A stretch of DNA of 64,000 bases from Candidatus Saccharimonadales bacterium. GTDB lineage: Bacteria > Patescibacteriota > Saccharimonadia > Saccharimonadales > Saccharimonadaceae. The notes below the pieces were generated by a model. It was not told the origin of the DNA. It worked only from the letters and a program-made list of their open reading frames with translations, and did no database searches. Below are positions 1 to 64,000 of the stretch, piece after piece. Made by a program: the position numbers and the translations under genes. The stretch lies in NCBI GenBank assembly GCA_049295575.1, contig JBAQQX010000003.1, positions 35,519 to 99,518 on the forward strand, read 5' to 3'. How positions within the stretch are numbered: the stretch's first letter is position 1; every line of letters begins with the position of its first letter.

Positions 1-67
1 CACCGCGCATCTGGCCTTCTAATATCTTCGCTCGGTGTAAGGCTCGCTGCTTTAATTCGGTAATCAT
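1..67 (-). CDS. CsoR/RcnR/FrmR-family metal-sensing repressor, N-terminal 22 codons only (gene runs off the window start)
   Basis: Minus-strand ATG at 65-67 gives MITELKQRALHRAKILEGQMRG. The HR.K.LEGQ.RG stretch matches the conserved first helix of the DUF156/CsoR family. A cognate-type palindrome lies just upstream. Confidence 0.6.
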   Translation of the reverse strand, partial: MITELKQRALHRAKILEGQMRG

Positions 68-73
68 ACTATT

Positions 74-102
74 ACTATATACCCCCTGGGGGTACTAGTC
101 AA
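74..102 (-). promoter_or_regulatory. Promoter with CsoR-type operator in the spacer
   Basis: Minus strand reads TTGACT-AGTACCCCCAGGGGGTA-TATAGT-AATAGT-ATG. The -35 is at 102-97, the spacer is 17 nt, and the -10 is at 79-74. The perfect palindrome TACCCCC-A-GGGGGTA occupies 94-80. The ATG is 6 nt after the -10, so the transcript is leaderless. Confidence 0.6.
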
Positions 103-278
103 TTTAATACTTTATACGCAAAAAGAGTCATATTGCCTGAGTCTCATTTGAGTCAAACAAAAAAATGCCGATCTAGTCGACGTTTTTCTGAGGTCGCTAC
201 TTGAAATAATCTTAGTGCGTCATAAGCCACAAAGTTAAAACTCTACTCGTAGAAATGTCACTGCCGCCGCGACTATAG

Positions 279-740
279 CTAAGGCCTTTTTATTAACTTG
301 AGCAAGTTATCAACCTTGTGTTTTATTTCTTGATATATCTCTTCTTCATAAGACTCACGACTGCCATGATTCGTGCGGTGACCTTCGCCGATGTCAATAA
401 TTTCCCAGTTATAACTATTCGATGGTAATGTGACAATTTTCATTGCTTCATCAACAACTCTTCGATTCATCAAAACAATGATGTCATGGCTATTACTTAT
501 ACGTTCTTGAGTCAATTGCTCTGCATTTGATTTTGCATAAGATTCAATTCCATGTCTGTCTAGGACGGATAATGTATTCGCAAAATACTCACGCTCCTGC
601 GGGTCATTCCAGTTAACGTTAGTGCCACTAGATAGTACATTTACATCTTTAGTATTTAGTGATTTTAAGTATGTCTCGGCGATAAGACTTCGCAGTACGT
701 TGCCACGACAAATAAAGTGTATGTTCATTAGTTCAATCAT
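279..740 (-). CDS. Low-molecular-weight protein-tyrosine phosphatase / ArsC-like phosphatase
   Basis: The CX5R(S) P-loop CRGNVLRS lies near the N-terminus (MIELMNIHFICRGNVLRS). The track ORF 279-980 runs through two tRNA genes, so the start is trimmed to ATG 740 (alternative ATG 728). Confidence 0.75.
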   Translation of the reverse strand: MIELMNIHFICRGNVLRSLIAETYLKSLNTKDVNVLSSGTNVNWNDPQEREYFANTLSVLDRHGIESYAKSNAEQLTQERISNSHDIIVLMNRRVVDEAMKIVTLPSNSYNWEIIDIGEGHRTNHGSRESYEEEIYQEIKHKVDNLLKLIKRP

Positions 741-744
741 ACCA

Positions 745-773
745 AATAAAAAATCCAGCGGCGAGGCTGGATT
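745..773 (-). terminator. Rho-independent terminator after tRNA-Gly
   Basis: Stem aatccagc/gctggatt (752-759/766-773), followed on the minus strand by TTTTTATT. Confidence 0.6.
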
Positions 774-780
774 CTTTATT

Positions 781-856
781 TGGTGCGGGTACAGGGACTC
801 TAACCCTGGACCTCGTCCTTGGCAAGGACGCGCTCTAACAGCTGAGCTACACCCGC
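781..856 (-). tRNA. tRNA-Gly (anticodon GCC), CCA encoded
   Basis: Minus strand: GCGGGTGTAGCTCAGCTGTTAGAGCGCGTCCTTGCCAAGGACGAGGTCCAGGGTTAGAGTCCCTGTACCCGCACCA. All four stems pair. Anticodon loop is TTGCCAA. The D-loop (AGCTGTTA) and T-loop (TTAGAGT) are unusual. Confidence 0.9.
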
Positions 857-910
857 ATGCACTCCAAAGATTATAGGCGAGAACGGGGAGAAATGCAAGA
901 GAACGAAGGA

Positions 911-938
911 AATAAAATACCCGATCACAAGGATCGGG
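911..938 (-). terminator. Rho-independent terminator after tRNA-Phe
   Basis: Stem cccgatc/gatcggg (920-926/932-938), followed on the minus strand by TATTTTATT. Confidence 0.6.
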
Positions 939-947
939 AATTTTATT

Positions 948-1023
948 TGGTGGCTCCTCCCAGACTCGAACTGGGGACACGCGGCTCTTCAGGCCGCTGC
1001 TCTACCAACTGAGCTAAAGAGCC
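948..1023 (-). tRNA. tRNA-Phe (anticodon GAA), CCA encoded
   Basis: Minus strand: GGCTCTTTAGCTCAGTTGGTAGAGCAGCGGCCTGAAGAGCCGCGTGTCCCCAGTTCGAGTCTGGGAGGAGCCACCA. Canonical cloverleaf with anticodon loop CTGAAGA. Confidence 0.93.
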
Positions 1024-1084
1024 ACACAGTGCGCATTGCGCGCAACTCTGACTATTTTACTAGAGTTACGCGCATTCGGCAAGG

Positions 1085-1834
1085 CTACTTATGAATTAAC
1101 TTACCTACTGTGTCAATGAGATCAGCAGGAAGAACAAAGAGTGTTTTCTGGCTTGGCTCAACAGCAATTTTCTCTAGTGTTTGGAGCGTACGGATATTAA
1201 TACCCCCAGGAGACTTGGTAAGAATACTTGCTGCTTCGGCTACGGCTGCTGCTGCTGCTTTTTCTCCCTCAGCAGTAATAATAACCGCACGACGCTCACG
1301 TTCAGCCTCGGCTTGCTTTGCCATTGCTCGCTTCATGTCCTGAGGAAGTTCGATGTTCTGAATCTTCACGTTTTCAACATCGATGCCCCACTTGTCTGTC
1401 TCAGCGTCAACAATCTCTTTGATCTTCTGACTGATTTCTTCGCGCTTGCTAAGAAGCTCGTCAAGATCAGCGTTACCCGTCACGTCGCGAAGAGCGGCTT
1501 GGGCAAACTGGCTTGTTGCGTATACATAGTTGGTCGTCTCAAGAACAGCGCGACTAGCTTCAATAACACGCAGGTAAACAACGGCATCAACACCGACCGT
1601 CACGTTATCCTTCGTGATAATTTCCTGCTTTGGTACGTCGATCGGGGTTGATCGCACGTCAACCTTAATCAGACGCTGGAAGATAGGAACTACAATACGG
1701 AGTCCCGGTTGCTTAATACCCGTATACTTACCGAGGGTAAGGATAACACCTCGCTCATATTGATTAATGATCTTAATACCACTCAAAATGAAAATAGCAA
1801 TTACTACTAGTAAAAATATAATAAATCCGTCCAT
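1085..1834 (-). CDS. SPFH/Band 7 (stomatin/prohibitin-like) membrane protein
   Basis: N-terminal TM helix, then the typical SPFH core (YERGVILTLGKY...TKDNV.V.VDAVVY) and an Ala/Glu-rich coiled-coil tail. SD AAGGGGGA lies before the ATG. Confidence 0.85.
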   Translation of the reverse strand: MDGFIIFLLVVIAIFILSGIKIINQYERGVILTLGKYTGIKQPGLRIVVPIFQRLIKVDVRSTPIDVPKQEIITKDNVTVGVDAVVYLRVIEASRAVLETTNYVYATSQFAQAALRDVTGNADLDELLSKREEISQKIKEIVDAETDKWGIDVENVKIQNIELPQDMKRAMAKQAEAERERRAVIITAEGEKAAAAAVAEAASILTKSPGGINIRTLQTLEKIAVEPSQKTLFVLPADLIDTVGKLIHK

Positions 1835-1920
1835 ATTCCCCCTTATTCTCTTGTGAATCTAGTATAGCACTACAGAAGAGGTGTGCTAGTGCAGAATTAA
1901 AATAATAACTATAGAAGCCC

Positions 1921-2379
1921 TTAGCAAGAGTACGTAGGTATCGTTGGAGTTATAACACCGGTCGTCGCACCAGTCCCTGCCCCGATTCCATCTCGGTTAC
2001 AGCCATTATTAACTGCCATGTTTTCGAGCTCGTTCTCGTCGATCACGTACCTATTCCCCCATGGATTACCCGCCTTGAGACTCGATAGGTTCATCTGAGC
2101 GGCGGCACCAATCCGATCAAGCGTCAAATCATAGTTGGCCTGGGTACCGCAACTCGTACAGGCATTGCCGGTAATATCTTTAAGGACCTTCCCCTCATTG
2201 ATCCGTGCTAGGTGGATTGCTTTTGCAAGATTAGCAAGATCGCTACTTGCCTGTTGGTTCTTGGCTCGTTGCTGTATACCGTTATATGCAACTATCGTGA
2301 TGGCTGCCAGGATGCCGATAATAACGATAACAATCAGAAGTTCAACAATCGTAAAGCCAGTGTGTCTTTTCTTTAGCAT
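1921..2379 (-). CDS. Type IV pilin-like protein (prepilin N-terminal cleavage/methylation domain)
   Basis: MLKKRHTGFTIVELLIVIVIIGILAAITIVAYNGIQ: a class III signal peptide (G/FT..E) plus a hydrophobic helix. Confidence 0.85.
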   Translation of the reverse strand: MLKKRHTGFTIVELLIVIVIIGILAAITIVAYNGIQQRAKNQQASSDLANLAKAIHLARINEGKVLKDITGNACTSCGTQANYDLTLDRIGAAAQMNLSSLKAGNPWGNRYVIDENELENMAVNNGCNRDGIGAGTGATTGVITPTIPTYSC

Positions 2380-2389
2380 AAGTACTTCC

Positions 2390-2398
2390 AGTATATCA
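2390..2398 (-). promoter_or_regulatory. Extended -10 box for the pilin gene
   Basis: TGATATACT on the minus strand, 10 nt before ATG 2379. Confidence 0.4.
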
Positions 2399-2442
2399 CC
2401 GTTGTTACATAGGTAGCGATACGTCCGATCCGCAGTTCAAGG

Positions 2443-2448
2443 TATAAT
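2443..2448 (+). promoter_or_regulatory. -10 box for rarA (leaderless-type spacing)
   Basis: TATAAT 7 nt before ATG 2456. No SD and no convincing -35. Confidence 0.4.
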
Positions 2449-2455
2449 AGAATAT

Positions 2456-3631
2456 ATGCAACGAACACCACTGGCTGAACGAATGCGCCCCCTTACTCTC
2501 GATGATGTTATCGGTCAGAGTCATCTGCTCGATACGGGCGAGATTCTTCGACAGATTGTTCAGAAAAAAGAGCCGGTTAGTCTTATTCTCTGGGGACCTC
2601 CCGGCAGCGGTAAAACAACCCTTGCTCGAATTATCGCCCGCGAAGTAGAGGCGGAGTTCATTGAACTATCCGCTGTTACGAGTGGTAAAAAAGATGTTGA
2701 ACGGGTGGTCGAGCATGCTCGCCAGAACTGGAACCTTCAGCTTCGAACTATCCTTTTTGTCGATGAAATTCACCGCTTCAATAAAGCCCAGCAAGATGCC
2801 TTTCTGCCTCATGTTGAATCGGGTCTCATTACGCTCATCGGCGCTACGACCGAAAATCCGAGCTTTGAAATCATTACCCCGCTACTATCTCGAAGTCGTG
2901 TACTCGTACTACAACCTCTATCTAAAGATGAGATTATTGCCATCTTGCGGCGCGCACTCAAGGAAGAAAAAAAAGCGAAGCGAGTGACACCCAGGGCGCT
3001 CGACTACCTTGCCGAGCTATCAGGCGGCGACGCCCGCGTTGCGCTTGGTAATCTTGAATTAGCGCTTAGTATGAACGAAGAGAAGGTCACTCCTGATGTC
3101 GTTAAAGTTGCTGCTCAAAAACGCGTCCCTGGCTACGATAAAAAAGGAGAGATGCATTATAACGTCATTTCAGCTTTTATAAAAAGTATGCGCGGTAGCA
3201 ATGTTGACGCCGCACTCTACTACCTTGCCCGCATGATTGATGCCGGCGAGGATCCAAAGTTTATCGCTCGACGTATGGTCATCTTTGCCAGTGAAGACAT
3301 CGGTCTTGCCGGCAACGGCGCGCTTGGCCTTGCGCTCAATGCCTTTCAGGCAGTTGAACGTATTGGCATGCCCGAAAGTAGCTATATCCTCTACCATGTC
3401 GTGACAGCCCTCGCCAAAAGCGAAAAGTCACGCCGCACTACCGACGCCATGCACCGTGCCACCGCGCTTGCCAAGCAGCACCCCGACGCTCCGGTGCCAC
3501 TTCACCTTCGAAATGCCGAAACAAAACTCATGAAAGACCTCGGCTACGCAAAAGATTACAAATGGGAAGCGGATTTTAAACACAATAAAGGCTTCCTACC
3601 TGACGAACTACGAAATGAGACTATTTTTTAG
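2456..3631 (+). CDS. rarA: Replication-associated recombination protein A (AAA+ ATPase RarA/MgsA)
   Basis: Walker [10 protein letters not shown], Walker [12 protein letters not shown], and the MgsA C-terminal motifs ([22 protein letters not shown]...GEDP.FI.RR). Confidence 0.93.
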
Positions 3632-4820
3632 TACTTTTTGATCGCTTGATTGCTTCACTGTAGCGATCAATATACGCCTTAGCCATGACATCAGACGAAA
3701 ACTTTTCCGCAACAGACTGACGGCATCGCGCTGGGTCGATCTCGTCAATTCGTCTCATATACTCTTCAAACTCTTGTTCGTTATCTGCTAAAAAGCCATT
3801 GACCCCATGTTCGATTATCTCCGGCATCGCACCATGATTCATGGCAATAACAGGCGTACCACAGGCCAGCGCTTCGATGACCGCCATGCCAAATGGCTCC
3901 TCCCAATCAATCGGAAATAGCAGCGCCTTGGCTTCGGATATAAACTTCTGCTTTTTGCGTCCCTTCAAATTGCCCGAATAGGTAATCTTCGGATAACGCA
4001 GTACGTATGGCAATATTCTGTCACTATAGTAATTAAATTCCTCAGTACTTCGGAAATGACTCATTGGATTCGCCAGCTCAAGTAGCAGTTTTCGATTTGA
4101 CTCGATACCAGCCACCGTACCGGCCATACGAAGACGCGACCGTGTCTTTGCTGCAAGCTTAACAGCAACATGCTGCCCCTTGTCGTGAGAAAAGCGCGCA
4201 AGTGTAATGAAGTAATTTTTCTTAGTGGCGGAGAAGTGAAAATGATCGACATCAATTGCGTTATAGACGGTTGGCAAAATATGCTTCTTTAGCATCTCGG
4301 GAGCAGGTTTCATAAGTGCATCAGAAATACCAACTAGGTAGCTTCGGCCCATGTTGTGCGCCAGCTGCTCCCAGTAGGGATAGTTACTCGGAAGATCCTG
4401 TTCCAGCATGTGCTCGGTGGTAAACGGAGGTCCATGATGCGTATGAATCGAAGGAGGCAGCGATGGGTCAGATGTCGCCCAGGCGAGCATCTGCGTGCCT
4501 AAGAAGCCAGTGTGGTCGTGAATAATATCAAATCGTCCATCTTTTTTTATTTGCATCAAAGCATATTGTAGATGTGCACATGCAATCGGTAGCGCCTCAT
4601 ACATCGGCTTGTGAATATGATTAAACTGCTCCGTCTTATAAAGTGAGTGTGTTTTTATACCCTTAGTAGTGTGGGCACCGTTACCAAATACCACGACCTC
4701 AACATCGAGCTTTCGTAGCCCATCAATTAGCCCATCAAGAACAAGTTCAATTCCACCATAACCTCTAATTGGTAGCGCAAGCCATGGGGGTGCGATAATT
4801 GCAACGCGCAGTTTCGACAT
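3621..4820 (-). CDS. Family 4 glycosyltransferase (GT-B, retaining)
   Basis: MSKLRVAIIAPPWLALPIRGYGGIE N-terminus and C-terminal EPFG...EA.ACGTPVIA....GA.PEII..G.NGFL motifs. Start moved to ATG 4820, which has SD GGAGAGGAG; the longer track ORF has no support. Confidence 0.8.
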   Translation of the reverse strand: MSKLRVAIIAPPWLALPIRGYGGIELVLDGLIDGLRKLDVEVVVFGNGAHTTKGIKTHSLYKTEQFNHIHKPMYEALPIACAHLQYALMQIKKDGRFDIIHDHTGFLGTQMLAWATSDPSLPPSIHTHHGPPFTTEHMLEQDLPSNYPYWEQLAHNMGRSYLVGISDALMKPAPEMLKKHILPTVYNAIDVDHFHFSATKKNYFITLARFSHDKGQHVAVKLAAKTRSRLRMAGTVAGIESNRKLLLELANPMSHFRSTEEFNYYSDRILPYVLRYPKITYSGNLKGRKKQKFISEAKALLFPIDWEEPFGMAVIEALACGTPVIAMNHGAMPEIIEHGVNGFLADNEQEFEEYMRRIDEIDPARCRQSVAEKFSSDVMAKAYIDRYSEAIKRSKSTKK

Positions 4821-4895
4821 TACACTCCTCTCCTTGTCAGCAGTATCTTTATGTAGATAGATGCATTTCCACTCTTTAGTATACCAACTTTGCTT

Positions 4896-4901
4896 TATAA
4901 T
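4896..4901 (+). promoter_or_regulatory. -10 box for the GDE-like gene (leaderless-type spacing)
   Basis: TATAAT 6 nt before ATG 4908. Confidence 0.4.
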
Positions 4902-4907
4902 AAATAC

Positions 4908-6473
4908 ATGGAGCACGTCAACGATACCATATCATTGCCAATAGGATTCAGGCTGCTACCGGGGGAAGAACTGCGAGCAGTTATCCCTCATGCCCCTCGA
5001 GAATTCGAGCACACCCCTTCAAGCCTTGAACAAATAATGCGACTGACACGATCACCCTCACCTAACCTTATTGGTGCAAATGGCCCCAGTGTCGCCTCAC
5101 TCGCCTTTGACGTCTCACTGTCAACCTCTGTACCACCTGACCAATCACCGCTTAACACACCAAGTAGTACCTCTGCCATACTTGCGCCCGCTCCAGAACA
5201 TCTTCGGCTCTATGAAGTCGTGTTTGGACGAGACTCCCTCCGAGTCGCCATTGACCTCATTTCCAGCTATCCTGAACTTGCACGAGCTACTGTATTACGA
5301 CTAGCCGAGCTTCAAGGTATCGAAACAGACATCGCACGTGACGAGGAGCCGGGTGAAATCGTTCATGAGGCACGTGACGAAAACGACCCACTGGCAATGG
5401 GGCTTACTGAGCGTCTTGGCTGGGGCTGGCCGTATTACGGCTCGGTTGATGCTACTCCAGAGTTCATCCGTACCCTCACCGCCTATTGCCGACTTAGTGA
5501 AGAGAACAGTGCCTTCCTTTCAGAAACCTATATCGACCGTAGTAAAAAGCAACGCTCAATTGCTTACGCCCTCGATATGGCTATCGAATGGATTATCCGT
5601 AAACTTGATTCTAACCCAGAAGGACTTCTAGAATACAAAGCCACCCTGCCTAAAGGTATTGAAAACCAAGTATGGAAAGATTCGTGGGACGCGTATCACC
5701 ACGCCGACGGCACACTCGCAAATCACGGCAAGGGTATTGCATCAATTGAAGTACAAACAACCACGTATGATGCATTGCTCGACGCAGCCTATCTTTACGA
5801 GAATGCGCTCGACGATCCAGCAAAAGCCATGTCACTGCGCGCTCGAGCTGCCGAGCTAAAGAAGACGATATTGTCAGTTTTCTGGACAGAAGATAACGGC
5901 GGCTACTTCGTCCTTGGTACCGATCGCGACCACAACAATAATCTTCGCCCGCTCAAGATACGCACCTCAAATATGGGACACGTCCTCAACTCGCGTCTCC
6001 TTGAGTCTGATGAGCCGCACACGATTCGGATGCGCGAAGCTGTCGTGCGACACATCACCTCACCCGAACTGCTAACTAGCCACGGTATCCGCACCCTCGC
6101 AAGCGACGAAGTGCGATTCCGCCCAGGCGCCTATCATAACGGCAGTATATGGCTCTGGGACACACACCACATTGCCAAGGGCCTTCGACGACAGGGCTAC
6201 GGGGATATTGCTGACGAAATTGACCGCCGCTTACTTAACGTCATCGAAGTAACAAAGATATTCCCTGAGTATATACGAGGGACTGATAACGGTACACCAG
6301 AGATAAACATGCACACGATCGTCTTATGGGACAGTGTCGTGCAGCGCGAGAATCAAATTGAGCAACCGCCACAAGAAGTGCAAGCCTGGACCGTCGCGGC
6401 AATCTTAGCAATAAAAAAACGCTTAGCTCGTCGCGGCATATTCACAGACCAGCAGTCTGCGCAAAAGAATTAG
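4908..6473 (+). CDS. Amylo-alpha-1,6-glucosidase / glycogen-debranching-enzyme-like (GDE_C type) glycoside hydrolase
   Basis: (alpha/alpha)6-barrel-type motifs FGRDS, GEIVHE, YGSVDATPEF, WKDSWDA and YHNGSIWLWDTHHIAKGL. The first in-frame ATG is at 4908. Confidence 0.65.
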   Translation: MEHVNDTISLPIGFRLLPGEELRAVIPHAPREFEHTPSSLEQIMRLTRSPSPNLIGANGPSVASLAFDVSLSTSVPPDQSPLNTPSSTSAILAPAPEHLRLYEVVFGRDSLRVAIDLISSYPELARATVLRLAELQGIETDIARDEEPGEIVHEARDENDPLAMGLTERLGWGWPYYGSVDATPEFIRTLTAYCRLSEENSAFLSETYIDRSKKQRSIAYALDMAIEWIIRKLDSNPEGLLEYKATLPKGIENQVWKDSWDAYHHADGTLANHGKGIASIEVQTTTYDALLDAAYLYENALDDPAKAMSLRARAAELKKTILSVFWTEDNGGYFVLGTDRDHNNNLRPLKIRTSNMGHVLNSRLLESDEPHTIRMREAVVRHITSPELLTSHGIRTLASDEVRFRPGAYHNGSIWLWDTHHIAKGLRRQGYGDIADEIDRRLLNVIEVTKIFPEYIRGTDNGTPEINMHTIVLWDSVVQRENQIEQPPQEVQAWTVAAILAIKKRLARRGIFTDQQSAQKN

Positions 6474-6474
6474 A

Positions 6475-8079
6475 CTAGCGGTCGTCTTCGGCAAGCAGCG
6501 TCGCGAGTACGCCATTCGTCCACCCGAATCCATCTTGTAGTGGATACTCGCCGCCGCCACCAAGGCCACTCTCGTTCACGACATTGTATTTCTCAATCAT
6601 TTTACTTTTGCTGGTAAAGATCTTTAGGTTTGTCGCAACCCAGTGCTGCTTAATTTTATCTGCGAGCTGATGGTAGCCGTAGTGTCGTAGGCCTTCGATG
6701 GCAATCATATGAAGTGGTGCCCAGCCGTTTGGGGCATCCCATTGTTCACCCGTCTCCAAAAGAGTTGTCGTCAGTCCGCCGGGCTTCAAAAAGTCTTCTT
6801 CTAGCCGCTTAGCTACGGCAGCAGCCTGCTTCGTTGTCGCGATACGTGCGTAGAGTGGGAATACTGCAGCAAGCGTTAGGCGTCCCGTCGATGCGCCCTT
6901 ATGAAAATTGTAGTCAACGAAGAATTGCTCCTTCTCGTCCCAGCAATATTCACCAATTGCCTTAGCCCGTCGCTCAGCAAGAGCACGGAATTTACGTGCA
7001 AGCAGTGGCTGCAGGAGAAGCGTATATGCTTCGGCAATAGTCTGCTCAAGTTGATACAGTAGACTATTGAGGTCGACAGGTATGATATCTGCGGTATGAA
7101 TCGAGTGCAGATCGTTTGGATCTTCACACCAACGTGAGCTAAAGTCCCACCCCGACTCTGCCGCCGCGCGCAGATGAAGATACAGACGGTCAGCCTCGCG
7201 GTGAGGTGCCGCAGCCGCTGTCGACACATCCTCATGGAGTGATTCCGGTCGAGGCGTTGTCTTGTTGTCGTAATAGCGGTTCAAAAGCATACCATTTGGC
7301 AACTGCGCAACACGGGCAAATGCATTATGCTCAGCTTTCGCCAATTTCGATCGCCCCCTCATCCAGAAGCGATGTTCTGCTAGTAGATACGGCAGGTATT
7401 CAATAAGGATTCGTCGTCCCTTATGGCGAGCGAGGAGCTTAACCATATGCGCGAAAAACGGTGGCTGCGAGCGGCTTAAGAAATAGGTTCGGTTAGCGGT
7501 TGGAATGAAGCCGAATTTTCGAATCATGTACGCATAGTTTCTGACCATCCCCTCGATCATATCCCAGCGGTTATCCGCCGCCAGACCAAGCATAATAAAA
7601 TAGCTATCCCAGTAGAATTGCTCGGAGAAACGACCGCCTGGCACAACGTAGGCATAGGGTAATGCGATAAGCGAGCCGTGATCGCGGCGATTTTTGCGCT
7701 CAAGAACGTGCCAAAGCTCAGCGATATGTTCACGGGGTGTCATTGACGTGTCGGTTTGATACGACGTCGCATGATCGCCAAACTGGTAAAAATGACGACT
7801 GACAAATTCACGAAGATCAAAATCAGGATCCTGCTTTTCGATCAAATATTCTTTCTGGATCTGCTTCATTCGCTGACGAGGAACAAGGTCGACAAATGTC
7901 TTTCCGTCGCCGTACACTTGCGCTGTCTGAACATCGCTAAATAACGGGCCAAGGGCTTCATCAGGACTTTTAGACACACGCGAAAGTGTACCGGTCGTTG
8001 TGACGATCTTTGATTTAATACTATCTGTTTTTGGTATTCGTAAATTCACCTTGTTAGTATAATGTCTACGCTTAGGCAT
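6475..8079 (-). CDS. alpha,alpha-trehalase (GH37), cytoplasmic type
   Basis: Both trehalase signatures are present: PGGRFSEQFYWDSY and QWDAPNGWAP. There is no signal peptide. Confidence 0.9.
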   Translation of the reverse strand: MPKRRHYTNKVNLRIPKTDSIKSKIVTTTGTLSRVSKSPDEALGPLFSDVQTAQVYGDGKTFVDLVPRQRMKQIQKEYLIEKQDPDFDLREFVSRHFYQFGDHATSYQTDTSMTPREHIAELWHVLERKNRRDHGSLIALPYAYVVPGGRFSEQFYWDSYFIMLGLAADNRWDMIEGMVRNYAYMIRKFGFIPTANRTYFLSRSQPPFFAHMVKLLARHKGRRILIEYLPYLLAEHRFWMRGRSKLAKAEHNAFARVAQLPNGMLLNRYYDNKTTPRPESLHEDVSTAAAAPHREADRLYLHLRAAAESGWDFSSRWCEDPNDLHSIHTADIIPVDLNSLLYQLEQTIAEAYTLLLQPLLARKFRALAERRAKAIGEYCWDEKEQFFVDYNFHKGASTGRLTLAAVFPLYARIATTKQAAAVAKRLEEDFLKPGGLTTTLLETGEQWDAPNGWAPLHMIAIEGLRHYGYHQLADKIKQHWVATNLKIFTSKSKMIEKYNVVNESGLGGGGEYPLQDGFGWTNGVLATLLAEDDR

Positions 8080-8095
8080 CGCAATGCTTTTGGCT

Positions 8096-8126
8096 AAAAA
8101 AATCGCCCAGATTCTGGGCGATTTTT
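8096..8126 (-). terminator. Rho-independent terminator after typA
   Basis: Stem tcgccca/tgggcga (8103-8109/8115-8121), flanked by an A-run and a T-run. On the minus strand the hairpin is followed by TTTTTTT. Confidence 0.7.
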
Positions 8127-8129
8127 CAT

Positions 8130-9953
8130 TTAGCTTTTCGAGTTGCGCTTTCGCTGATTTGGATCAAGGAAACGCTTTCGAAGGCGAAGTGACTTTGGCG
8201 TTACTTCAAGTAGTTCATCGTCTTCGATAAAGTCGATTGACTGCTCAAGGCTTAGGTCAGTAAATGGCGTCAGCTGTACGGTACCATCACTTGATGATGT
8301 ACGCATGTTTGTCAGCTGCTTCCCACGACAGACGTTCACATCAAGGTCGCCTTGGCGGTTATATACACCGACGATCATACCCTGGTAGACAACGGTGCCT
8401 GGGCCAACGAATAGTTCACCACGAGCCGAAGCGGTATCAAGTGCATATGCAGTAGTCGAACCAGCTTCAGTGGCAATCAAAGCGCCGTTACGAACTTGTT
8501 GCAATTTCGCACCAAGTGGCTGGTAGCCGTGTGGCAAGCTGTTCATGATAATTGTACCCTTCGTCGCCGTCAAAAGAAGGTTACGAAGACCAATCATGGC
8601 ACGAGTTGGCAAGATATACGTCGTACGAGTTGTACCAGCGCTCGTCTGCTCTTGCTTAAGGAGTGTTGCTCGACGAGTACCGAGCTCTTGACTGACCGCA
8701 CCAAGGAATTCGGCGCCAACTTCAACAAGCAGTTCTTCAACTGGCTCTTTGACGATACCATCTTCTTCAATCGTCACAGCCTGAGGACGACCGACTTCAA
8801 ATTCAAAGTCTTCACGGCGAAGCGTTTCAATAAGGACTGAAAGATGCAGCTCGCCACGACCCGATACAACAAAGCCAATGCCTTCGTCACGAACACGTAG
8901 CGACACGTTCGTTTCAAGCTCCTGGCGGAGACGATCGCCAATCTGACGACTGGTATTATACTTGGCTTCTTTACCCTTCATTGGGCTGGTGTTTGGACCA
9001 AGATACATACTGAGCGTTGGCGCTTCGATATCAATCACCGGCAAAGCTTCAGGCTGGTCTTTATCTGCAATCGTTTCACCGATATGTGCATCGGCGATAC
9101 CAGTAAGAGCAACGATGTCACCCGCACCAGCTTCATCGATCTCTTCTCGGTTAAGACCACGGTAACCAAAAACCTTATCGATCTTAGCGTTCACGAGCGT
9201 ACCATCGCGTTTAATAAGAACAACTGACTGCGCTTTTTTAATATCACCACGCGTAATACGACCAATGGCATATTTACCAAGGAAAGAATCGTACTGAAGT
9301 GATGTCACGAGCAGCTGGAATGGCTTGTTAACTTCAACAGTCGGGGCTGGAATGTCGTTAATAATAGCATCAAAGACTGGTGTCAAATCAGCGTGCTCAG
9401 CAGTGTTGTCTGGCAAATGTGTCCAGGCTTTACCGTCACGACCAATGGCGTAGTAGACAGGGTAATGCAGCTGGCTGTCATCGATAGCAAGTTCCAAGAA
9501 AAGATCAGACACTTCGTCGATCACTTCGTCGATACGACGAGAAGGCTTATCGATCTTGTTAATAATCACGACTGGCTTAAGGCCTAGTTCAAGCGCTTTT
9601 GACAAAACAAACTTGGTCTGTGGCATTGGACCTTCTTGAGCGTCAACAACAAGAAGTACACCGTCAGCCATGTTAAGCGTTCGCTCAACTTCACCTGAGA
9701 AGTCGGCGTGACCTGGAGTGTCGATAATATTGATTTTATAATCACCGTGGTAGATCGATGTCTGCTTAGCTGTGATTGTAATACCACGCTCATGCTCTTG
9801 ATCACCGCTATCCATAATAAGATCCTGGCTCATTTCAGCCTGGTTGTCACGGAAGGTGTTACTTTGCTTTAGTAGCCCGTCCACCATAGTTGTTTTACCA
9901 TGGTCAACGTGGGCGATAATCGCAATATTGCGAATAAATTTTGGGTCTGTCAT
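8130..9953 (-). CDS. typA: Translational GTPase TypA/BipA
   Basis: G-domain AHVDHGKTT, DTPGH and NKID motifs, with full-length similarity to the BipA architecture. Confidence 0.95.
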   Translation of the reverse strand: MTDPKFIRNIAIIAHVDHGKTTMVDGLLKQSNTFRDNQAEMSQDLIMDSGDQEHERGITITAKQTSIYHGDYKINIIDTPGHADFSGEVERTLNMADGVLLVVDAQEGPMPQTKFVLSKALELGLKPVVIINKIDKPSRRIDEVIDEVSDLFLELAIDDSQLHYPVYYAIGRDGKAWTHLPDNTAEHADLTPVFDAIINDIPAPTVEVNKPFQLLVTSLQYDSFLGKYAIGRITRGDIKKAQSVVLIKRDGTLVNAKIDKVFGYRGLNREEIDEAGAGDIVALTGIADAHIGETIADKDQPEALPVIDIEAPTLSMYLGPNTSPMKGKEAKYNTSRQIGDRLRQELETNVSLRVRDEGIGFVVSGRGELHLSVLIETLRREDFEFEVGRPQAVTIEEDGIVKEPVEELLVEVGAEFLGAVSQELGTRRATLLKQEQTSAGTTRTTYILPTRAMIGLRNLLLTATKGTIIMNSLPHGYQPLGAKLQQVRNGALIATEAGSTTAYALDTASARGELFVGPGTVVYQGMIVGVYNRQGDLDVNVCRGKQLTNMRTSSSDGTVQLTPFTDLSLEQSIDFIEDDELLEVTPKSLRLRKRFLDPNQRKRNSKS

Positions 9954-10072
9954 AAAAATATGCCCATTTCTGACGGGCTTCCTTTACCTGTATTGTAACA
10001 GATATGAGGGGTTATTTCAAGGGCGAGCAGACCAAAAATAAAAGAGCGATCAAATGATCACTCTATTTATCA

Positions 10073-10159
10073 TGGTGCGCGAAAGAGGACTTGAACCTCC
10101 ACGTCCCGAAGGACACCAGCCCCTCAAGCTGACGCGTCTACCAATTCCGCCATTCGCGC
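10073..10159 (-). tRNA. tRNA-Leu (anticodon GAG), long variable arm, CCA encoded
   Basis: Minus strand: GCGCGAATGGCGGAATTGGTAGACGCGTCAGCTTGAGGGGCTGGTGTCCTTCGGGACGTGGAGGTTCAAGTCCTCTTTCGCGCACCA. Confidence 0.92.
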
Positions 10160-10194
10160 ATAAGGGTGTTGTTACTCGAACGATTATAGCGAGC

Positions 10195-11985
10195 TTACGG
10201 CGTTTTGTAAACAGTTGCACGGTCGGCCGTCCAGTACAAAACATCGGCATAGCGATCACGAGTGGAGATGAGCTGCATCTCAGGATTCATAGACTGGCTT
10301 GTCTTAGCATGGACGTAGTAGGTGACTGGCTGATAAAGCCCTATTGCTGGCACGTCCTGCAGCCACTGCTTTGCAAAGCTTATATATTTAGCGTTACGCA
10401 GCTGCGGGTCTGTGCTAGAGGCAGCACTTGAGAGCGCCTCGTCAGCAACCGCATCGGCGTAGCTCGACAAGTTCAGTAGTCGCTGAGAACTCTGCGAGGA
10501 GTGCCAGAAAGGATAGACATTAAGGTCAGCGCCAATTTCAAGTGTATACAGCAAAGCATCAAAGTTTCGACTCTGGAGACGCTCGGATACGGTCCGGTCT
10601 GTCGGATCAAGCACCTCGGCATCCACCGATACGCCAATTGCTCGCCACTGCCGAGCAATGGTCTCGAGTGCTTTTTCATAGCCCGTACCCTTTAGCGTTG
10701 TAATGCGCAGCTGGAGCGGCTGACCATCTTTAATTCGCTTACCGTCGGCCTGTTTTAACCAGCCAGCCTTCTCAAGCATATCGGCCGCCTTGGTTGCATC
10801 AGACTCAGGTCGAGTTGGTATATCATTGCCAGTTAGCTGACCTGTAATAAACGGTAAATCAAGTGCAGATACATCGGGTGACACTGCCTTTCGAACATCA
10901 TCTACGTTCGTTCCAACCTGAAGTGCTCGGCGGACGGCTACGTCCTTCAAAGCTCCCTGCTTGGTATTAAAGAAGGCGTATACACCGTTATTTATTGGCC
11001 GTGAAATAACGCTGTAGCGCTTCGTATCGATTGACGAAATTGAATCTGCTGCAATGTCGGCTGCGGCGTTTACTTCGCTCGTGCGCAGCGCCATGGCGAT
11101 TGCGTCAGTCGTATTGTATACGTGCAGCTGGAAGCGAGACAGCTTCGGAGCTCCCCTGTAGTAATCCTTATTTGCGGACATATGTGCAATCTTTCGTCCA
11201 TTTGCCGAATCGACTATTTGCAGTAATCGAATGCGAAATGGCCCACTGCCAACAGGAGACTGACCGAAGCCGTTCTCGCGCAGTAAGTTTGGAGCAATGT
11301 CGCCGAGGAGGTGCTTCGGCAAGACCGAGAAAGTCAATGCATGTGAGAAGGCGGCGATTGGCCCTGGAAGCGTGAACGTTACAGTAAAATCATCGACTGC
11401 CTTGACACTAATCCCTTGCCAACCCTTAATCACACTGCGTGTTAGCGGGTTTTTTAAAAGATCTGCTGTAAAGACAATATCCTTTGCCGTTAGTCGTGTT
11501 CCATCGTGCCATTTAGCATCTTCGCGTAGTGATACCGTATAGACCGTCCCCTCGGGATTGACGGTCATTTTGCGAGCGAGGTCACCGCGCAAGTTGCCCG
11601 TATCATCATAATCGTACAGACTCGAGAAGAGGAGCTTGCTCGCCGAATACTCGGCACTCGTCGTCGCATAGAGGGGATTGAGCGTATCAAGAGGCCCAAG
11701 CGACGCTTCGGCGTAAGTACCACCAGCTGCTGGCGCATCCGTGCTATAACTCCGCTGAAACCAGTTGAGCTGAATACCGACACCGGCAATTAATAGCCCA
11801 ATAAGCACAAGCCAGCCAATCACATGGCGTCGAACGCTACGGATATTTTCCCAGCGGTGAATAATAAACTTATGAGCATGACGGAGCGTTGCGCCTTCGG
11901 CCTTTTTGGCACGTTTTGAAAGCTTCTTACTGTTGAAGTTCAGCTGCTGAAATTGTCGCCACGACTTACGTTTTTCTTCGGCCAC
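10195..11985 (-). CDS. ABC-transporter substrate-binding protein, family 5 (peptide/nickel type), membrane-anchored
   Basis: N-terminal TM helix, then the SBP_bac_5 pattern (..WHDG..LTAKDVVFT.., DYYRG.PKL). GTG start with SD AAGGGG. No permease or ATPase genes are adjacent. Confidence 0.8.
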   Translation of the reverse strand: MAEEKRKSWRQFQQLNFNSKKLSKRAKKAEGATLRHAHKFIIHRWENIRSVRRHVIGWLVLIGLLIAGVGIQLNWFQRSYSTDAPAAGGTYAEASLGPLDTLNPLYATTSAEYSASKLLFSSLYDYDDTGNLRGDLARKMTVNPEGTVYTVSLREDAKWHDGTRLTAKDIVFTADLLKNPLTRSVIKGWQGISVKAVDDFTVTFTLPGPIAAFSHALTFSVLPKHLLGDIAPNLLRENGFGQSPVGSGPFRIRLLQIVDSANGRKIAHMSANKDYYRGAPKLSRFQLHVYNTTDAIAMALRTSEVNAAADIAADSISSIDTKRYSVISRPINNGVYAFFNTKQGALKDVAVRRALQVGTNVDDVRKAVSPDVSALDLPFITGQLTGNDIPTRPESDATKAADMLEKAGWLKQADGKRIKDGQPLQLRITTLKGTGYEKALETIARQWRAIGVSVDAEVLDPTDRTVSERLQSRNFDALLYTLEIGADLNVYPFWHSSQSSQRLLNLSSYADAVADEALSSAASSTDPQLRNAKYISFAKQWLQDVPAIGLYQPVTYYVHAKTSQSMNPEMQLISTRDRYADVLYWTADRATVYKTP

Positions 11986-11996
11986 AGTGCTGCCCC

Positions 11997-12233
11997 TTAC
12001 AAGTTAAATAGTGGAAGTAATAGACCAGCAAGGATAGAGAAAATAAAAATCACTGCGAGTACAATCGTTGCTTCGAACAGATTTTTATCAAGTCCACGAC
12101 GCGTCGTATAGAGCTCACCAGAACTACCAAAACCCGCACCGAGTGATGCGCCACGCTGCTGTAGCAGGATAGCTAAAATCATCAAGATTGCCGAACCAAT
12201 AGTGATGAACTGAAGGATGATATTGATATTCAT
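11997..12233 (-). CDS. secG: Preprotein translocase subunit SecG
   Basis: 78 aa with two TM helices and the LLQ.G.....GFG motif (ILLQQRGASLGAGFGSSG). Confidence 0.85.
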   Translation of the reverse strand: MNINIILQFITIGSAILMILAILLQQRGASLGAGFGSSGELYTTRRGLDKNLFEATIVLAVIFIFSILAGLLLPLFNL

Positions 12234-12628
12234 GATGTCTCCCTTTGCGAACGAGTGTTATAGTGCAATTCCATAATGCTACTTACTATATAGTTTAACA
12301 GACTTAGGACCATTCCTGTAAGAACAGAGTGCCAGAAGGTCATATGGATGCCTGGCGCTAGCGCCAGAGACCAGTACACCATTAGTCCATTAACGATGAG
12401 TGTAAAGAGCCCTAGAGTAACCAGGATTGCTGGTAGTGACAGAATAATAACAATCGGACGAAGTACGCTGTTGATTAGTGAGAAGATTAACCCAGCCAAT
12501 ACAAACGCCCAAAAACCAGCCGTCAACTGATCGTCACTATATCCGGTGCCAAACAGACGAACCGCTACCCACAGTCCGAACGAGTTAAATGCCCATCGAA
12601 CCAAAAAAAGCACAAATTGTTTTTTCAT
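12230..12628 (-). CDS. Four-TM membrane protein of the holin-superfamily-IV / YvlD (DUF360) type
   Basis: 132 aa with four hydrophobic helices. The N.....V...PG motif layout is typical of PF04020. ATGA overlap with secG. Confidence 0.6.
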   Translation of the reverse strand: MKKQFVLFLVRWAFNSFGLWVAVRLFGTGYSDDQLTAGFWAFVLAGLIFSLINSVLRPIVIILSLPAILVTLGLFTLIVNGLMVYWSLALAPGIHMTFWHSVLTGMVLSLLNYIVSSIMELHYNTRSQRETS

Positions 12629-12651
12629 AATACTTCCCGTAGTATACCAAT

Positions 12652-13872
12652 CTAGCTTATGTCTGTCGAGAGACGCGCACTCAAGTTGGAATACCCTTTA
12701 TCTGTAATTAAGATGTCATCTTCGATGCGTACGCCAATTCCCTCTTCTGGAATGTAAATACCCGGCTCAACCGTCAACACCATTCCCGGTTGCAAGTAGC
12801 GAGGGGCCCCAAGACTGTCATGAACATCAACCCCAAGCCCATGACTGATCGCGTGGGGGAAATAGGTTCGATACGCCGTATCGTCGTGCTCGTCTTTCAT
12901 AAGGCCAAGTGATAGTAGTGCCCGCTTCATAATGACGTCCACATCACGGTGATAGTGCTCAACGGTCAGATTAGGCGCGAGCAAGGCGATAATTTGCTGC
13001 TGCGCGCTTTGCACCGCTGCATGTACGTCACGCTGACGTTTTGTCGGCTCGTCAATTGCGTACGTACGGGTGATATCAGCAGCATAGCCAGCCGATTGCG
13101 CACCAATATCAAGCAGTAGTAGCTGGCGCCTTTTAAGCTTACTGCTATTATCAACGTAATGCAGGGTGCATGCATTGCTGCCAACGGCGACAATTGGATC
13201 ATACGCGTGGCCTCGGGAACCGTGACGTCGGAAGTAATAACTAAACTCCGCTTCAACTTCGTACTCACTCCGCAGCTCAGGTAGCTTTTGCTTAACAGAC
13301 TCAAAGGCATCAACCGTTAAACTAATCGCCTGTTTCATGGCTGCAATCTCTTGAGGCTGCTTGATGGCGCGCAGCTGCGCTATCGTACTTCGACAGTCCT
13401 GGACTGATGTGAAGGTACGACTCAGTACATCATGCAGTTTCTTAGTCGCTGGGTTTAATACAAAATCAAAGTCTTCAGCATGAGGCTGGTCACCGAGTGC
13501 ATAAACAGTGCTGTGCTTTTTCGAAAGGTCGCCCAGAAGCTCAAGCGCCTCAGCATGTGTAATAACGGCAGTAACGCCGCTCACCGACAAGGCCTGCTCG
13601 GGAGATAAGCTACCGTCAAATATTTGATGCGCCTGACTAATCGTTGGCGCGGCTAGCCAACTTTTGCCACGACTACCATCAACGATCAACCACCAATCAG
13701 GCGATTCAATACCCGTTAACCACCAGAAATTTGCCTCTTGCTCAAAGGCAAATGACATATCGTTGCGCCGCTGCATCTGGGAATACCCCGTCATAACAAC
13801 CACGCCACCGTCTAATTTAGCGACGAGGCGAGCACGATTGGCAATAAAAAGATCAGTCATTACTTTTATCAT
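12652..13872 (-). CDS. Xaa-Pro aminopeptidase (M24B)
   Basis: Creatinase-like N-domain plus the M24 metal ligands (D.G....GY..D.TRT, HG.GH..G..VHD, EPG.Y, R.ED). Confidence 0.88.
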   Translation of the reverse strand: MIKVMTDLFIANRARLVAKLDGGVVVMTGYSQMQRRNDMSFAFEQEANFWWLTGIESPDWWLIVDGSRGKSWLAAPTISQAHQIFDGSLSPEQALSVSGVTAVITHAEALELLGDLSKKHSTVYALGDQPHAEDFDFVLNPATKKLHDVLSRTFTSVQDCRSTIAQLRAIKQPQEIAAMKQAISLTVDAFESVKQKLPELRSEYEVEAEFSYYFRRHGSRGHAYDPIVAVGSNACTLHYVDNSSKLKRRQLLLLDIGAQSAGYAADITRTYAIDEPTKRQRDVHAAVQSAQQQIIALLAPNLTVEHYHRDVDVIMKRALLSLGLMKDEHDDTAYRTYFPHAISHGLGVDVHDSLGAPRYLQPGMVLTVEPGIYIPEEGIGVRIEDDILITDKGYSNLSARLSTDIS

Positions 13873-13896
13873 ATAATATCTACTGACATCTCAACA

Positions 13897-14529
13897 TTAT
13901 TTTACTGTAACGTAGTGGTTCATGCCGTAGCGAGTACCCCAGTCTTCGTTGACTCCACTAAAGCCAGGCAGTGTGCCAGTGTCGCATAGGTTATCAATCG
14001 TACTATTATCGCTTGGCTTTGTTTCCAGTCGAGCCATGATATACGTCACCTTCACACCATTCTTACTGCAGGTTGCCTTCATGTATGCTTTTGCTGGTAC
14101 ACCAAGGCTACCAGATCCACAACTACCTCCAGAATCCCACCTACAACCTGATGGATCGACAAAATCTGAGCTACTAGATAGTACCTTGGCATTTTTCAAA
14201 CACTCTACGATTGATGTCGCCATATAGTCCGAAAGATCAGTCGTATTTGCCACTATCCAACCGTTGCCACTACCACTAAGAGCTGTCTTACTTGAGCCGC
14301 AGCCCTCACCTGATTCAATATAACTATTCTTCTGAATAGCGTACGCACTAAGAGCGGCCGCCACTTGCTGTACATCATTCTTGCGAACATCATCGCGGTT
14401 TCGCGTTTGGTAGCCGGGATACGCAACGAGTACAATCAGTGCCAAGATGCCAATAACAGCGATCACAACCACTAGTTCAACGATCGTAAATCCAGATTTT
14501 TTTGTTTGTATCATGTTCAAGTTAGTCAT
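13897..14529 (-). CDS. Type IV pilin-like protein
   Basis: KKSGFTIVELVVVIAVIGILALIVLVAYPGY prepilin N-terminus, with a Cys-rich C-terminal globular part. Confidence 0.8.
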   Translation of the reverse strand: MTNLNMIQTKKSGFTIVELVVVIAVIGILALIVLVAYPGYQTRNRDDVRKNDVQQVAAALSAYAIQKNSYIESGEGCGSSKTALSGSGNGWIVANTTDLSDYMATSIVECLKNAKVLSSSSDFVDPSGCRWDSGGSCGSGSLGVPAKAYMKATCSKNGVKVTYIMARLETKPSDNSTIDNLCDTGTLPGFSGVNEDWGTRYGMNHYVTVK

Positions 14530-14585
14530 TCTATCTAAGTCACGCTCTTATAGACTTTATATCTGTCGCCACTATAGCATAAGCG

Positions 14586-16145
14586 TTACTTAGCGAGCAA
14601 ATACTGAGCGAGAAGTTGTGCTTTTGCTGGCCCGATAGACGCAGCAAGCGCCTCAGGTGTCGCCTGACGAACTCCTTGCAGGCTGCCAAACGTGCGAATA
14701 AGCTTCTTTCGTGTCGTTGGCCCGATACCTGGAATATCCTCCAGGCTACTTGCAGTCTGCTTTTGACGCTTAAGTACCGTATGGTAGCTGACGGCAAAGC
14801 GATGCGACTCATCACGGATACGCTGGAATAGCTTCACAATGTCGGTATATTGCGCCTGGATAGGCGCGCCTCCGCGCAGGTTACCGGAGTGCGATCCAGC
14901 ATTACGCTGACCCGCATGAAGATTGACGATATAGTACTCACCTTGCCGCACTACAGATATACCAGGCTCGGACACATTCACGAGATCCGCCAGTATTGAG
15001 GCATCGACATGCGAGCGCGCGCTATGAATAACAATTTCCTCTTCGCGCTTCGCCACGCTCACGGCTGGAATAGCCAGTCCGCGCTCCTCAAGTGCCCGCA
15101 GTGCCGCATCAAGCTGCCCCTTACCGCCGTCGATCAGTAGCAGGTCTGGCATGCCCCAACTCTTGAGGTTTTTCTCGCTCGTTCGACGCCATATCGTCTC
15201 GTACATACTGGCGTAGTCATCGTTTTGCTGCTTGGTCATCTTAAACTTACGATAGTTCGCTCGGTCACTGACACCGTTACTAAATACCACCATGCTTGCG
15301 ACAACGTTCGTCCCGCTCATATGTGAAATATCATATCCCTCAATTCGGGCCGGAGTCTTAGCAAGTCCAAGTAAGTCACGTAAATGGCTCAGCGCCTTGT
15401 CTTTACTTATATCCAAAAATTCCTTATCTCCGAACATAATTCGACGCTGCAGTTCGCGCAGGTCATTAAGTCTATTGCGCAGCAGTGCTGCATTTTCAAA
15501 ATCATGCAGCTTAGCAGCTTGTCGCATTTCTTTTTCAAGCTCTCGAGCCAATGCTTTTCGTCCGCCTTCAAAATAGCGAATCAGCTTACGGAGCGTCGCC
15601 TTGTATTCATCGCTCGACACGCCAGGTCGTGGACTCAGGCCGATATGTGAATCGAGATCAGGACGCTCTCCGTCCCTAGGTACTTTGGTGTAATACGGAA
15701 AAATCTTTCGTAAGTAGCGAAGAGCTTTTTTGACCGCATAGCCATTGTAGTATGGACCGTAGTATTCCGCGCCGTCATCTGCCGGATTACGCGTAAATGC
15801 AACATGCGGCCATGTATTTTTCATGTCGATTCGCACAAACAATTGAGACTTATCATCCCGCAGCAATATATTGTAGCGCGGCATATAGCGCTTAACCATC
15901 TCGCTCTCAAGAAACAGCGCATCGATCTCACTCTCAGTCTCAATCCAATCGGTATCGTGTATCTCGGCGACGAGGGCACGGGTTTTTATATCCATATCGC
16001 GAGTACTTTGGAAATACTGTCGGACGCGGTTCTTTAAAACAGCAGCTTTGCCAACGTAAATAACTTCACCAGACGTGTCTTTGTGAAAATATACACCACT
16101 ACTTCTTGGCAATGTCTTTAGTTTGGCTTCAAGCGCTGCATTCAT
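14586..16145 (-). CDS. uvrC: Excinuclease ABC subunit C (short form, 519 aa)
   Basis: GIY-YIG N-terminus (GVYFH.D..GEVIYVGKA..L..R), UVR motif, RNase-H-like endonuclease domain and C-terminal (HhH)2 (IPGIGP...KL...FGS). Confidence 0.92.
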   Translation of the reverse strand: MNAALEAKLKTLPRSSGVYFHKDTSGEVIYVGKAAVLKNRVRQYFQSTRDMDIKTRALVAEIHDTDWIETESEIDALFLESEMVKRYMPRYNILLRDDKSQLFVRIDMKNTWPHVAFTRNPADDGAEYYGPYYNGYAVKKALRYLRKIFPYYTKVPRDGERPDLDSHIGLSPRPGVSSDEYKATLRKLIRYFEGGRKALARELEKEMRQAAKLHDFENAALLRNRLNDLRELQRRIMFGDKEFLDISKDKALSHLRDLLGLAKTPARIEGYDISHMSGTNVVASMVVFSNGVSDRANYRKFKMTKQQNDDYASMYETIWRRTSEKNLKSWGMPDLLLIDGGKGQLDAALRALEERGLAIPAVSVAKREEEIVIHSARSHVDASILADLVNVSEPGISVVRQGEYYIVNLHAGQRNAGSHSGNLRGGAPIQAQYTDIVKLFQRIRDESHRFAVSYHTVLKRQKQTASSLEDIPGIGPTTRKKLIRTFGSLQGVRQATPEALAASIGPAKAQLLAQYLLAK

Positions 16146-16153
16146 CTGCCTAT

Positions 16154-16159
16154 ATTATA
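16154..16159 (-). promoter_or_regulatory. -10 box for uvrC (leaderless-type spacing)
   Basis: TATAAT on the minus strand, 8 nt before ATG 16145. Confidence 0.45.
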
Positions 16160-16191
16160 CCTCCTAGACTGATCCCCGGTAGCAAGTACGC

Positions 16192-16197
16192 TATACT
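16192..16197 (+). promoter_or_regulatory. -10 box for the SRAP gene (leaderless-type spacing)
   Basis: TATACT-AATAGT-ATG. The 6-nt spacer AATAGT is identical to the one at the csoR-like gene. Confidence 0.45.
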
Positions 16198-16203
16198 AAT
16201 AGT

Positions 16204-16905
16204 ATGAGTTCCCGATATGCCCTTTTTGAAATAGACAAACTTCGCGACCGCTTCGCTCTTGCCAGCGGCGTTCCAAAAGGCGTTAAGCCACACTACAATA
16301 TCAGCCCAGTTCAATCTGTGCCTGTGATCATATCTCGTGATGGCAAAAACGAGATGGAATTAATGAAATGGGGCTTCATTCCAAAAGGCGCGCCGAATGC
16401 AAATTCAGTCTTTCGTTATAAAACCTTTAGCGCTCGTTCGGAAGGCATTTTCGACAAACCAACTTGGCAGGTCGCTATCCGCTCGTCTCGCTGTCTTATT
16501 CCTGCAAATGGATTTTACGAATGGAAAACTACTGCTTCAGGCAAACAACCGTTTTACCTCCATGCAACCGACCAGCCTGTATTTGCCTTTGCAGGCCTCT
16601 ATAGCTCATGGACTGATCCCGACGGAAAAGAATGGGGCACCTGCTCGATCGTCACGACCAATTCCGGTGCCGAATCCGACATGACGCCGAGTCGTCTTCC
16701 GGTTATCGTACACCCCGACGATGAGGCCGACTGGCTTAATCCAGAGATTAGCGACATTAATACACTGTATCGAATTATGCGTCCGTACGATGCTGATCAG
16801 CTTGAAATAGTCAGAGTAGGCGACGATATTAACTCGGCAAAAATTGATAAACCACATCTTATTGTTAAAGTAGCCCCGACTACTGGGTCGCAGTCGAAAA
16901 AGTAA
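16204..16905 (+). CDS. SOS-response-associated peptidase (SRAP/YedK/HMCES family) homologue lacking the N-terminal catalytic Cys
   Basis: Family motifs YNISP, WGFIP, RCLIPANGFYEWK, KQPFY and FAFAGL are present, but the N-terminus is MSSRY rather than MCGR[FY]. Confidence 0.8.
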   Translation: MSSRYALFEIDKLRDRFALASGVPKGVKPHYNISPVQSVPVIISRDGKNEMELMKWGFIPKGAPNANSVFRYKTFSARSEGIFDKPTWQVAIRSSRCLIPANGFYEWKTTASGKQPFYLHATDQPVFAFAGLYSSWTDPDGKEWGTCSIVTTNSGAESDMTPSRLPVIVHPDDEADWLNPEISDINTLYRIMRPYDADQLEIVRVGDDINSAKIDKPHLIVKVAPTTGSQSKK

Positions 16906-17479
16906 TCGGGATCTCTATCTCGTCATCATTCTCAGGGAGACCTGATGGATTATCTTTTCGCAAAACCAATACGCCACTTCCGCCTGCGGAGGGAGCTTCG
17001 AATGTCAACGTAGATGAAAATGGCACGTAGTTATCTGTCATCCAATCGCCTTCGAGTCCCGCCACTGCTTGACCAATTGTCTTACGTGCTGGGTCTAAAA
17101 GAAGTACAGGAAAGCTAGCCTCGAATGACCAGCTACCCGGTATTTCACCTGCAAGCACGAGTGGACTTGAAATGACCTGACGCTCTGTCCAGTCATGAAG
17201 CCGCACAGTAACACCTTTTGGAGAGGTAAATTCACGGGTGGCAGTATTTACCCCGTCATTAGTCGGAGTTGTCGGTTCGGCATATGTCGTCCCATCTGGA
17301 ACTCGACACTGTCGAGGCGATGTCTGCGTGACGGGATTGCCGGCCGATACACAGCTAGCAAAATCCGTAACAGGCGCCTGCGATACCTCCCTCTCTCCAA
17401 GCAATACATAGGCTATCCAGCCCGCTAGTCCTAAGACTATAACTCCGATGATAATACTGACAACTTTTGCACTACGCAT
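16880..17479 (-). CDS. Membrane-anchored secreted protein with a Gmad2-type immunoglobulin-like domain
   Basis: N-terminal TM/signal anchor. The C-terminal part (EASFPVLLLD......GDWMT....PFSSTL.F........G.LVL.KDNPSG) resembles the Gmad2 Ig-like fold. The 3' end overlaps the SRAP gene by 26 nt, convergently. Confidence 0.55.
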   Translation of the reverse strand: MRSAKVVSIIIGVIVLGLAGWIAYVLLGEREVSQAPVTDFASCVSAGNPVTQTSPRQCRVPDGTTYAEPTTPTNDGVNTATREFTSPKGVTVRLHDWTERQVISSPLVLAGEIPGSWSFEASFPVLLLDPARKTIGQAVAGLEGDWMTDNYVPFSSTLTFEAPSAGGSGVLVLRKDNPSGLPENDDEIEIPITFSTATQ

Positions 17480-17605
17480 ATCACTGTCCTCCTCGAGTTA
17501 CACAATACTCTACCTCTATTATACGCTGGTTATGTGACCTATTCACTTGTTGTTTCTCCACCTCTGGAGTACGCTAAAAGCACGTAACTGGAGGGCACAA
17601 CTATT

Positions 17606-17836
17606 ATGGGACTTCTCAATTCACTAAAGAATCTGCTGGGCATAGGCGATAAGTATGACGCCAGCAAAGATGGCAATCTCAATTTCGAGGACATTAAATC
17701 GGCTGTAATTAATTCTGCCGACACGAATGATGACGGAAAGGTTGATCTTTCTGACGCAAAAGATCTGCCCGCCGCCGTATCTGAACTAAAGGATAGAATA
17801 AACGGTTCCGAGACATCAAAAAAAACCCGTGAATAA
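17606..17836 (+). CDS. 76-aa protein with two canonical EF-hand calcium-binding loops
   Basis: DASKDGNLNFED and DTNDDGKVDLSD both fit D-x-[DNS]-x-[DNS]-G-x-[ILV]-x-x-x-[DE]. SD GGAGGG lies 10 nt upstream. The antisense 100-aa ORF looks like a shadow. Confidence 0.6.
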   Translation: MGLLNSLKNLLGIGDKYDASKDGNLNFEDIKSAVINSADTNDDGKVDLSDAKDLPAAVSELKDRINGSETSKKTRE

Positions 17837-18228
17837 CACACAAGCAGTCTTATCGTACGGGTAGTAAATTACCCCGCCGTGTGGACGAGGTAATTATTAA
17901 ACGTTTTTGCGCACATAAAGAACAATGTTTTATCATGACAAAACATACAGTCAGTCTGGCCTATGCGCTGGCTCAGTACAAAAGTTTTTCTGCTAGTAAG
18001 TGAGTACTAATTTTCTTTTATCTGATACGATTCGTGCGCCTCGGCGTATTTATGCCTTATTAGGTCAGACGAACGCTTGCTAGGCAAGTAAAAGTTCTTT
18101 AGTAGAATCGTTTATACAAAAATTTATTCTATCGCTACGTCGCAGCGTTAACTAAATTAATTGTAGAGAAAAACGTTTGTTACTATTAAATATAGCACAG
18201 GTTATTAATTTTGTCAATAGCGTCTCGC

Positions 18229-19074
18229 TTATGTCTCTTTGTACAGAGAGCCTTCCGATATTCTTCCGACCGCTTCATGCGCACTTGTCATGACAATATA
18301 CGCAGAAGGATCGATCGCACGAATTGCGCTCTTCACCTTCTGCTCCTCTAGTCGCGTGATTACCGCCAGCATCACCCCATGAGGCTCCCTAGCGTCAGAC
18401 TCACTCTCTTTGATATATGTTACCGGCTCTTTAATAAGTACATTTATTGCCTTGCCGATAGGACGCACCTGCATACTGACTACCCAGACACAGCGAGATT
18501 CATCAAGCCCTTCGACTGTGACGTCAATTGCCTTATGGGCTACAAAATAGGCAATCAGCGAGTAAAGCGCCTGCTCCCAGCCAAACACGAATCCAGCTAT
18601 CGTAATAATCACGGCGTTGATCGCCATAATTGCTTCACTCACCGAAAATACCGTTTCACGATCAATCAGAACAGCGATCGTATCCGCGCCATCAATAATA
18701 CCTCCATAGCGTAAGACGACGCCGACGCCAATGCCGACGATCATGCCGCCAAACACTGCAGCAAGAATCGGCACATCAGTGAAGCCATGCGGCACATGCA
18801 CGAGCGTTAGCAGTGCGAGCGCAACAATACCAACAATCGAATAGTAGGCAAATGACCTACCAAACTTCTTATATCCAAGTATGACGAACGGTGTATTTAA
18901 TAGAACCAAAAAGACACCGAGCGGCAGGCCCGATAGCTTCGCGGCAATAATCGACACACCTGTTACGCCCCCATCAAGTAGGTGATTTGGCAATAAAAAA
19001 AACTGCAGACCAACTGCAGTAATAGCGCCCCCTAGGAGAACCAGACTAACTCGTTTTACGATATCAAACCGGAT
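18229..19074 (-). CDS. YitT-family (DUF2179) membrane protein
   Basis: Core LLDGGVTGVSII plus the C-terminal DUF2179 part. The frame is open up to a stop at 19090-19092. The first canonical start (TTG 18993) would remove the first TM helix. SD AAAGGGG (19086-19080) lies 5 nt before an in-frame ATC at 19074-19072, and TGCTATAAT lies at 19108-19100. Confidence 0.6.
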   Translation of the reverse strand: MRFDIVKRVSLVLLGGAITAVGLQFFLLPNHLLDGGVTGVSIIAAKLSGLPLGVFLVLLNTPFVILGYKKFGRSFAYYSIVGIVALALLTLVHVPHGFTDVPILAAVFGGMIVGIGVGVVLRYGGIIDGADTIAVLIDRETVFSVSEAIMAINAVIITIAGFVFGWEQALYSLIAYFVAHKAIDVTVEGLDESRCVWVVSMQVRPIGKAINVLIKEPVTYIKESESDAREPHGVMLAVITRLEEQKVKSAIRAIDPSAYIVMTSAHEAVGRISEGSLYKET

Positions 19075-19119
19075 ATATGCCCCTTTCGCTTATGCCACAA
19101 TTATAGCACAAGAGTCGCG

Positions 19120-19701
19120 CTATTCATTCGCATAGGCGGATAGTTTCGGACCCGAGTATTGTAGCGGGATATACAGCCTTGAACCGATGAAATCGCTATC
19201 TTCTCTTCCGGTGATTGTAGCGTTTTGCAGTACGAGATGAAGGCCGAATGGTCGAACAAAACGTGCCAAATCAAGCTTATCCATTTCCTCCGGACTGCTC
19301 AAAAGAAATACCTCATCGACATACGGCTGAACATCGATTCCCTCAACTACTCCATGCACGACCCCGTCTTCAAATATCATCTCCGTATCAAAGGACTTTG
19401 TTTCTCGATCGAATATTTGAAAGATTGTTTTCCCTGCGACAGACACTAAGTCGCCTTGCGTTGGAGCATCGTCAATACGTTGCCAGTTATTAAGCATGAC
19501 CTCGCGAAGCACGCCACCGATTGTACGTACATCCTCGCTGTCGGTCACATCAAGCTCCTTGCCAGTTGCTTCGGGCGCAGCCCGATAAATGCCGAGTAGC
19601 ACTTCTTGATAAAAATCCATCAAGGTTTTGCGCCACAGACTAAGGTCGGTAGATACCTCGCGCTCGAACTGCGCAAATAGCTGTTCTTCGGAAAAATCCA
19701 T
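19120..19701 (-). CDS. Hypothetical acidic cytoplasmic protein (193 aa)
   Basis: Long ORF with protein-like composition. I recognise no motif. Confidence 0.5.
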   Translation of the reverse strand: MDFSEEQLFAQFEREVSTDLSLWRKTLMDFYQEVLLGIYRAAPEATGKELDVTDSEDVRTIGGVLREVMLNNWQRIDDAPTQGDLVSVAGKTIFQIFDRETKSFDTEMIFEDGVVHGVVEGIDVQPYVDEVFLLSSPEEMDKLDLARFVRPFGLHLVLQNATITGREDSDFIGSRLYIPLQYSGPKLSAYANE

Positions 19702-19862
19702 ATTACATTAGCGTACTCGCGCATGTTTATAATGACAAGCATAACTTTCATCAGCAACGGAAATGACTTCTATTCGTTTCGCTCTTTATGGAGCTCGTCA
19801 GCAAAATGACATAATTTTGGACGAATAGTTGAAATAGATAGAAAGACAGGATTGCCAGTGAT

Positions 19863-19901
19863 GGCCTGCAACATTCCGAAAACTCCGGAATGTTGCAGGC
19901 C
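19863..19901. repeat. Perfect 16-bp-stem hairpin
   Basis: ggcctgcaacattccg (19863-19878), a 7-nt loop, then cggaatgttgcaggcc (19886-19901). No U-tract on either strand. Confidence 0.8.
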
Positions 19902-19935
19902 GCATCAACCGACGCTGCTATAGCTCGATGGACGA

Positions 19936-20130
19936 CTACGGACGTCCGATGAGAATATCAACGGAACGACCGATGCGCAACTGACGCCGAACGGTTTCTT
20001 CGTTCGGCACGTTGACGCCATCGACCCAATGCTCTTTGCACTCCTGACCTACAAGGACCAGCCAAGTGTGCGGCCGAGCGTAGGAGGAGGTGTTGCGGTA
20101 GGTGAACTGCTTTGCCACTGTATGCTCCAT
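19936..20130 (-). CDS. Hypothetical 64-aa protein inside the IR-bounded insert
   Basis: MEHTVAKQFTYRNTSSYARPHTWLVLVGQECKEHWVDGVNVPNEETVRRQLRIGRSVDILIGRP has globular-looking composition but no SD. A competing 47-aa ORF (ATG 20192) in another frame has a strong SD (GAAGGAGAATGC-ATG). Confidence 0.3.
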   Translation of the reverse strand: MEHTVAKQFTYRNTSSYARPHTWLVLVGQECKEHWVDGVNVPNEETVRRQLRIGRSVDILIGRP

Positions 20131-20327
20131 CTTGACGGGCAACAGCCTGAGACCATCCCAGGTGGGCCCGTCAGTAGTCTAAATACATCCATGCATTCTC
20201 CTTCTCTTCGATCTATCTATTTCAATGAACTCTCATCGTATCTGACGACAAAAGCTTTGCGATAATAACACGTAATAATATGCACGTCAATAGTCTCACC
20301 CCTGTTTCATATATAACAATTTAATAG

Positions 20328-20352
20328 CCCCGCAGCCATTACAGCTGCGGGG
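20328..20352 (-). terminator. Terminator hairpin after the 144-aa gene
   Basis: ccccgcagc / gctgcgggg, a 9-bp GC-rich stem, 8 nt past stop codon 20360-20362. An A/U-rich tail follows on the minus strand. Confidence 0.55.
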
Positions 20353-20359
20353 TTCTCTA

Positions 20360-20794
20360 TTAAGTAGCGACGACACTAGCACGGGTTGTCTGGAGAAGAT
20401 AGATGACATATTGGACGACATCTAATTCTTCTTCAAACTCCTCAGAGTCACGCGGGTGAAGCTTATTAGATCTTCCTCTCATCCAAATACGTGCTGAGGT
20501 ATCGAGACAAAAGTTTGATCGACCAACGGGTTTTTCGTCAAGCGGAAAGATGATACGCCTCTTGACCTCATCACCTTTTGGCGCCAGGACAGATACTGTG
20601 CGAGATTTATCATCCCACACACCGCTATCAAACAACCAGACACGGGTCTCTTCAGCTTCTGCTTGTAGGCGATCGAGGAGCCAACGCGCGCCACCGATTT
20701 GGACAATAACTGCCCGGCCCCATGGCCGCTGCCTCTCCTCGTTATAGCGATAGGAGGCGGCAACTAGCAGCTTAAGGTGCTCGTTAAAATCCAT
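20360..20794 (-). CDS. Hypothetical protein (144 aa)
   Basis: Strong SD GGGAGG 5 nt before the ATG. No recognisable motif. Confidence 0.55.
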   Translation of the reverse strand: MDFNEHLKLLVAASYRYNEERQRPWGRAVIVQIGGARWLLDRLQAEAEETRVWLFDSGVWDDKSRTVSVLAPKGDEVKRRIIFPLDEKPVGRSNFCLDTSARIWMRGRSNKLHPRDSEEFEEELDVVQYVIYLLQTTRASVVAT

Positions 20795-20910
20795 TCCAAC
20801 CTCCCATATATGTCGTGCTTCTCATAGAACTCCTCTGGATACGGAAGCATAGCTTGGCCGACCAAAAGTAAGCCTATCATATCCTATAATCAAGCGTGTC
20901 GCAAGCGGCC

Positions 20911-20919
20911 TGCTATACT
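20911..20919 (+). promoter_or_regulatory. Extended -10 box for the wHTH gene (leaderless-type spacing)
   Basis: TGCTATACT, 8 nt before ATG 20928. Confidence 0.5.
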
Positions 20920-20927
20920 AGTCTCAT

Positions 20928-21596
20928 ATGCTTGATCATCACATCCAACGTTCTATTGTCTACCAACTCGCCTTTGAGCCCAGTATGCGATTTGGAGAGC
21001 TTAAACCTGATGATATCGACAATAAGCTATTCACCTATCACCTCAAAAAAGTCATGGCAGCTGGCTACGTCGCAAAGAACGACGATGGGCTTTATATACT
21101 TACGTCCGAGGGACGTCGCATAGGCGCTGGCGCCCTGAAGAGCGAACACCGCCTCATTGATCGTGCATATTCCACCCTCCTCTTGGCAATTCGCCGTAAG
21201 CATGACGGCGCCTGGCTTCTCTACCGACGAAATACTCATCCGATGATTGGTCTAGCGGGGTTTATGCACGTGCAACCGGTAGTAGATATGCCCAGCACGG
21301 AGATTGCACGTCTGGAATGTCGAGACAAAACTGGTCTTGACGGAGAATTCAGCGTTCATGGCCATGGCTATTTTCGCGTATATGACAAGGACCAGCTCGA
21401 AAGCTTTATTCATTTCACGCTCCTTGTTTGTGACGACATCCACGGCGAACTGACACCGAACAACATACTTGCCGATTACTTCTGGGAGATGGCGCCCGAC
21501 TTTAGTGCACCGCACATGCTACCGAACATGCAGACCCTCCACGAACTATATACTGGACCGTCAGGCGCATTTACTGAGCAAACATTTCATCTTTAA
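20928..21596 (+). CDS. Winged-helix DNA-binding protein with an uncharacterised C-terminal domain
   Basis: The N-terminal 70 aa (IQRSIVYQLAFEPSMRFGELK......FTYHLKKVMAAGYV.KNDDGLYILTSEGR) fit the MarR/ArsR-type wHTH pattern. The C-terminal ~140 aa are unassigned. Confidence 0.6.
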   Translation: MLDHHIQRSIVYQLAFEPSMRFGELKPDDIDNKLFTYHLKKVMAAGYVAKNDDGLYILTSEGRRIGAGALKSEHRLIDRAYSTLLLAIRRKHDGAWLLYRRNTHPMIGLAGFMHVQPVVDMPSTEIARLECRDKTGLDGEFSVHGHGYFRVYDKDQLESFIHFTLLVCDDIHGELTPNNILADYFWEMAPDFSAPHMLPNMQTLHELYTGPSGAFTEQTFHL

Positions 21597-22354
21597 ACAG
21601 TGCGCGGATAGTCTTCGATTGCTTCTTCGTAGGCTTCGAAGGCACCGTTTGGCGCGTTGCGGCGCCAGTAGACAGCAAGATCGCTATTGGGATCGGCCAA
21701 TTGAGCAACTGACGGATGTGAGCCGACCTGGTCACCAAAGACACGAGCTTGTTCGAGCATCGTGAGCGATGCTTCGCGTGCTAAATTCTGAACGTCAAAC
21801 GGACTATATGAATCCGCCACTGTACCAACTTCGGCGCAGGCAAGCTGAAGCGAGACATTCCCAAGTTGCCGACCAAGTTGCTGTTGGTGACGAGCCGTGG
21901 AGCGGCGCTCTACTTTAGTTGCAACAAGCGCCTCTGCGATCGTTGCCGCCTCGACAAGTCCCTGCTGCGCTTTTGTAAGCAAGCCGCTTTTCGATTCACG
22001 CCAATCCGACTCTTCGTCAGCGAGCGTCGGAAGATTAAGGCGACGACGCATTACAGGCGAATGCGCAGCGTAGTTATACCAGCCAGCATTTAGCCCGCTC
22101 ATAGCAATTAATGTGCCGGCAAATGCCACATCCTCCGGCTGCTCGACAGATCGCATAATCTGATGGGCGATAGATAGGCCATCACGCTGATGCTCGGCAA
22201 GAAGCGTACCGCTTGGTAGTGAGCGTCGTCGTTCTATTTCAGTCATTGAGCGTGCTCGTTCAGGGACATAATGACGATCGTCAAGGTGTTGTTTAGGTAG
22301 GTCAAAATTTCGATAAGGTTTATTCATACTTCTACTATGTGCCACGCGACACAT
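21593..22354 (-). CDS. Hypothetical protein (253 aa; alternative start ATG 22327)
   Basis: Long ORF convergent with the wHTH gene, with a 4-nt overlap. No recognisable motif. ATG 22354 directly abuts the upstream terminator, so Met10 may be the true start. Confidence 0.5.
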   Translation of the reverse strand: MCRVAHSRSMNKPYRNFDLPKQHLDDRHYVPERARSMTEIERRRSLPSGTLLAEHQRDGLSIAHQIMRSVEQPEDVAFAGTLIAMSGLNAGWYNYAAHSPVMRRRLNLPTLADEESDWRESKSGLLTKAQQGLVEAATIAEALVATKVERRSTARHQQQLGRQLGNVSLQLACAEVGTVADSYSPFDVQNLAREASLTMLEQARVFGDQVGSHPSVAQLADPNSDLAVYWRRNAPNGAFEAYEEAIEDYPRTV

Positions 22355-22383
22355 AAAAGCAGTGAAGACTTTTTCACTAAGTA

Positions 22384-22848
22384 CTAGGCGCGTTTCAATG
22401 GGACTTTTTTGAGCGGACGAACAGTACTTGCAATACTAATAGCTACGGCGATGAGTACGACGTTCTTAATGATATATTGTCCTTCGAGTGACGGAACGAA
22501 TGGATACATCCACACCATATCAGCGAGTAGCACAAGCGGTGAACAGACAAGAACCATGTGCCCGACCATGACGGCAATTGCAAGCCGAGTAAGCTTCGGG
22601 AATAAGAAAAGCAGTCCGATAATACATTCAATAATTGCCAGTGTAAGATAGAGCGGATCAAACCAATCAGCACCAACTGTTCGCAGTGTCAGTGCTTCGG
22701 CCAGTGGCGTTGCCGGGCTCAACCCCAAGACCTTTAAAATACCGAACCAAAAGTAGACGACAAAAAGGCTACCTCGTGCAAGTGGCGTGTACCATTTTTG
22801 AAACCAGTGAATTAACTGAAGATCGACGGCTTCAATATGCTTTTTCAT
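22384..22848 (-). CDS. Small four-TM membrane protein, DoxX/DUF417-like
   Basis: 154 aa with four hydrophobic helices. Family assignment is tentative. -10 TATACT (22862-22857) lies 8 nt before the ATG. Confidence 0.45.
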   Translation of the reverse strand: MKKHIEAVDLQLIHWFQKWYTPLARGSLFVVYFWFGILKVLGLSPATPLAEALTLRTVGADWFDPLYLTLAIIECIIGLLFLFPKLTRLAIAVMVGHMVLVCSPLVLLADMVWMYPFVPSLEGQYIIKNVVLIAVAISIASTVRPLKKVPLKRA

Positions 22849-22904
22849 CTGATTAAAGTATAGCTGATGTACTCAGATATGTCATTGTACTTATGCTAAG
22901 TCAG

Positions 22905-23810
22905 CTAGGCGGTTGCGCCGATTTTAGCATTTTCACGACACATATCGGCGTGGAACAAAAGATCAGGATTCTGCTTACAGTTCAAGCAGATAAGAACAAG
23001 GTCGTTACAATTTGCCCAGGCGCAGTTTTCGAAGTTAGCCGTTGGACCTTGGCAATGAGTACACTCGCCAATTGTCTTAGCATGATCACTAAAGTCAATC
23101 GTCATGCGATCATCAAAGACGCGCAAACTTCCTTCCCATAGTCCGTCATCGCCATACGCCTCACCGTATTTCACAATACCGCCATCAATTTGGTAGACTT
23201 CACTGAACCCACGCTTTTTCATCATAGCGCTAATAACTTCGCAGCGGATGCCACCAGTACAGTACGTGATTATCTTTTTGTTTTTAATATCATCATACTT
23301 ATCACTTTCAAGTTCAGCGATGAAGTCACGTGAGGTATTCGTATTTGGCACCACGGCGTTCTTGAACTTACCGATCTTGGCCTCATGCTCGTTACGACCA
23401 TCGAAGAAGATAACGTCGTCACCGTACTTCTCAACTAGTTCATGAACTTGATGCGGCTTAAGATGCTTGCCGCCACCAATAACGCCGTTTTCGTCAACGT
23501 CAAATTCATCGTCGCTATTTTTAAACCCAACAAGTTCACGTCGCGCTTTCACGCTCATACGAGGGAAGTCCTCGCGGCCACCATCGCTCCATTTGAAGAC
23601 AACATCCTTAAAGCCGGCAAATTGTTTCGTTGCCTTAATATACGCCTTGAGATCATCCATCTCACCGCCGACCGTACCGTTAATGCCATGAGGGCTCACA
23701 AGAATACGGCCCTGAAGATTTAGGCTATCGCATAATGTCTTTTGCCATAGCTTCATCGTTCCCGGATCATTGATGGGCGTAAATTTATAATAAAGTAGAA
23801 TTTTTTGCAT
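22905..23810 (-). CDS. trhO: Rhodanese-domain tRNA uridine(34) hydroxylase TrhO (YceA/UPF0176)
   Basis: ILLYYKF..I.DP N-terminus, rhodanese active-site loop YCTGGIRCE, and a C-terminal Cys-rich tail. Confidence 0.85.
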   Translation of the reverse strand: MQKILLYYKFTPINDPGTMKLWQKTLCDSLNLQGRILVSPHGINGTVGGEMDDLKAYIKATKQFAGFKDVVFKWSDGGREDFPRMSVKARRELVGFKNSDDEFDVDENGVIGGGKHLKPHQVHELVEKYGDDVIFFDGRNEHEAKIGKFKNAVVPNTNTSRDFIAELESDKYDDIKNKKIITYCTGGIRCEVISAMMKKRGFSEVYQIDGGIVKYGEAYGDDGLWEGSLRVFDDRMTIDFSDHAKTIGECTHCQGPTANFENCAWANCNDLVLICLNCKQNPDLLFHADMCRENAKIGATA

Positions 23811-23818
23811 CGTTACCT

Positions 23819-23824
23819 ATTATA
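23819..23824 (-). promoter_or_regulatory. -10 box for trhO (leaderless-type spacing)
   Basis: TATAAT on the minus strand, 8 nt before ATG 23810. Confidence 0.45.
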
Positions 23825-23945
23825 CTATATAATTACGTTTACTATGACCCCCATGGGTCCTCTATACGCAGACGTTTGGACGACCAAACCAATAGCGATA
23901 TCAATCTTGATATAAAATTATTATCACCCACACTAAAGGAGGTTT

Positions 23946-25712
23946 ATGCCTACTACACATTCATCAAAACGTATCGTCGGCTTTCTGTTCGGCTTATGGC
24001 GCGTTGCACCGGCTGCCAGCTGGTCAATGATCGGCACGCAGATTGTCTTTTCTGCGCTGACAACAACCATTGCGCCGATATTCGTCTCTCAGCTACTTAC
24101 TCGCATTGCGAGTGGTTCGGCCACGCTTCATGACAGCATGGGGCTATTAATTGGCTATGCTATCATTCTTTTTCTCGGAGATGTCGTAGCTGTCCGTGTC
24201 ACTATTGCCCTTGCCTTTATAGCAGAAACAAAAATGCAAGCAGCGGTCTCGACGCAAATCTTGTCACACCTAACTGCCAAGAGCCTTGGTTATCACGCTG
24301 ATCGCATGAGTGGCGGCACCGTATCAGACACGACAAAGTTAGTCGGTAGTGTTGAGCGGTTCTGGGACACATTAATCTTTACCGCCGTGCCAATTACGAC
24401 CACGATCATTTCCGTTTGTATTGCTCTGTCTTTCCTTTTCTGGCAGTATGCTGTCGTTCTCGCTGTTTTGTCGATTATTATTATCTTTACGATCATCAAA
24501 GCCCAGACCGCCATTGCCCCTATTAGCCGAAAATCATCTGAAAAATTCAGTGCAGCTACCGCCTATCTCGCCGACGTCGTTAGTAACATTACGACCGTCA
24601 AAGCCTTTGCTCGCAGCACCCACGAACATGCCGAGTACGGCAAGCGCATTAAAGTATGGCGTAAAGCATCAATGAAAGAAATGAAGAGCGTTCTTATTAT
24701 CACTGGATCGTTTGGCGCGATGATGACTGTCATGAATATTAGCGCCCTGCTTGCAGCTGTTCTTGCGACCGAGTATCACCTGGCGAGTATCGGCGTCACC
24801 TATCTTATGATCGTCTACACCCTAAACGTCGTATCGCAGCTATGGGCCGTATCGAGCACGACTCGCGCCTATCAGCGTATTCTTGGTGACGCTGGTCCGA
24901 TGATCAGCACGCTCGATGATCCGATCGAACTAAAAGACCCAGAATCACCTCAGCCTCTTGTTGTCTCAAAGGGTAAGATTGATTTTGACAATATTACCTT
25001 CACGCATGCTGAAAATGACGACGCTCTGTTTAAAGACTTTACTCTTACGATTGCACCTGGTGAGCGCATCGGCCTTGTTGGACGCTCAGGCTCAGGCAAA
25101 ACCAGCCTGACTCGTCTCCTGCTTCGTTTCAACGATATCGAAAATGGTGCTATCACCATTGACGATCAGCCAATTAACCAAGTTACCCAAAATGACCTAC
25201 GCCAAACAATTGCCTACGTCGCTCAGGAACCCGTACTATTCCATCGTAGCCTGCGGGATAATATCGCGTATGCAAATCCTGATGCTACTGATAAGCAAAT
25301 TGAGCATGCCATTCGTCAGGCTAATGCCTACGATTTCATCCAGAAGCTGCCCAAAGGCCTCGATACGATCGTTGGTGAGCGTGGCGTAAAACTAAGTGGC
25401 GGGCAGCGTCAGCGTATTGCAATTGCTCGTGCAATTCTAAAGGACGCACCGATTCTCGTCCTTGATGAGGCGACCAGCGCGCTTGATAGCGAAAGCGAAA
25501 AGCTAATTCAGGATGCACTCAAGCATCTGATGAAAAACCGTACGTCGATCGTTATTGCCCATCGTCTATCAACTATCGCCAGTCTTGATCGCATTATCGT
25601 TCTCGATAATGGTCAGATTATTGAGCAAGGCTCACATAGTAATCTTCTTACAAAGAACGGTATCTATGCCAAGCTTTGGAATCACCAATCTGGTGGATTT
25701 ATCGAAGAATAA
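23946..25712 (+). CDS. ABC exporter, fused permease/ATPase (MsbA/type I exporter fold)
   Basis: Six-TM N-domain, Walker A GRSGSGKTS, signature LSGGQRQR, Walker B ILVLDEATSALD. SD AAAGGAGG. Confidence 0.9.
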   Translation: MPTTHSSKRIVGFLFGLWRVAPAASWSMIGTQIVFSALTTTIAPIFVSQLLTRIASGSATLHDSMGLLIGYAIILFLGDVVAVRVTIALAFIAETKMQAAVSTQILSHLTAKSLGYHADRMSGGTVSDTTKLVGSVERFWDTLIFTAVPITTTIISVCIALSFLFWQYAVVLAVLSIIIIFTIIKAQTAIAPISRKSSEKFSAATAYLADVVSNITTVKAFARSTHEHAEYGKRIKVWRKASMKEMKSVLIITGSFGAMMTVMNISALLAAVLATEYHLASIGVTYLMIVYTLNVVSQLWAVSSTTRAYQRILGDAGPMISTLDDPIELKDPESPQPLVVSKGKIDFDNITFTHAENDDALFKDFTLTIAPGERIGLVGRSGSGKTSLTRLLLRFNDIENGAITIDDQPINQVTQNDLRQTIAYVAQEPVLFHRSLRDNIAYANPDATDKQIEHAIRQANAYDFIQKLPKGLDTIVGERGVKLSGGQRQRIAIARAILKDAPILVLDEATSALDSESEKLIQDALKHLMKNRTSIVIAHRLSTIASLDRIIVLDNGQIIEQGSHSNLLTKNGIYAKLWNHQSGGFIEE

Positions 25713-25743
25713 AAAATAGCTGCCGAGTGGCAGCTATTTTTTT
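25711..25743. terminator. Bidirectional rho-independent terminator (ABC exporter / bL25)
   Basis: aaaaa-atagctgcc-gagt-ggcagctat-ttttttt. Confidence 0.8.
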
Positions 25744-25754
25744 ACTCATATAAT

Positions 25755-26492
25755 TTACTTATTGGCGTCAACGTTAGATTGCTTTGGCTCTTTTTGATCT
25801 TTGCCACCTGGGCGAGATTCTTCAGCCTGTGTATCTTGGCGTGTATCGCTACCGTTATCGGCTTCGATATCAGCAACATCGTCAATCTCGGCGTCACCAC
25901 CAGCTGCATCATTCGCCGCCTGCAGTGCGCTTGGTTCGTAGACGTTAGCAATCACAAGATCCATATCCTGTTCATGATCGGCAAATTCAACACCGCTAGG
26001 CAGCGTTAAGTCGGCAATCGTCAGCTTGTCATCGGCGTCGGTAAGGTCGAGAATTGAAATCTCTAGTACATCCGGAAGGTTTGCCGCAATCGCACGAACT
26101 TCAACGTGCTCAATAGCCTGAAGGACGACAAGTCCAGCTTTTTCAGCCGCACTTTCACCTTCGCCAACCAGACGGATTGGCACTTCAGTCACGATCTTCT
26201 CGTTCTGCTTAATAGTATGGAACGCAACATGTCGTACGAGATGCTTCACTGGATGCATATCAATTGATTTGATAATAGCGAGCTTCTTCTTGCCATTAAT
26301 TATAAGATGAACTGGCGTGTGCTTACCAGCACTCCGCGCAACCTTTGTCGTCTCTACGAGTGACGACTGTGTCACTAGTGGCTCGGCATGGCCGCCGTAG
26401 ACAACACTTGGTACAATGTCTTGGTTTCGTAGCGTCGCAACCTTTTTGCCGCTTATACTACGTTCATCTAATGTTAATGTAATATCGTTCAT
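25755..26492 (-). CDS. rplY: Ribosomal protein bL25 (Ctc form) with acidic C-terminal extension
   Basis: RN.D.VP.V.YG and .H.V.H..FH motifs. SD AAGGAG. Confidence 0.88.
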   Translation of the reverse strand: MNDITLTLDERSISGKKVATLRNQDIVPSVVYGGHAEPLVTQSSLVETTKVARSAGKHTPVHLIINGKKKLAIIKSIDMHPVKHLVRHVAFHTIKQNEKIVTEVPIRLVGEGESAAEKAGLVVLQAIEHVEVRAIAANLPDVLEISILDLTDADDKLTIADLTLPSGVEFADHEQDMDLVIANVYEPSALQAANDAAGGDAEIDDVADIEADNGSDTRQDTQAEESRPGGKDQKEPKQSNVDANK

Positions 26493-26559
26493 GTTCTACT
26501 CCTTAATCTGATCTCAGTCGTTTGTAGTACATCTCCTATTATAGCACTATGCCCGTTCG

Positions 26560-26568
26560 TGCTAGAAT
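26560..26568 (+). promoter_or_regulatory. Extended -10 box for the DedA gene
   Basis: TGCTAGAAT. ATG 26572 is only 3 nt downstream, too close to be transcribed. ATG 26578 is 9 nt downstream. Confidence 0.45.
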
Positions 26569-26577
26569 GAGATGAGT

Positions 26578-27288
26578 ATGTTAGAACTAATTGCACACAA
26601 CCTTACCTTCGTCAGCGCGCTGCCCGGATTCGACCTTCAAGAACTTATTAAATGGGCTGGGCCAATTGGCGTTGCCGCTATTGTCTTCGCCGAAAGTGGC
26701 CTCCTTATCGGCTTCTTCCTACCTGGCGATAGTCTGCTATTTACGGCCGGTTTCTTGGTGCAGATCGGTGTCATGCCAATCAATATCCACCTCCTCGTCT
26801 TTATTCTATTTCTCGCAGCCGTTCTTGGCGACAATGTCGGCTACACTTTCGGCCGTCGTGTTGGACGAAAGCTGTTTGATCGTAAAAATTCCCGCCTCTT
26901 TAAGAAAGATCACCTTGAAAAGGCCGAGGCGTTCTACGAGAAGTACGGCAGTAAGACAATTATCATGGCGCGCTTTATTCCTGTCGTTCGCACCTTTGCT
27001 CCGATAGTCGCCGGTACTGCAAATATGCACTACAAGACTTTCGTTAGCTACAACATCATCGGCGGACTTCTCTGGGCAGCTGGCCTTACCTACCTCGGCT
27101 ACTTCCTTGGTGATGTCTTTACGAATCGTCTCGGTCTCGACATCGATCAGGTTATTCTCCCAGCCGTTGCGATCATTATTCTTATTTCGATAATGCCACC
27201 AATTATCCATATCCTCAAAGACAAAGACCAGCGTACCGCGCTATGGAGCGGCACAAAGAAGCAACTAGCCGTCCTGTTTAAAAAGTAG
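26578..27288 (+). CDS. DedA-family membrane protein
   Basis: Motifs ESGLLIGFFLPGDSLLF and ARF.PVVRTF.P..AG. The second ATG is preferred because of the -10 position; the track ORF starts at 26572. Confidence 0.85.
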   Translation: MLELIAHNLTFVSALPGFDLQELIKWAGPIGVAAIVFAESGLLIGFFLPGDSLLFTAGFLVQIGVMPINIHLLVFILFLAAVLGDNVGYTFGRRVGRKLFDRKNSRLFKKDHLEKAEAFYEKYGSKTIIMARFIPVVRTFAPIVAGTANMHYKTFVSYNIIGGLLWAAGLTYLGYFLGDVFTNRLGLDIDQVILPAVAIIILISIMPPIIHILKDKDQRTALWSGTKKQLAVLFKK

Positions 27289-27302
27289 AACTACCGGCTC
27301 AT

Positions 27303-27338
27303 AAAAAATACGCGACCAATATGGCCGCGTATTTTTTA
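27303..27338. terminator. Bidirectional terminator (DedA / uvrA)
   Basis: aaaaaatacgcgacc-aatat-ggccgcgtatttttt. Confidence 0.7.
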
Positions 27339-27362
27339 TAGAGTATTACTACTATAGATTGC

Positions 27363-30179
27363 TTACTTCAAGAGTGGCTTTAAGTACTTGCCTGTAAATG
27401 ATGCTGGGACCTTGGTAATCTCTTCTGGTGTTCCCTGAGCAACCACCACGCCACCACCCATACCGCCTTCTGGTCCCATGTCGATGACGTGATCGGCTGA
27501 CTTAATAACATCGAGGTTGTGCTCGATAATCACCATACTATTACCACCTTCAACAAGCTTCTGGAGAATACCGAGTAGACGTTTAACGTCCGCACTATGA
27601 AGGCCTGTTGTTGGTTCATCAAGAATATAGAGCGTTTTACCTGTTGCGCGGCGAGACAGCTCAGTCGCAAGCTTAATACGCTGCGCTTCACCGCCACTAA
27701 AAGTTGTGGCTGGCTGACCAAGACGAATATAGCCAAGACCGACTTCAACCAGTGTCGTTAGCTTGCGAGCAATCGATGGAACGTTTTCGAAGAATATCGC
27801 TGCCTGCTCAACAGTCATTTCGAGTACGTCGCTAATTGTCGAATCTTTATACTTAATCTCAAGCGCCTCGCGGTTATATCGCTTTCCATGACACTCGTCA
27901 CAGGTCACATAGACATCAGGCAAGAAGTGCATCTCAATCTTAATGACGCCGTCACCCTGACAATTCTCGCAGCGGCCACCCTTAACGTTAAAGCTAAATC
28001 GTCCAGCCTTATAGCCACGAATATTCGCTTCTGGCGTACCTGCGAAAAGCTCACGAATTGGAGTAAAGACACCTGTATACGTTGCAGGGTTTGAGCGCGG
28101 CGTTCGTCCGATCGCCGACTGATCGATAACAATCGCCTTATCTAGATGCTTGATACCTTCAATATTCTCATGCGCACCTGGGACAACGTGAGAACGATGT
28201 AGACGTGCCGATAGCTCTTTGGCAAGAATGTCGTTTACGAGCGTTGACTTACCGCTACCACTCACGCCGCTCACAACCGTAATTACGCCTAGCGGGAATG
28301 ACACATCAATATTCTTTAGGTTGTTTTCCGTAGCACCACGGATCACCAAATGACGATCCTTCACGACAGGACGACGCTTTTTAGGCACATCGATCTGTTC
28401 GGTGCCAGCCAAGTAGCGACCAGTAATACTGTCTTTATTTTTAGCTACTTCTTCTGGGGTACCCGCCGCCACGACATTGCCACCGGCAACACCTGCACCA
28501 GGACCAATGTCGAGCAGATAGTCGGCGTGACGGATTGTATCCTCGTCATGCTCAACGACAAGCACCGTGTTACCAAGATCGCGCAGACGCTTAAGGGTGC
28601 CGATAAGACGATCGTTGTCGCGCTGATGAAGGCCGATCGATGGCTCGTCAAGCACATACAAGACGCCCTGCAGACCAGATCCAATCTGTGTCGCAAGTCG
28701 GATGCGCTGAGCCTCGCCGCCCGAAAGAGTATTGGCCGCACGCGCGAGCTCAAGATAATTCAGTCCGACATTGCTCATAAAACCGAGACGAGCCGTAATC
28801 TCTTTCATGATCTGGCGAGCAATGAATAGCTCCTGCTCAGTCAGCTTTAATGTGTTCTCGAACAAATCGAGAGCATCATCGACACCAAGATTACAAATAT
28901 CCATAATACTCAGACCATGGACAGTTACTGCCAGCACTACTGGCTTCAGGCGAGCACCTTTACACGTGTGACATTGGCGCTCGCGCATAAAGCGCTCGAT
29001 GTCTTTGCGCATAAACTCGCTGTCTGTTTCTTTGTGGCGACGCTCAAGATTCGGGATTACGCCTTCATAGACCGACTCATACGTACGGCCACTACCAAGG
29101 TTTACGGTGTATTTCTGCGTACCAGTACCATAAAGCACCTTGTCTAGATCTTCTTTACTCAGCTCGCCGACAGGTACATTCGTACTAAAGCCGTGCGCTT
29201 CACCCACAGCAACCAGTCGCTTCATATACCAGGCATCGCTATTGACGCGGCTATACGGGCGAATTGCCCCTTCGGTGATCGTCAGGTTAGGATTAAACAC
29301 CAACCCAGGATCGACTTCGAGTCGGCTACCGAGCCCGGTACACACCGGACATGCACCTTGAGGCGCGTTAAAGCTGAATAGACGCGGCTCCAATTCGGGA
29401 ATATCTTCATTTGGATGATCAATACAGGCGTAGCGCTGGCTAAATATCGTAATGTCGTTTGACTCAGCGTCTAGAAGTTCAACCACGCCATCGGCAATCT
29501 CGAGCGACTGTTCAATTGACTGGGTCACACGACCAAGCACATCCGCACTCATGACAATACGGTCAACGACGATCTCAATATTGTGCTTATAACTCTTTTG
29601 CAGTGTCGGGAACTCATCAAGTGAATACACGACTCCGTCGACACGCGCACGCGCAAATCCTAATCGGCGATATTGTTCAGGAATATGTGCAAACTCGCCT
29701 TTTTTATCTTTGACGATCGGCGCCAAGATCATCAGGCGAGTCCCCTCGTCTATCTTCATGATCTCATCAATAATTGCCTGTGGCGTACGACGAGAAACTT
29801 CTTTACCACACACCGGACAGTGAGGCACGCCAATACGCGCAAACAAGAGACGCATATAGTCATAAATTTCAGTAACAGTCGCAACGGTTGAACGCGGGTT
29901 GCGGCTGGTAGATTTTTGATCGATCGAAATGGCCGGACTCAGCCCGTCGATCGATTCAACATCGGGCTTGTCCATAATGCCCAGGAACTGACGCGCATAG
30001 CTACTGAGACTTTCAACGTAGCGGCGCTGCCCTTCAGCGTAGATAGTGTCAAATGCAAGCGATGACTTACCGCTTCCAGATAGTCCCGTGATCACGACTA
30101 ACTTATCGCGCGGGATATCAACGCTAACATTTTTTAGATTGTGCTCACGAGCACCGGTAACACGAATAAACTCTGGCAT
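27363..30179 (-). CDS. uvrA: Excinuclease ABC subunit A
   Basis: 938 aa with two ABC ATPase modules ([18 protein letters not shown], two LSGGE.QR signatures) and zinc-finger Cys clusters. Confidence 0.97.
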
Positions 30180-30187
30180 AACGCCTA

Positions 30188-30196
30188 ATTATACCA
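30188..30196 (-). promoter_or_regulatory. Extended -10 box for uvrA (leaderless-type spacing)
   Basis: TGGTATAAT on the minus strand, 8 nt before ATG 30179. No SD. Confidence 0.55.
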
Positions 30197-30235
30197 TGTT
30201 TTCATGGTCACTTTCCACCACCCAGACAATGAAAG

Positions 30236-30276
30236 AGCCCCGGCCCTCCCTGCAGACGCAAGGTGGGTCGGGGGCT
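30236..30276 (-). terminator. GC-rich imperfect hairpin after the lipoprotein gene
   Basis: agccccggccc / gggtcgggggct with one bulge, followed on the minus strand by CTTTCATT. Confidence 0.4.
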
Positions 30277-30302
30277 GCTCTCGAGTTGCCACGTGGGCCA
30301 GA

Positions 30303-30707
30303 TTAGAACTCACGGAGTAACGCTTTTACTCTATCGGGTGTTGTCACCCAATAAAATTCGTCACCTTTCTCTGTTGGACGTAATTTTGCATCCACACCCG
30401 TCGTCTTGTCGTCTCCAAGCACCCGCATGGCCTCGTCGCGAGTCAGCGGCAAGCCATTTGGCTTTTTCGTCCAGTCGGCTTCAATCTGATCTCCGATCAG
30501 CGTGAAATTGGGCTCATCGACCAAGATGAAAACAATGATACGCTCATCAGCGTACCTGACCATCGAATAGTTCTGGGCAACAGAAGCAACAGATACATTC
30601 TCAGTCTGCGTCTGGGTCGAAGGGGTGTCCTGGACAGCCGGAGCACTCGTGCACCCAACCATCGCAACAAGAACGGTAACGGCAAGCAAGGTACGTACGC
30701 ACTTCAT
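30303..30707 (-). CDS. Hypothetical lipoprotein (134 aa)
   Basis: Signal peptide ending in the lipobox-like LVAMVGC, followed by a Ser/Thr/Gln-rich linker. Confidence 0.6.
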
Positions 30708-30851
30708 CGTGAGTTCTCATTTCTCGAAAGGTCTAACCGTGTGCTAGACAGTGCAATTATGCCCGCGGACTTCTATTCTGTCAATCTATGATGCTTATCG
30801 TTGCATATTGTCACCGAGGTTACTATAGTACTAACAGTTGAGAACTTATCT

Positions 30852-31142
30852 ATGAAAAAATCTATTATTATCACCAGTAGCATCATTCTTTGTACCGTTA
30901 TTTTAGCGGAATCTGGCGTATTTAGTGCGTTGGCTATGTTCGTACTTATGGGTCAGATTCCAGGCACAAGCTACAGTGTTCCTGCCTCTACTATGCTAGC
31001 CCTCGTAAGCATCACTGCAGCTCTTGTTGTCGTACGATTTATTGCCATAAAAACACGACACAGCGTCGCAATCCGTCGCCTCATAAAGACACACCTTGCT
31101 CATAAGGCACGTATGCCACGTCGCCGTTTTGGCCAAATCTAA
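30852..31142 (+). CDS. Small two-TM membrane protein with basic C-terminus (96 aa)
   Basis: MKKSIIITSSIILCTVIL... Start taken at ATG 30852. Its stop overlaps the sbcB stop, convergently. Confidence 0.45.
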   Translation: MKKSIIITSSIILCTVILAESGVFSALAMFVLMGQIPGTSYSVPASTMLALVSITAALVVVRFIAIKTRHSVAIRRLIKTHLAHKARMPRRRFGQI

Positions 31143-32581
31143 ACTTCGTCGCTACTATCTTGATCGGACATATCAATAGGTAGGATACTCTCTGCCCACA
31201 GTTGCAGTTCCTGAAGAATGAATTGTTTAGCATCATCCTGTTCTGTAGCTGCGATCGCCTGTAGAGATTTCATAAAGCTCGGTAATTGCTTAGTAATACG
31301 AGCACTGCGCCATGCTTCCCAAGTACGAGCTTCGTCTTGGCTAAGAGTCTTTGCAAAATTTCGTGCTTTGTAATGAAGTAGCAGTGGCTCAAGTCGCTCA
31401 TCACTAAAGGACGGATGGAAATCAGCTAACTCGCGTTCACTCGCATTTCGAACCGATTCGATATACAGGTGATCACGATCGCCCACGAAGCCGTCATAAA
31501 GCTGCGCCTCGACATCGGCAGATTTAGCAAACTCCGCTCGGTTCTCAAATAAACTGCGGATATTTTCGGCAAAATGAGGAGCGGCCAGTAGTGCCGACTT
31601 GTGCTTTTCGATCGTCGCTTGATCTATGTGAATACGGCTCCAGCCATCAGCCTGCTCAAGGACGCCAAGAGGGGCAACTGCCGGCACGCGGTTATACTGC
31701 AGCTCATTAATTGGAAGTTTTATAAAGCCATCTGTCTGACGCTCTTCCCATGATGCGTAGAACTTCTTCTTTAGCTCATCAGGACTCAAGTTCACTACCT
31801 GAGCTGGATCGTAGCGCAGGTCATAGACGACCACGCTGCCATTCTTTCCTGCAGTAAGCGGGAATGCCACAGTCGTCTTGTCGTGTTCGGCATCATAGCG
31901 GCCATTCGTATAGACGAACGGCTTTTTATCATCAAGATTAACGAGCTTCTTTACTTCCGACTTGTCGCGAAGTTTTAGAAGATACTCGTAGAGCTGCGGC
32001 TGTTTTTCTTTAATGAGCTTCGTCACGGCAATCAATGCCTCAACATCGCTCAGCGCATCGTGCGCTTTAAAATGATCAATACCATTTTCTTTCGTAAGCA
32101 GCTCAAGGCGATTGGTTGCCTTGCCGTCAACCACTGGCCAGACGATGCCGTCTGGACGAAGAGCACGGGTCATACGAACGACGTCCAGCAAGTCCCAGCG
32201 CGACCGACCGTCTTTCCAGCTCCACTCGTAAGGGTCGTAAAAATTACGCCACAGCAAATGACGGACAAACTCATCATCAAAGCTAACACTATTAAAGCCG
32301 GTTGCGATCGTATCTGGTGTAAACACCTCATCGATTAGCAGTTTGGCAAACTCCGCTTCGCTATAGCCATCTGCAACCGTTTCTTGCGGCGTGATCCCTG
32401 TTACCATTAATGCCTCTGGGCTTGGCAGAGTATCATCATTAAGCCGTACGAGCACATTGTACGGCTCTCCAATCGGATTTAGGTCCATATCTGTGCGAAT
32501 ACCAGCAAATTGCATAATACGCGCATCGCGAGCGCTCAAGCCGGATGTTTCAAGGTCGTAGAAAAAGAATGTCTTAGGCAT
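31139..32581 (-). CDS. sbcB: Exodeoxyribonuclease I
   Basis: DEDDh motifs FYDLETSG and HDALSDV, plus the ExoI SH3-like and C-terminal helical domains. Confidence 0.9.
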   Translation of the reverse strand: MPKTFFFYDLETSGLSARDARIMQFAGIRTDMDLNPIGEPYNVLVRLNDDTLPSPEALMVTGITPQETVADGYSEAEFAKLLIDEVFTPDTIATGFNSVSFDDEFVRHLLWRNFYDPYEWSWKDGRSRWDLLDVVRMTRALRPDGIVWPVVDGKATNRLELLTKENGIDHFKAHDALSDVEALIAVTKLIKEKQPQLYEYLLKLRDKSEVKKLVNLDDKKPFVYTNGRYDAEHDKTTVAFPLTAGKNGSVVVYDLRYDPAQVVNLSPDELKKKFYASWEERQTDGFIKLPINELQYNRVPAVAPLGVLEQADGWSRIHIDQATIEKHKSALLAAPHFAENIRSLFENRAEFAKSADVEAQLYDGFVGDRDHLYIESVRNASERELADFHPSFSDERLEPLLLHYKARNFAKTLSQDEARTWEAWRSARITKQLPSFMKSLQAIAATEQDDAKQFILQELQLWAESILPIDMSDQDSSDEV

Positions 32582-32588
32582 TATACCT

Positions 32589-32597
32589 AGTATAACA
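32589..32597 (-). promoter_or_regulatory. Extended -10 box for sbcB (leaderless-type spacing)
   Basis: TGTTATACT on the minus strand, 7 nt before ATG 32581. Confidence 0.5.
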
Positions 32598-32640
32598 GTT
32601 ATTGCTTTATAGCCGTGACCAACGGCGTAGCATTAAGCGA

Positions 32641-33981
<1,341 letters not shown>

Positions 33982-34016
33982 TTAACAGAGGCGATTGATA
34001 AACGGCCAGATTGACC

Positions 34017-35210
34017 CTAGTGAACGTAGTTAAATGAGGCAGCAGAACCGGCTGGAATCGTACGTGAACTTACGACGTTATTGCCTATGAAGTTCATTTC
34101 CGAAACAGTTACATCACCGTTAGCGCTAATGCTCTCGACGACAGCAACGTGTCCGTAACCACCACCACCGCTGGATGTCTGCAAGACAGCACCGACAGCT
34201 GGCGTATGGTTTACGAGGTAGCCCGCAGAACCGAGTGTTGAGGCCCATGAGTAGGCGTTACCAAGCACCATGCCTGGAAGCGGACGACCGATAGCCTGGC
34301 GACGCTCCCATGCGTACCATGTACACTGTCCATAGTAATTCTTATTACCACCAGATGTACCTGCACTGTTTACGTACATGAAACTACCGTTTCCTGTGTA
34401 TGATGCGTATGAATAGCCGTAATTGAAGCTCTGTGATGTTGTCACCTGACGTGGTGCAACGTATCCAGGGCGTTCTGTCTCAGGAAGCTGTCCATCAGGA
34501 ACGATAATCTGAAGACCCGTACTGATGTTAGATAGCTCAAGGTCGTTAAAGAGGATGATACGTGCTGTATCTGATTTATACTTCTCAGCGATTGACTCAA
34601 GCGTATCGCCATCCTTTACGGTATAAACAACACCGTCAGTCGATGGGATAATAAGTGACTTGTTAGGCTCGAGTAGATCTGATGTGAGGTTATTTGCCCA
34701 CTTAATCGTTTCGTTACGAAGACCATACTGCGCAGCGACAAGATCAACTGTGTCAGATGCTTTTGTAACATAGGTTTTCATACCACGGCTTGATGAGGTA
34801 GGCTGAACGATTTGTGCCTTGCTAAGAAGTGTGTCGTCAGATTGTGAAAGATCATCTTTCTGGGTCATCGTAACAGACAGGTTGGCAAGAATTGGGGCAA
34901 CTGGCATGTCAGTTGTCTCTGCAAGATTAGCAGCGAGATTTACAGCGACCATCTCATCTACAGATGGAGCGCTTGATGATACGACAGGAGGGGGCGTTAC
35001 TGCACTAGATACACCGGTAGCGTTCGCCAGCTCGTCATATGACTGTGGCGGACGGTAGCCAACGGCAACCAATGAGATAACTAAAAGAAATACGCCGGTG
35101 TAGGCAGCAACTGTGCTCGACTTTGGCATACCCTTGGTCTTACGACCTTTACGGTGTTGGGCAAACACCTGCTGCTTTAGGGCAACTGTTGATGAGTGAG
35201 ACGAACTCAC
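34017..35210 (-). CDS. Secreted peptidoglycan hydrolase: two LysM repeats plus a C-terminal CHAP domain
   Basis: LysM repeats YVTKASDTVDLVAAQYG and YTVKDGDTLESIAEKY. CHAP motifs YGQCTWYAWERR and GHVAVVES. Start is GTG 35210, or ATG 35129 immediately before the TM anchor. Confidence 0.85.
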   Translation of the reverse strand: MSSSHSSTVALKQQVFAQHRKGRKTKGMPKSSTVAAYTGVFLLVISLVAVGYRPPQSYDELANATGVSSAVTPPPVVSSSAPSVDEMVAVNLAANLAETTDMPVAPILANLSVTMTQKDDLSQSDDTLLSKAQIVQPTSSSRGMKTYVTKASDTVDLVAAQYGLRNETIKWANNLTSDLLEPNKSLIIPSTDGVVYTVKDGDTLESIAEKYKSDTARIILFNDLELSNISTGLQIIVPDGQLPETERPGYVAPRQVTTSQSFNYGYSYASYTGNGSFMYVNSAGTSGGNKNYYGQCTWYAWERRQAIGRPLPGMVLGNAYSWASTLGSAGYLVNHTPAVGAVLQTSSGGGGYGHVAVVESISANGDVTVSEMNFIGNNVVSSRTIPAGSAASFNYVH

Positions 35211-35527
35211 TGCATTCTGATGATTACGAATTATCGTTCTCCTGCCGCTCGTATTACTACAAGGGCGTCTACCTTACTTTGTCTTTCTTCTCGCAAATAG
35301 AACGGGGTACGTTGTCGACCGATTATTTAATTAGTATTAGGTAAAAAGTTCTTTTCGGTACCCGTGCGACATTTATTGGCAGGCTCATTCATGATTCACA
35401 CTTCCCACTCGCGCATGCAGTCGTTGACTGACATTTAGTAGCTGAAGTCATAAATGTGCTTATATAAGTGTATCAATTGTTGTAAAATAAGTCAATTTAT
35501 TTTATAAAATGTTTATTTTGTCAAATA

Positions 35528-36763
35528 CTACTCCATTGCACACTTTACAGTACAGTGATCGACAATATTCTTCTCATGCTCTTCATTAGTGCGAGCATAG
35601 TAAGTAACGTCATCATCGCCACTCAAGAAGTAGACATAATCACCTTCGGTTGGCATGGCAACTGCCTGTAGCGCCGTCAAGCCTGGCGTTGCAATCGGCC
35701 CCGGAGGAAGTCCTACTTTAATGCGAGTATTATATGGTGACTCGACAGCCACAGTACGCGGCACACCTAGTTTATCTGCACCGTAATACGCAGTGATGTC
35801 AGAGCCAAGCTCCATACCTTCGCGGTAGCGTTTCAAAAATATCTGCGCAACTTGCTTTTGGTCAACTGCGTTCGGCACCTCTCTCTGAATGATTGAGGCC
35901 ATAATAATCCCTTGATAAAGATTCAGTCCCTGTGATTCGATACCGGGGATAATACCATCTGCATCAATAGCAGCGTAGAATTCATCAAAAGTACGCTGCA
36001 AGATCTGCTTAACCGTACTGCCAGCAGAGAACGTATAGGTTTCTCCGTAGATATACCCCTCAAGGTCGGCAGAGGCAGGCTTATCGCGAAACAGCGGCGA
36101 ATCCTGCTCAGTATATTGCTGAGCGAATGCTGACTCAATCTCAGATTGCTCATAGCCAGCAGCTAAGAATACTTTCTTATTCTCCGTTACGGTTGCGCCA
36201 GGGAGGAAGGTAATTGAGAATTGATCTGTCTTACCAGCGACAAGATGATCGACAATTGCAGCTGTTGATTCATGCGGGGATAGGCTGAATGTTCCCGCTT
36301 GTAGTTTATTACGTGTACCGCTTAAACGGGTATAGACTTCAAATGCCGTCGTATTTCTAATTACCTTTTCGCTAGCAAGCAGTGATCCAATCTCATCAGG
36401 TGTCGTACCCCTCTCAATGGTTACACGTACACGACTGACATTCTCGTCACTTGATACAGGAGAAAGCTCGTGCTGGTACCAGGCAAACGCAGCAATACCA
36501 GCAAGAGCAAGTAGCACAAGAAGACTTGTAAGAATAAGAGCTATCCGCTTGCCGAGCGACATTGAGCGTTTCGGAGCAATCGCCAGTGGCTGCGGTTGAG
36601 TTGGCTCGGGCGTGCCCACCGGCTGCAGAGGCTGAGATGGCTGATCTACCTGAGGGGCTATTGTTACCGGCGCCGGAGCTGGTCGTTGCTGCAGAGGACG
36701 CGGATTTTGAGGCACCTGAGGAGCCTGTGGTCGCTGTCGGTTTGGTGGCAAAATGTCATTCAT
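35528..36763 (-). CDS. mltG: Endolytic murein transglycosylase MltG (YceG-like) with Pro/Gln-rich N-terminal tail
   Basis: TM anchor plus YceG motifs (ASIIQ.E, YNTR...GLPPGPI..PG..AL.A). Confidence 0.9.
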   Translation of the reverse strand: MNDILPPNRQRPQAPQVPQNPRPLQQRPAPAPVTIAPQVDQPSQPLQPVGTPEPTQPQPLAIAPKRSMSLGKRIALILTSLLVLLALAGIAAFAWYQHELSPVSSDENVSRVRVTIERGTTPDEIGSLLASEKVIRNTTAFEVYTRLSGTRNKLQAGTFSLSPHESTAAIVDHLVAGKTDQFSITFLPGATVTENKKVFLAAGYEQSEIESAFAQQYTEQDSPLFRDKPASADLEGYIYGETYTFSAGSTVKQILQRTFDEFYAAIDADGIIPGIESQGLNLYQGIIMASIIQREVPNAVDQKQVAQIFLKRYREGMELGSDITAYYGADKLGVPRTVAVESPYNTRIKVGLPPGPIATPGLTALQAVAMPTEGDYVYFLSGDDDVTYYARTNEEHEKNIVDHCTVKCAME

Positions 36764-37179
36764 GCGAGCTGCTCCAAATAATCTTGTAGGATAATTGCCG
36801 CCGCTTGGGCATCAATATCACCTTTTGTATAGGGTTTTTTGTAGCTTTTGAGTCGCTCTTCAGCAATCACACTTGTTAGTGATTCATCCTGAAAGATCAC
36901 CTCGGCAATATCGGTCAGCTGACGTGCAAAGTCTTCAACGTACGCCGTCTGAGCAGTTGTCTCACCCGACTGGTTGCGCGGGTAGCCCACGATAATTGCG
37001 TCTGCCGATTCAGTTACCGCGAGACGCGCTATTTCTTTTACTTCACTGCCGTCCACTTCAATCGTCTCAAATGGCACGGCTAGTCGTATACTATCGTCTC
37101 CAACAGCTGTACCGATACGCTTTTCACCAACATCGAGACAGAGAAACGAACGCTTATGACTCATTGAGCTTGAATTCAA
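36760..37179 (-). CDS. ruvX: Holliday-junction-resolvase-like nuclease RuvX (YqgF)
   Basis: LCLDVGEKRIG.AV.D start and DES.TS motif. ATGA overlap with mltG. Confidence 0.88.
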   Translation of the reverse strand: MNSSSMSHKRSFLCLDVGEKRIGTAVGDDSIRLAVPFETIEVDGSEVKEIARLAVTESADAIIVGYPRNQSGETTAQTAYVEDFARQLTDIAEVIFQDESLTSVIAEERLKSYKKPYTKGDIDAQAAAIILQDYLEQLA

Positions 37180-38803
37180 CGTTCACTTTATTAACATCGT
37201 TTGGAACGACTGTCACCCAGAATGGCCAGAACTTTACATCAACATCGCGTACGCCTTGAATTGATTCAATCTGTGACTGCACATCACCGTAGCGTTTACC
37301 TTTAGACTGCTCCTTAACCGCTGCATCCTCGATATTTGGACCAATCTTGCCAGTCCCGCTCAGTAGTACGGTTGAGCCAGCATCTGATACATTAAACTGC
37401 GCGAAGGTTACTTTATCGCTGCCGTTCTCATAGACACGCTGATCGCCCTTGCTGTCGAGTTGCTTCTTGAGTCCAGCGTCAAGGTACGTATTGAGGTCTG
37501 CTTTTGTAATACCAAGCAATGTGTACGTCACTTCACTCGTTAGCTTAGATTTGCCAGTCGCTTCCTGGTCAACGGCAGGCACTGAGGTTGGTGCAGCCTG
37601 AGATGCAGTGTAGCTCTGATCAATCACTGTCACGTCCTGGCTAAAGGCCTGTCGCAACTGGTCTTTGACAGTATCGTCTTTTTGCTCAGCAAGTTTCGTT
37701 GCTGCCGCCTGAATATCGCTCGCCGTCACGACCTTTACTTGCCGCTTTGTTCCGCCAGTCATATTGCTTCCCTGTCCGCTATAGCCAGCGATTGATGATT
37801 GGTAGGCACGTGCAGAGAGGTTATATTCTTCCCCAATGTCAGCTGCTCGAACGCCAGCCGTTGCAGAACCTGCCACGAGGCTTGTGCCTTGGATAGCTGA
37901 AGGTGGTATTGTCACTGCTTCGGTTGTCATAAAGGTGTATCCACCGCTGCTAAAGCCTGTACCCGCTGGGATGGTCGATGAAGAATCAGATACACCAGAA
38001 CGTGTAATCTTCATTGTACCAGTAGCTTTTTCGCCTACGTCTTTCGTACCAGTCGCATCGAAATCAACACTGAGTTGTTTCTTTTGTTGCTGAACGAGAG
38101 CGTGAACACGGCTAGCGGCAAAGTTCGTCTCCGCTGCTGGATCAAGCGTGACCTTTTCACTTACTGTCGTTGCCGTCGTCTGGGCGGTGATCACCACTGT
38201 CGCACGTGGAGCAAACCAAATCGCCCATATCAAAAAGGCAAGTAATAGGACGCCGCCCGCAATAATGAGGAAGAATTTCTTACGGAAGGAATTAAAGTTT
38301 GGTACTTTTTGATTCGATTTCTTCACGTTCGGTCGCGCTGCAAGTACAGCCGCACTTGGCACGGCACGTTTTGTAAATGCTTCTTGCTTATTAATATCAC
38401 CAACAGCCTTATCGAGTGCTGCATCTTTTGAAGACGGCTGATTATCAGCCGTACGCGCCAAGTCACCAACAGGTAGACTCGAGCCATCAATAACGTCCTC
38501 GCCATCGTCAATATCAAGCGCGGTAATCTCGGCTAGCTCTGGCTTGCTTTGTAAGTTGCGAGCAACGGGAATCTTCGCCGCAGCTGCAAGAGCAATCAGC
38601 GCTTGGTTGCTCGTAATAAGCACGAGTCGCTTATTATTCGTGTCAGCCGTTCGGCCGATCAAACGAAGATTAACTGCACTTTGAAGAACGCCAACGCGCT
38701 TTGGTGGTACAAGAGCAACAATTTTTTGTTGGGCGTTTTTTACCTTGCCAATAATGGCGGTGATATCGTCCTCGACATCAATGTAAATAACATCTTTATT
38801 CAT
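37154..38803 (-). CDS. Conserved-looking hypothetical single-pass membrane protein (549 aa)
   Basis: Cytoplasmic ~85-aa N-domain, an acidic linker, a TM helix (FFLIIAGGVLLLAFLIWAIWF) and a ~350-aa Thr/Ala/Ser-rich extracytoplasmic part. It starts 2 nt after ftsA and overlaps ruvX by 26 nt. Confidence 0.6.
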   Translation of the reverse strand: MNKDVIYIDVEDDITAIIGKVKNAQQKIVALVPPKRVGVLQSAVNLRLIGRTADTNNKRLVLITSNQALIALAAAAKIPVARNLQSKPELAEITALDIDDGEDVIDGSSLPVGDLARTADNQPSSKDAALDKAVGDINKQEAFTKRAVPSAAVLAARPNVKKSNQKVPNFNSFRKKFFLIIAGGVLLLAFLIWAIWFAPRATVVITAQTTATTVSEKVTLDPAAETNFAASRVHALVQQQKKQLSVDFDATGTKDVGEKATGTMKITRSGVSDSSSTIPAGTGFSSGGYTFMTTEAVTIPPSAIQGTSLVAGSATAGVRAADIGEEYNLSARAYQSSIAGYSGQGSNMTGGTKRQVKVVTASDIQAAATKLAEQKDDTVKDQLRQAFSQDVTVIDQSYTASQAAPTSVPAVDQEATGKSKLTSEVTYTLLGITKADLNTYLDAGLKKQLDSKGDQRVYENGSDKVTFAQFNVSDAGSTVLLSGTGKIGPNIEDAAVKEQSKGKRYGDVQSQIESIQGVRDVDVKFWPFWVTVVPNDVNKVNVEFKLNES

Positions 38804-38805
38804 AA

Positions 38806-40071
38806 TTAAATTCGAAGGATTCTGTTTAGTTTTTCTTTAATGCTATCGCTTTCGCTACTGCCTATTATTGTATCATAGCCCACTCGGAGCAATCCCATGG
38901 CGGTAATAAAGGTATGGTCGTTTACTTTACCTGAAACGTCCTTGATACCAATCACCTCATCAGGACTGATGTGATGGACTGTTGGCTTTTTCGTAAACGG
39001 CAGATCTTTGTACCAGTCCTGAGTCGATAGCGCGTCAACCAGACGGTCAAGGCTTGCACCACCACCACACAGTAAGATGCGGTTAGGTAAGTGGTCAACG
39101 GAGTCAAACTCACTCAGTGCTAGCTCAACGCCAGATAGCCAGACATCAAGCGTCTTGTCGATCGCCGCATTCGCTTGCTTGGCGACGCTCGGCTTAATCT
39201 TCTCGCTGTCGATATTTACCTTCAGCTTCTCAGCGTCGTTATAGTTAAGATCCATTTCGCTGGCGATTGTACGCGTAAAGCTTCGGCCACCGATGCCAAA
39301 CATCTTCGTACCCTCAACGCCACCGTCGTTTACTACGGCAATATCAGTCGTACCACCACCAACGTCAGCAAGGATCGCCGTAAAGTTACTACTTGCGTCA
39401 GTGCCTAGTACCGAACGGCTAACCGCAAACGGCTCAGCTGCCACGGCTACAAGTTCAAGTGCCAGCTCATCAGCTACGCGCTCAAGTGCGCCGATATGCA
39501 CCATTGGTGCAAATGCAGTATAGATCTGTACGGCAACATCTTTACCCTGGAAGCCAATCGGGTTACTGATTTTGTACCCATCAATATGGATACTAACAAG
39601 TGCCGAGTTAACAAGTTTTACTTCGACATCTTCGTTTCCAGTCTCAAGGGCGATTTGCTTCTGTGCTTTTACCTGAGCACGCTCTTGAACTTTCTCGATA
39701 ATAAATTCCATCTCAGCCACATCAAGTGGACGATCTGGCTGCGGACGACGGTAGCGGATTGTGTTGGTTACACCCTTAACAAGCTCGCCGGCAATACCGA
39801 TAACCACGCGCTTGGCCTGTAGACCAGCCTGGTCTTCAGCCTCTGAGAGTGCTGCTTCACAATTACGAACCACGCCGGCAATGTCAGCAATTGCTCCAGT
39901 GTGCATGTCACTGACGTCCTGTCGAGCGCGTCCGGCACCAACGATCTCGAGCTCATCATCTGACAGCTTAGCGATCAACGCCTTAACAAACTCCGTCCCA
40001 ATATCGAGTGCGACGATGTAATCAGTATCTTGTGTATTTTTACGTGCCGTGAGAAATTTATCAAAAACCAT
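38806..40071 (-). CDS. ftsA: Cell-division actin homologue FtsA
   Basis: ALDIGT phosphate-1 motif, inserted 1C/SHS2 subdomain, DVGGGTTDIAV, and a C-terminal amphipathic helix (IKEKLNRILRI). Confidence 0.85.
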   Translation of the reverse strand: MVFDKFLTARKNTQDTDYIVALDIGTEFVKALIAKLSDDELEIVGAGRARQDVSDMHTGAIADIAGVVRNCEAALSEAEDQAGLQAKRVVIGIAGELVKGVTNTIRYRRPQPDRPLDVAEMEFIIEKVQERAQVKAQKQIALETGNEDVEVKLVNSALVSIHIDGYKISNPIGFQGKDVAVQIYTAFAPMVHIGALERVADELALELVAVAAEPFAVSRSVLGTDASSNFTAILADVGGGTTDIAVVNDGGVEGTKMFGIGGRSFTRTIASEMDLNYNDAEKLKVNIDSEKIKPSVAKQANAAIDKTLDVWLSGVELALSEFDSVDHLPNRILLCGGGASLDRLVDALSTQDWYKDLPFTKKPTVHHISPDEVIGIKDVSGKVNDHTFITAMGLLRVGYDTIIGSSESDSIKEKLNRILRI

Positions 40072-40127
40072 AATGTATATTCATTATATACCAAAGGCGC
40101 TTATGCTGACAAAAACGGCGGCGTTAT

Positions 40128-42005
40128 CTAGACGAGAATTGCTTTAACGCGGCGAATACCAGCTGAACTTGCCTCTTCTTTAGTGATCTTAAACACCTTG
40201 TTGTCCTCGGCGAGCTGCGACGTACGATCAACGTGGGGGCCGCCACAAATTTCGAAGCTCACTCGACGTGGTTCATCGCCCATTTTGTAGACTTTCACGG
40301 TTTCGCCGTACTTATCTCCAAATGCACCAATCGCACCCATGTTGAACGCCTGGTCAGTCGGGTATTCCTGGAACGAAACAGGAAGATCCCATGAGATCCA
40401 TTCATTAACGAGGCGTTCAACTTCATCGAGCTGCTCGCGTGTCACCTTTACGTCGTTATTAAAGTCAAAGCGAAGTCGCTCTTCGGTAATATTGCTACCG
40501 TGTTGCGTAACGTGGTCACCGACCACTTGCTTCAATGCGGCGTACATTAGGTGTGTCGCCGTATGATACTTTTTATGCTGTAGTGTTTGACCACCAAGGC
40601 CACCCTTAAAGGTACCCTTTGCCGCTGTCTGGCTACGAGCGCGCTGCTCTGCCATCTTGTCATCAAATTCCTGTCGCCAGTTAGCCGACAGTGTAATTTC
40701 CTGTTTGTAGGCCTCTTCAGTTGAGAGTTCGACAGGGAAGCCAAATGTATCGTAGAGGGTAAATAATTCCGTACCAGTGAGTCCGTCTGCTGAGAATTTT
40801 TCAAGTTGCTTCAGCCCCTTGCGCAGTGTCTGACGGAAGACTTTTTCTTCCTTTGCAAGCACGGCGATGACGGTGTCACGGTTTGCGGCAACTTCAGGAT
40901 AATCTTCATGGTAGAGGTCGGCAATGACTGGGACGATTTCTTCAAAGAAGTTCTGCTCAATACCAAGATCGAACGCGAAGCGAATCGCGCGACGTAGCAA
41001 GCGGCGCATAACGTAGCCCTGCTCTTTATTGGCTGGCACGACGCCGTCAACCGCAAGGAAGGTTGCTGCGCGGAGGTGATCAGCAATCACACGCATACTT
41101 TCAGTATGACTCTCGTAGTTCTTGCCACTGAGGCTCTGTAGCTTCTCGATAATTGGCCACAGAAGACTAATACGGAAGACGTCAGGACTATCAATCTGCG
41201 CTGCAGCGATACGCTCAAGGCCACCACCAAAGTCAACGTTCTTGCGCGCAAGAGGCTCAAAGCTGCCATCGTCAAGACGGCGATACTGCATGAAGACCTG
41301 GTTACCAATCTCCATAAACTGACCGCTATCGCTCGCTGGGTGAGCTAGGCCATAGCCTGCGGCATGATTTTGCGGGCCGAAGTCGTAGAATACTTCACTG
41401 TCAGGACCACACGGGTCGCCGATTGGCGTTTTATCAAGTCCGCCACCGCGACTCCACCAGTTTTCGCCATCGTCGTAAAAGAAGATACGACCACCCTGCA
41501 TACCGAGCTTGTCACCATTTTCAGCACTACCAAGCTCAACAATCTTATTGTCGATGCCTTTTTCGGCAAAGACTTGTTGCCAAATACTAGCCGCCTCATC
41601 ATCACGAGGAATACCATGAGACTCGTCACCGATGAAACAGGTGACGTAGATCTTGCTTGGATCAAGTCCGACAACATCAGTGAGGAATTCAAAGAACCAA
41701 CGAATCTGCTGCTCTTTAAAATAATCACCCATGCTCCAGTTACCAAGCATCTCAAAGAAGGTCGTATGGCGGTTATCGCCAACATCTTCGATATCTTGAG
41801 CGCGAAGACAAGTCTGGCTATCGACGAGTCGGTTACCTTTTGGATGCTCTTGTCCAAGAAGGTATGGTAGTAGCGGCTGCATGCCACTACCTGTAAATAG
41901 TGTCGTCGGATCATCCTTGAGCATGAGTGGTGCGCGGGCAATAATCTCATGCTGGCGATCATTAAAAAATTGAAGATAGGCGTTACGGATTTGTTGAGCG
42001 TTCAT
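40128..42005 (-). CDS. alaS: Alanine--tRNA ligase, short form without C-Ala domain
   Basis: Class II core (FTGSGMQP, HTTFFEMLGNWS), editing-domain motifs HTATHL and CGGPHV, and the protein ends ~35 aa later. ATG 42005 is preferred (TGTTATAAT 8 nt upstream); the track ORF starts at TTG 42014. Confidence 0.92.
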   Translation of the reverse strand: MNAQQIRNAYLQFFNDRQHEIIARAPLMLKDDPTTLFTGSGMQPLLPYLLGQEHPKGNRLVDSQTCLRAQDIEDVGDNRHTTFFEMLGNWSMGDYFKEQQIRWFFEFLTDVVGLDPSKIYVTCFIGDESHGIPRDDEAASIWQQVFAEKGIDNKIVELGSAENGDKLGMQGGRIFFYDDGENWWSRGGGLDKTPIGDPCGPDSEVFYDFGPQNHAAGYGLAHPASDSGQFMEIGNQVFMQYRRLDDGSFEPLARKNVDFGGGLERIAAAQIDSPDVFRISLLWPIIEKLQSLSGKNYESHTESMRVIADHLRAATFLAVDGVVPANKEQGYVMRRLLRRAIRFAFDLGIEQNFFEEIVPVIADLYHEDYPEVAANRDTVIAVLAKEEKVFRQTLRKGLKQLEKFSADGLTGTELFTLYDTFGFPVELSTEEAYKQEITLSANWRQEFDDKMAEQRARSQTAAKGTFKGGLGGQTLQHKKYHTATHLMYAALKQVVGDHVTQHGSNITEERLRFDFNNDVKVTREQLDEVERLVNEWISWDLPVSFQEYPTDQAFNMGAIGAFGDKYGETVKVYKMGDEPRRVSFEICGGPHVDRTSQLAEDNKVFKITKEEASSAGIRRVKAILV

Positions 42006-42013
42006 ATCTTTCA

Positions 42014-42022
42014 ATTATAACA
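42014..42022 (-). promoter_or_regulatory. Extended -10 box for alaS (leaderless-type spacing)
   Basis: TGTTATAAT on the minus strand, 8 nt before ATG 42005. Confidence 0.5.
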
Positions 42023-42042
42023 GATGGCAAACCGCTCGTTAG

Positions 42043-42474
42043 CTAGCAGACTGGAACAGACGATCCCCACCAGCCGGTGTTGACGTTCACGCCGGTCTTA
42101 CACACCGCCTTCGACTCATAGTAAATCAGCATGCCGTACGAATCAGCATTGCCGCGGACATAGGAATAGAGCGTACCAGGAGACTTTGGATCTTGAGGTA
42201 CGGTTGCGATATATTTTGGCGACAAGGCCGAAGCCAGGTTACTCACCGTGCAGCCCGATCCATCCGCGCCACACACGGCTGGATACGCACCGTTATCGAC
42301 TTTGTACATCTCGAGTGCCTTCTTTAGCTGCGACACATCGCTATCTCGTCGGCTATCATTACCACGGTTCTGAATACCGTTATAAGCAACGATCGTAATC
42401 GCAGCCAGAATGCCGATAATCACGATGACGACCAGGAGCTCGACGATGGTAAAGCCGCTACGAGATCGACTCAT
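42043..42474 (-). CDS. Type IV pilin-like protein
   Basis: SRSGFTIVELLVVIVIIGILAAITIVAYNGIQ. 4-nt overlap with the upstream pilin gene. Confidence 0.85.
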   Translation of the reverse strand: MSRSRSGFTIVELLVVIVIIGILAAITIVAYNGIQNRGNDSRRDSDVSQLKKALEMYKVDNGAYPAVCGADGSGCTVSNLASALSPKYIATVPQDPKSPGTLYSYVRGNADSYGMLIYYESKAVCKTGVNVNTGWWGSSVPVC

Positions 42475-43010
42475 GAGCGCACAACCCGGTAATTACTTGA
42501 TGAGCCGTAGTAAAGAACATTGGTTGAACAGTTACCTTCAAAATAATTCTGCTGTGCGCCGTCAACCCGGTAGACAATAATATACATTTGATAAGGTTGC
42601 GCCCCGCAGAAGGTGCTGGTGTTGGCGTAGTATGCATAGTTATAGATATTTGCCGTCGAGCCGGTCACGTTACCGCCCGGCGTGCTCGTCGGATCTGGCG
42701 GGAGTGTACTCACATATGGCCGCATAGTAGTGACTAAATTCTGCCAGCTGGCATCAGCTGTGGTGCTCCAGGAAGCGTTGATCGTTGTCGAACCGCTACC
42801 TGCTGGATACTGACCCTTGTCGGCGTAATATACTTCAAGTGCCTTGGCGATGGTCGCAATATCCGATTGCCGCTGAGTATTTTTAGCGCGGGTCTGGATA
42901 CCGTTATAGGCAACGATAGTAATCGCCGCCAAAATACCGATAATAACGATGACAATAAGAAGCTCGACAATCGTGAACCCTCGTTGTTGTTGCGCCCACG
43001 CCTTTTTCAT
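42471..43010 (-). CDS. Type IV pilin-like protein
   Basis: QQRGFTIVELLIVIVIIGILAAITIVAYNGIQ. Confidence 0.85.
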   Translation of the reverse strand: MKKAWAQQQRGFTIVELLIVIVIIGILAAITIVAYNGIQTRAKNTQRQSDIATIAKALEVYYADKGQYPAGSGSTTINASWSTTADASWQNLVTTMRPYVSTLPPDPTSTPGGNVTGSTANIYNYAYYANTSTFCGAQPYQMYIIVYRVDGAQQNYFEGNCSTNVLYYGSSSNYRVVRS

Positions 43011-43018
43011 ATAGTCCT

Positions 43019-43027
43019 ATTGTAGCA
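43019..43027 (-). promoter_or_regulatory. Extended -10 box for the pilin pair (leaderless-type spacing)
   Basis: TGCTACAAT on the minus strand, 8 nt before ATG 43010. Confidence 0.5.
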
Positions 43028-43041
43028 ATAGGCATGAGCAG

Positions 43042-44076
43042 TTACAAGATAATGCCGCCGCCCAAACAGATGTCGTCTCGGTAAATCACGACAGATTGAC
43101 CGCTCGCTACTGCGCGCTGCTCATCGTGGAGCTTCAGAGTCACAAGCTCACCATCAAAGCCAAGGTCGGCATCAATCAGCGGTGCACGGTGACGGATACG
43201 AACCTGGAATACTCCAGACTCTGGAGCGGCATTAATCCAATGAACAGCACCAAGCTGAACGTCTGTTTTCCAAAGTGTCGCATCATTAAGATCGGTCGTA
43301 ACATAGACTTCGTTTTCAGCCATGTCCTTGCCGACAACATAATACGGCAGACCGCCGCCAAGATCGAGACCGTGACGCTGACCCAGCGTATAGAAAATTG
43401 CGCCGTCGTGGTGTCCGAGCACCTTGCCCGACTTTTTATCGATGATCTTCCCCGGCTTTTGCTCAACGTATTCTGAAAGGAATTCACGAATACCAACCTT
43501 ACCGACGAAACAGATCCCCTGAGAGTCCTTCTTTGCTGCTGTAAACAGACCGCGCGCTTCAGCCATTTCACGAACTGTCGGCTTCGTATAGCCGCCGAGT
43601 GGAAAGAGTGTTTTTTGCAGTGCATCACCCGTTACGCGGTACAAGAAATAGGTCTGATCCTTGTTAGTATCAACCGCCATCTTAAGGACGCCGTCTTCTA
43701 CTTGTGCGTAGTGACCAGTAGCGATCATATCCGCTCCATCATCAAGGGCAGCCTCAAGAAACAGCTTAAACTTCACTTCCTGGTTGCACATAATATCTGG
43801 ATTGGGAGTACGGCCGGCCGTATATTCGTTAATCATATAGTCGACCACTTTATCGCGGTACTCACGCTCAAAGTCAAAGACCTTAAAATCGATGCCCAGC
43901 TGAACGGCTACACGCTTTGCATCAGCCAGGTCGTCGGCCCACGGACACTTCATGCCGGGTAGGTCTTGCGTCCAGTTTTTCATATAGACACCTGTGACAT
44001 CGTGACCTTGTTCAACTAAGAGGGCAGCCGTCAGACTACTATCAACACCGCCACTCATTCCAACATATACTCGCAT
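43042..44076 (-). CDS. mnmA: tRNA-specific 2-thiouridylase MnmA
   Basis: PP-loop GMSGGVDSS, catalytic Cys motifs (NPD..CN, DSQGICF). Confidence 0.95.
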   Translation of the reverse strand: MRVYVGMSGGVDSSLTAALLVEQGHDVTGVYMKNWTQDLPGMKCPWADDLADAKRVAVQLGIDFKVFDFEREYRDKVVDYMINEYTAGRTPNPDIMCNQEVKFKLFLEAALDDGADMIATGHYAQVEDGVLKMAVDTNKDQTYFLYRVTGDALQKTLFPLGGYTKPTVREMAEARGLFTAAKKDSQGICFVGKVGIREFLSEYVEQKPGKIIDKKSGKVLGHHDGAIFYTLGQRHGLDLGGGLPYYVVGKDMAENEVYVTTDLNDATLWKTDVQLGAVHWINAAPESGVFQVRIRHRAPLIDADLGFDGELVTLKLHDEQRAVASGQSVVIYRDDICLGGGIIL

Positions 44077-44678
44077 TACCGGGTCACTCCTACATAAAAC
44101 ATCATAATCTTTATAAATTCACCGACCGCAAGATACCAACCCCCTGGCGTAAGCCACCACCACGCCGACCACTGCTTGTCACTAGAAACTGGATGATTAA
44201 CAACCGTTACCTTGCCAGCTGATCGCTCCGAGAACTCAAGTCCAGCGCGGCGCTGATGATAGGCGCTCGTCACTAGAATAACGGTATTAATATTCTCCTC
44301 TTCAAGGAGCTGCTGTGTCTTGTCGGCGTTTTGCTTCGTCGTCTCACCCTGCTCTTCAATCATGATAGCCGACGCTGGGACACCGGCAGCGATTGCTTCC
44401 TCACGCATCACAGCGGCATTACTCGGACCAGACTTATCTTGAGCAGCACCAGAGAAAATCAGGCTACTCGCCCAGCCTTGTTGGTAGAGACGCACGGCCT
44501 CGTTAGTACGTGCCGGCGTGTCGCCACCACTCACTGCAATGATTGCGTCCACCTTTTTACACTTGCCCTCGCCCGTTGGACCCTGTCCGCATCCCGCGAG
44601 GTCATTTGGCGCCAAGTAGATGCCAAGACTAATGATAATCACGGCGATCACTAAAATTCCAATAATCAACGATTTCAT
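44076..44678 (-). CDS. YdcF/ElyC-family (DUF218) protein, membrane-anchored
   Basis: AIIAVSGGD...R..EAVRLY..G....LIFSG and VTSAYH.RRA motifs. Confidence 0.8.
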   Translation of the reverse strand: MKSLIIGILVIAVIIISLGIYLAPNDLAGCGQGPTGEGKCKKVDAIIAVSGGDTPARTNEAVRLYQQGWASSLIFSGAAQDKSGPSNAAVMREEAIAAGVPASAIMIEEQGETTKQNADKTQQLLEEENINTVILVTSAYHQRRAGLEFSERSAGKVTVVNHPVSSDKQWSAWWWLTPGGWYLAVGEFIKIMMFYVGVTR

Positions 44679-45829
44679 CGGGCCAGCCTGGCATACTCAG
44701 TACGCAGAACATCAACAATAATCTCAGCTGCACGGTCGATATTATCTTCGTTTGATAAATGTCCAAGCGTTAGCCGTAGACTCCCATCAGCAACGTGCTC
44801 CGGCAGGTGGATCGCTTCAAGTACATGCGAACGAGTCCCCTTATTTGCCGCACAGGCGCTGCCGGTAGCAACAAGGACGCCGCGCGCCTCAAGGCCAAAG
44901 ACAACACGCTCGGCGTCAATTGACGGGAATGAGATATGCAGATGCCCAGCCAAGCGATGCTTCTGGTAGCCAGAGACGACAGCGTCCGGAAAAGCATTCA
45001 CGAGCTTCGTCTGCAGAGTATCGCGTAGCTGCATTAGTCGATCAGCTTCGTATTTGCGGTGCGCCTCAGCGAGCTCGAGTGCTTTTGCAAAACCGACCGT
45101 TCCAGCGACATTCTCGGTGCCGCTCCGAAGACCACGTTCTTGCCCACCGCCGACAATCTGCGCAGATAAGCGGACATGACGTGCCGTCCAAAGAAGACCC
45201 ATCTGCTTTGGACCATACACCTTGCCAGCGTTAATTGTCAGAAGATCGACACCAAGCCGCGCCACATGAACGTCAAGCTGACCGACACCCTGCGAGGCGT
45301 CGCTATGGAAATATAGCGGCGTCGTGTCGCCACGAGCCAGTCGTTCGTCACGCTCTTTACGAATCACCTGAGCAATATCTCGCAGTGGCTGAATCGTGCC
45401 TAGCTCATTATTAGCAAGAGCTACACTGACGAGCTGCGTATCAGGCCGAAGGGCAGTGGCAATGCTCTGAGCACTCACCATGCCACGATCATCAGCCGCA
45501 ACGACTGTATGATCATGTCGTTTAGCCGCTTCAAGAACAGCGTGATGTTCGATATTCGCCGTCACGACATGGCCGCCAATTGCGCTAAAAGCAAGATTAA
45601 TTGACTCTGTTGCTCCAGCTGTCATGACAAGCTCATCAGCCTTAGCCCCGATAGACCGAGCAATGACGTCCTTCGCCGCTTCGTACTCACGACGAACAGC
45701 CAGCGCTGGAGAGTACGGGCTGGATGGGTTATAGAATAGTTCAGTAAAGTACGGCACCATTGCCTCAACAACACGTCGATCCATCGGCGTGGCTGCAGCA
45801 TGATCAAGATAGATGACGTCGTTTTTCAC
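44675..45829 (-). CDS. Cysteine desulfurase (class V aminotransferase, IscS/NifS-like)
   Basis: Lacks the canonical SGHK Lys motif spelling, but HSDASQ, INAGKVYGPK (PLP Lys) and the active-site loop ATGSACA are present. Overlaps the downstream genes. Confidence 0.85.
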   Translation of the reverse strand: MKNDVIYLDHAAATPMDRRVVEAMVPYFTELFYNPSSPYSPALAVRREYEAAKDVIARSIGAKADELVMTAGATESINLAFSAIGGHVVTANIEHHAVLEAAKRHDHTVVAADDRGMVSAQSIATALRPDTQLVSVALANNELGTIQPLRDIAQVIRKERDERLARGDTTPLYFHSDASQGVGQLDVHVARLGVDLLTINAGKVYGPKQMGLLWTARHVRLSAQIVGGGQERGLRSGTENVAGTVGFAKALELAEAHRKYEADRLMQLRDTLQTKLVNAFPDAVVSGYQKHRLAGHLHISFPSIDAERVVFGLEARGVLVATGSACAANKGTRSHVLEAIHLPEHVADGSLRLTLGHLSNEDNIDRAAEIIVDVLRTEYARLAR

Positions 45830-45846
45830 CTTTTCATTATACCAAG

Positions 45847-46284
45847 TTAACTGAGCTTTTGGCCGGTTTGAGGGTCGCGATTATAAATCTCGCGCATCAC
45901 TCGTTCATAGTACATTTGGATCGCCATCGTCAGGTTATCGAGTTCTTCGCCCTCAAGATAATCATATCGAGCACCTTCGCTCACTTTGAGAATACCCTTG
46001 TCGTCTACTTCGTAGCGGATGGTTGATTGCTGCCTCTTACCCGCCGCGTCAATCCATTCTTCGTGCCACATCCACGTTGCCGGATCAAGATTAAAGAATT
46101 CACGACGTCCACCCTTTTGGACTGGACCAAATAACTGGCCCCCGATTTCGCTCTCAAGCGCAATCAGTTCACGCTCGGTAAGATCCTTGAGCGGTCTTTT
46201 TTTCTTAGAAAGCAACCCAAAGTTAGGTAGGACAGATTGGTCGCTACCAGTAAGTAAGGTTAGTGCTTTTTTGAGCACGGGCAC
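45847..46284 (-). CDS. Hypothetical protein (145 aa)
   Basis: GTG start 2 nt after the upstream stop. No recognisable motif. Confidence 0.5.
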   Translation of the reverse strand: MPVLKKALTLLTGSDQSVLPNFGLLSKKKRPLKDLTERELIALESEIGGQLFGPVQKGGRREFFNLDPATWMWHEEWIDAAGKRQQSTIRYEVDDKGILKVSEGARYDYLEGEELDNLTMAIQMYYERVMREIYNRDPQTGQKLS

Positions 46285-46286
46285 GT

Positions 46287-46571
46287 TTAGCGCTCCCGTC
46301 GAGCAAAGGCAAGATTAGTGCCGGCGCGCCCTATCCAGTTTACTTTTAGCGCTTCTGATGACGCGAGCGGTACGGCTACTTCCGGTGTCGGAGCAGCGAC
46401 GAGTGGCGTCGGCTCGATGTCTTCTGACATAAGGTCAGCATAGGTTTCATCGATCAAGCGACGCATCGCTTCAAGCTTATCTGTAGTTGGACTATGGGTT
46501 TCTTCAAAAGCTAGCTCGGCAGTTGGCTGAGCTCGTAGTTCCGGGGTGTTAGATGGGTATTGTTCTTGCAT
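46287..46571 (-). CDS. Hypothetical acidic protein (94 aa)
   Basis: ORF tightly coupled to the next gene. No motif. Confidence 0.4.
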   Translation of the reverse strand: MQEQYPSNTPELRAQPTAELAFEETHSPTTDKLEAMRRLIDETYADLMSEDIEPTPLVAAPTPEVAVPLASSEALKVNWIGRAGTNLAFARRER

Positions 46572-46616
46572 AGATATAAACTCTGTTAAATCAGATATAT
46601 GTTAGCTATGTCTATT

Positions 46617-47363
46617 TTAGAGTGCGAATAACGCAGTCGCATTTGCGGTAGTTACCGTGGCGATTTCATCAAGTGACAATCCTCGGATCTTCGCGTGATG
46701 TTCAGCAACGGAACGAACAAATGCAGGCTCGTTTACTTTACCACGAAAGGGTACAGGCGTCAAGAAAGGCGCGTCTGTCTCAAGTAGCAGTCGCTCAATT
46801 GGGATAGTAGCGAACATTTCCTTTTGTGCTTCGTCTTTTGTAAACGTACTAATGCCATTGACGCCAATATAGAGTCCGCGCGTCAGTGCTCGGTCTAGTT
46901 GCTCCTTAGTATCAGTAAAGCTATGGAGCTCACCTTTAATGCCGCTGAAGTTATCAAAAATTGGCCAAAAATCACCGAATGCTTCACGAACGTGAAACAC
47001 GACGGGCTTATTATGATCAAGGGCTAGTTGAATTTGCGCCTCAAGAGCCTGGATCTGTACTTCACGCGGACTATGTGTGTAGAAATAATCGAGACCAATC
47101 TCACCTACGGCAACGACCGTCGGATCATCGATTAACTCCCAAATGGCTTTATAGCCATCCTTTGTGTCATGCGGATGCACGCCGATTGACGCGTAGATAT
47201 GCTCGTGATTTCCAGCAAACTCGACCGCTTCTCTCGAACTCTGTTCACTAGTGCCGATACAAATCATTTGATTGACACTGTGATGGCGAGCCCGCGTAAT
47301 CACATCACCGATATCGAGCGGGTAGTTCGATTCATGGATGTGACAGTGCGTATCGATCAGCAT
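46617..47363 (-). CDS. tatD: TatD-family metal-dependent hydrolase/DNase
   Basis: IDTHCH start, GEIGLDY, and the H...E...D ligand pattern. Confidence 0.9.
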   Translation of the reverse strand: MLIDTHCHIHESNYPLDIGDVITRARHHSVNQMICIGTSEQSSREAVEFAGNHEHIYASIGVHPHDTKDGYKAIWELIDDPTVVAVGEIGLDYFYTHSPREVQIQALEAQIQLALDHNKPVVFHVREAFGDFWPIFDNFSGIKGELHSFTDTKEQLDRALTRGLYIGVNGISTFTKDEAQKEMFATIPIERLLLETDAPFLTPVPFRGKVNEPAFVRSVAEHHAKIRGLSLDEIATVTTANATALFAL

Positions 47364-47365
47364 GA

Positions 47366-48850
47366 TTAGGCCTTTGGTGCGTGTGGATCAGGTGTGTGAA
47401 GGTATATCTTCGGGAACATGACACCGTCTGTTGGAATAATCACGCCACTTTCAAATGTCTTATGAATTATCGCCGCCGTATCAGGCAAGAAGGGTACGAG
47501 GAAGTCGCCAATCTGCAATAGTGTGCCAACGGCGTGCGCTAAGACTTCCCCAAGATGGGCCTCAGCCTCTGGATCAGTTTCGCGAGTTTTTGCGATCTCC
47601 CATGGCTTCACACGCTCAAGATACTGGTTGAGTGAACGAACCGTTAGCCAAACCTCATCGACAGCGCGGTTAAACTCAAGTGACTCCATCGCCTCGCGGT
47701 ATGGCTGCATATCATGTTCGGCTTGTGGCGCCTCACCGATCACACCCGCTTGGTAGCGAGTAATCATACTAGCAACACGCGACACAACGTTGCCGAGATC
47801 GTTACCAAGTTCGGTATTATATGCCGTCTCGAATTTCTCCCAGGTAAAGTCACCGTCATCAAGCGTCGGAATGTGACGAGCAAAGAAGTAGCGGAAGGCA
47901 TCGAGGCCATAGTTATCGATAATCTCGTTTGGATCAACTACATTACCGACAGACTTACTCATCTTTGAACCACCAACATTAACAAAACCATGTACTAGTA
48001 GCTTCTTTGGCAGTGGCAGCTCAAGCCCAAGAAGCATAGCTGGCCAAATTCCCGCGTGGAAGCGAAGAATATCTTTGCCAATCACCTGAATGTCAGCAGG
48101 CCAAAAATCTTGCCAACCTTCGCGGTCAGGGTAGCCAAGGACAGTAATGTAGTTTGCAAGTGCATCAATCCAGACGTACATAATCTGCTCTGGATCACCT
48201 GGAACTGGCACGCCCCACGTTAGGTGCTTCTTTGGACGAGAAATACTGACGTCTTGTAGGCCGTCTTTAATAAGCTCAAGGAATTCCTTCTTGCGGAACT
48301 CTGGTACGATCTGCATACGATTTGACTCGATTGCTTCACGAACCTTCTCGGTAAAGGCGCTAGATTTCAAGTAGTAGTTATCTTCACTCAGACGCTGGTA
48401 GGCCTGGTTGTGGTCTGGACAAATGCCGTTATTACCTGCAGCCTCTTTGTCAGTAACAAAGGCTTCGCATCCCTGGCAGTACCATCCCTCGTAGCTGCCT
48501 TTGTAGATATACGGCTGTAGCTTCTGCCAAATATACTGAACTGCCGCCTCGTGATGAGGGTCGGTCGTTCGAATAAAGTCAGTGTAGCTCGCACCGGTCT
48601 TTTTCATGAGACGTTCAAAATTACCATACATGCTGTCGGTATATGACTTTGGATCAAGGCCGTTCTCGGCAGCTTTTGCAGCAATCTTATTGCCGTGTTC
48701 ATCAGTACCTACCTGAAAACGAACATCGTGTCCGTTTTGCTTTTGGTAGCGCGTCCAAATGTCAGCAAGAAGATAATCAAGAGCGTTGCCAATGTGAGGC
48801 GTGCCGTTAACGTATGGAATGGCGGTGGTGATGTATAAGTTTTTTCCCAT
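47366..48850 (-). CDS. metG: Methionine--tRNA ligase (short form, no C-terminal tRNA-binding domain)
   Basis: Variant HIGN (PHIGNALDY), KMSKS present as SKMSKS, zinc knuckle CQGCEAF...CPDH. Confidence 0.95.
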   Translation of the reverse strand: MGKNLYITTAIPYVNGTPHIGNALDYLLADIWTRYQKQNGHDVRFQVGTDEHGNKIAAKAAENGLDPKSYTDSMYGNFERLMKKTGASYTDFIRTTDPHHEAAVQYIWQKLQPYIYKGSYEGWYCQGCEAFVTDKEAAGNNGICPDHNQAYQRLSEDNYYLKSSAFTEKVREAIESNRMQIVPEFRKKEFLELIKDGLQDVSISRPKKHLTWGVPVPGDPEQIMYVWIDALANYITVLGYPDREGWQDFWPADIQVIGKDILRFHAGIWPAMLLGLELPLPKKLLVHGFVNVGGSKMSKSVGNVVDPNEIIDNYGLDAFRYFFARHIPTLDDGDFTWEKFETAYNTELGNDLGNVVSRVASMITRYQAGVIGEAPQAEHDMQPYREAMESLEFNRAVDEVWLTVRSLNQYLERVKPWEIAKTRETDPEAEAHLGEVLAHAVGTLLQIGDFLVPFLPDTAAIIHKTFESGVIIPTDGVMFPKIYLHTPDPHAPKA

Positions 48851-48874
48851 GATATACCTATTGTAACAGATAGG

Positions 48875-49654
48875 CTATGCGGCGAAGAAATGGCGCGTCA
48901 AAACGACCCATTGGTCGAGCGACAGCGCTTCGGCGCGAAGATCGGAGCTGATGCCGGCTTTTTGCAACAAAGCCTCGGCATCCTGCTTTGAGATAGCAAG
49001 GCCGCCACTCAGGCTGGAGCGAAGTTGCTTGCGCTTAGCCGAGAAACCAGCTTTCACCATACGGAAAAAATCTTTTTCAGATACATCAGTCAGGAATGGT
49101 TCGGCACGCGTTTTAAGAATCACTACTTGGCTATCTACCTTCGGTGGAGGTGTAAATAGGGCTGCGGGGACAACATCACCAACAGTTACATCAGCAAAAA
49201 GCTGGGCGCTGACAGCAAGAATGCTCATATCACCAGGCTTAGCCGCCAGACGTTCGGCAACTTCTTTTTGAATGAGCAGTACCGCGATAGACGGTTTGTT
49301 CTCGGCAGTCATAAGGAGCTGAACGATCTTGCTCGTAATATAATACGGAACATTCGCAACAACCTTGTAGTCCTTTGGCATGACAGAAAGATCAAATGCG
49401 AGAATGTCACTTTGGACAACCTCTAGGTTCTTACCAGGAAACTGAGCCGGTAGCTTACGTGCCAATTCACCGTCAAACTCAACGGCAAGGACTTTCTCGC
49501 TGCGACGAAGTAGTTCGCTAGTAAGCGTTCCAAGGCCAGGACCAATCTCGAGCACCGTGTCGGTTGGCTCAAGCTCGGCACAGTCGGCAATATGCGACAG
49601 GACGTCGCGATCACGAAGCCAGTGCTGTCCGAGGGATTTATTAGGAGCAGCCAA
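48875..49654 (-). CDS. rsmA: 16S rRNA (adenine1518/1519-N6)-dimethyltransferase
   Basis: LGQHWL start, SAM motif LEIGPGLG, NVPYYITS. Confidence 0.93.
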   Translation of the reverse strand: MAAPNKSLGQHWLRDRDVLSHIADCAELEPTDTVLEIGPGLGTLTSELLRRSEKVLAVEFDGELARKLPAQFPGKNLEVVQSDILAFDLSVMPKDYKVVANVPYYITSKIVQLLMTAENKPSIAVLLIQKEVAERLAAKPGDMSILAVSAQLFADVTVGDVVPAALFTPPPKVDSQVVILKTRAEPFLTDVSEKDFFRMVKAGFSAKRKQLRSSLSGGLAISKQDAEALLQKAGISSDLRAEALSLDQWVVLTRHFFAA

Positions 49655-50842
49655 CTACTGACACTCCCATGGACCATAGCCAACTTCGGCCATCATTGCA
49701 GTCGTAACCTTCACCTGTGCCGCAGCATCAAAAATTGATGCACCCGGTGCGCCATATTTCGTAGCACGTGCAGGCCAATATCCGGAATGGTGCTGGAAGA
49801 GCCCCTGATAGATACCATTTGTCGCATTCGGGTTAAAAGTACTTTCGCACTTCGCAATACGCGCAACCTTATTTGCGTCGAGTCCATGCTGAGCGGAGTA
49901 CGTATTGATCATCGCAATTATTTCCGCTGGTCCCGCCACTGGCGGTTGCTTATCTCCAATGACTTCAACCTGCTTCTGTGGCTGAGCTGTTGTGACGCTT
50001 TGGATTTCTTTACGGCTGAGTTCTTGGCCGTTCTTCATTTCAACTTCGTAGGTCACGGTTCGTTTGCCAAGTACACCAGGAGTTTGAACTTTCTTGTAGC
50101 CAACTGGCTGGTCAGCGTCTTTAATCTGTTCAGTTTCAAATTTCACCTCTTCATCTTGAGTCATCGTCTGGACGCCATTACGCCAGAGCTCAATCGCCAT
50201 ACCTGCAGTGATTGGCGTACTTTGTGCTACGGATAGGATGTCATTTGCGGCAAGCGTAATGCCCTTCTCCTTTAGCATGTCACCAACGGTCGCACCCTGA
50301 GTACGAGCGTCGATCTTCTTGCCATAGAGCGTGAAGGCGAACTGAGTAGCGCGGTCAATGGTCATACGAAGTCCAGCACCTTCACTGATAATGTCATCTG
50401 TTGGATTGATTGATGTCGTGTCTTCGTCGTAGAGAGTAATGTCGGCATGCTTCGCAATTTGAGCCGGTGTCTGATACGGCGTCATAACGACGCGGCTCGA
50501 GGTGCCGTCGACTACGATCACTGGGCGTGAACGATAGATATTTACCTGATAATCAGTCGCTACAAGCGGCTCACTGGCAGCCGGTTCAATCGAATCGGTT
50601 GCGTCAAACGGGATACCTGCTTCTTTAAGGGCGCCACCGACAGTATTTGCCTGCGACAAGAATACTTTTTCAGTTCCGCGGTCATGAACGGTAATAAGGC
50701 GACCATTTGGTGCTGGCGTCGCTGTCTCCTGGGCATTTGCAACCCGGGCAATAGCAATAACAGCGGTCATGATAGCTAGAAAAACGCCAGCAATAATAAA
50801 GGCGCGCATTGGTGTGTTGGATGTACGGATAATAGATCTCAT
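49655..50842 (-). CDS. RpfB-like muralytic protein: DUF348 repeats, G5 domain, C-terminal Rpf-type transglycosylase-like domain
   Basis: TM anchor, ubiquitin-like DUF348 segments (TVGGALKEAGI), G5 (GVLGKRTVTYEV...NG) and a C-terminal CES...NG.YQGLFQ....W....WECQ. Confidence 0.75.
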   Translation of the reverse strand: MRSIIRTSNTPMRAFIIAGVFLAIMTAVIAIARVANAQETATPAPNGRLITVHDRGTEKVFLSQANTVGGALKEAGIPFDATDSIEPAASEPLVATDYQVNIYRSRPVIVVDGTSSRVVMTPYQTPAQIAKHADITLYDEDTTSINPTDDIISEGAGLRMTIDRATQFAFTLYGKKIDARTQGATVGDMLKEKGITLAANDILSVAQSTPITAGMAIELWRNGVQTMTQDEEVKFETEQIKDADQPVGYKKVQTPGVLGKRTVTYEVEMKNGQELSRKEIQSVTTAQPQKQVEVIGDKQPPVAGPAEIIAMINTYSAQHGLDANKVARIAKCESTFNPNATNGIYQGLFQHHSGYWPARATKYGAPGASIFDAAAQVKVTTAMMAEVGYGPWECQ

Positions 50843-50895
50843 GCGTATAACAACACCTCAAGTGTGTTCCTTCTAGTATACCAAATGGATGCCAC

Positions 50896-53010
50896 TTAGC
50901 CTATTTTCTCAAGCCGCGCATACTCGGCATTTAGCTTCTTACTCGTACCACTGTCGAACAAGATCGTCACGGCCAATCCCTCGATGTCACTTACTTCACC
51001 GCTACCAAAAGCAGCAGAGCGAACGCGATCGCCAATCTCAAATGGCAGCTCGTCGCTAAAGTATTCCTGATCCATGTCGCGTGTTACTTTTGGCTCTGTA
51101 CTCGTTAGCATTGCGCTATCACCCATATCAGCCAAGAATCGCGACGGTGGATTGTAGCCGCGCTGGCCAAACTGAAGGCGGCTCTGTGCATAGCTAAGGT
51201 GAAGTTCTTCTCGGGCCCTGGTCATACCGACGTAGCAGAGACGACGCTCCTCTTCGAGTTCACTCGGCCCCGCCTCGTATACCCTGGCATGAGGGAAGAT
51301 ACCCTCTTCCATGCCAACCATAAAGACGACGGGGAACTCAAGCCCCTTGGCGGCGTGCAACGTCATCAGCGTCACCTTCTCTTCAGCTTCAGCTGTATCG
51401 GCGCTCGACATCAGCGCAACTTCCTCAAGGAACTCAGGCAGGCCGGCGAAGCTCTTTGCATCTGATACAAGTGAGCCAATATTGGCTTCACGCTCTTCAG
51501 CCTGCGGCGTGCCATCCTGAAGATAGGTTCGGTAGCTCGTGGTCGCCAGGATCTTTTCAATAATGTCACTCGGATTGCCATCTTCAACGAGAGCTTGAAC
51601 GGCGCGTAACTTCGTACCTAGGAGCGCCAGGGCTGAGCGAGCTCGTGTCGTCACCGTCGTTGCTTGATCGACATTCGTCAGAGCAGTGATAATATCCATA
51701 TCACTCCCCGCCTGCCAGATAAGAAACTTCTCAAGGCTGGTCGCACCGATACCGCGCGTCGGTACGTTAACGATACGGCTAAAGCTCATGCGATCATTTG
51801 GCTGATACATCAGGCGCAAGTACGCAATAATATCTTTGATTTCCTTGCGATCGTAAAAGCGTACGCCACCCACAATCTGGTATGGCACGCGCTGCTGCAA
51901 GAAGGCGCGCTCTAATGTGTAACTCTGGGCGTTGGCACGGTAGAGTACGGCAAAGTCGCCATATTTACGAGCGCCCATGGCAGCGTGCGAGGAGATCCGG
52001 CTTGCCACCAGGTTCGCCTCTTCGGCTTCATCATACACGCCGTGAACTTGCACGGGCGCACCCTTGCCTTCGGCAGTCCATAGTTTTTTATCGGTTCGTT
52101 GGGTATTTTTAGTAATGACATTATTAGCCGCTTCCAGGATATGACCCGTACTGCGATAGTTCTGTTCGAGCTTAATCACCTTCGCACCCTTAAAGTCACG
52201 TTCGAAATTAAGAATGTTCGTAAAGTCTGCCCCGCGCCAGCTATAGATCGACTGCCAGTCATCACCAACGACGCAGATATTTCGCGTCTGATTCACCAGG
52301 TGTTTAATGATGTGGTACTGGGCGGCGTTGGTGTCCTGATACTCGTCAATCAGAATATGTTTAAACTGAGTCTGCCATTTTGTACGTACTGCCGGTACTT
52401 GTTTAAAGAGTCGGACGGTTTCAAGCAGAAGATCGTCAAAGTCGAGTGCTCCGGCTGCTCGGCGCATATTTTCATAGGCAGCATAGATTTTAGCGATATT
52501 TTTCTGATACGGGAACTGAGCGGTAGCTTCAAATTCAGCAGGTCCAACCATTTCGTTTTTTGCACCTGAAATCGCCGCACTGACGCTTCTTGCTTTAATT
52601 TCCTTATCGCCGATCGACAGCTGCTTCATGGCCTGCTTGATCAGCCCTTGGCGATCGTCTTCGTCATAGATAACAAAGTTCTTCGCAATCTTAATCGCCT
52701 CACCTTCAGTACGAAGCATACGCACACAGATACCGTGAAATGTCCCCATCCAGGGCATGAAGCCACGACTCGCACCATTTTGGCCGAGTAATGTACCGAG
52801 CCGTTCACGCATTTCACGCGCCGCTTTATTCGTAAACGTTACGGCGAGAATTTCATTTGGCCATACGCCCTCATTGGCAATCAGGTGTGCGATTCGATGG
52901 GTCAGTGTTTTCGTTTTACCGCTGCCGGCTCCTGCCAAAATAAGCAGCGGCCCAGACGTCGTCTGCACCGCATCTGCCTGTGCCTCATTAAGCCCCTCAA
53001 GTAAATCCAT
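50896..53010 (-). CDS. pcrA: ATP-dependent DNA helicase PcrA/UvrD (SF1A)
   Basis: Motifs AGAGSGKT, DEYQDTN, YRS, TLHAAKGLEF and VGMTRA. Confidence 0.95.
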   Translation of the reverse strand: MDLLEGLNEAQADAVQTTSGPLLILAGAGSGKTKTLTHRIAHLIANEGVWPNEILAVTFTNKAAREMRERLGTLLGQNGASRGFMPWMGTFHGICVRMLRTEGEAIKIAKNFVIYDEDDRQGLIKQAMKQLSIGDKEIKARSVSAAISGAKNEMVGPAEFEATAQFPYQKNIAKIYAAYENMRRAAGALDFDDLLLETVRLFKQVPAVRTKWQTQFKHILIDEYQDTNAAQYHIIKHLVNQTRNICVVGDDWQSIYSWRGADFTNILNFERDFKGAKVIKLEQNYRSTGHILEAANNVITKNTQRTDKKLWTAEGKGAPVQVHGVYDEAEEANLVASRISSHAAMGARKYGDFAVLYRANAQSYTLERAFLQQRVPYQIVGGVRFYDRKEIKDIIAYLRLMYQPNDRMSFSRIVNVPTRGIGATSLEKFLIWQAGSDMDIITALTNVDQATTVTTRARSALALLGTKLRAVQALVEDGNPSDIIEKILATTSYRTYLQDGTPQAEEREANIGSLVSDAKSFAGLPEFLEEVALMSSADTAEAEEKVTLMTLHAAKGLEFPVVFMVGMEEGIFPHARVYEAGPSELEEERRLCYVGMTRAREELHLSYAQSRLQFGQRGYNPPSRFLADMGDSAMLTSTEPKVTRDMDQEYFSDELPFEIGDRVRSAAFGSGEVSDIEGLAVTILFDSGTSKKLNAEYARLEKIG

Positions 53011-53018
53011 TACTCTTT

Positions 53019-53024
53019 ATTATA
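53019..53024 (-). promoter_or_regulatory. -10 box for pcrA (leaderless-type spacing)
   Basis: TATAAT on the minus strand, 8 nt before ATG 53010. Confidence 0.45.
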
Positions 53025-53049
53025 CCTGGTTTTGACTCGTTCGTTGAGA

Positions 53050-54276
53050 CTAAATGATCTTAAAGTAGTACAGAGCTGCCGCACCGCCGGCGCCAAGCGC
53101 GAGCAAGAGGACAATCCATACAACCCAGAGCCAACCAGACTTTTTCTTTACTGGGTGCACGAGTGGCTGATGGTAACTATCCGTATCGTAAATAGCCGCA
53201 TGCTCTTCTTTCGTGCTGCTTGGTTCTTCTTTATACTGTGGCTGAATTGAAGCAGGACCAGCCGGTGCCACTGGAGCTGGCGTTACCACTGGAGCGGTAA
53301 ATACTGGTGATACGGGAGCTGGTGTCGCCTGCGGCACAGACGTTACATCAGGAGCGTTGATCGGTTCTTGAGAAACGCTATTATCTGATTCGATTTTAAT
53401 GAGATCGTGCTGTAGCTCATCAGGAAGATCGGCTGCAGTTTGGCTCAAGGTATCGATAGGATCAGCTGCGAGTTGTTCATCGGCTGACGCATCAGTCATC
53501 CCATCGGTTGGTTGACTCTCATCAATAAGAGAGGGCTGGTCGACCGCAAAGGCGCCAAGTGGGCGCTTCTCTACTTTTGTATCAGACAAGAATGGTGTCT
53601 GCAGCGGCGCGGGCTCCTCGTCGGCAACAGGTGGTTCGTCGCGCGTCGTATCACTGTCACTAGGCGTAAATACTGACACTGGCTCAGTAGTCGGAGCTTC
53701 GATACTATCCACTGGCGCTACTGGAGAATCAGGAGTACTCGTTGGCGCATTAGCGGCTGCCATATCAATTGGATCAGGCCATGAACTATTAGTTGTCGGC
53801 TCGACTGAATCAATAGGCTGGGACTGTTCATACGTCTCGGGTACTGCAGCTGGCGTCTCGATGACAGGCTCGGACTGGTAGCTCGGCTGCGTGGTCTCGA
53901 CAGCACCTGGCCGTGGACCGACTGGATTTAGCTGAAGCCCCTCTCGCGATACAGTTGGGCGAGTAGCAACTTTCATATCAGACGACGGGTGAACAACGTC
54001 CATGAAACGACCACTACTGCGACGAGCGGCAAGTGGATTGGCCGTTCTATCAGGTGTAGTTGCAGCCGCCTCAGTTGCCTCGATTGCACTGCCGGCTTTT
54101 GCAGCAGCTTGCTCAAGGGCTGAAAATGATGGATGTTCACTATCTGATAATGTCGGGGTAATCGTAAGGGTCTTCTCGGCCTGCTTATCATCTTGTGGTG
54201 CCGGCGATTTTGGAATGCCGGTCATCAATGAATTTACTGCCTGATCAAGTTCGTCGAAATCTAATTCTTTCATCAT
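53050..54276 (-). CDS. Low-complexity Pro/Thr/Ala/Asp-rich protein with a single C-terminal TM helix (tail-anchored, 408 aa)
   Basis: Long ORF with a biased, acidic, probably disordered body. C-terminal WLWVVWIVLLLALGAGGAAALYYF. Confidence 0.5.
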   Translation of the reverse strand: MMKELDFDELDQAVNSLMTGIPKSPAPQDDKQAEKTLTITPTLSDSEHPSFSALEQAAAKAGSAIEATEAAATTPDRTANPLAARRSSGRFMDVVHPSSDMKVATRPTVSREGLQLNPVGPRPGAVETTQPSYQSEPVIETPAAVPETYEQSQPIDSVEPTTNSSWPDPIDMAAANAPTSTPDSPVAPVDSIEAPTTEPVSVFTPSDSDTTRDEPPVADEEPAPLQTPFLSDTKVEKRPLGAFAVDQPSLIDESQPTDGMTDASADEQLAADPIDTLSQTAADLPDELQHDLIKIESDNSVSQEPINAPDVTSVPQATPAPVSPVFTAPVVTPAPVAPAGPASIQPQYKEEPSSTKEEHAAIYDTDSYHQPLVHPVKKKSGWLWVVWIVLLLALGAGGAAALYYFKII

Positions 54277-54281
54277 CCCAC

Positions 54282-55067
54282 CTATGCGTTCGTTGCGACC
54301 GCTGCACCCTTATGCGCTTTTTTAATAATGTCCGTAAATGCATGCGCATCGAGGCTTGCGCCACCGATCAACAATCCATCAACCTCTTCAAGTGCCAAAT
54401 AGTCAGCCGCACTACTAGCCGTCACGCTACCGCCATACAGCACGGTGATATCTTCGGCTGCCTGCTTGCCATACAGATGTTTAATCTGGCCACGGATTGC
54501 TTTAATAGCAGTCGTCACATCAGATGGCAAAGCGTTATTGCCCGTACCAATTGCCCAGACAGGCTCGTAGGCAATGATAACCTCCTTGAGCTCGTCACTA
54601 GTGACATTGGCAAGTCCGCCGATCAGCTGGTCATGCAAAACATCGTTCGTTTCACCGTAGGTGCGCTCAGCTGTCGTCTCGCCAACACAAAGAATCGGGC
54701 GAATGTTATTGCGGATTGAAGCCTGAACCTTATTGCGAACATCCTTATCAGTCTCGCCAAAGACATGGCGCCGTTCAGAGTGACCAATAATAGCGTAATC
54801 GACGATACCGCGCAGTTGCGTGGCCGAAACTTCACCAGTGAAGGCCCCATGATCACGCCAGTACAGATTCTGAGCGGCAAGTTTAAACTGGCGCCTGTTA
54901 ATCTGCAGACTCAGTGACTGAAGAGTAAAGATCGTTGGTGCAAGCACTACATCAACGTCACGGTGGACTTTAACGAGCTCGGACAGCTGATGCAAATACA
55001 AGCTTGCCTCGTGCATATTGAGGTTCATTTTCCAGTTACCAACGATGAGAGTGTGTTTAGCTACCAT
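54282..55067 (-). CDS. tpiA: Triose-phosphate isomerase
   Basis: GNWKMN, IGHSERR, YEPVWAIGTG. Confidence 0.95.
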   Translation of the reverse strand: MVAKHTLIVGNWKMNLNMHEASLYLHQLSELVKVHRDVDVVLAPTIFTLQSLSLQINRRQFKLAAQNLYWRDHGAFTGEVSATQLRGIVDYAIIGHSERRHVFGETDKDVRNKVQASIRNNIRPILCVGETTAERTYGETNDVLHDQLIGGLANVTSDELKEVIIAYEPVWAIGTGNNALPSDVTTAIKAIRGQIKHLYGKQAAEDITVLYGGSVTASSAADYLALEEVDGLLIGGASLDAHAFTDIIKKAHKGAAVATNA

Positions 55068-55092
55068 AATACTTACGTTTAGTGTATCCTAA

Positions 55093-56319
55093 TTATTTCC
55101 GACCGTCTAGCAGACTTTCGACACCCGGTAATTTCTCACCCGCCATCAGCTCCAACCCGGCGCCACCACCCGTAGATACGTGGGTGAAACTTTGCCCGTC
55201 ATGGCCGTCCCACTTGAGCACAAATTCAGCCGTATCGCCCCCACCAATAATCGAGGTAATCCCCGGATGAGTAGCAAGCTCCATCGCAATACGAGCCGAT
55301 CCATGAGCAAACGCTGGCAACGTCGAATAGCCGACAGGACCGTTCCAAATCACCGTGCCAGCGCCCGCTATTACCTGGCAGTAACGCTCAATCGTCTGAT
55401 CGCCAATATCAAGAGCGAGCTCATCGTCGGCAATATCACTAACGGACACTACGCGGCGATCCTGCTTTCCGGTGAGATCTGGTGCAACGGCGACATCGGC
55501 TGGTAGCATAATAAATTCTTCAAGCTGGTCAGCGCCAACCTTATCGGCCGCTGCCTTATAGATAGCCTGAATGACCGAGGATTGATCAGGTTCGACTTTA
55601 CTCTTGCCCATCTTAATGCCCTTGTTAGCCAGGAAGGTATTGGCCATCGCCCCGCCAATCAGGACAGTATCGGCTACGCTAATAAATCGTTCGATAATTT
55701 CAATTTTATCACTCACCTTCGCCCCGCCCATAACCGCAACAAGCGGGCGCTTCGGCTCGCTCATGGCATGGGTGATAATGTCATACTCGCGTTCGAGCAG
55801 AAGCCCGGCAACGCCCGGAATATAGAGAGTGATCGCATGGGTACTCGCATGAGCACGGTGCACGACACCGAAGCCGTCTTGCACAAAATAGCGAGCGGCC
55901 GTAGCCTTGGCGATTTTTTTGGCAAACTCATGATCGTCCGCTTCTTCTTCCTTGTAAAAACGAAGGTTCTCGAGCAAAACCACGCTACCGCGCGGCGCCC
56001 GTTTGACGACCTGGTGTACTCGGTCGCCAATACAGTCATCGATAAAATGGACGGGGCGCTGAAGGAGTTGCGCCAGTCGCTCGCCAACTACCTCAAGACT
56101 GAGCGTCTTGTCGCGACCCTCGGGTCGACCAAGGTGACTCATGACAACCACCTTGCAGCCCCGATCAAGTAGGTACTGCAGCGTTGGAATACTCGCCCTA
56201 ATACGAAGATCGTCAGCAATCTGACCGTCTGTCGTTAGCGGCACGTTGTAGTCAGCCCGCACGAGCACGGTTGTGTGCTCGAGCGGTACGTCACGAATTG
56301 TCTGTTTTGAAAATGTCAC
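55093..56319 (-). CDS. pgk: Phosphoglycerate kinase
   Basis: VRADYNVP, HLGRP and GGGDT motifs. GTG start with SD AAGGGTGG. Confidence 0.95.
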   Translation of the reverse strand: MTFSKQTIRDVPLEHTTVLVRADYNVPLTTDGQIADDLRIRASIPTLQYLLDRGCKVVVMSHLGRPEGRDKTLSLEVVGERLAQLLQRPVHFIDDCIGDRVHQVVKRAPRGSVVLLENLRFYKEEEADDHEFAKKIAKATAARYFVQDGFGVVHRAHASTHAITLYIPGVAGLLLEREYDIITHAMSEPKRPLVAVMGGAKVSDKIEIIERFISVADTVLIGGAMANTFLANKGIKMGKSKVEPDQSSVIQAIYKAAADKVGADQLEEFIMLPADVAVAPDLTGKQDRRVVSVSDIADDELALDIGDQTIERYCQVIAGAGTVIWNGPVGYSTLPAFAHGSARIAMELATHPGITSIIGGGDTAEFVLKWDGHDGQSFTHVSTGGGAGLELMAGEKLPGVESLLDGRK

Positions 56320-56348
56320 GAGGGCCCACCCTTTTAGTTATTCTGGTT

Positions 56349-57767
56349 CTATTCTAGCACGCGCACTTTAATTGTGTCGGTCGCACCGATGAGTCCAGGC
56401 TGGCGTCCGCTAACGATCGCAACGGTTGCTGTTGCCTGGTCGCCAAAGAAGCCTTCGTCTTTTAGCTCACGAGCAATATCAAGACCAGCACGTTCGCCGT
56501 CCGGGCGAACAAAGCTGCGGTTGGCGTAGTTAAGCGCGAGCTGCTGGGCAGCGCGATCACTACTGGTCACGCTAATAATTGGAAGGTTGGGGCGGTGACC
56601 GGCAATATTAGCCGCAGTTGAGCCAGATTTTGTCTCGGCGACAATGGCATCAACTTTTAGCTGAACAGCAAGACTGACGGCAGCGGCGCTAATTGCGTCC
56701 TGCTGAGCATTCTTACTGTGAATTTCATCGTGGATCGGGGCAACTGAAGCGTTATCTTGTGTAAACAAGATGACTTTCTTCATAGCTGCAACGGTCTCAA
56801 GTGGGTACTGACCGTTAGCTGTCTCATCTGAGAGCATTACGGTGTCGGCGCCCTGGATAACAGCGTTAGCAACGTCGCTCACTTCAGCACGGGTTGGTTC
56901 AGGGTTATCTACCATGCTTGCCATCATCTGAGTCGCAACGATGCTGAGCTTACCGTGCTTACGGCAAAGCGCAATAATACGGCGCTGTACGATTGGCACT
57001 ACTTCAGCACCAGCCTCAACCGCAAGGTCACCACGAGCCACCATGACACCGTCGCTCGCTTTAACGATTGCTTCAAGCGCATCAGGCTTAATTGCAGCCT
57101 TCGTCTCGATCTTTGAGATAATCTGCGCATCAGAACCAAGACTAACAAGGATTTGGCGAAGGTTGTTGATGTCATCAGCGCTCTGTACGAAGCTAAGAGC
57201 AACGTAGTCGATGTCTTTTGTTGCACCATACTCAACATCTTTGATGTCTTTTGGTGTCAGAATATCACCACCGAAGTCAGTATCAGGAAGGTTAATACCC
57301 TTCTTGCTCATAAGCGTACCGTCATTTTCAACGCGGAGCTTAATCGCTGTTGCTGATGGAATTTCAACTACAGTCGTACGGATCTTACCGTCAAAGATGT
57401 AGATTGGCTCGCCAACCTTTACCTTCTCAGCTAGATTGTACTGAACTGGAAATACCATACCGTTATGTTCAGCGGCGTGGTCAAGAATGATTTCATCGCC
57501 TTTTTTAACGCTGACATTTTCGTTGAGCATTCCAAGACGAATCTTTGGACCTTGAAGATCCTGAAGGATTGCGACTGGCTTGCCGATCTTTGCAGATGCT
57601 TGGCGAATCCATGTAATCTGATCGTCACGCTCACTGTAGTCACCATGACTAAAGTTAAGACGGAACCCATTAACGCCAGCAAGCGCTAGCTGTTCGATTG
57701 TTTCAGGGTTGCTTGTTGGAGGCCCAAGCGTAGCCAATATTTTTGTACGTTTAAAAATAACACTCAT
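56349..57767 (-). CDS. pyk: Pyruvate kinase
   Basis: KILATLGP, NFSHG, MVARGDL. ATG 57767 is preferred (TGGTACAAT 7 nt upstream); the track ORF starts at TTG 57791. Confidence 0.93.
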   Translation of the reverse strand: MSVIFKRTKILATLGPPTSNPETIEQLALAGVNGFRLNFSHGDYSERDDQITWIRQASAKIGKPVAILQDLQGPKIRLGMLNENVSVKKGDEIILDHAAEHNGMVFPVQYNLAEKVKVGEPIYIFDGKIRTTVVEIPSATAIKLRVENDGTLMSKKGINLPDTDFGGDILTPKDIKDVEYGATKDIDYVALSFVQSADDINNLRQILVSLGSDAQIISKIETKAAIKPDALEAIVKASDGVMVARGDLAVEAGAEVVPIVQRRIIALCRKHGKLSIVATQMMASMVDNPEPTRAEVSDVANAVIQGADTVMLSDETANGQYPLETVAAMKKVILFTQDNASVAPIHDEIHSKNAQQDAISAAAVSLAVQLKVDAIVAETKSGSTAANIAGHRPNLPIISVTSSDRAAQQLALNYANRSFVRPDGERAGLDIARELKDEGFFGDQATATVAIVSGRQPGLIGATDTIKVRVLE

Positions 57768-57774
57768 GAATTCA

Positions 57775-57783
57775 ATTGTACCA
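57775..57783 (-). promoter_or_regulatory. Extended -10 box for the pyk-pgk-tpiA operon (leaderless-type spacing)
   Basis: TGGTACAAT on the minus strand, 7 nt before ATG 57767. Confidence 0.5.
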
Positions 57784-57820
57784 CTCCTCAACTACTGATT
57801 AGAAAAAAGGAGAGTAATCG

Positions 57821-58306
57821 TTACCAGCCCGTTGCTCCACTCGACCAGTACCCCCAGGCGCCGGCTGCATTGGCAGGAGGACGCGCTGGATCAGCAAGGC
57901 TATTGTTTGTTCGCTGGATAGTCGGTAGGCCCGAGGCTGGCGAGAATCGAATCAGCTTATAGTCAGTACCATTTGATGTATATAGATAACTATTATTCGC
58001 GCTTGGATCACTTGGCATTTGAGGAATAGAGGCAGCGAATGTCGGCACGATACCAGGTATGAAGTTAGCCGCCTGACTCCAGCCTACCCATGAGCCACTA
58101 CCACCCGTACTTGGATACTGGCTATTGGCCGCATAGTACAGCTGAATCATTTTATTAATGGCATTCATATCTGCCTGCTCGCGGCTGAACTTTGACCGTT
58201 CCTGGATGCCGTTATATGCAACGATAGTGATGGCGGCAAGGATACCGATAATAACAATCACGATCAGCAGTTCAACGATCGTAAATCCTTTTTTATTACT
58301 CTTCAT
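57821..58306 (-). CDS. Type IV pilin-like protein
   Basis: MKSNKKGFTIVELLIVIVIIGILAAITIVAYNGIQ. Start trimmed to ATG 58306. Confidence 0.85.
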   Translation of the reverse strand: MKSNKKGFTIVELLIVIVIIGILAAITIVAYNGIQERSKFSREQADMNAINKMIQLYYAANSQYPSTGGSGSWVGWSQAANFIPGIVPTFAASIPQMPSDPSANNSYLYTSNGTDYKLIRFSPASGLPTIQRTNNSLADPARPPANAAGAWGYWSSGATGW

Positions 58307-58326
58307 AAATAAGCTCTTTCTATTTA

Positions 58327-58902
58327 TCATACTGATACCCAGCATGACGTAATACCACCCCCGGATGAAGTCCATGGATTGGGTGAGGTAATAAATGCGT
58401 TTTCTTCTCCTGGTAGCGGTGCCGAGTCACCGATAACGACGTTCGACAGCTGACATGTCTGGCTATCCCCCTTGAGCCAGTACATGATGAGGCCCGGGAT
58501 CGCTTCGTGATTATAGGTTCGCGGAGAATAACCATCAAAGTAGATGCCATATTTATTACTGGCCGTCGCTGGCACACTCGTTGCTGGCGTGCCTATCTTA
58601 CGAAGTTCACTCAACCATGAAGTATTGTTCGAACTTACAGCAGTCGAGTTATAGTTCACGCAGGAGTTATCAACCGTCAAGCAGTAGCCCCCTAGACTTG
58701 GATACGAGCCATACGTTGCCTTGTAAGATTTGATTAGGTTAAACGTATTTCGCGCACCAGCCACAACCGCGCTGTTATTCGCCCGCTGCTGGATACCGTT
58801 ATATGCGACGACAGTAATCGCCGCAAGGATGCCGATAACGACAATGACAATAAGAAGCTCGACGATCGTGAAACCGCCCTGTCTTTTTCGAACTACATTC
58901 AT
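58327..58902 (-). CDS. Type IV pilin-like protein
   Basis: RKRQGGFTIVELLIVIVVIGILAAITVVAYNGIQ. Confidence 0.85.
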   Translation of the reverse strand: MNVVRKRQGGFTIVELLIVIVVIGILAAITVVAYNGIQQRANNSAVVAGARNTFNLIKSYKATYGSYPSLGGYCLTVDNSCVNYNSTAVSSNNTSWLSELRKIGTPATSVPATASNKYGIYFDGYSPRTYNHEAIPGLIMYWLKGDSQTCQLSNVVIGDSAPLPGEENAFITSPNPWTSSGGGITSCWVSV

Positions 58903-58908
58903 AGCCTG

Positions 58909-58917
58909 ATTTTACCA
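58909..58917 (-). promoter_or_regulatory. Extended -10 box for the pilin pair (leaderless-type spacing)
   Basis: TGGTAAAAT on the minus strand, 6 nt before ATG 58902. Confidence 0.5.
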
Positions 58918-59374
58918 TAAGCGGTACCACCTACCATGCCCCTAGGCACCTTACATATCCTACAAGCACATACCAACATCCTATCTGTCTACTTACCGCG
59001 ATATCTTTATTTGATCTGCACTCACTATCTTTATATTTATTAAGGTTCTTGTAGTGATGTTTCCTTTTAGTTTATTAAAGTTGATAACTTACGTATTACC
59101 ACTGGCTTCTATACATCCTTTTTATTTCCATCTTCTTCCGCCCATTCCTTCACTCTCTATATATTCATATATAAAGAGAGAGTAAATTAGGTAAATTAAC
59201 AGATACAATAGAGTAGATTTTACCTGCAGCGGGGTGCAGGTAAAATAACGGTTATCTGTATGCCGCTATTGAGCAGATGAAGAGAATAAATGAGCTTCAA
59301 TAACGGGCAGTTACATGATCATTTTTATTACTGCGCTCAGTAACGTCACTGTTCGGAGAATATATTTTTACATA

Positions 59375-59401
59375 GAAAAAACGCCACTCCAAGGTGACGT
59401 T
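59375..59401 (-). terminator. Rho-independent terminator after tRNA-Glu
   Basis: Minus strand AACGUCAC-cuugga-GUGGCGUU (one G.U pair), followed by UUUUCU. Confidence 0.6.
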
Positions 59402-59408
59402 CTTTCTA

Positions 59409-59483
59409 TGGTGATCTCACGGAGAATCGAACTCCGATTGCCAGGATGAAAACCTGGTGTCCTAACCGTTAGACGATGAGACC
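59409..59483 (-). tRNA. tRNA-Glu (anticodon UUC), CCA encoded
   Basis: Minus strand: GGTCTCATCGTCTAACGGTTAGGACACCAGGTTTTCATCCTGGCAATCGGAGTTCGATTCTCCGTGAGATCACCA. Confidence 0.93.
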
Positions 59484-59499
59484 ATGTTTAACTCGGATG

Positions 59500-59508
59500 A
59501 TTATAGCA
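59500..59508 (-). promoter_or_regulatory. Extended -10 box for tRNA-Glu
   Basis: TGCTATAAT on the minus strand, 16 nt upstream of the mature tRNA 5' end, preceded by a T-run. Confidence 0.55.
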
Positions 59509-59614
59509 AAAAAATAAGCCGCTGGCTAGGGTTATAGGCATAAATCAAACATATATCTTTCTGCCGCTATCTGGCATAAAGCTTGTGTTATCTATGGTTA
59601 TATGTTCTAAAGCA

Positions 59615-59643
59615 TTGACATTTTAGCCTATTTGTGGTAAATT
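59615..59643 (+). promoter_or_regulatory. Near-consensus sigma-70 promoter (P1)
   Basis: TTGACA, a 17-nt spacer, then TAAATT with TGG immediately upstream (extended -10). The nearest plus-strand CDS starts ~400 nt downstream at 60052. Confidence 0.55.
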
Positions 59644-60051
59644 TAATACATCACTGGTGAGCGAGGTGTGCGAGGTGGCTGACAGGTTACCTAGAGCTAT
59701 TACTCATCAAGTATGGGAACGTTAATAATCAGGTTATAACTTATTGTACTAACGTACATGTAAGTGCGGCCATAAGCACATAATTCACCCCTTTCTTTAA
59801 TTGTGTCTTTTTGGCTGCACTTGCAGCCGTTTAAGCATGTCCGCTCTGCGAGTGTCGATATCTTAAACGAGTACGTGAAATACGAAGAATTCAACAGGAA
59901 GTTTTCTCCGATAGGAGTGGCACAGTAGTCTGGTTATCCAACAAGGCTAGCGTGCCACTCCCATCATTCCCCGCAAAGGAGATGTGGCAGCTTTGGGCAT
60001 ACGCCTATCGCTTACTCGTCCCCTCGTGGGGAACAAACAAGGAGAAATACC

Positions 60052-61020
60052 ATGGAAAACAACACCGCACGCCAGCGACTCCTCAACATCCTCGGCGACA
60101 AGGAAAACAGTGCCGGTTCGGCAGTTGTCGACTTTGTCTCCGAGAGGTTGGAGGGCGTTGTCGATAAGATTGATGCCTTGATCACCGAATACAACGAGAC
60201 CAACAAACAGGCTCTCGCTCTGAAGGCTGACAAGGCGGACATCGACGAGATGAACGGTCGTCTTGCTGCAGCAGCCGCCGCCCTCACGGGTGCAGTTACT
60301 GCACGAGACACTGCCAAGCAGTCTGTTCACGCCAACCCCGCTTCGGCGAAGGAAAGCGTCGACCAGGCCGAGGCAGTAACCAGCCAAGCGGCCAAAGCAG
60401 TGTCCAATGCCACCCTTACCCTTGAATCGCTCAACGAGCGGATCGAGAGCCTTGAGGACTGGCGAACGAACACTGTCAATCCAACGCTCGCACAGCACAG
60501 AAGGTGGATCGAGGAGCTGCAGCAAAATGCAGGCCTCACTCCATCGGGCGACCAGCCCGCGACCGCCGAGGAACACGTCGCCTCGCAGTCAGTTCACCCG
60601 CCAACGCAGGTGCAGCCGACTGTCGAACGACGCCTCGAGGAACGCGAAGTTGTACGCACCCACTTCATGGACCGGACCGTTGACATCCGTCACTGGTCCG
60701 GTATGCAGTGGGCATGCGCGCTCATTCTGGCGATCGTCTTCATGTTCTGGCTCGGTCCCATCTTTTCGGAGTGGGCCCGCAGTGTACTACAGGGACACGC
60801 CTGGGACTGGGTCACTAACGTGATGCGGTTCCTTGGGTGGATCATCGCCCTCGCGATTGGTTTCTGCCTCGGTGGCGTTATCGGCACTTTGCTCGACAAC
60901 GCCATCAACAGCAGCAGCAGCGCAGCGCGACGTGAGGAGCGTGAATATCACGGCCACCACGTCGCGCACGACGATGGGCACCACAACGTCCGTGCGGACG
61001 AGCTTACCCACGCAAGGTAA
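60052..61020 (+). CDS. Hypothetical coiled-coil protein with two C-terminal TM helices and a His-rich tail (322 aa)
   Basis: SD AAGGAGAAATACC-ATG. Ala/Glu/Lys-rich heptad-like N-half, TM segments WACALILAIVFMFWLGPIF and FLGWIIALAIGFCLGGVIGTLL, tail HGHHVAHDDGHHN. The antisense 209-aa ORF is treated as a GC-rich shadow. Confidence 0.6.
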   Translation: MENNTARQRLLNILGDKENSAGSAVVDFVSERLEGVVDKIDALITEYNETNKQALALKADKADIDEMNGRLAAAAAALTGAVTARDTAKQSVHANPASAKESVDQAEAVTSQAAKAVSNATLTLESLNERIESLEDWRTNTVNPTLAQHRRWIEELQQNAGLTPSGDQPATAEEHVASQSVHPPTQVQPTVERRLEEREVVRTHFMDRTVDIRHWSGMQWACALILAIVFMFWLGPIFSEWARSVLQGHAWDWVTNVMRFLGWIIALAIGFCLGGVIGTLLDNAINSSSSAARREEREYHGHHVAHDDGHHNVRADELTHAR

Positions 61021-61156
61021 CACTTGCAGGGTGTGGAGATGCGTGCGTCAAATACGCAGGCTCAGCACTCAAAGTGCACACACCCACTGGTTGCATACAT
61101 ATCGCAACCCCTGACTCGCATGGCGCGAGCAGGACGAGGCCAAGAAAGGAAGTAAA

Positions 61157-62284
61157 ATGGCTTCTTCAAAGAAACGCTGGACCAATGGACTTATTGGTTC
61201 TATTGCAGCACTTGGGGTATGGGCCTTGCTGGTTCTTGGCTTCGGCCTGGCAACCGCCAACGCTCCTCGCTCCGAAGCAATAGCAAGTCCCTCAGCAACC
61301 GCAACTCCGTCGGCCACGGGGACCCCCACACCATCTGATGTCTGTGAAGCTCGGTTCGTTCAAGAACCCGATGCCCACGGCGACGATGGCAAGGTCGATG
61401 CAGGCTTTACGGCTGCCTACAACAAGAAAACCGCTGGCAAGTCCGGTGCAGATCTTGCAGTAGCACAGCGTGAAGTTCTGCTCGAGCGTGCTGGCGTTAA
61501 CGCCAAGCGTCTTGCAAGCTGGGCATACGCCAACGGCCTCCACAAAGACCCCAACGATTGGAAGGGTCTGGTGAGCGCTGACGGCAAGTGCCTCTCAACA
61601 GCAGGCATGATGCTGCATAGCAAGCTCGAAGGAGCACTCAAGGGCAACGGAGTTAACTTCTCCGAAGTCCAGGCTCCCGACAATGGGTACAACAGCGGTG
61701 TTGTCGATGGTTCGTTTGTTGTCGCGGAACGTCCGGGAATTGTAAGTGATCACAAAGCAATGCTGATCACCTACCCGAACGGTACAAAGGTATACATTCT
61801 TGTATACTGCGGCAACGTGATATTCCCTGCCCCTCCGGCAGGTGTACCGACGAGTCCAAAGATTCCACAGCCCGAAAAGCCCGTCCCTCCGGCAAACACC
61901 CCTCCGGTCACTGACTGCACGGCAACTCCAACGTTGCCCGAATGTCTTGCTCCGAAGACAGGGAATTGGATCGCTCCAACCCCTGGAGGAGACGGTACGA
62001 CCGACAGCGAAGGCCAGTGGCAGCAGTATGGACCCGGTGAATTTACCGGGTCTACGCCACCACAGGTAGTTACTCAGCAGCCTGGCGCAAGTAGTGGCGG
62101 CACTGTCGTTGACAGCGCTACCAAAGCACCTAGCAGCGAGACCGGAGGCCAAGCCCCCGGTGCTACCCAGGAAGTAAAGCCTTCCAAGCCGGCTGAAACT
62201 GGCGCCAATGATCCAACGGTCCAAAACCCGGATCAGCCAGAAGTTGGCGGCAACGATGGTCATATTGATAACCCGTTTGGGTAA
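61157..62284 (+). CDS. Hypothetical N-terminally anchored secreted protein with Ser/Thr/Pro linkers (375 aa)
   Basis: SD AAAGGAAG. TM/signal anchor LIGSIAALGVWALLVLGFGLA, linker SPSATATPSATGTPTPS, a Cys-containing central domain and a Pro-rich C-terminal third. Confidence 0.6.
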   Translation: MASSKKRWTNGLIGSIAALGVWALLVLGFGLATANAPRSEAIASPSATATPSATGTPTPSDVCEARFVQEPDAHGDDGKVDAGFTAAYNKKTAGKSGADLAVAQREVLLERAGVNAKRLASWAYANGLHKDPNDWKGLVSADGKCLSTAGMMLHSKLEGALKGNGVNFSEVQAPDNGYNSGVVDGSFVVAERPGIVSDHKAMLITYPNGTKVYILVYCGNVIFPAPPAGVPTSPKIPQPEKPVPPANTPPVTDCTATPTLPECLAPKTGNWIAPTPGGDGTTDSEGQWQQYGPGEFTGSTPPQVVTQQPGASSGGTVVDSATKAPSSETGGQAPGATQEVKPSKPAETGANDPTVQNPDQPEVGGNDGHIDNPFG

Positions 62285-62296
62285 GTCGTAGATCAC

Positions 62297-62332
62297 GAGT
62301 GGTGCTCGGTTGAGTCTAACCGCGCACCACTC
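62297..62332 (+). terminator. Long hairpin after the second cassette gene
   Basis: gagtggtgc-t-cggtt gagtct aaccg-c-gcaccactc (14 bp plus one mismatch), 13 nt after the TAA. Only a weak T-rich tail follows. Confidence 0.5.
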
Positions 62333-62514
62333 AACGTGCCTTCTTCGTATTTCACGGAATATTCTCCGAGGAGTTCAGTTTTCCGTTCGAGCGTTACTGC
62401 TCACGATGCAACTGATCTCCTCGAGATCACCCTTCTACACTAAGTTATAATCTGATTTTTCCCATAGCGATGTATATTAATAATTCGGCTTGCACACATC
62501 TTAAAGCATAAGCA

Positions 62515-62543
62515 TTGACAATTTGCAATAAATGATATATAAT
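62515..62543 (+). promoter_or_regulatory. Consensus sigma-70 promoter (P2) for the LPXTG protein gene
   Basis: TTGACA (62515-62520), a 17-nt spacer, TATAAT (62538-62543). SD AAAGAGGAGAG lies ~50 nt downstream. Confidence 0.7.
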
Positions 62544-62602
62544 AATGAAGATAATTAATTGGATCCAACCGAGAGACGGGCCAATAAAGAGGAGAGTTCA
62601 TA

Positions 62603-64000
62603 ATGGGTAAACTACTTACCGTAATGCGAAACGCCCCAAAACGCAGTAGCGCACTTGTTGCTATGATTGCAGCCGCAATCGTCGTACCAGCAGCTCTATT
62701 TGCCTGGGGACCAGATCGTCCAACGTACACAACCGAGAAGCCGGCTGACCATGTCACCTTCAACTCAATCACAAACAACCCTGTCCGCGGCGACGAACGA
62801 AACTTCGTCCAGGTTCGCGAAAAAGACGGCAGCCTTACTTACGTTGATGACATTTCACTCAGCGCAGGTAAAGAGTATGTCGTTAGCGTCTACTTCCATA
62901 ACAATGCAGCATCTAACCTAAATGCGAGCGGCATTGGTATTGCACACGGAGCAAGCGTCCGCGCTGAAATCCCTGCAATCGTACCTAGCGGCAGCGCTGG
63001 AACTAAGGCTGTTGGTTATGTTAGCGCAGCCAACGCAGCCCCACAGCAAGTTTGGGACCACGTAAACTTTAAGAACGCTACAGCTGGCGATATTGCACTT
63101 CGTCTCGTACCTGGTTCTGCAACAATGCACAGCCTTGGTAAGGTAAATGGCGCGACTCTTCCTGATAGTATTATCACGACTGGTGCACCACTTGGCTACG
63201 ACGCCCTTGATGGCAAAGTTCCTGGCTGTAATGAATTCGCAGGATATGTCACATTCCGCGTTAAAGCAGATCAGGCAGACTTTACTGTACAGAAGCAAGT
63301 ACGCAAAACTGGTACAACAGGATGGAAAGAATCTGTCGCTGCTAAACCAGGCGAAAGCGTTGACTACCTCGTTAACTACGAGAACAAAGGTACAACATGG
63401 CAGAATGACGTCATTATCAATGACATCCTTCCAAAAGGCCTCGTATACACTCCTGGCACAACAAAGCTCGCTAACTCAACAAACCCGAGCGGTATCAAGG
63501 TAAGCGACAATGTAACTAAGGGTGGTATCAATATCGGTAACTACAAGAACGGTTCAAACGCATTCGTAATGTTTAGCGCTACCGTGGCCAAAAACGATGA
63601 ACTACCTGTCTGTGGTGCGAACACTCTTCGCAACGTAGCGAAAGCCCAGACAAACAACGGTACCAAAGAAGATTCTGCGGACGTTACTGTTGATAAAACC
63701 TGTGTTGTCCCTAAAGATATCAAAGTCTGTGACCTTGCAAGTAAAAAGATCATCACTATTAAAGAAGATCAATTTGATGCAAAGAAACACTCTAAGAATC
63801 TAAAGGACTGTGAAGTACAGCCTGGTAAGATCACTGTCTGTGAACTTGCTTCAAAGAAAATCATCACTATTGATGAAAACAAGTTTGACGCAAGCAAGCA
63901 CTCAAAGAATGTTAAAGATTGTGAAACAACTCCAGTAACTCCTCCAACAACCCCGGCAGAACTTCCAAAGACTGGCGCGGGTGATGGTGTAGCCGCTGCC
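62603..64000 (+). CDS. LPXTG-anchored surface protein with DUF11-like repeat domain, 3' end beyond the window
   Basis: My own translation, since the frame is open to the window end and so is absent from the ORF track: MGKLLTVMRNAPKRSSALVAMIAAAIVVPAALFAWG signal, then FNSITNNPVRGDERNFVQVRE, VDYLVNYENKGTTWQNDVIINDILPKGLVYTPGT, two 37-aa Cys-containing repeats, and AELPKTGAGDGVAAA at 63949 onward. Confidence 0.8.
   Translation, partial: MGKLLTVMRNAPKRSSALVAMIAAAIVVPAALFAWGPDRPTYTTEKPADHVTFNSITNNPVRGDERNFVQVREKDGSLTYVDDISLSAGKEYVVSVYFHNNAASNLNASGIGIAHGASVRAEIPAIVPSGSAGTKAVGYVSAANAAPQQVWDHVNFKNATAGDIALRLVPGSATMHSLGKVNGATLPDSIITTGAPLGYDALDGKVPGCNEFAGYVTFRVKADQADFTVQKQVRKTGTTGWKESVAAKPGESVDYLVNYENKGTTWQNDVIINDILPKGLVYTPGTTKLANSTNPSGIKVSDNVTKGGINIGNYKNGSNAFVMFSATVAKNDELPVCGANTLRNVAKAQTNNGTKEDSADVTVDKTCVVPKDIKVCDLASKKIITIKEDQFDAKKHSKNLKDCEVQPGKITVCELASKKIITIDENKFDASKHSKNVKDCETTPVTPPTTPAELPKTGAGDGVAAA
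63710..63931 (+). repeat. Two tandem 111-nt (37-codon) coding repeats in the LPXTG gene
   Basis: PKDIKVCDLASKKIITIKEDQFDAKKHSKNLKDCEVQ / PGKITVCELASKKIITIDENKFDASKHSKNVKDCETT. Confidence 0.8.

Follow-up and report, generated by a model that had tools for sequence, protein, structure and literature searches.

Layout of the two elements

Two pairs of perfect inverted repeats bracket GC3-rich orphan genes in the window, a 64,000-nt stretch of a Candidatus Saccharimonadales contig. In element 1, TTGAAATAGATAGA at 19829-19842 recurs as its perfect reverse complement at 20212-20225 (14 nt, spacing 369 nt); in element 2, CGTGAAATACGAAGAA at 59874-59889 recurs as its perfect reverse complement at 62341-62356 (16 nt, spacing 2451 nt). 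Both pairs are as an earlier note on this DNA had described them, and so is the shared order of parts: an arm, one or more SD-led ORFs, a strong hairpin and, a short distance on, the distal arm. Element 1 reads on the minus strand.

20262..20290, minus strand: predicted sigma-70-like promoter, TTGACG, 17-nt spacer, TG-n-TATTAT; predicted start near 20256; kept in the related loci L012, L014 and L015
20228..20256, minus strand: 12-bp hairpin at the predicted RNA 5' end, present in the MFE structure
20212..20225, minus strand: 5' arm, UUGAAAUAGAUAGA, with an SD (20198-20205) 7 nt downstream
20192-20049, minus strand: SD-led 47-codon frame, overlapping the start of the 64-aa ORF
19936..20130, minus strand: cargo, a 64-aa ORF, GC3 0.66, matching no known family
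19863..19901, minus strand: perfect 16-bp hairpin lacking a U tract, with two compensatory pairs among relatives; the 3' arm follows after 20 nt
19829..19842, minus strand: 3' arm, UCUAUCUAUUUCAA
19771..19827, minus strand: type III hammerhead ribozyme motif (Rfam RF00008), beginning 1 nt past the 3' arm
19120..19701, minus strand: 193-aa ORF with no family assigned, downstream of the hammerhead

The 5' arm of element 1 starts about 30 nt from the predicted transcript start. In the 5'-terminal hairpin ahead of it, 100% of cells are paired across four sequences; four one-sided changes each keep pairing through G.U, and its four G.U pairs exist on the minus strand only. A stretch of 115 nt around the start region is 100% conserved. 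The 64-aa ORF, gene-called in two compost assemblies, differs between the window and L012 by 7 synonymous and 3 non-synonymous changes with its stop codon retained, and its structure model has a pLDDT of 61. Together with ORF1 of element 2, it holds the top two GC3 values among 60 genes (mean 0.48, sd 0.06). The elements had been described as GC-rich islands; their interiors are GC-rich, but this composition is that of the coding sequences (ORF1 and the 64-aa ORF).

The window's hammerhead scores 41.5 bits (E 3.5e-8) and that of L012 46.1 bits, below the RF00008 gathering score of 48.5. Its core nucleotides are complete, and helix II changes from GCUC/GAGC in the window to GCCC/GGGC in L012. 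Activity as a ribozyme is inferred for the motif; cleavage is predicted after GUC, between 19820 and 19819, 9 nt beyond the 3' arm. The literature searched yielded no earlier account of a hammerhead in Saccharibacteria. The 193-aa ORF probably shares the primary transcript, and the variable segment, with element 1.

Element 2 lies on the plus strand.

59615..59643, plus strand: predicted promoter, TTGACA, 17-nt spacer, TG-n-TAAATT, kept in relatives
59648..59828, plus strand: conserved leader RNA of ~180 nt, its 3' end a terminator-like hairpin (59813-59828) with a short U run
59829..59868, plus strand: hairpin H5, immediately ahead of the 5' arm, with three pairs changed on both sides (RNAalifold)
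59870..59873, plus strand: invariant AGUA, abutting the 5' arm
59874..59889, plus strand: 5' arm, CGUGAAAUACGAAGAA
59890..60051, plus strand: structured 5' UTR (RNAalifold on 6 loci: 53 pairs, of which 6 show compensatory changes)
60052..61020, plus strand: cargo ORF1, 322 aa, GC3 0.70
61157..62284, plus strand: cargo ORF2, 375 aa, of a rare family with 11 clusters
62297..62332, plus strand: strong hairpin lacking a U tract; the 3' arm follows after 8 nt
62341..62356, plus strand: 3' arm, UUCUUCGUAUUUCACG
62363..62427, plus strand: conserved hairpin H3, ~65 nt with internal loops, directly past the 3' arm and GAA

Because ~225 nt of leader, including the terminator-like hairpin, precede it, the 5' arm of element 2 is not at the primary 5' end. 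Neither the leader RNA nor H3 matched the Rfam families searched. AGUA is unvarying in 6/6 loci that cover it, as is GAA (62357-62359) in the five loci with a 3' arm and in the related locus L016; by their letters, the two fit the AGUA/GAA consensus of a putative sarcin-ricin (loop E) motif (PMC1865062). The 5' UTR has a fold z-score of -7.65, and in the consensus fold UUUCUCC (59903-59909) pairs with the SD AGGAGAA (60040-60046). The translation of ORF1 has an N-terminal coiled coil and C-terminal hydrophobic segments that are probably membrane-spanning, and that of ORF2 has a hydrophobic anchor or signal at its N-terminus and a Pro-rich tail. Block-mean pLDDT is mostly 73-95 in the core of the ORF2 model (~residues 61-240), for which no PDB fold matched at E<0.001. 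The hairpin at 62297..62332 has wholly different letters in each lineage and is a hairpin in every one, while in H3 changes are visible by eye from CGAGGAG.UCAGUU/AACUGA.CUCCUCG to AGAAGAUCAAUC/GAUUGAUCUUCU. In L016, ORF2 is just 50% identical, yet the 3' arm differs by one base (TTCTTCATATTTCACG) and H3 is nearly unchanged too.

Conservation and folding of the arm repeats

We compared 145 pairs of distinct intergenic regions separated by <6 kb for their longest complementary match. The arm pairs rank first and second and are the sole outliers, the next best match being 11 nt. In shuffled intergenic sequence, the maximum was 14 nt in 1/200 and 16 nt in 0/200 shuffles, and no single shuffle gave two matches of 14 nt or more (0/200). 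The TGAAATA shared by the arms of both elements is confirmed, as is the inner AGAA. The window shows no excess of the 7-mer itself (13 copies, with 9.7 +/- 3.0 expected), and two random intergenic 14- and 16-mers would share a 7-mer with a chance of ~1-2%. GAGT[TA]C, which had been noted ahead of both arms, precedes only the sense-strand 5' arm in each element. In element 1 one extra base separates it from the arm (GAGTTC-A-TTGAAATA against GAGTAC-GTGAAATA in element 2), and there it lies inside the 5'-terminal hairpin.

Homologous metagenome loci supplied only a few independent lineages, five distinct ones for element 2 and four sequences for element 1. In the element 2 helix, 96.3% of cells are paired, and double changes affect 3/16 pairs (A-U/G-C, C-G/U-A and G-C/A-U/G.U); controls with the register slid gave 39-50% paired and zero double changes. 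The TGAAATA core itself becomes TGAAGTA in 3/5 of these lineages, with the partner arm compensating. Position 10 of the element 1 helix passes from A-U through A.C to G-C, and positions 11 and 12 become U.G and G.U. Shuffle controls place this covariation as only moderately extreme (13/500 and 8/500). One-sided changes within the arms are not clearly strand-specific (three of G.U type against two of A.C type, by our own classification), so the arms taken alone do not exclude a strand-symmetric constraint at the DNA level. The sense-strand context is RNA-like, with the G.U-rich 5'-terminal hairpin, the SD sequences and the hammerhead abutting the 3' arm, and H5, H3 and the 3' hairpins flanking the arms covary.

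Folding of the predicted transcripts favors arm-arm pairing in both elements. The predicted pair probability of the arm helix is near 1.0 both in the 0.44 kb RNA of element 1 (3' arm range 0.65-1.0) and in the 2.6 kb RNA of element 2 (3' arm range 0.73-1.0), under energy models that under-penalize very long-range pairs and ignore translating ribosomes. Forcing the 3' arm to be single-stranded would cost 12-14 kcal/mol in element 1 and 18 kcal/mol in element 2. MFE structures contain the complete arm helix for a 499-nt RNA of element 1 and, in 4/5 lineages, for the ~2.6 kb RNA of element 2; in the fifth, it appears as two segments, 10 bp and at least 4 bp, separated by a small internal loop.

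Possible roles of the arm helices

A chance origin of both repeats, and of the likeness between them, is next to negligible. Other perfect inverted pairs of 14-17 nt do lie within window ORFs (I4, I19), and the shared 7-mer is common; against this, intergenic shuffles almost never yield one such pair and never two, and the arms are conserved in relatives while changing in a compensatory way. Chance is already refuted as the source of the helices, although the resemblance between the two may be accidental (P about 0.01-0.02, post hoc). The main reading of the earlier note, in which the arms would be the terminal inverted repeats of a single cassette family handled by one recombinase or transposase, is largely refuted and now seems very improbable to us. 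Perfect repeats around genes of atypical GC3, the position of element 1 in a variable hotspot, that of element 2 close to tRNA-Glu and adjoining variable segments, and the rarity of a 7-mer common to both arms all speak for it, and matched arm changes could in principle mean that one protein recognizes both ends. However, both elements lack target-site duplications, and a degenerate scan for the arm motif gave no hits in the window beyond the four arms and none in related loci beyond the homologous arms. The cargo genes were not found in GTDB species genomes or IMG/VR, and 0/7 proteins tested (the cargo and the immediate neighbors of element 1) matched a recombinase. Element 2 occupies an identical chromosomal locus in all relatives. 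For both elements, sequence conservation in relatives runs through the arms and beyond into the flanks. The TGAAATA core is not conserved. Genomes without element 1 break at ~20318 and ~19097, 93 nt and ~730 nt outside the arms, and their replacement cassettes carry no such arms. TIR-bounded transposable elements, MITEs and integron cassettes likewise have short inverted repeats flanking cargo of atypical composition, but here there are no target duplications, multiple copies, transposase or integrase, or attC-type site, and the repeat boundaries differ from those of the presence/absence polymorphism.

The compensatory changes in both helices, their high predicted pair probability and the RNA-like context instead bear out the alternative that the earlier note had offered, namely pairing of transcript ends; its interpretation is in this sense partly supported. 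That the arms function as an RNA helix, whatever its role, we consider very likely. We propose, with somewhat better than even confidence, that each element is a transcription unit whose mRNA is looped by a helix between its 5' UTR and 3' UTR, which serves as an end-clamp. Given the predicted transcript boundaries, one arm would sit in each UTR, and their pairing, through 14 bp on the minus strand in element 1 and 16 bp on the plus strand in element 2, would close the whole message into a loop. Both units would present a hairpin and then the 5' arm, a strong hairpin without a U tract and then the 3' arm, and immediately past it a structured domain of a processing type. This domain would be the type III hammerhead in element 1, predicted to cleave 9 nt beyond the helix, and the invariant AGUA/GAA junction with the conserved 65-nt hairpin in element 2. 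The clamp would hold the mature 3' end beside the 5' end and would guard both termini and the 5' UTR against exo- and endoribonucleases. By fixing the ends and shielding the termini, it may uncouple the message from the downstream cistron.

Two other roles for an RNA helix have to be weighed against the end-clamp. The arm helix could be a long-range stem, comparable to those flanking 16S and 23S rRNA, at which RNase III or a similar enzyme excises the mRNA from a longer transcript. Coaxially stackable hairpins flank the helix, a separate leader RNA comes first in element 2 and places the 5' arm ~225 nt into the primary transcript, and the invariant AGUA/GAA junction resembles a protein-recognition feature. 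Helices of 14-16 bp are nevertheless short for RNase III, and element 1 has its 5' arm near the predicted start and already has its own predicted ribozyme to form the 3' end; we regard this reading as unlikely. We are more doubtful about a translational lock or switch akin to the hok fold-back or the icaR 3'-UTR/SD pairing, in which the message would be inert until processing or a signal. The icaR precedent (PMC3868564), the 7 nt between the element 1 5' arm and the SD, the pairing of the element 2 SD with the upstream UUUCUCC, and the fully conserved 115 nt around the element 1 start region would suit such a lock, but in both elements the arms leave the SD and start codon uncovered. The 64-aa product also lacks the character of a hydrophobic toxin, and no antisense RNA gene was evident, without a specific search.

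Comparison with known systems

The mRNAs of hok/sok-type type I toxins carry a small ORF, pair their ends (tac/fbi fold-back), are compact and stable, and depend on 3' processing. Element 1 resembles them in the predicted pairing of both ends of an mRNA with a small ORF, but its cargo is not a small hydrophobic toxin, the arms have no visible control over a translational activator element, and an antisense partner was not identified, again without a dedicated search. In Staphylococcus aureus, pairing between the 5' UTR and 3' UTR controls icaR: the SD region is bound by the 3' UTR, so that translation is blocked and a site for RNase III arises (Ruiz de los Mozos et al. 2013, PMC3868564). The likeness is that UTRs of one bacterial mRNA pair intramolecularly, whereas the arms described here are placed upstream of the SD, which they leave free.

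Hammerheads between genes of bacterial and prophage operons have been proposed to process transcripts into single-gene mRNAs (Perreault et al. 2011, PMC3088659). The element 1 motif is likewise of type III and intergenic, in a probable two-gene transcript and in a variable, possibly foreign segment. Those ribozymes usually flank a gene on both sides, whereas here a single ribozyme lies 1 nt past a long-range helix that would hold the 3' end left by cleavage at the 5' UTR. The Bacillus subtilis hbs mRNA, which is small and highly structured, has a 14-bp helix between its 5' and 3' UTRs that modulates RNase Y cleavage (Braun, Durand and Condon 2017, PMC5737220), and control of ribonuclease access to the leader was proposed there. 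The arm helices are similar in length and in joining the two UTRs over a long range, without homology; the host here is a Saccharibacterium, and an equivalent function is suggested by analogy. They differ further in being accompanied by a 5'-terminal hairpin and a strong 3' hairpin without a U tract, and in the addition of a self-cleaving ribozyme motif in element 1 or a conserved junction and hairpin in element 2, whose helix bridges 2.45 kb with two genes.

The inverted repeats and the units they bound

Both of the perfect inverted repeats that an earlier note had reported are present where it placed them. In element 1, read on the minus strand, the arms are TTGAAATAGATAGA (19829-19842) and its reverse complement (20212-20225); in element 2, read on the plus strand, they are CGTGAAATACGAAGAA (59874-59889) and its reverse complement (62341-62356). 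From a rough gene map we took every pair of different intergenic regions no more than 6 kb apart (145 pairs) and looked for complementarity between them; no matches were longer than those of the element-2 arms (16 nt) and the element-1 arms (14 nt), the next best being 11 nt. Across 200 shuffles, a maximum of 14 nt was reached once and 16 nt never, and two matches of at least 14 nt occurred jointly in 0/200. A perfect 17-nt inverted repeat, AAGCAGTGGCTGCAGGA (7000-7016 and 10355-10371, 3.3 kb apart), also exceeds the chance length for the window; both of its copies lie within ORFs.

Features of the two elements (H5 and H3, element-2 hairpins before the 5' arm and after the 3' arm)
20290-20262, minus: element 1, promoter-like site
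From the predicted transcript start, minus: element 1, 12-bp hairpin, then the 5' arm, then the SD
20130-19936, minus: element 1, 64-aa ORF, then a perfect 16-bp hairpin, then the 3' arm
19827-19771, minus: type III hammerhead ribozyme motif, 1 nt beyond the element-1 3' arm, between the 64-aa and 193-aa genes (copy in the homologous locus L012, 3036-3091)
59615-59643, plus: element 2, predicted promoter
59648-59828, plus: element 2, leader RNA of ~180 nt behind the strong promoter, with a terminator-like hairpin (GGCUGCA..UGCAGCC and a short U run) at its end
After the leader, plus: element 2, H5, AGUA, 5' arm, 160-nt structured 5' UTR, ORF1 (322 aa), ORF2 (375 aa)
3' side, plus: element 2, strong hairpin, 3' arm, GAA, the 65-nt hairpin H3, then the strong promoter of the next gene

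The internal order is as the note described it, namely arm, SD-led ORF or ORFs, strong hairpin and a distal arm after 20 nt (element 1) or 8 nt (element 2), and the further resemblances it drew between the elements hold in part. The interiors of both are GC-rich, but this richness is that of the coding sequence itself: among 60 genes (mean GC3 0.48, sd 0.06), ORF1 ranks first at 0.70 and the element-1 64-aa ORF second at 0.66. The proposed TGAAATA core is present in both window elements but is not fixed, with TGAAGTA in three element-2 lineages and a compensating change in the partner arm, and the bare 7-mer is not enriched in the window (13 copies versus 9.7 expected). Two random intergenic 14- and 16-mers have a 7-mer in common in 1-2% of trials. 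GAGT[TA]C, said to precede the arms, is found before the sense-strand 5' arms but only those, and is shifted by one base in element 1.

Searches of the cargo against Pfam, PHROGs, PADLOC and NCBIfam returned nothing except coiled-coil noise, and in the AlphaFold model of ORF2 the core is confident, with no significant match in the PDB. Neither the ORF2 family nor the 64-aa protein was found in GTDB species genomes (185,579) or in IMG/VR; a search for the window's own ORF2 found no existing record, and a JGI metagenome scan yielded one near-identical compost contig. Among 5.8 billion proteins, the ORF1 family comprises 6 clusters and the ORF2 family 11. Cargo GC3 (60052-62284 and 19936-20130) is 0.58-0.74 in every lineage examined, compared with ~0.43-0.48 for the genome, and stays high in lineages that retain only ~40-70% protein identity, a pattern suggesting either that the genes are of ancient foreign origin and have not ameliorated or that mRNA composition is under selection.

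Because changes between the window and L012 within 20130-19936 show a synonymous excess (7 synonymous, 3 non-synonymous) and the stop codon is kept, the 64-aa ORF is, judged by its substitutions, a real gene. Its product is hydrophilic, with beta-beta-alpha-beta elements predicted in a low-confidence structure model. The ORF itself has no obvious SD; the strong element-1 SD leads a 47-codon frame (20049-20205, minus) that overlaps its start. A 115-nt stretch around this frame and the 64-aa start shows 100% identity among four sequences whose divergence elsewhere reaches 12%, which dual coding, a leader peptide or RNA structure could explain. Elsewhere the window carries type IV pilin-like genes and clear matches to the MDR-NUDIX RNA motif (23841-23898, plus, 70 bits) and the lysM-TM7 RNA motif (35239-35384, minus, 116 bits), the latter described in the TM7 (Saccharibacteria) phylum (PMC5737381) and so an indication that the window comes from a Saccharibacterium.

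Conservation and pairing of the arms

We compared the element-1 locus through five homologues of the upstream 144-aa gene. Element 1 is present in L012 (87.5% identical over the alignable 1.17 kb) and in the short compost contigs L014 and L015. In L010, L011 and L017, ~20317-19097 (promoter, element 1 and 193-aa gene) is swapped for other genes; the breakpoints lie just past the upstream gene's terminator and past the 193-aa gene, 93 nt and ~730 nt outside the arms, and no comparable arms surround the replacement genes in these three loci. The segment forms a variable hotspot (~19097-20317) between the conserved 144-aa gene and a YitT-family membrane gene.

Occupants of the hotspot in loci lacking element 1
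L010, 2290-5220: two small ORFs, Ku and a UvrC/GIY-YIG-like gene
L011, 4480-5130: SPW-family membrane protein
L017, 950-1258: another membrane protein

Element 2 occupies one conserved chromosomal locus, since the gene pair and its neighbors are kept in relatives: each contig encoding ORF1/ORF2 carries the same pair followed by the same 486-488-aa gene, and the two long contigs resemble the window in having PGK, PK and a tRNA upstream. Variable genes near element 2 are found upstream of the promoter and not at the arms. A tRNA-Glu lies just upstream (59409-59483, minus; L001 2733-2804, L004 2736-2807), with three small genes (~161, 36 and 141 aa) between it and the promoter in L001 and L004 and pilin-like genes on its far side in the window; bordered by variable segments, it resembles an integration hotspot. 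The element-2 leader, by eye ~95% identical across loci as against 58-86% identity of the proteins, is a candidate sRNA or riboswitch-like attenuator. Rfam searches at E up to 5-10 gave no match for this leader, the 5' UTR or H3.

These comparisons bear on the note's preferred reading, a single family of cassettes handled by one recombinase, which our data do not support. We find no target-site duplications (flanks GACGAATAG and TGAACTCTC for element 1, AACGAGTA and GAATATTC for element 2), no extra copies, no empty sites, breakpoints outside the arms, and no recombinase domains in proteins inside or beside the elements. A degenerate arm motif matched only the four arms in the window (zero mismatches) and only homologous arms in 17 loci. 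We rejected a TIR transposon or MITE because element 2 is syntenic in all relatives, conservation is undiminished at the arms, and the presence/absence boundaries in L010, L011 and L017 fall outside them. An integron cassette was set aside, as the repeats flank the genes on both sides, there is no single imperfect palindrome and no array is found at the elements. A hok-like type I toxin-antitoxin mRNA is at odds with the hydrophilic 64-aa product, which is not a small hydrophobic toxin, and a retron msr-msd with the protein-coding stretch between the arms and with the neighboring 193-aa and 144-aa ORFs, which have no RT or other Pfam match.

The alternative offered in the note, pairing of the 5' and 3' transcript ends, is supported by compensatory changes in both helices. 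The element-2 arms are found in every locus that covers them, and their sequence varies.

Element-2 arms in homologous loci
Window: 5' CGTGAAATACGAAGAA, 3' TTCTTCGTATTTCACG; pairing perfect
L001: 5' CGTGAAGTATAAAGAA, 3' TTCTTTATACTTCACG; pairing perfect
L006: 5' CGTGAAGTATGAAGAA, 3' TTCTTCATACTTCACG; pairing perfect
L004: 5' CGTGAAGTATGAAGAA, 3' TTCTTTATACTTCACG; one G.U
L008: no simple 16-mer; 10 bp, a 2x1 internal loop, 6 bp

Over five distinct sequences, pairing holds in 96.3% of cells, and both partners have changed in 3/16 pairs. When the register is shifted by 1-3 columns, pairing falls to 39-50% and no double changes are left; 13/500 column shuffles reach the observed covariation score. 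The element-1 arm helix is paired in 96.4% of cells over four sequences: the window and L012 have A-U at position 10, where L014 has A.C and L015 has G-C; position 11 changes to U.G and position 12 to G.U in L012; and one terminal pair is lost in L015. Covariation thus scored rests on 4-5 lineages per helix. The hairpins of element 1 are likewise maintained, with 100% pairing in the 5'-terminal hairpin, where each of four one-sided changes is still paired through G.U, and two compensatory pairs among relatives in the 3' hairpin. In element 2, the untranslated elements are, by these alignments, more constrained than the proteins, because L016, with an ORF2 only 50% identical, keeps the 3' arm, GAA and H3 almost unchanged; its hairpin before the 3' arm has a wholly different sequence and the same shape.

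Folding of the predicted transcripts, which the note had suggested, favors arm-arm pairing (ddG 12-18 kcal/mol). The element-1 helix is part of the minimum-free-energy structure of a 499-nt RNA, alongside the hammerhead fold, and the element-2 helix is part of that of the ~2.6-kb RNA in five lineages, interrupted by the internal loop in L008. Under models that ignore ribosomes and kinetics, pair probabilities are ~1.0 along both helices (0.65-0.87 at terminal pairs), and keeping the 3' arm unpaired carries a penalty of 12-14 kcal/mol for element 1 and 18 kcal/mol for element 2. Relative to predicted promoters, SDs, ORFs and 3' hairpins, the arms sit as expected of 5' UTR and 3' UTR, the transcript ends being predictions.

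Compensatory changes in the arms could in principle also arise through one protein that recognizes both ends, and the one-sided arm changes, three G.U-type versus two A.C-type by our own classification, leave the strand undecided. We accordingly dropped G.U strand asymmetry as proof of RNA for the arms (3 vs 2); it is valid only for the element-1 5' hairpin. The argument for RNA is carried by sense-strand features around the arms: a 5' hairpin rich in G.U pairs, hairpins that covary, an SD paired with an anti-SD, and the ribozyme. It is because of these surrounding features, and not the arm changes alone, that we consider the arms very probably to act as an RNA helix.

The hammerhead motif and the element-2 junction

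The hammerhead at 19771-19827 is the only ribozyme match in the window. It scores 41.5 bits against Rfam RF00008 (E 3.5e-8, with 171 nt searched), and the L012 copy scores 46.1 bits (E 6.1e-7 for the sequence searched); both values are just below the gathering score of 48.5. The core is complete in the alignment (GUC triplet, CUGACGAG and CGAAAC), and helices I and II are capped with helix III open, the type III arrangement. Helix II changes from GCUC/GAGC in the window to GCCC/GGGC in L012, a compensatory change, and the motif is otherwise invariant over four sequences. Loops I and II could form a pseudoknot in the window (UAUG/CAUA); L012 has not kept it, and we do not claim it. The predicted cleavage site lies between 19820 and 19819; cleavage there would end the 64-aa message 9 nt past the arm helix and free the 193-aa cistron carrying the ribozyme fold at its 5' end. 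The hammerhead and conserved leader DNA patterns were not found in IMG/VR, and the literature searched yielded no report linking hammerheads to Saccharibacteria.

We recognized no ribozyme equivalent after the element-2 3' arm. H3 (62363-62427), directly 3' of the arm, is a conserved 65-nt hairpin with conserved internal-loop bases. AGUA (59870-59873) is invariant in 6/6 loci covering it, GAA (62357-62359) is invariant in six (five with the 3' arm, and L016), and both lie directly against the C-G end of the arm helix. AGUA opposite GAA beside a Watson-Crick pair is the sarcin-ricin/loop E consensus (PMC1865062), which the junction fits by sequence. This suggests that the three-way junction formed by H5, the arm helix and H3 may bind a protein or make a tertiary contact. 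We rejected a split hammerhead at this junction, as CUGANGA and GAAA are missing. Shortly past the 5' arm, UUUCUCY (59903-59909) pairs with the ORF1 SD (60040-60046) in the consensus fold of six loci, and the element-2 ribosome-binding site is therefore predicted to be sequestered.

A proposed end-clamp and its precedents

As to the specific role of the helix, the reading with the most support, which we consider somewhat probable, is that the arms serve as an mRNA end-clamp. The 5' and 3' UTRs would pair, hairpins outside each arm would stack on or guard the helix, and the 3' end would be made right beside it, in element 1 by the hammerhead. Such a clamp might shield the termini and leader from ribonucleases and uncouple the fate of the message from that of its downstream neighbor. 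The arm helix may instead be a processing stem that is itself cleaved, or it may be a translational lock.

The two elements have much of this design in common: a hairpin leading into the 5' arm; a strong hairpin that lacks a U tract, followed by a spacer and the 3' arm; a structured domain directly 3' of that arm; purine-rich 5' and pyrimidine-rich 3' arms; and GC3-rich genes that match no known family. No homologous leaders, junctions or 3' domains were found between elements 1 and 2. Common descent of the two designs is possible; the chance of sharing a 7-mer is ~1-2%, judged post hoc, and the 7-mer varies in relatives. We offer as a long shot that this is a reusable 'self-packaging mRNA' design for acquired GC3-rich Saccharibacteria genes. 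The design would combine hairpins on the 5' and 3' sides with a 5'/3' clamp and, right after the clamp, a cutter acting in cis; in element 2 the AGUA/GAA three-way junction, H5 and H3 would be an undescribed equivalent of the hammerhead, either a self-cleaving motif of a new type or a site for a dedicated nuclease. If so, the clamp would license cleavage to give trimmed, closed-loop, long-lived messages, and UGAAAUA in both elements would reflect the common descent of the design.

To our knowledge, long-range 5'/3'-UTR pairing has been demonstrated experimentally in only a handful of bacterial mRNAs, and never via covariation in uncultivated lineages. The clamps proposed here would be two such cases, independent of each other and backed by evolutionary evidence, from an episymbiotic bacterium of ultra-small size; one spans 2.45 kb and two genes, and the other is coupled directly to a hammerhead. 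They also carry a warning that when perfect inverted repeats flank genes of atypical composition, the repeats can be RNA structure and not transposon ends.

The nearest precedent for the arm helices is the hbs mRNA of B. subtilis, in which a 14-bp 5'/3'-UTR interaction modulates RNase Y cleavage (PMC5737220). A second is icaR of S. aureus, where the 5' and 3' UTRs pair and, unlike here, the 3' UTR covers the SD (PMC3868564). Hammerheads between genes of bacterial and prophage operons have been proposed to cut polycistronic RNA into gene-length messages (PMC3088659). Coupling of clamp and ribozyme would give these long-puzzling operon hammerheads a concrete, testable role, in which the 3' end they make would be tucked at once into a protective helix, separating the fates of neighboring cistrons. 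Relative to these systems, the novelty here would lie in a ribozyme placed directly against a clamp that covariation supports, and in a clamp reaching across 2.45 kb.
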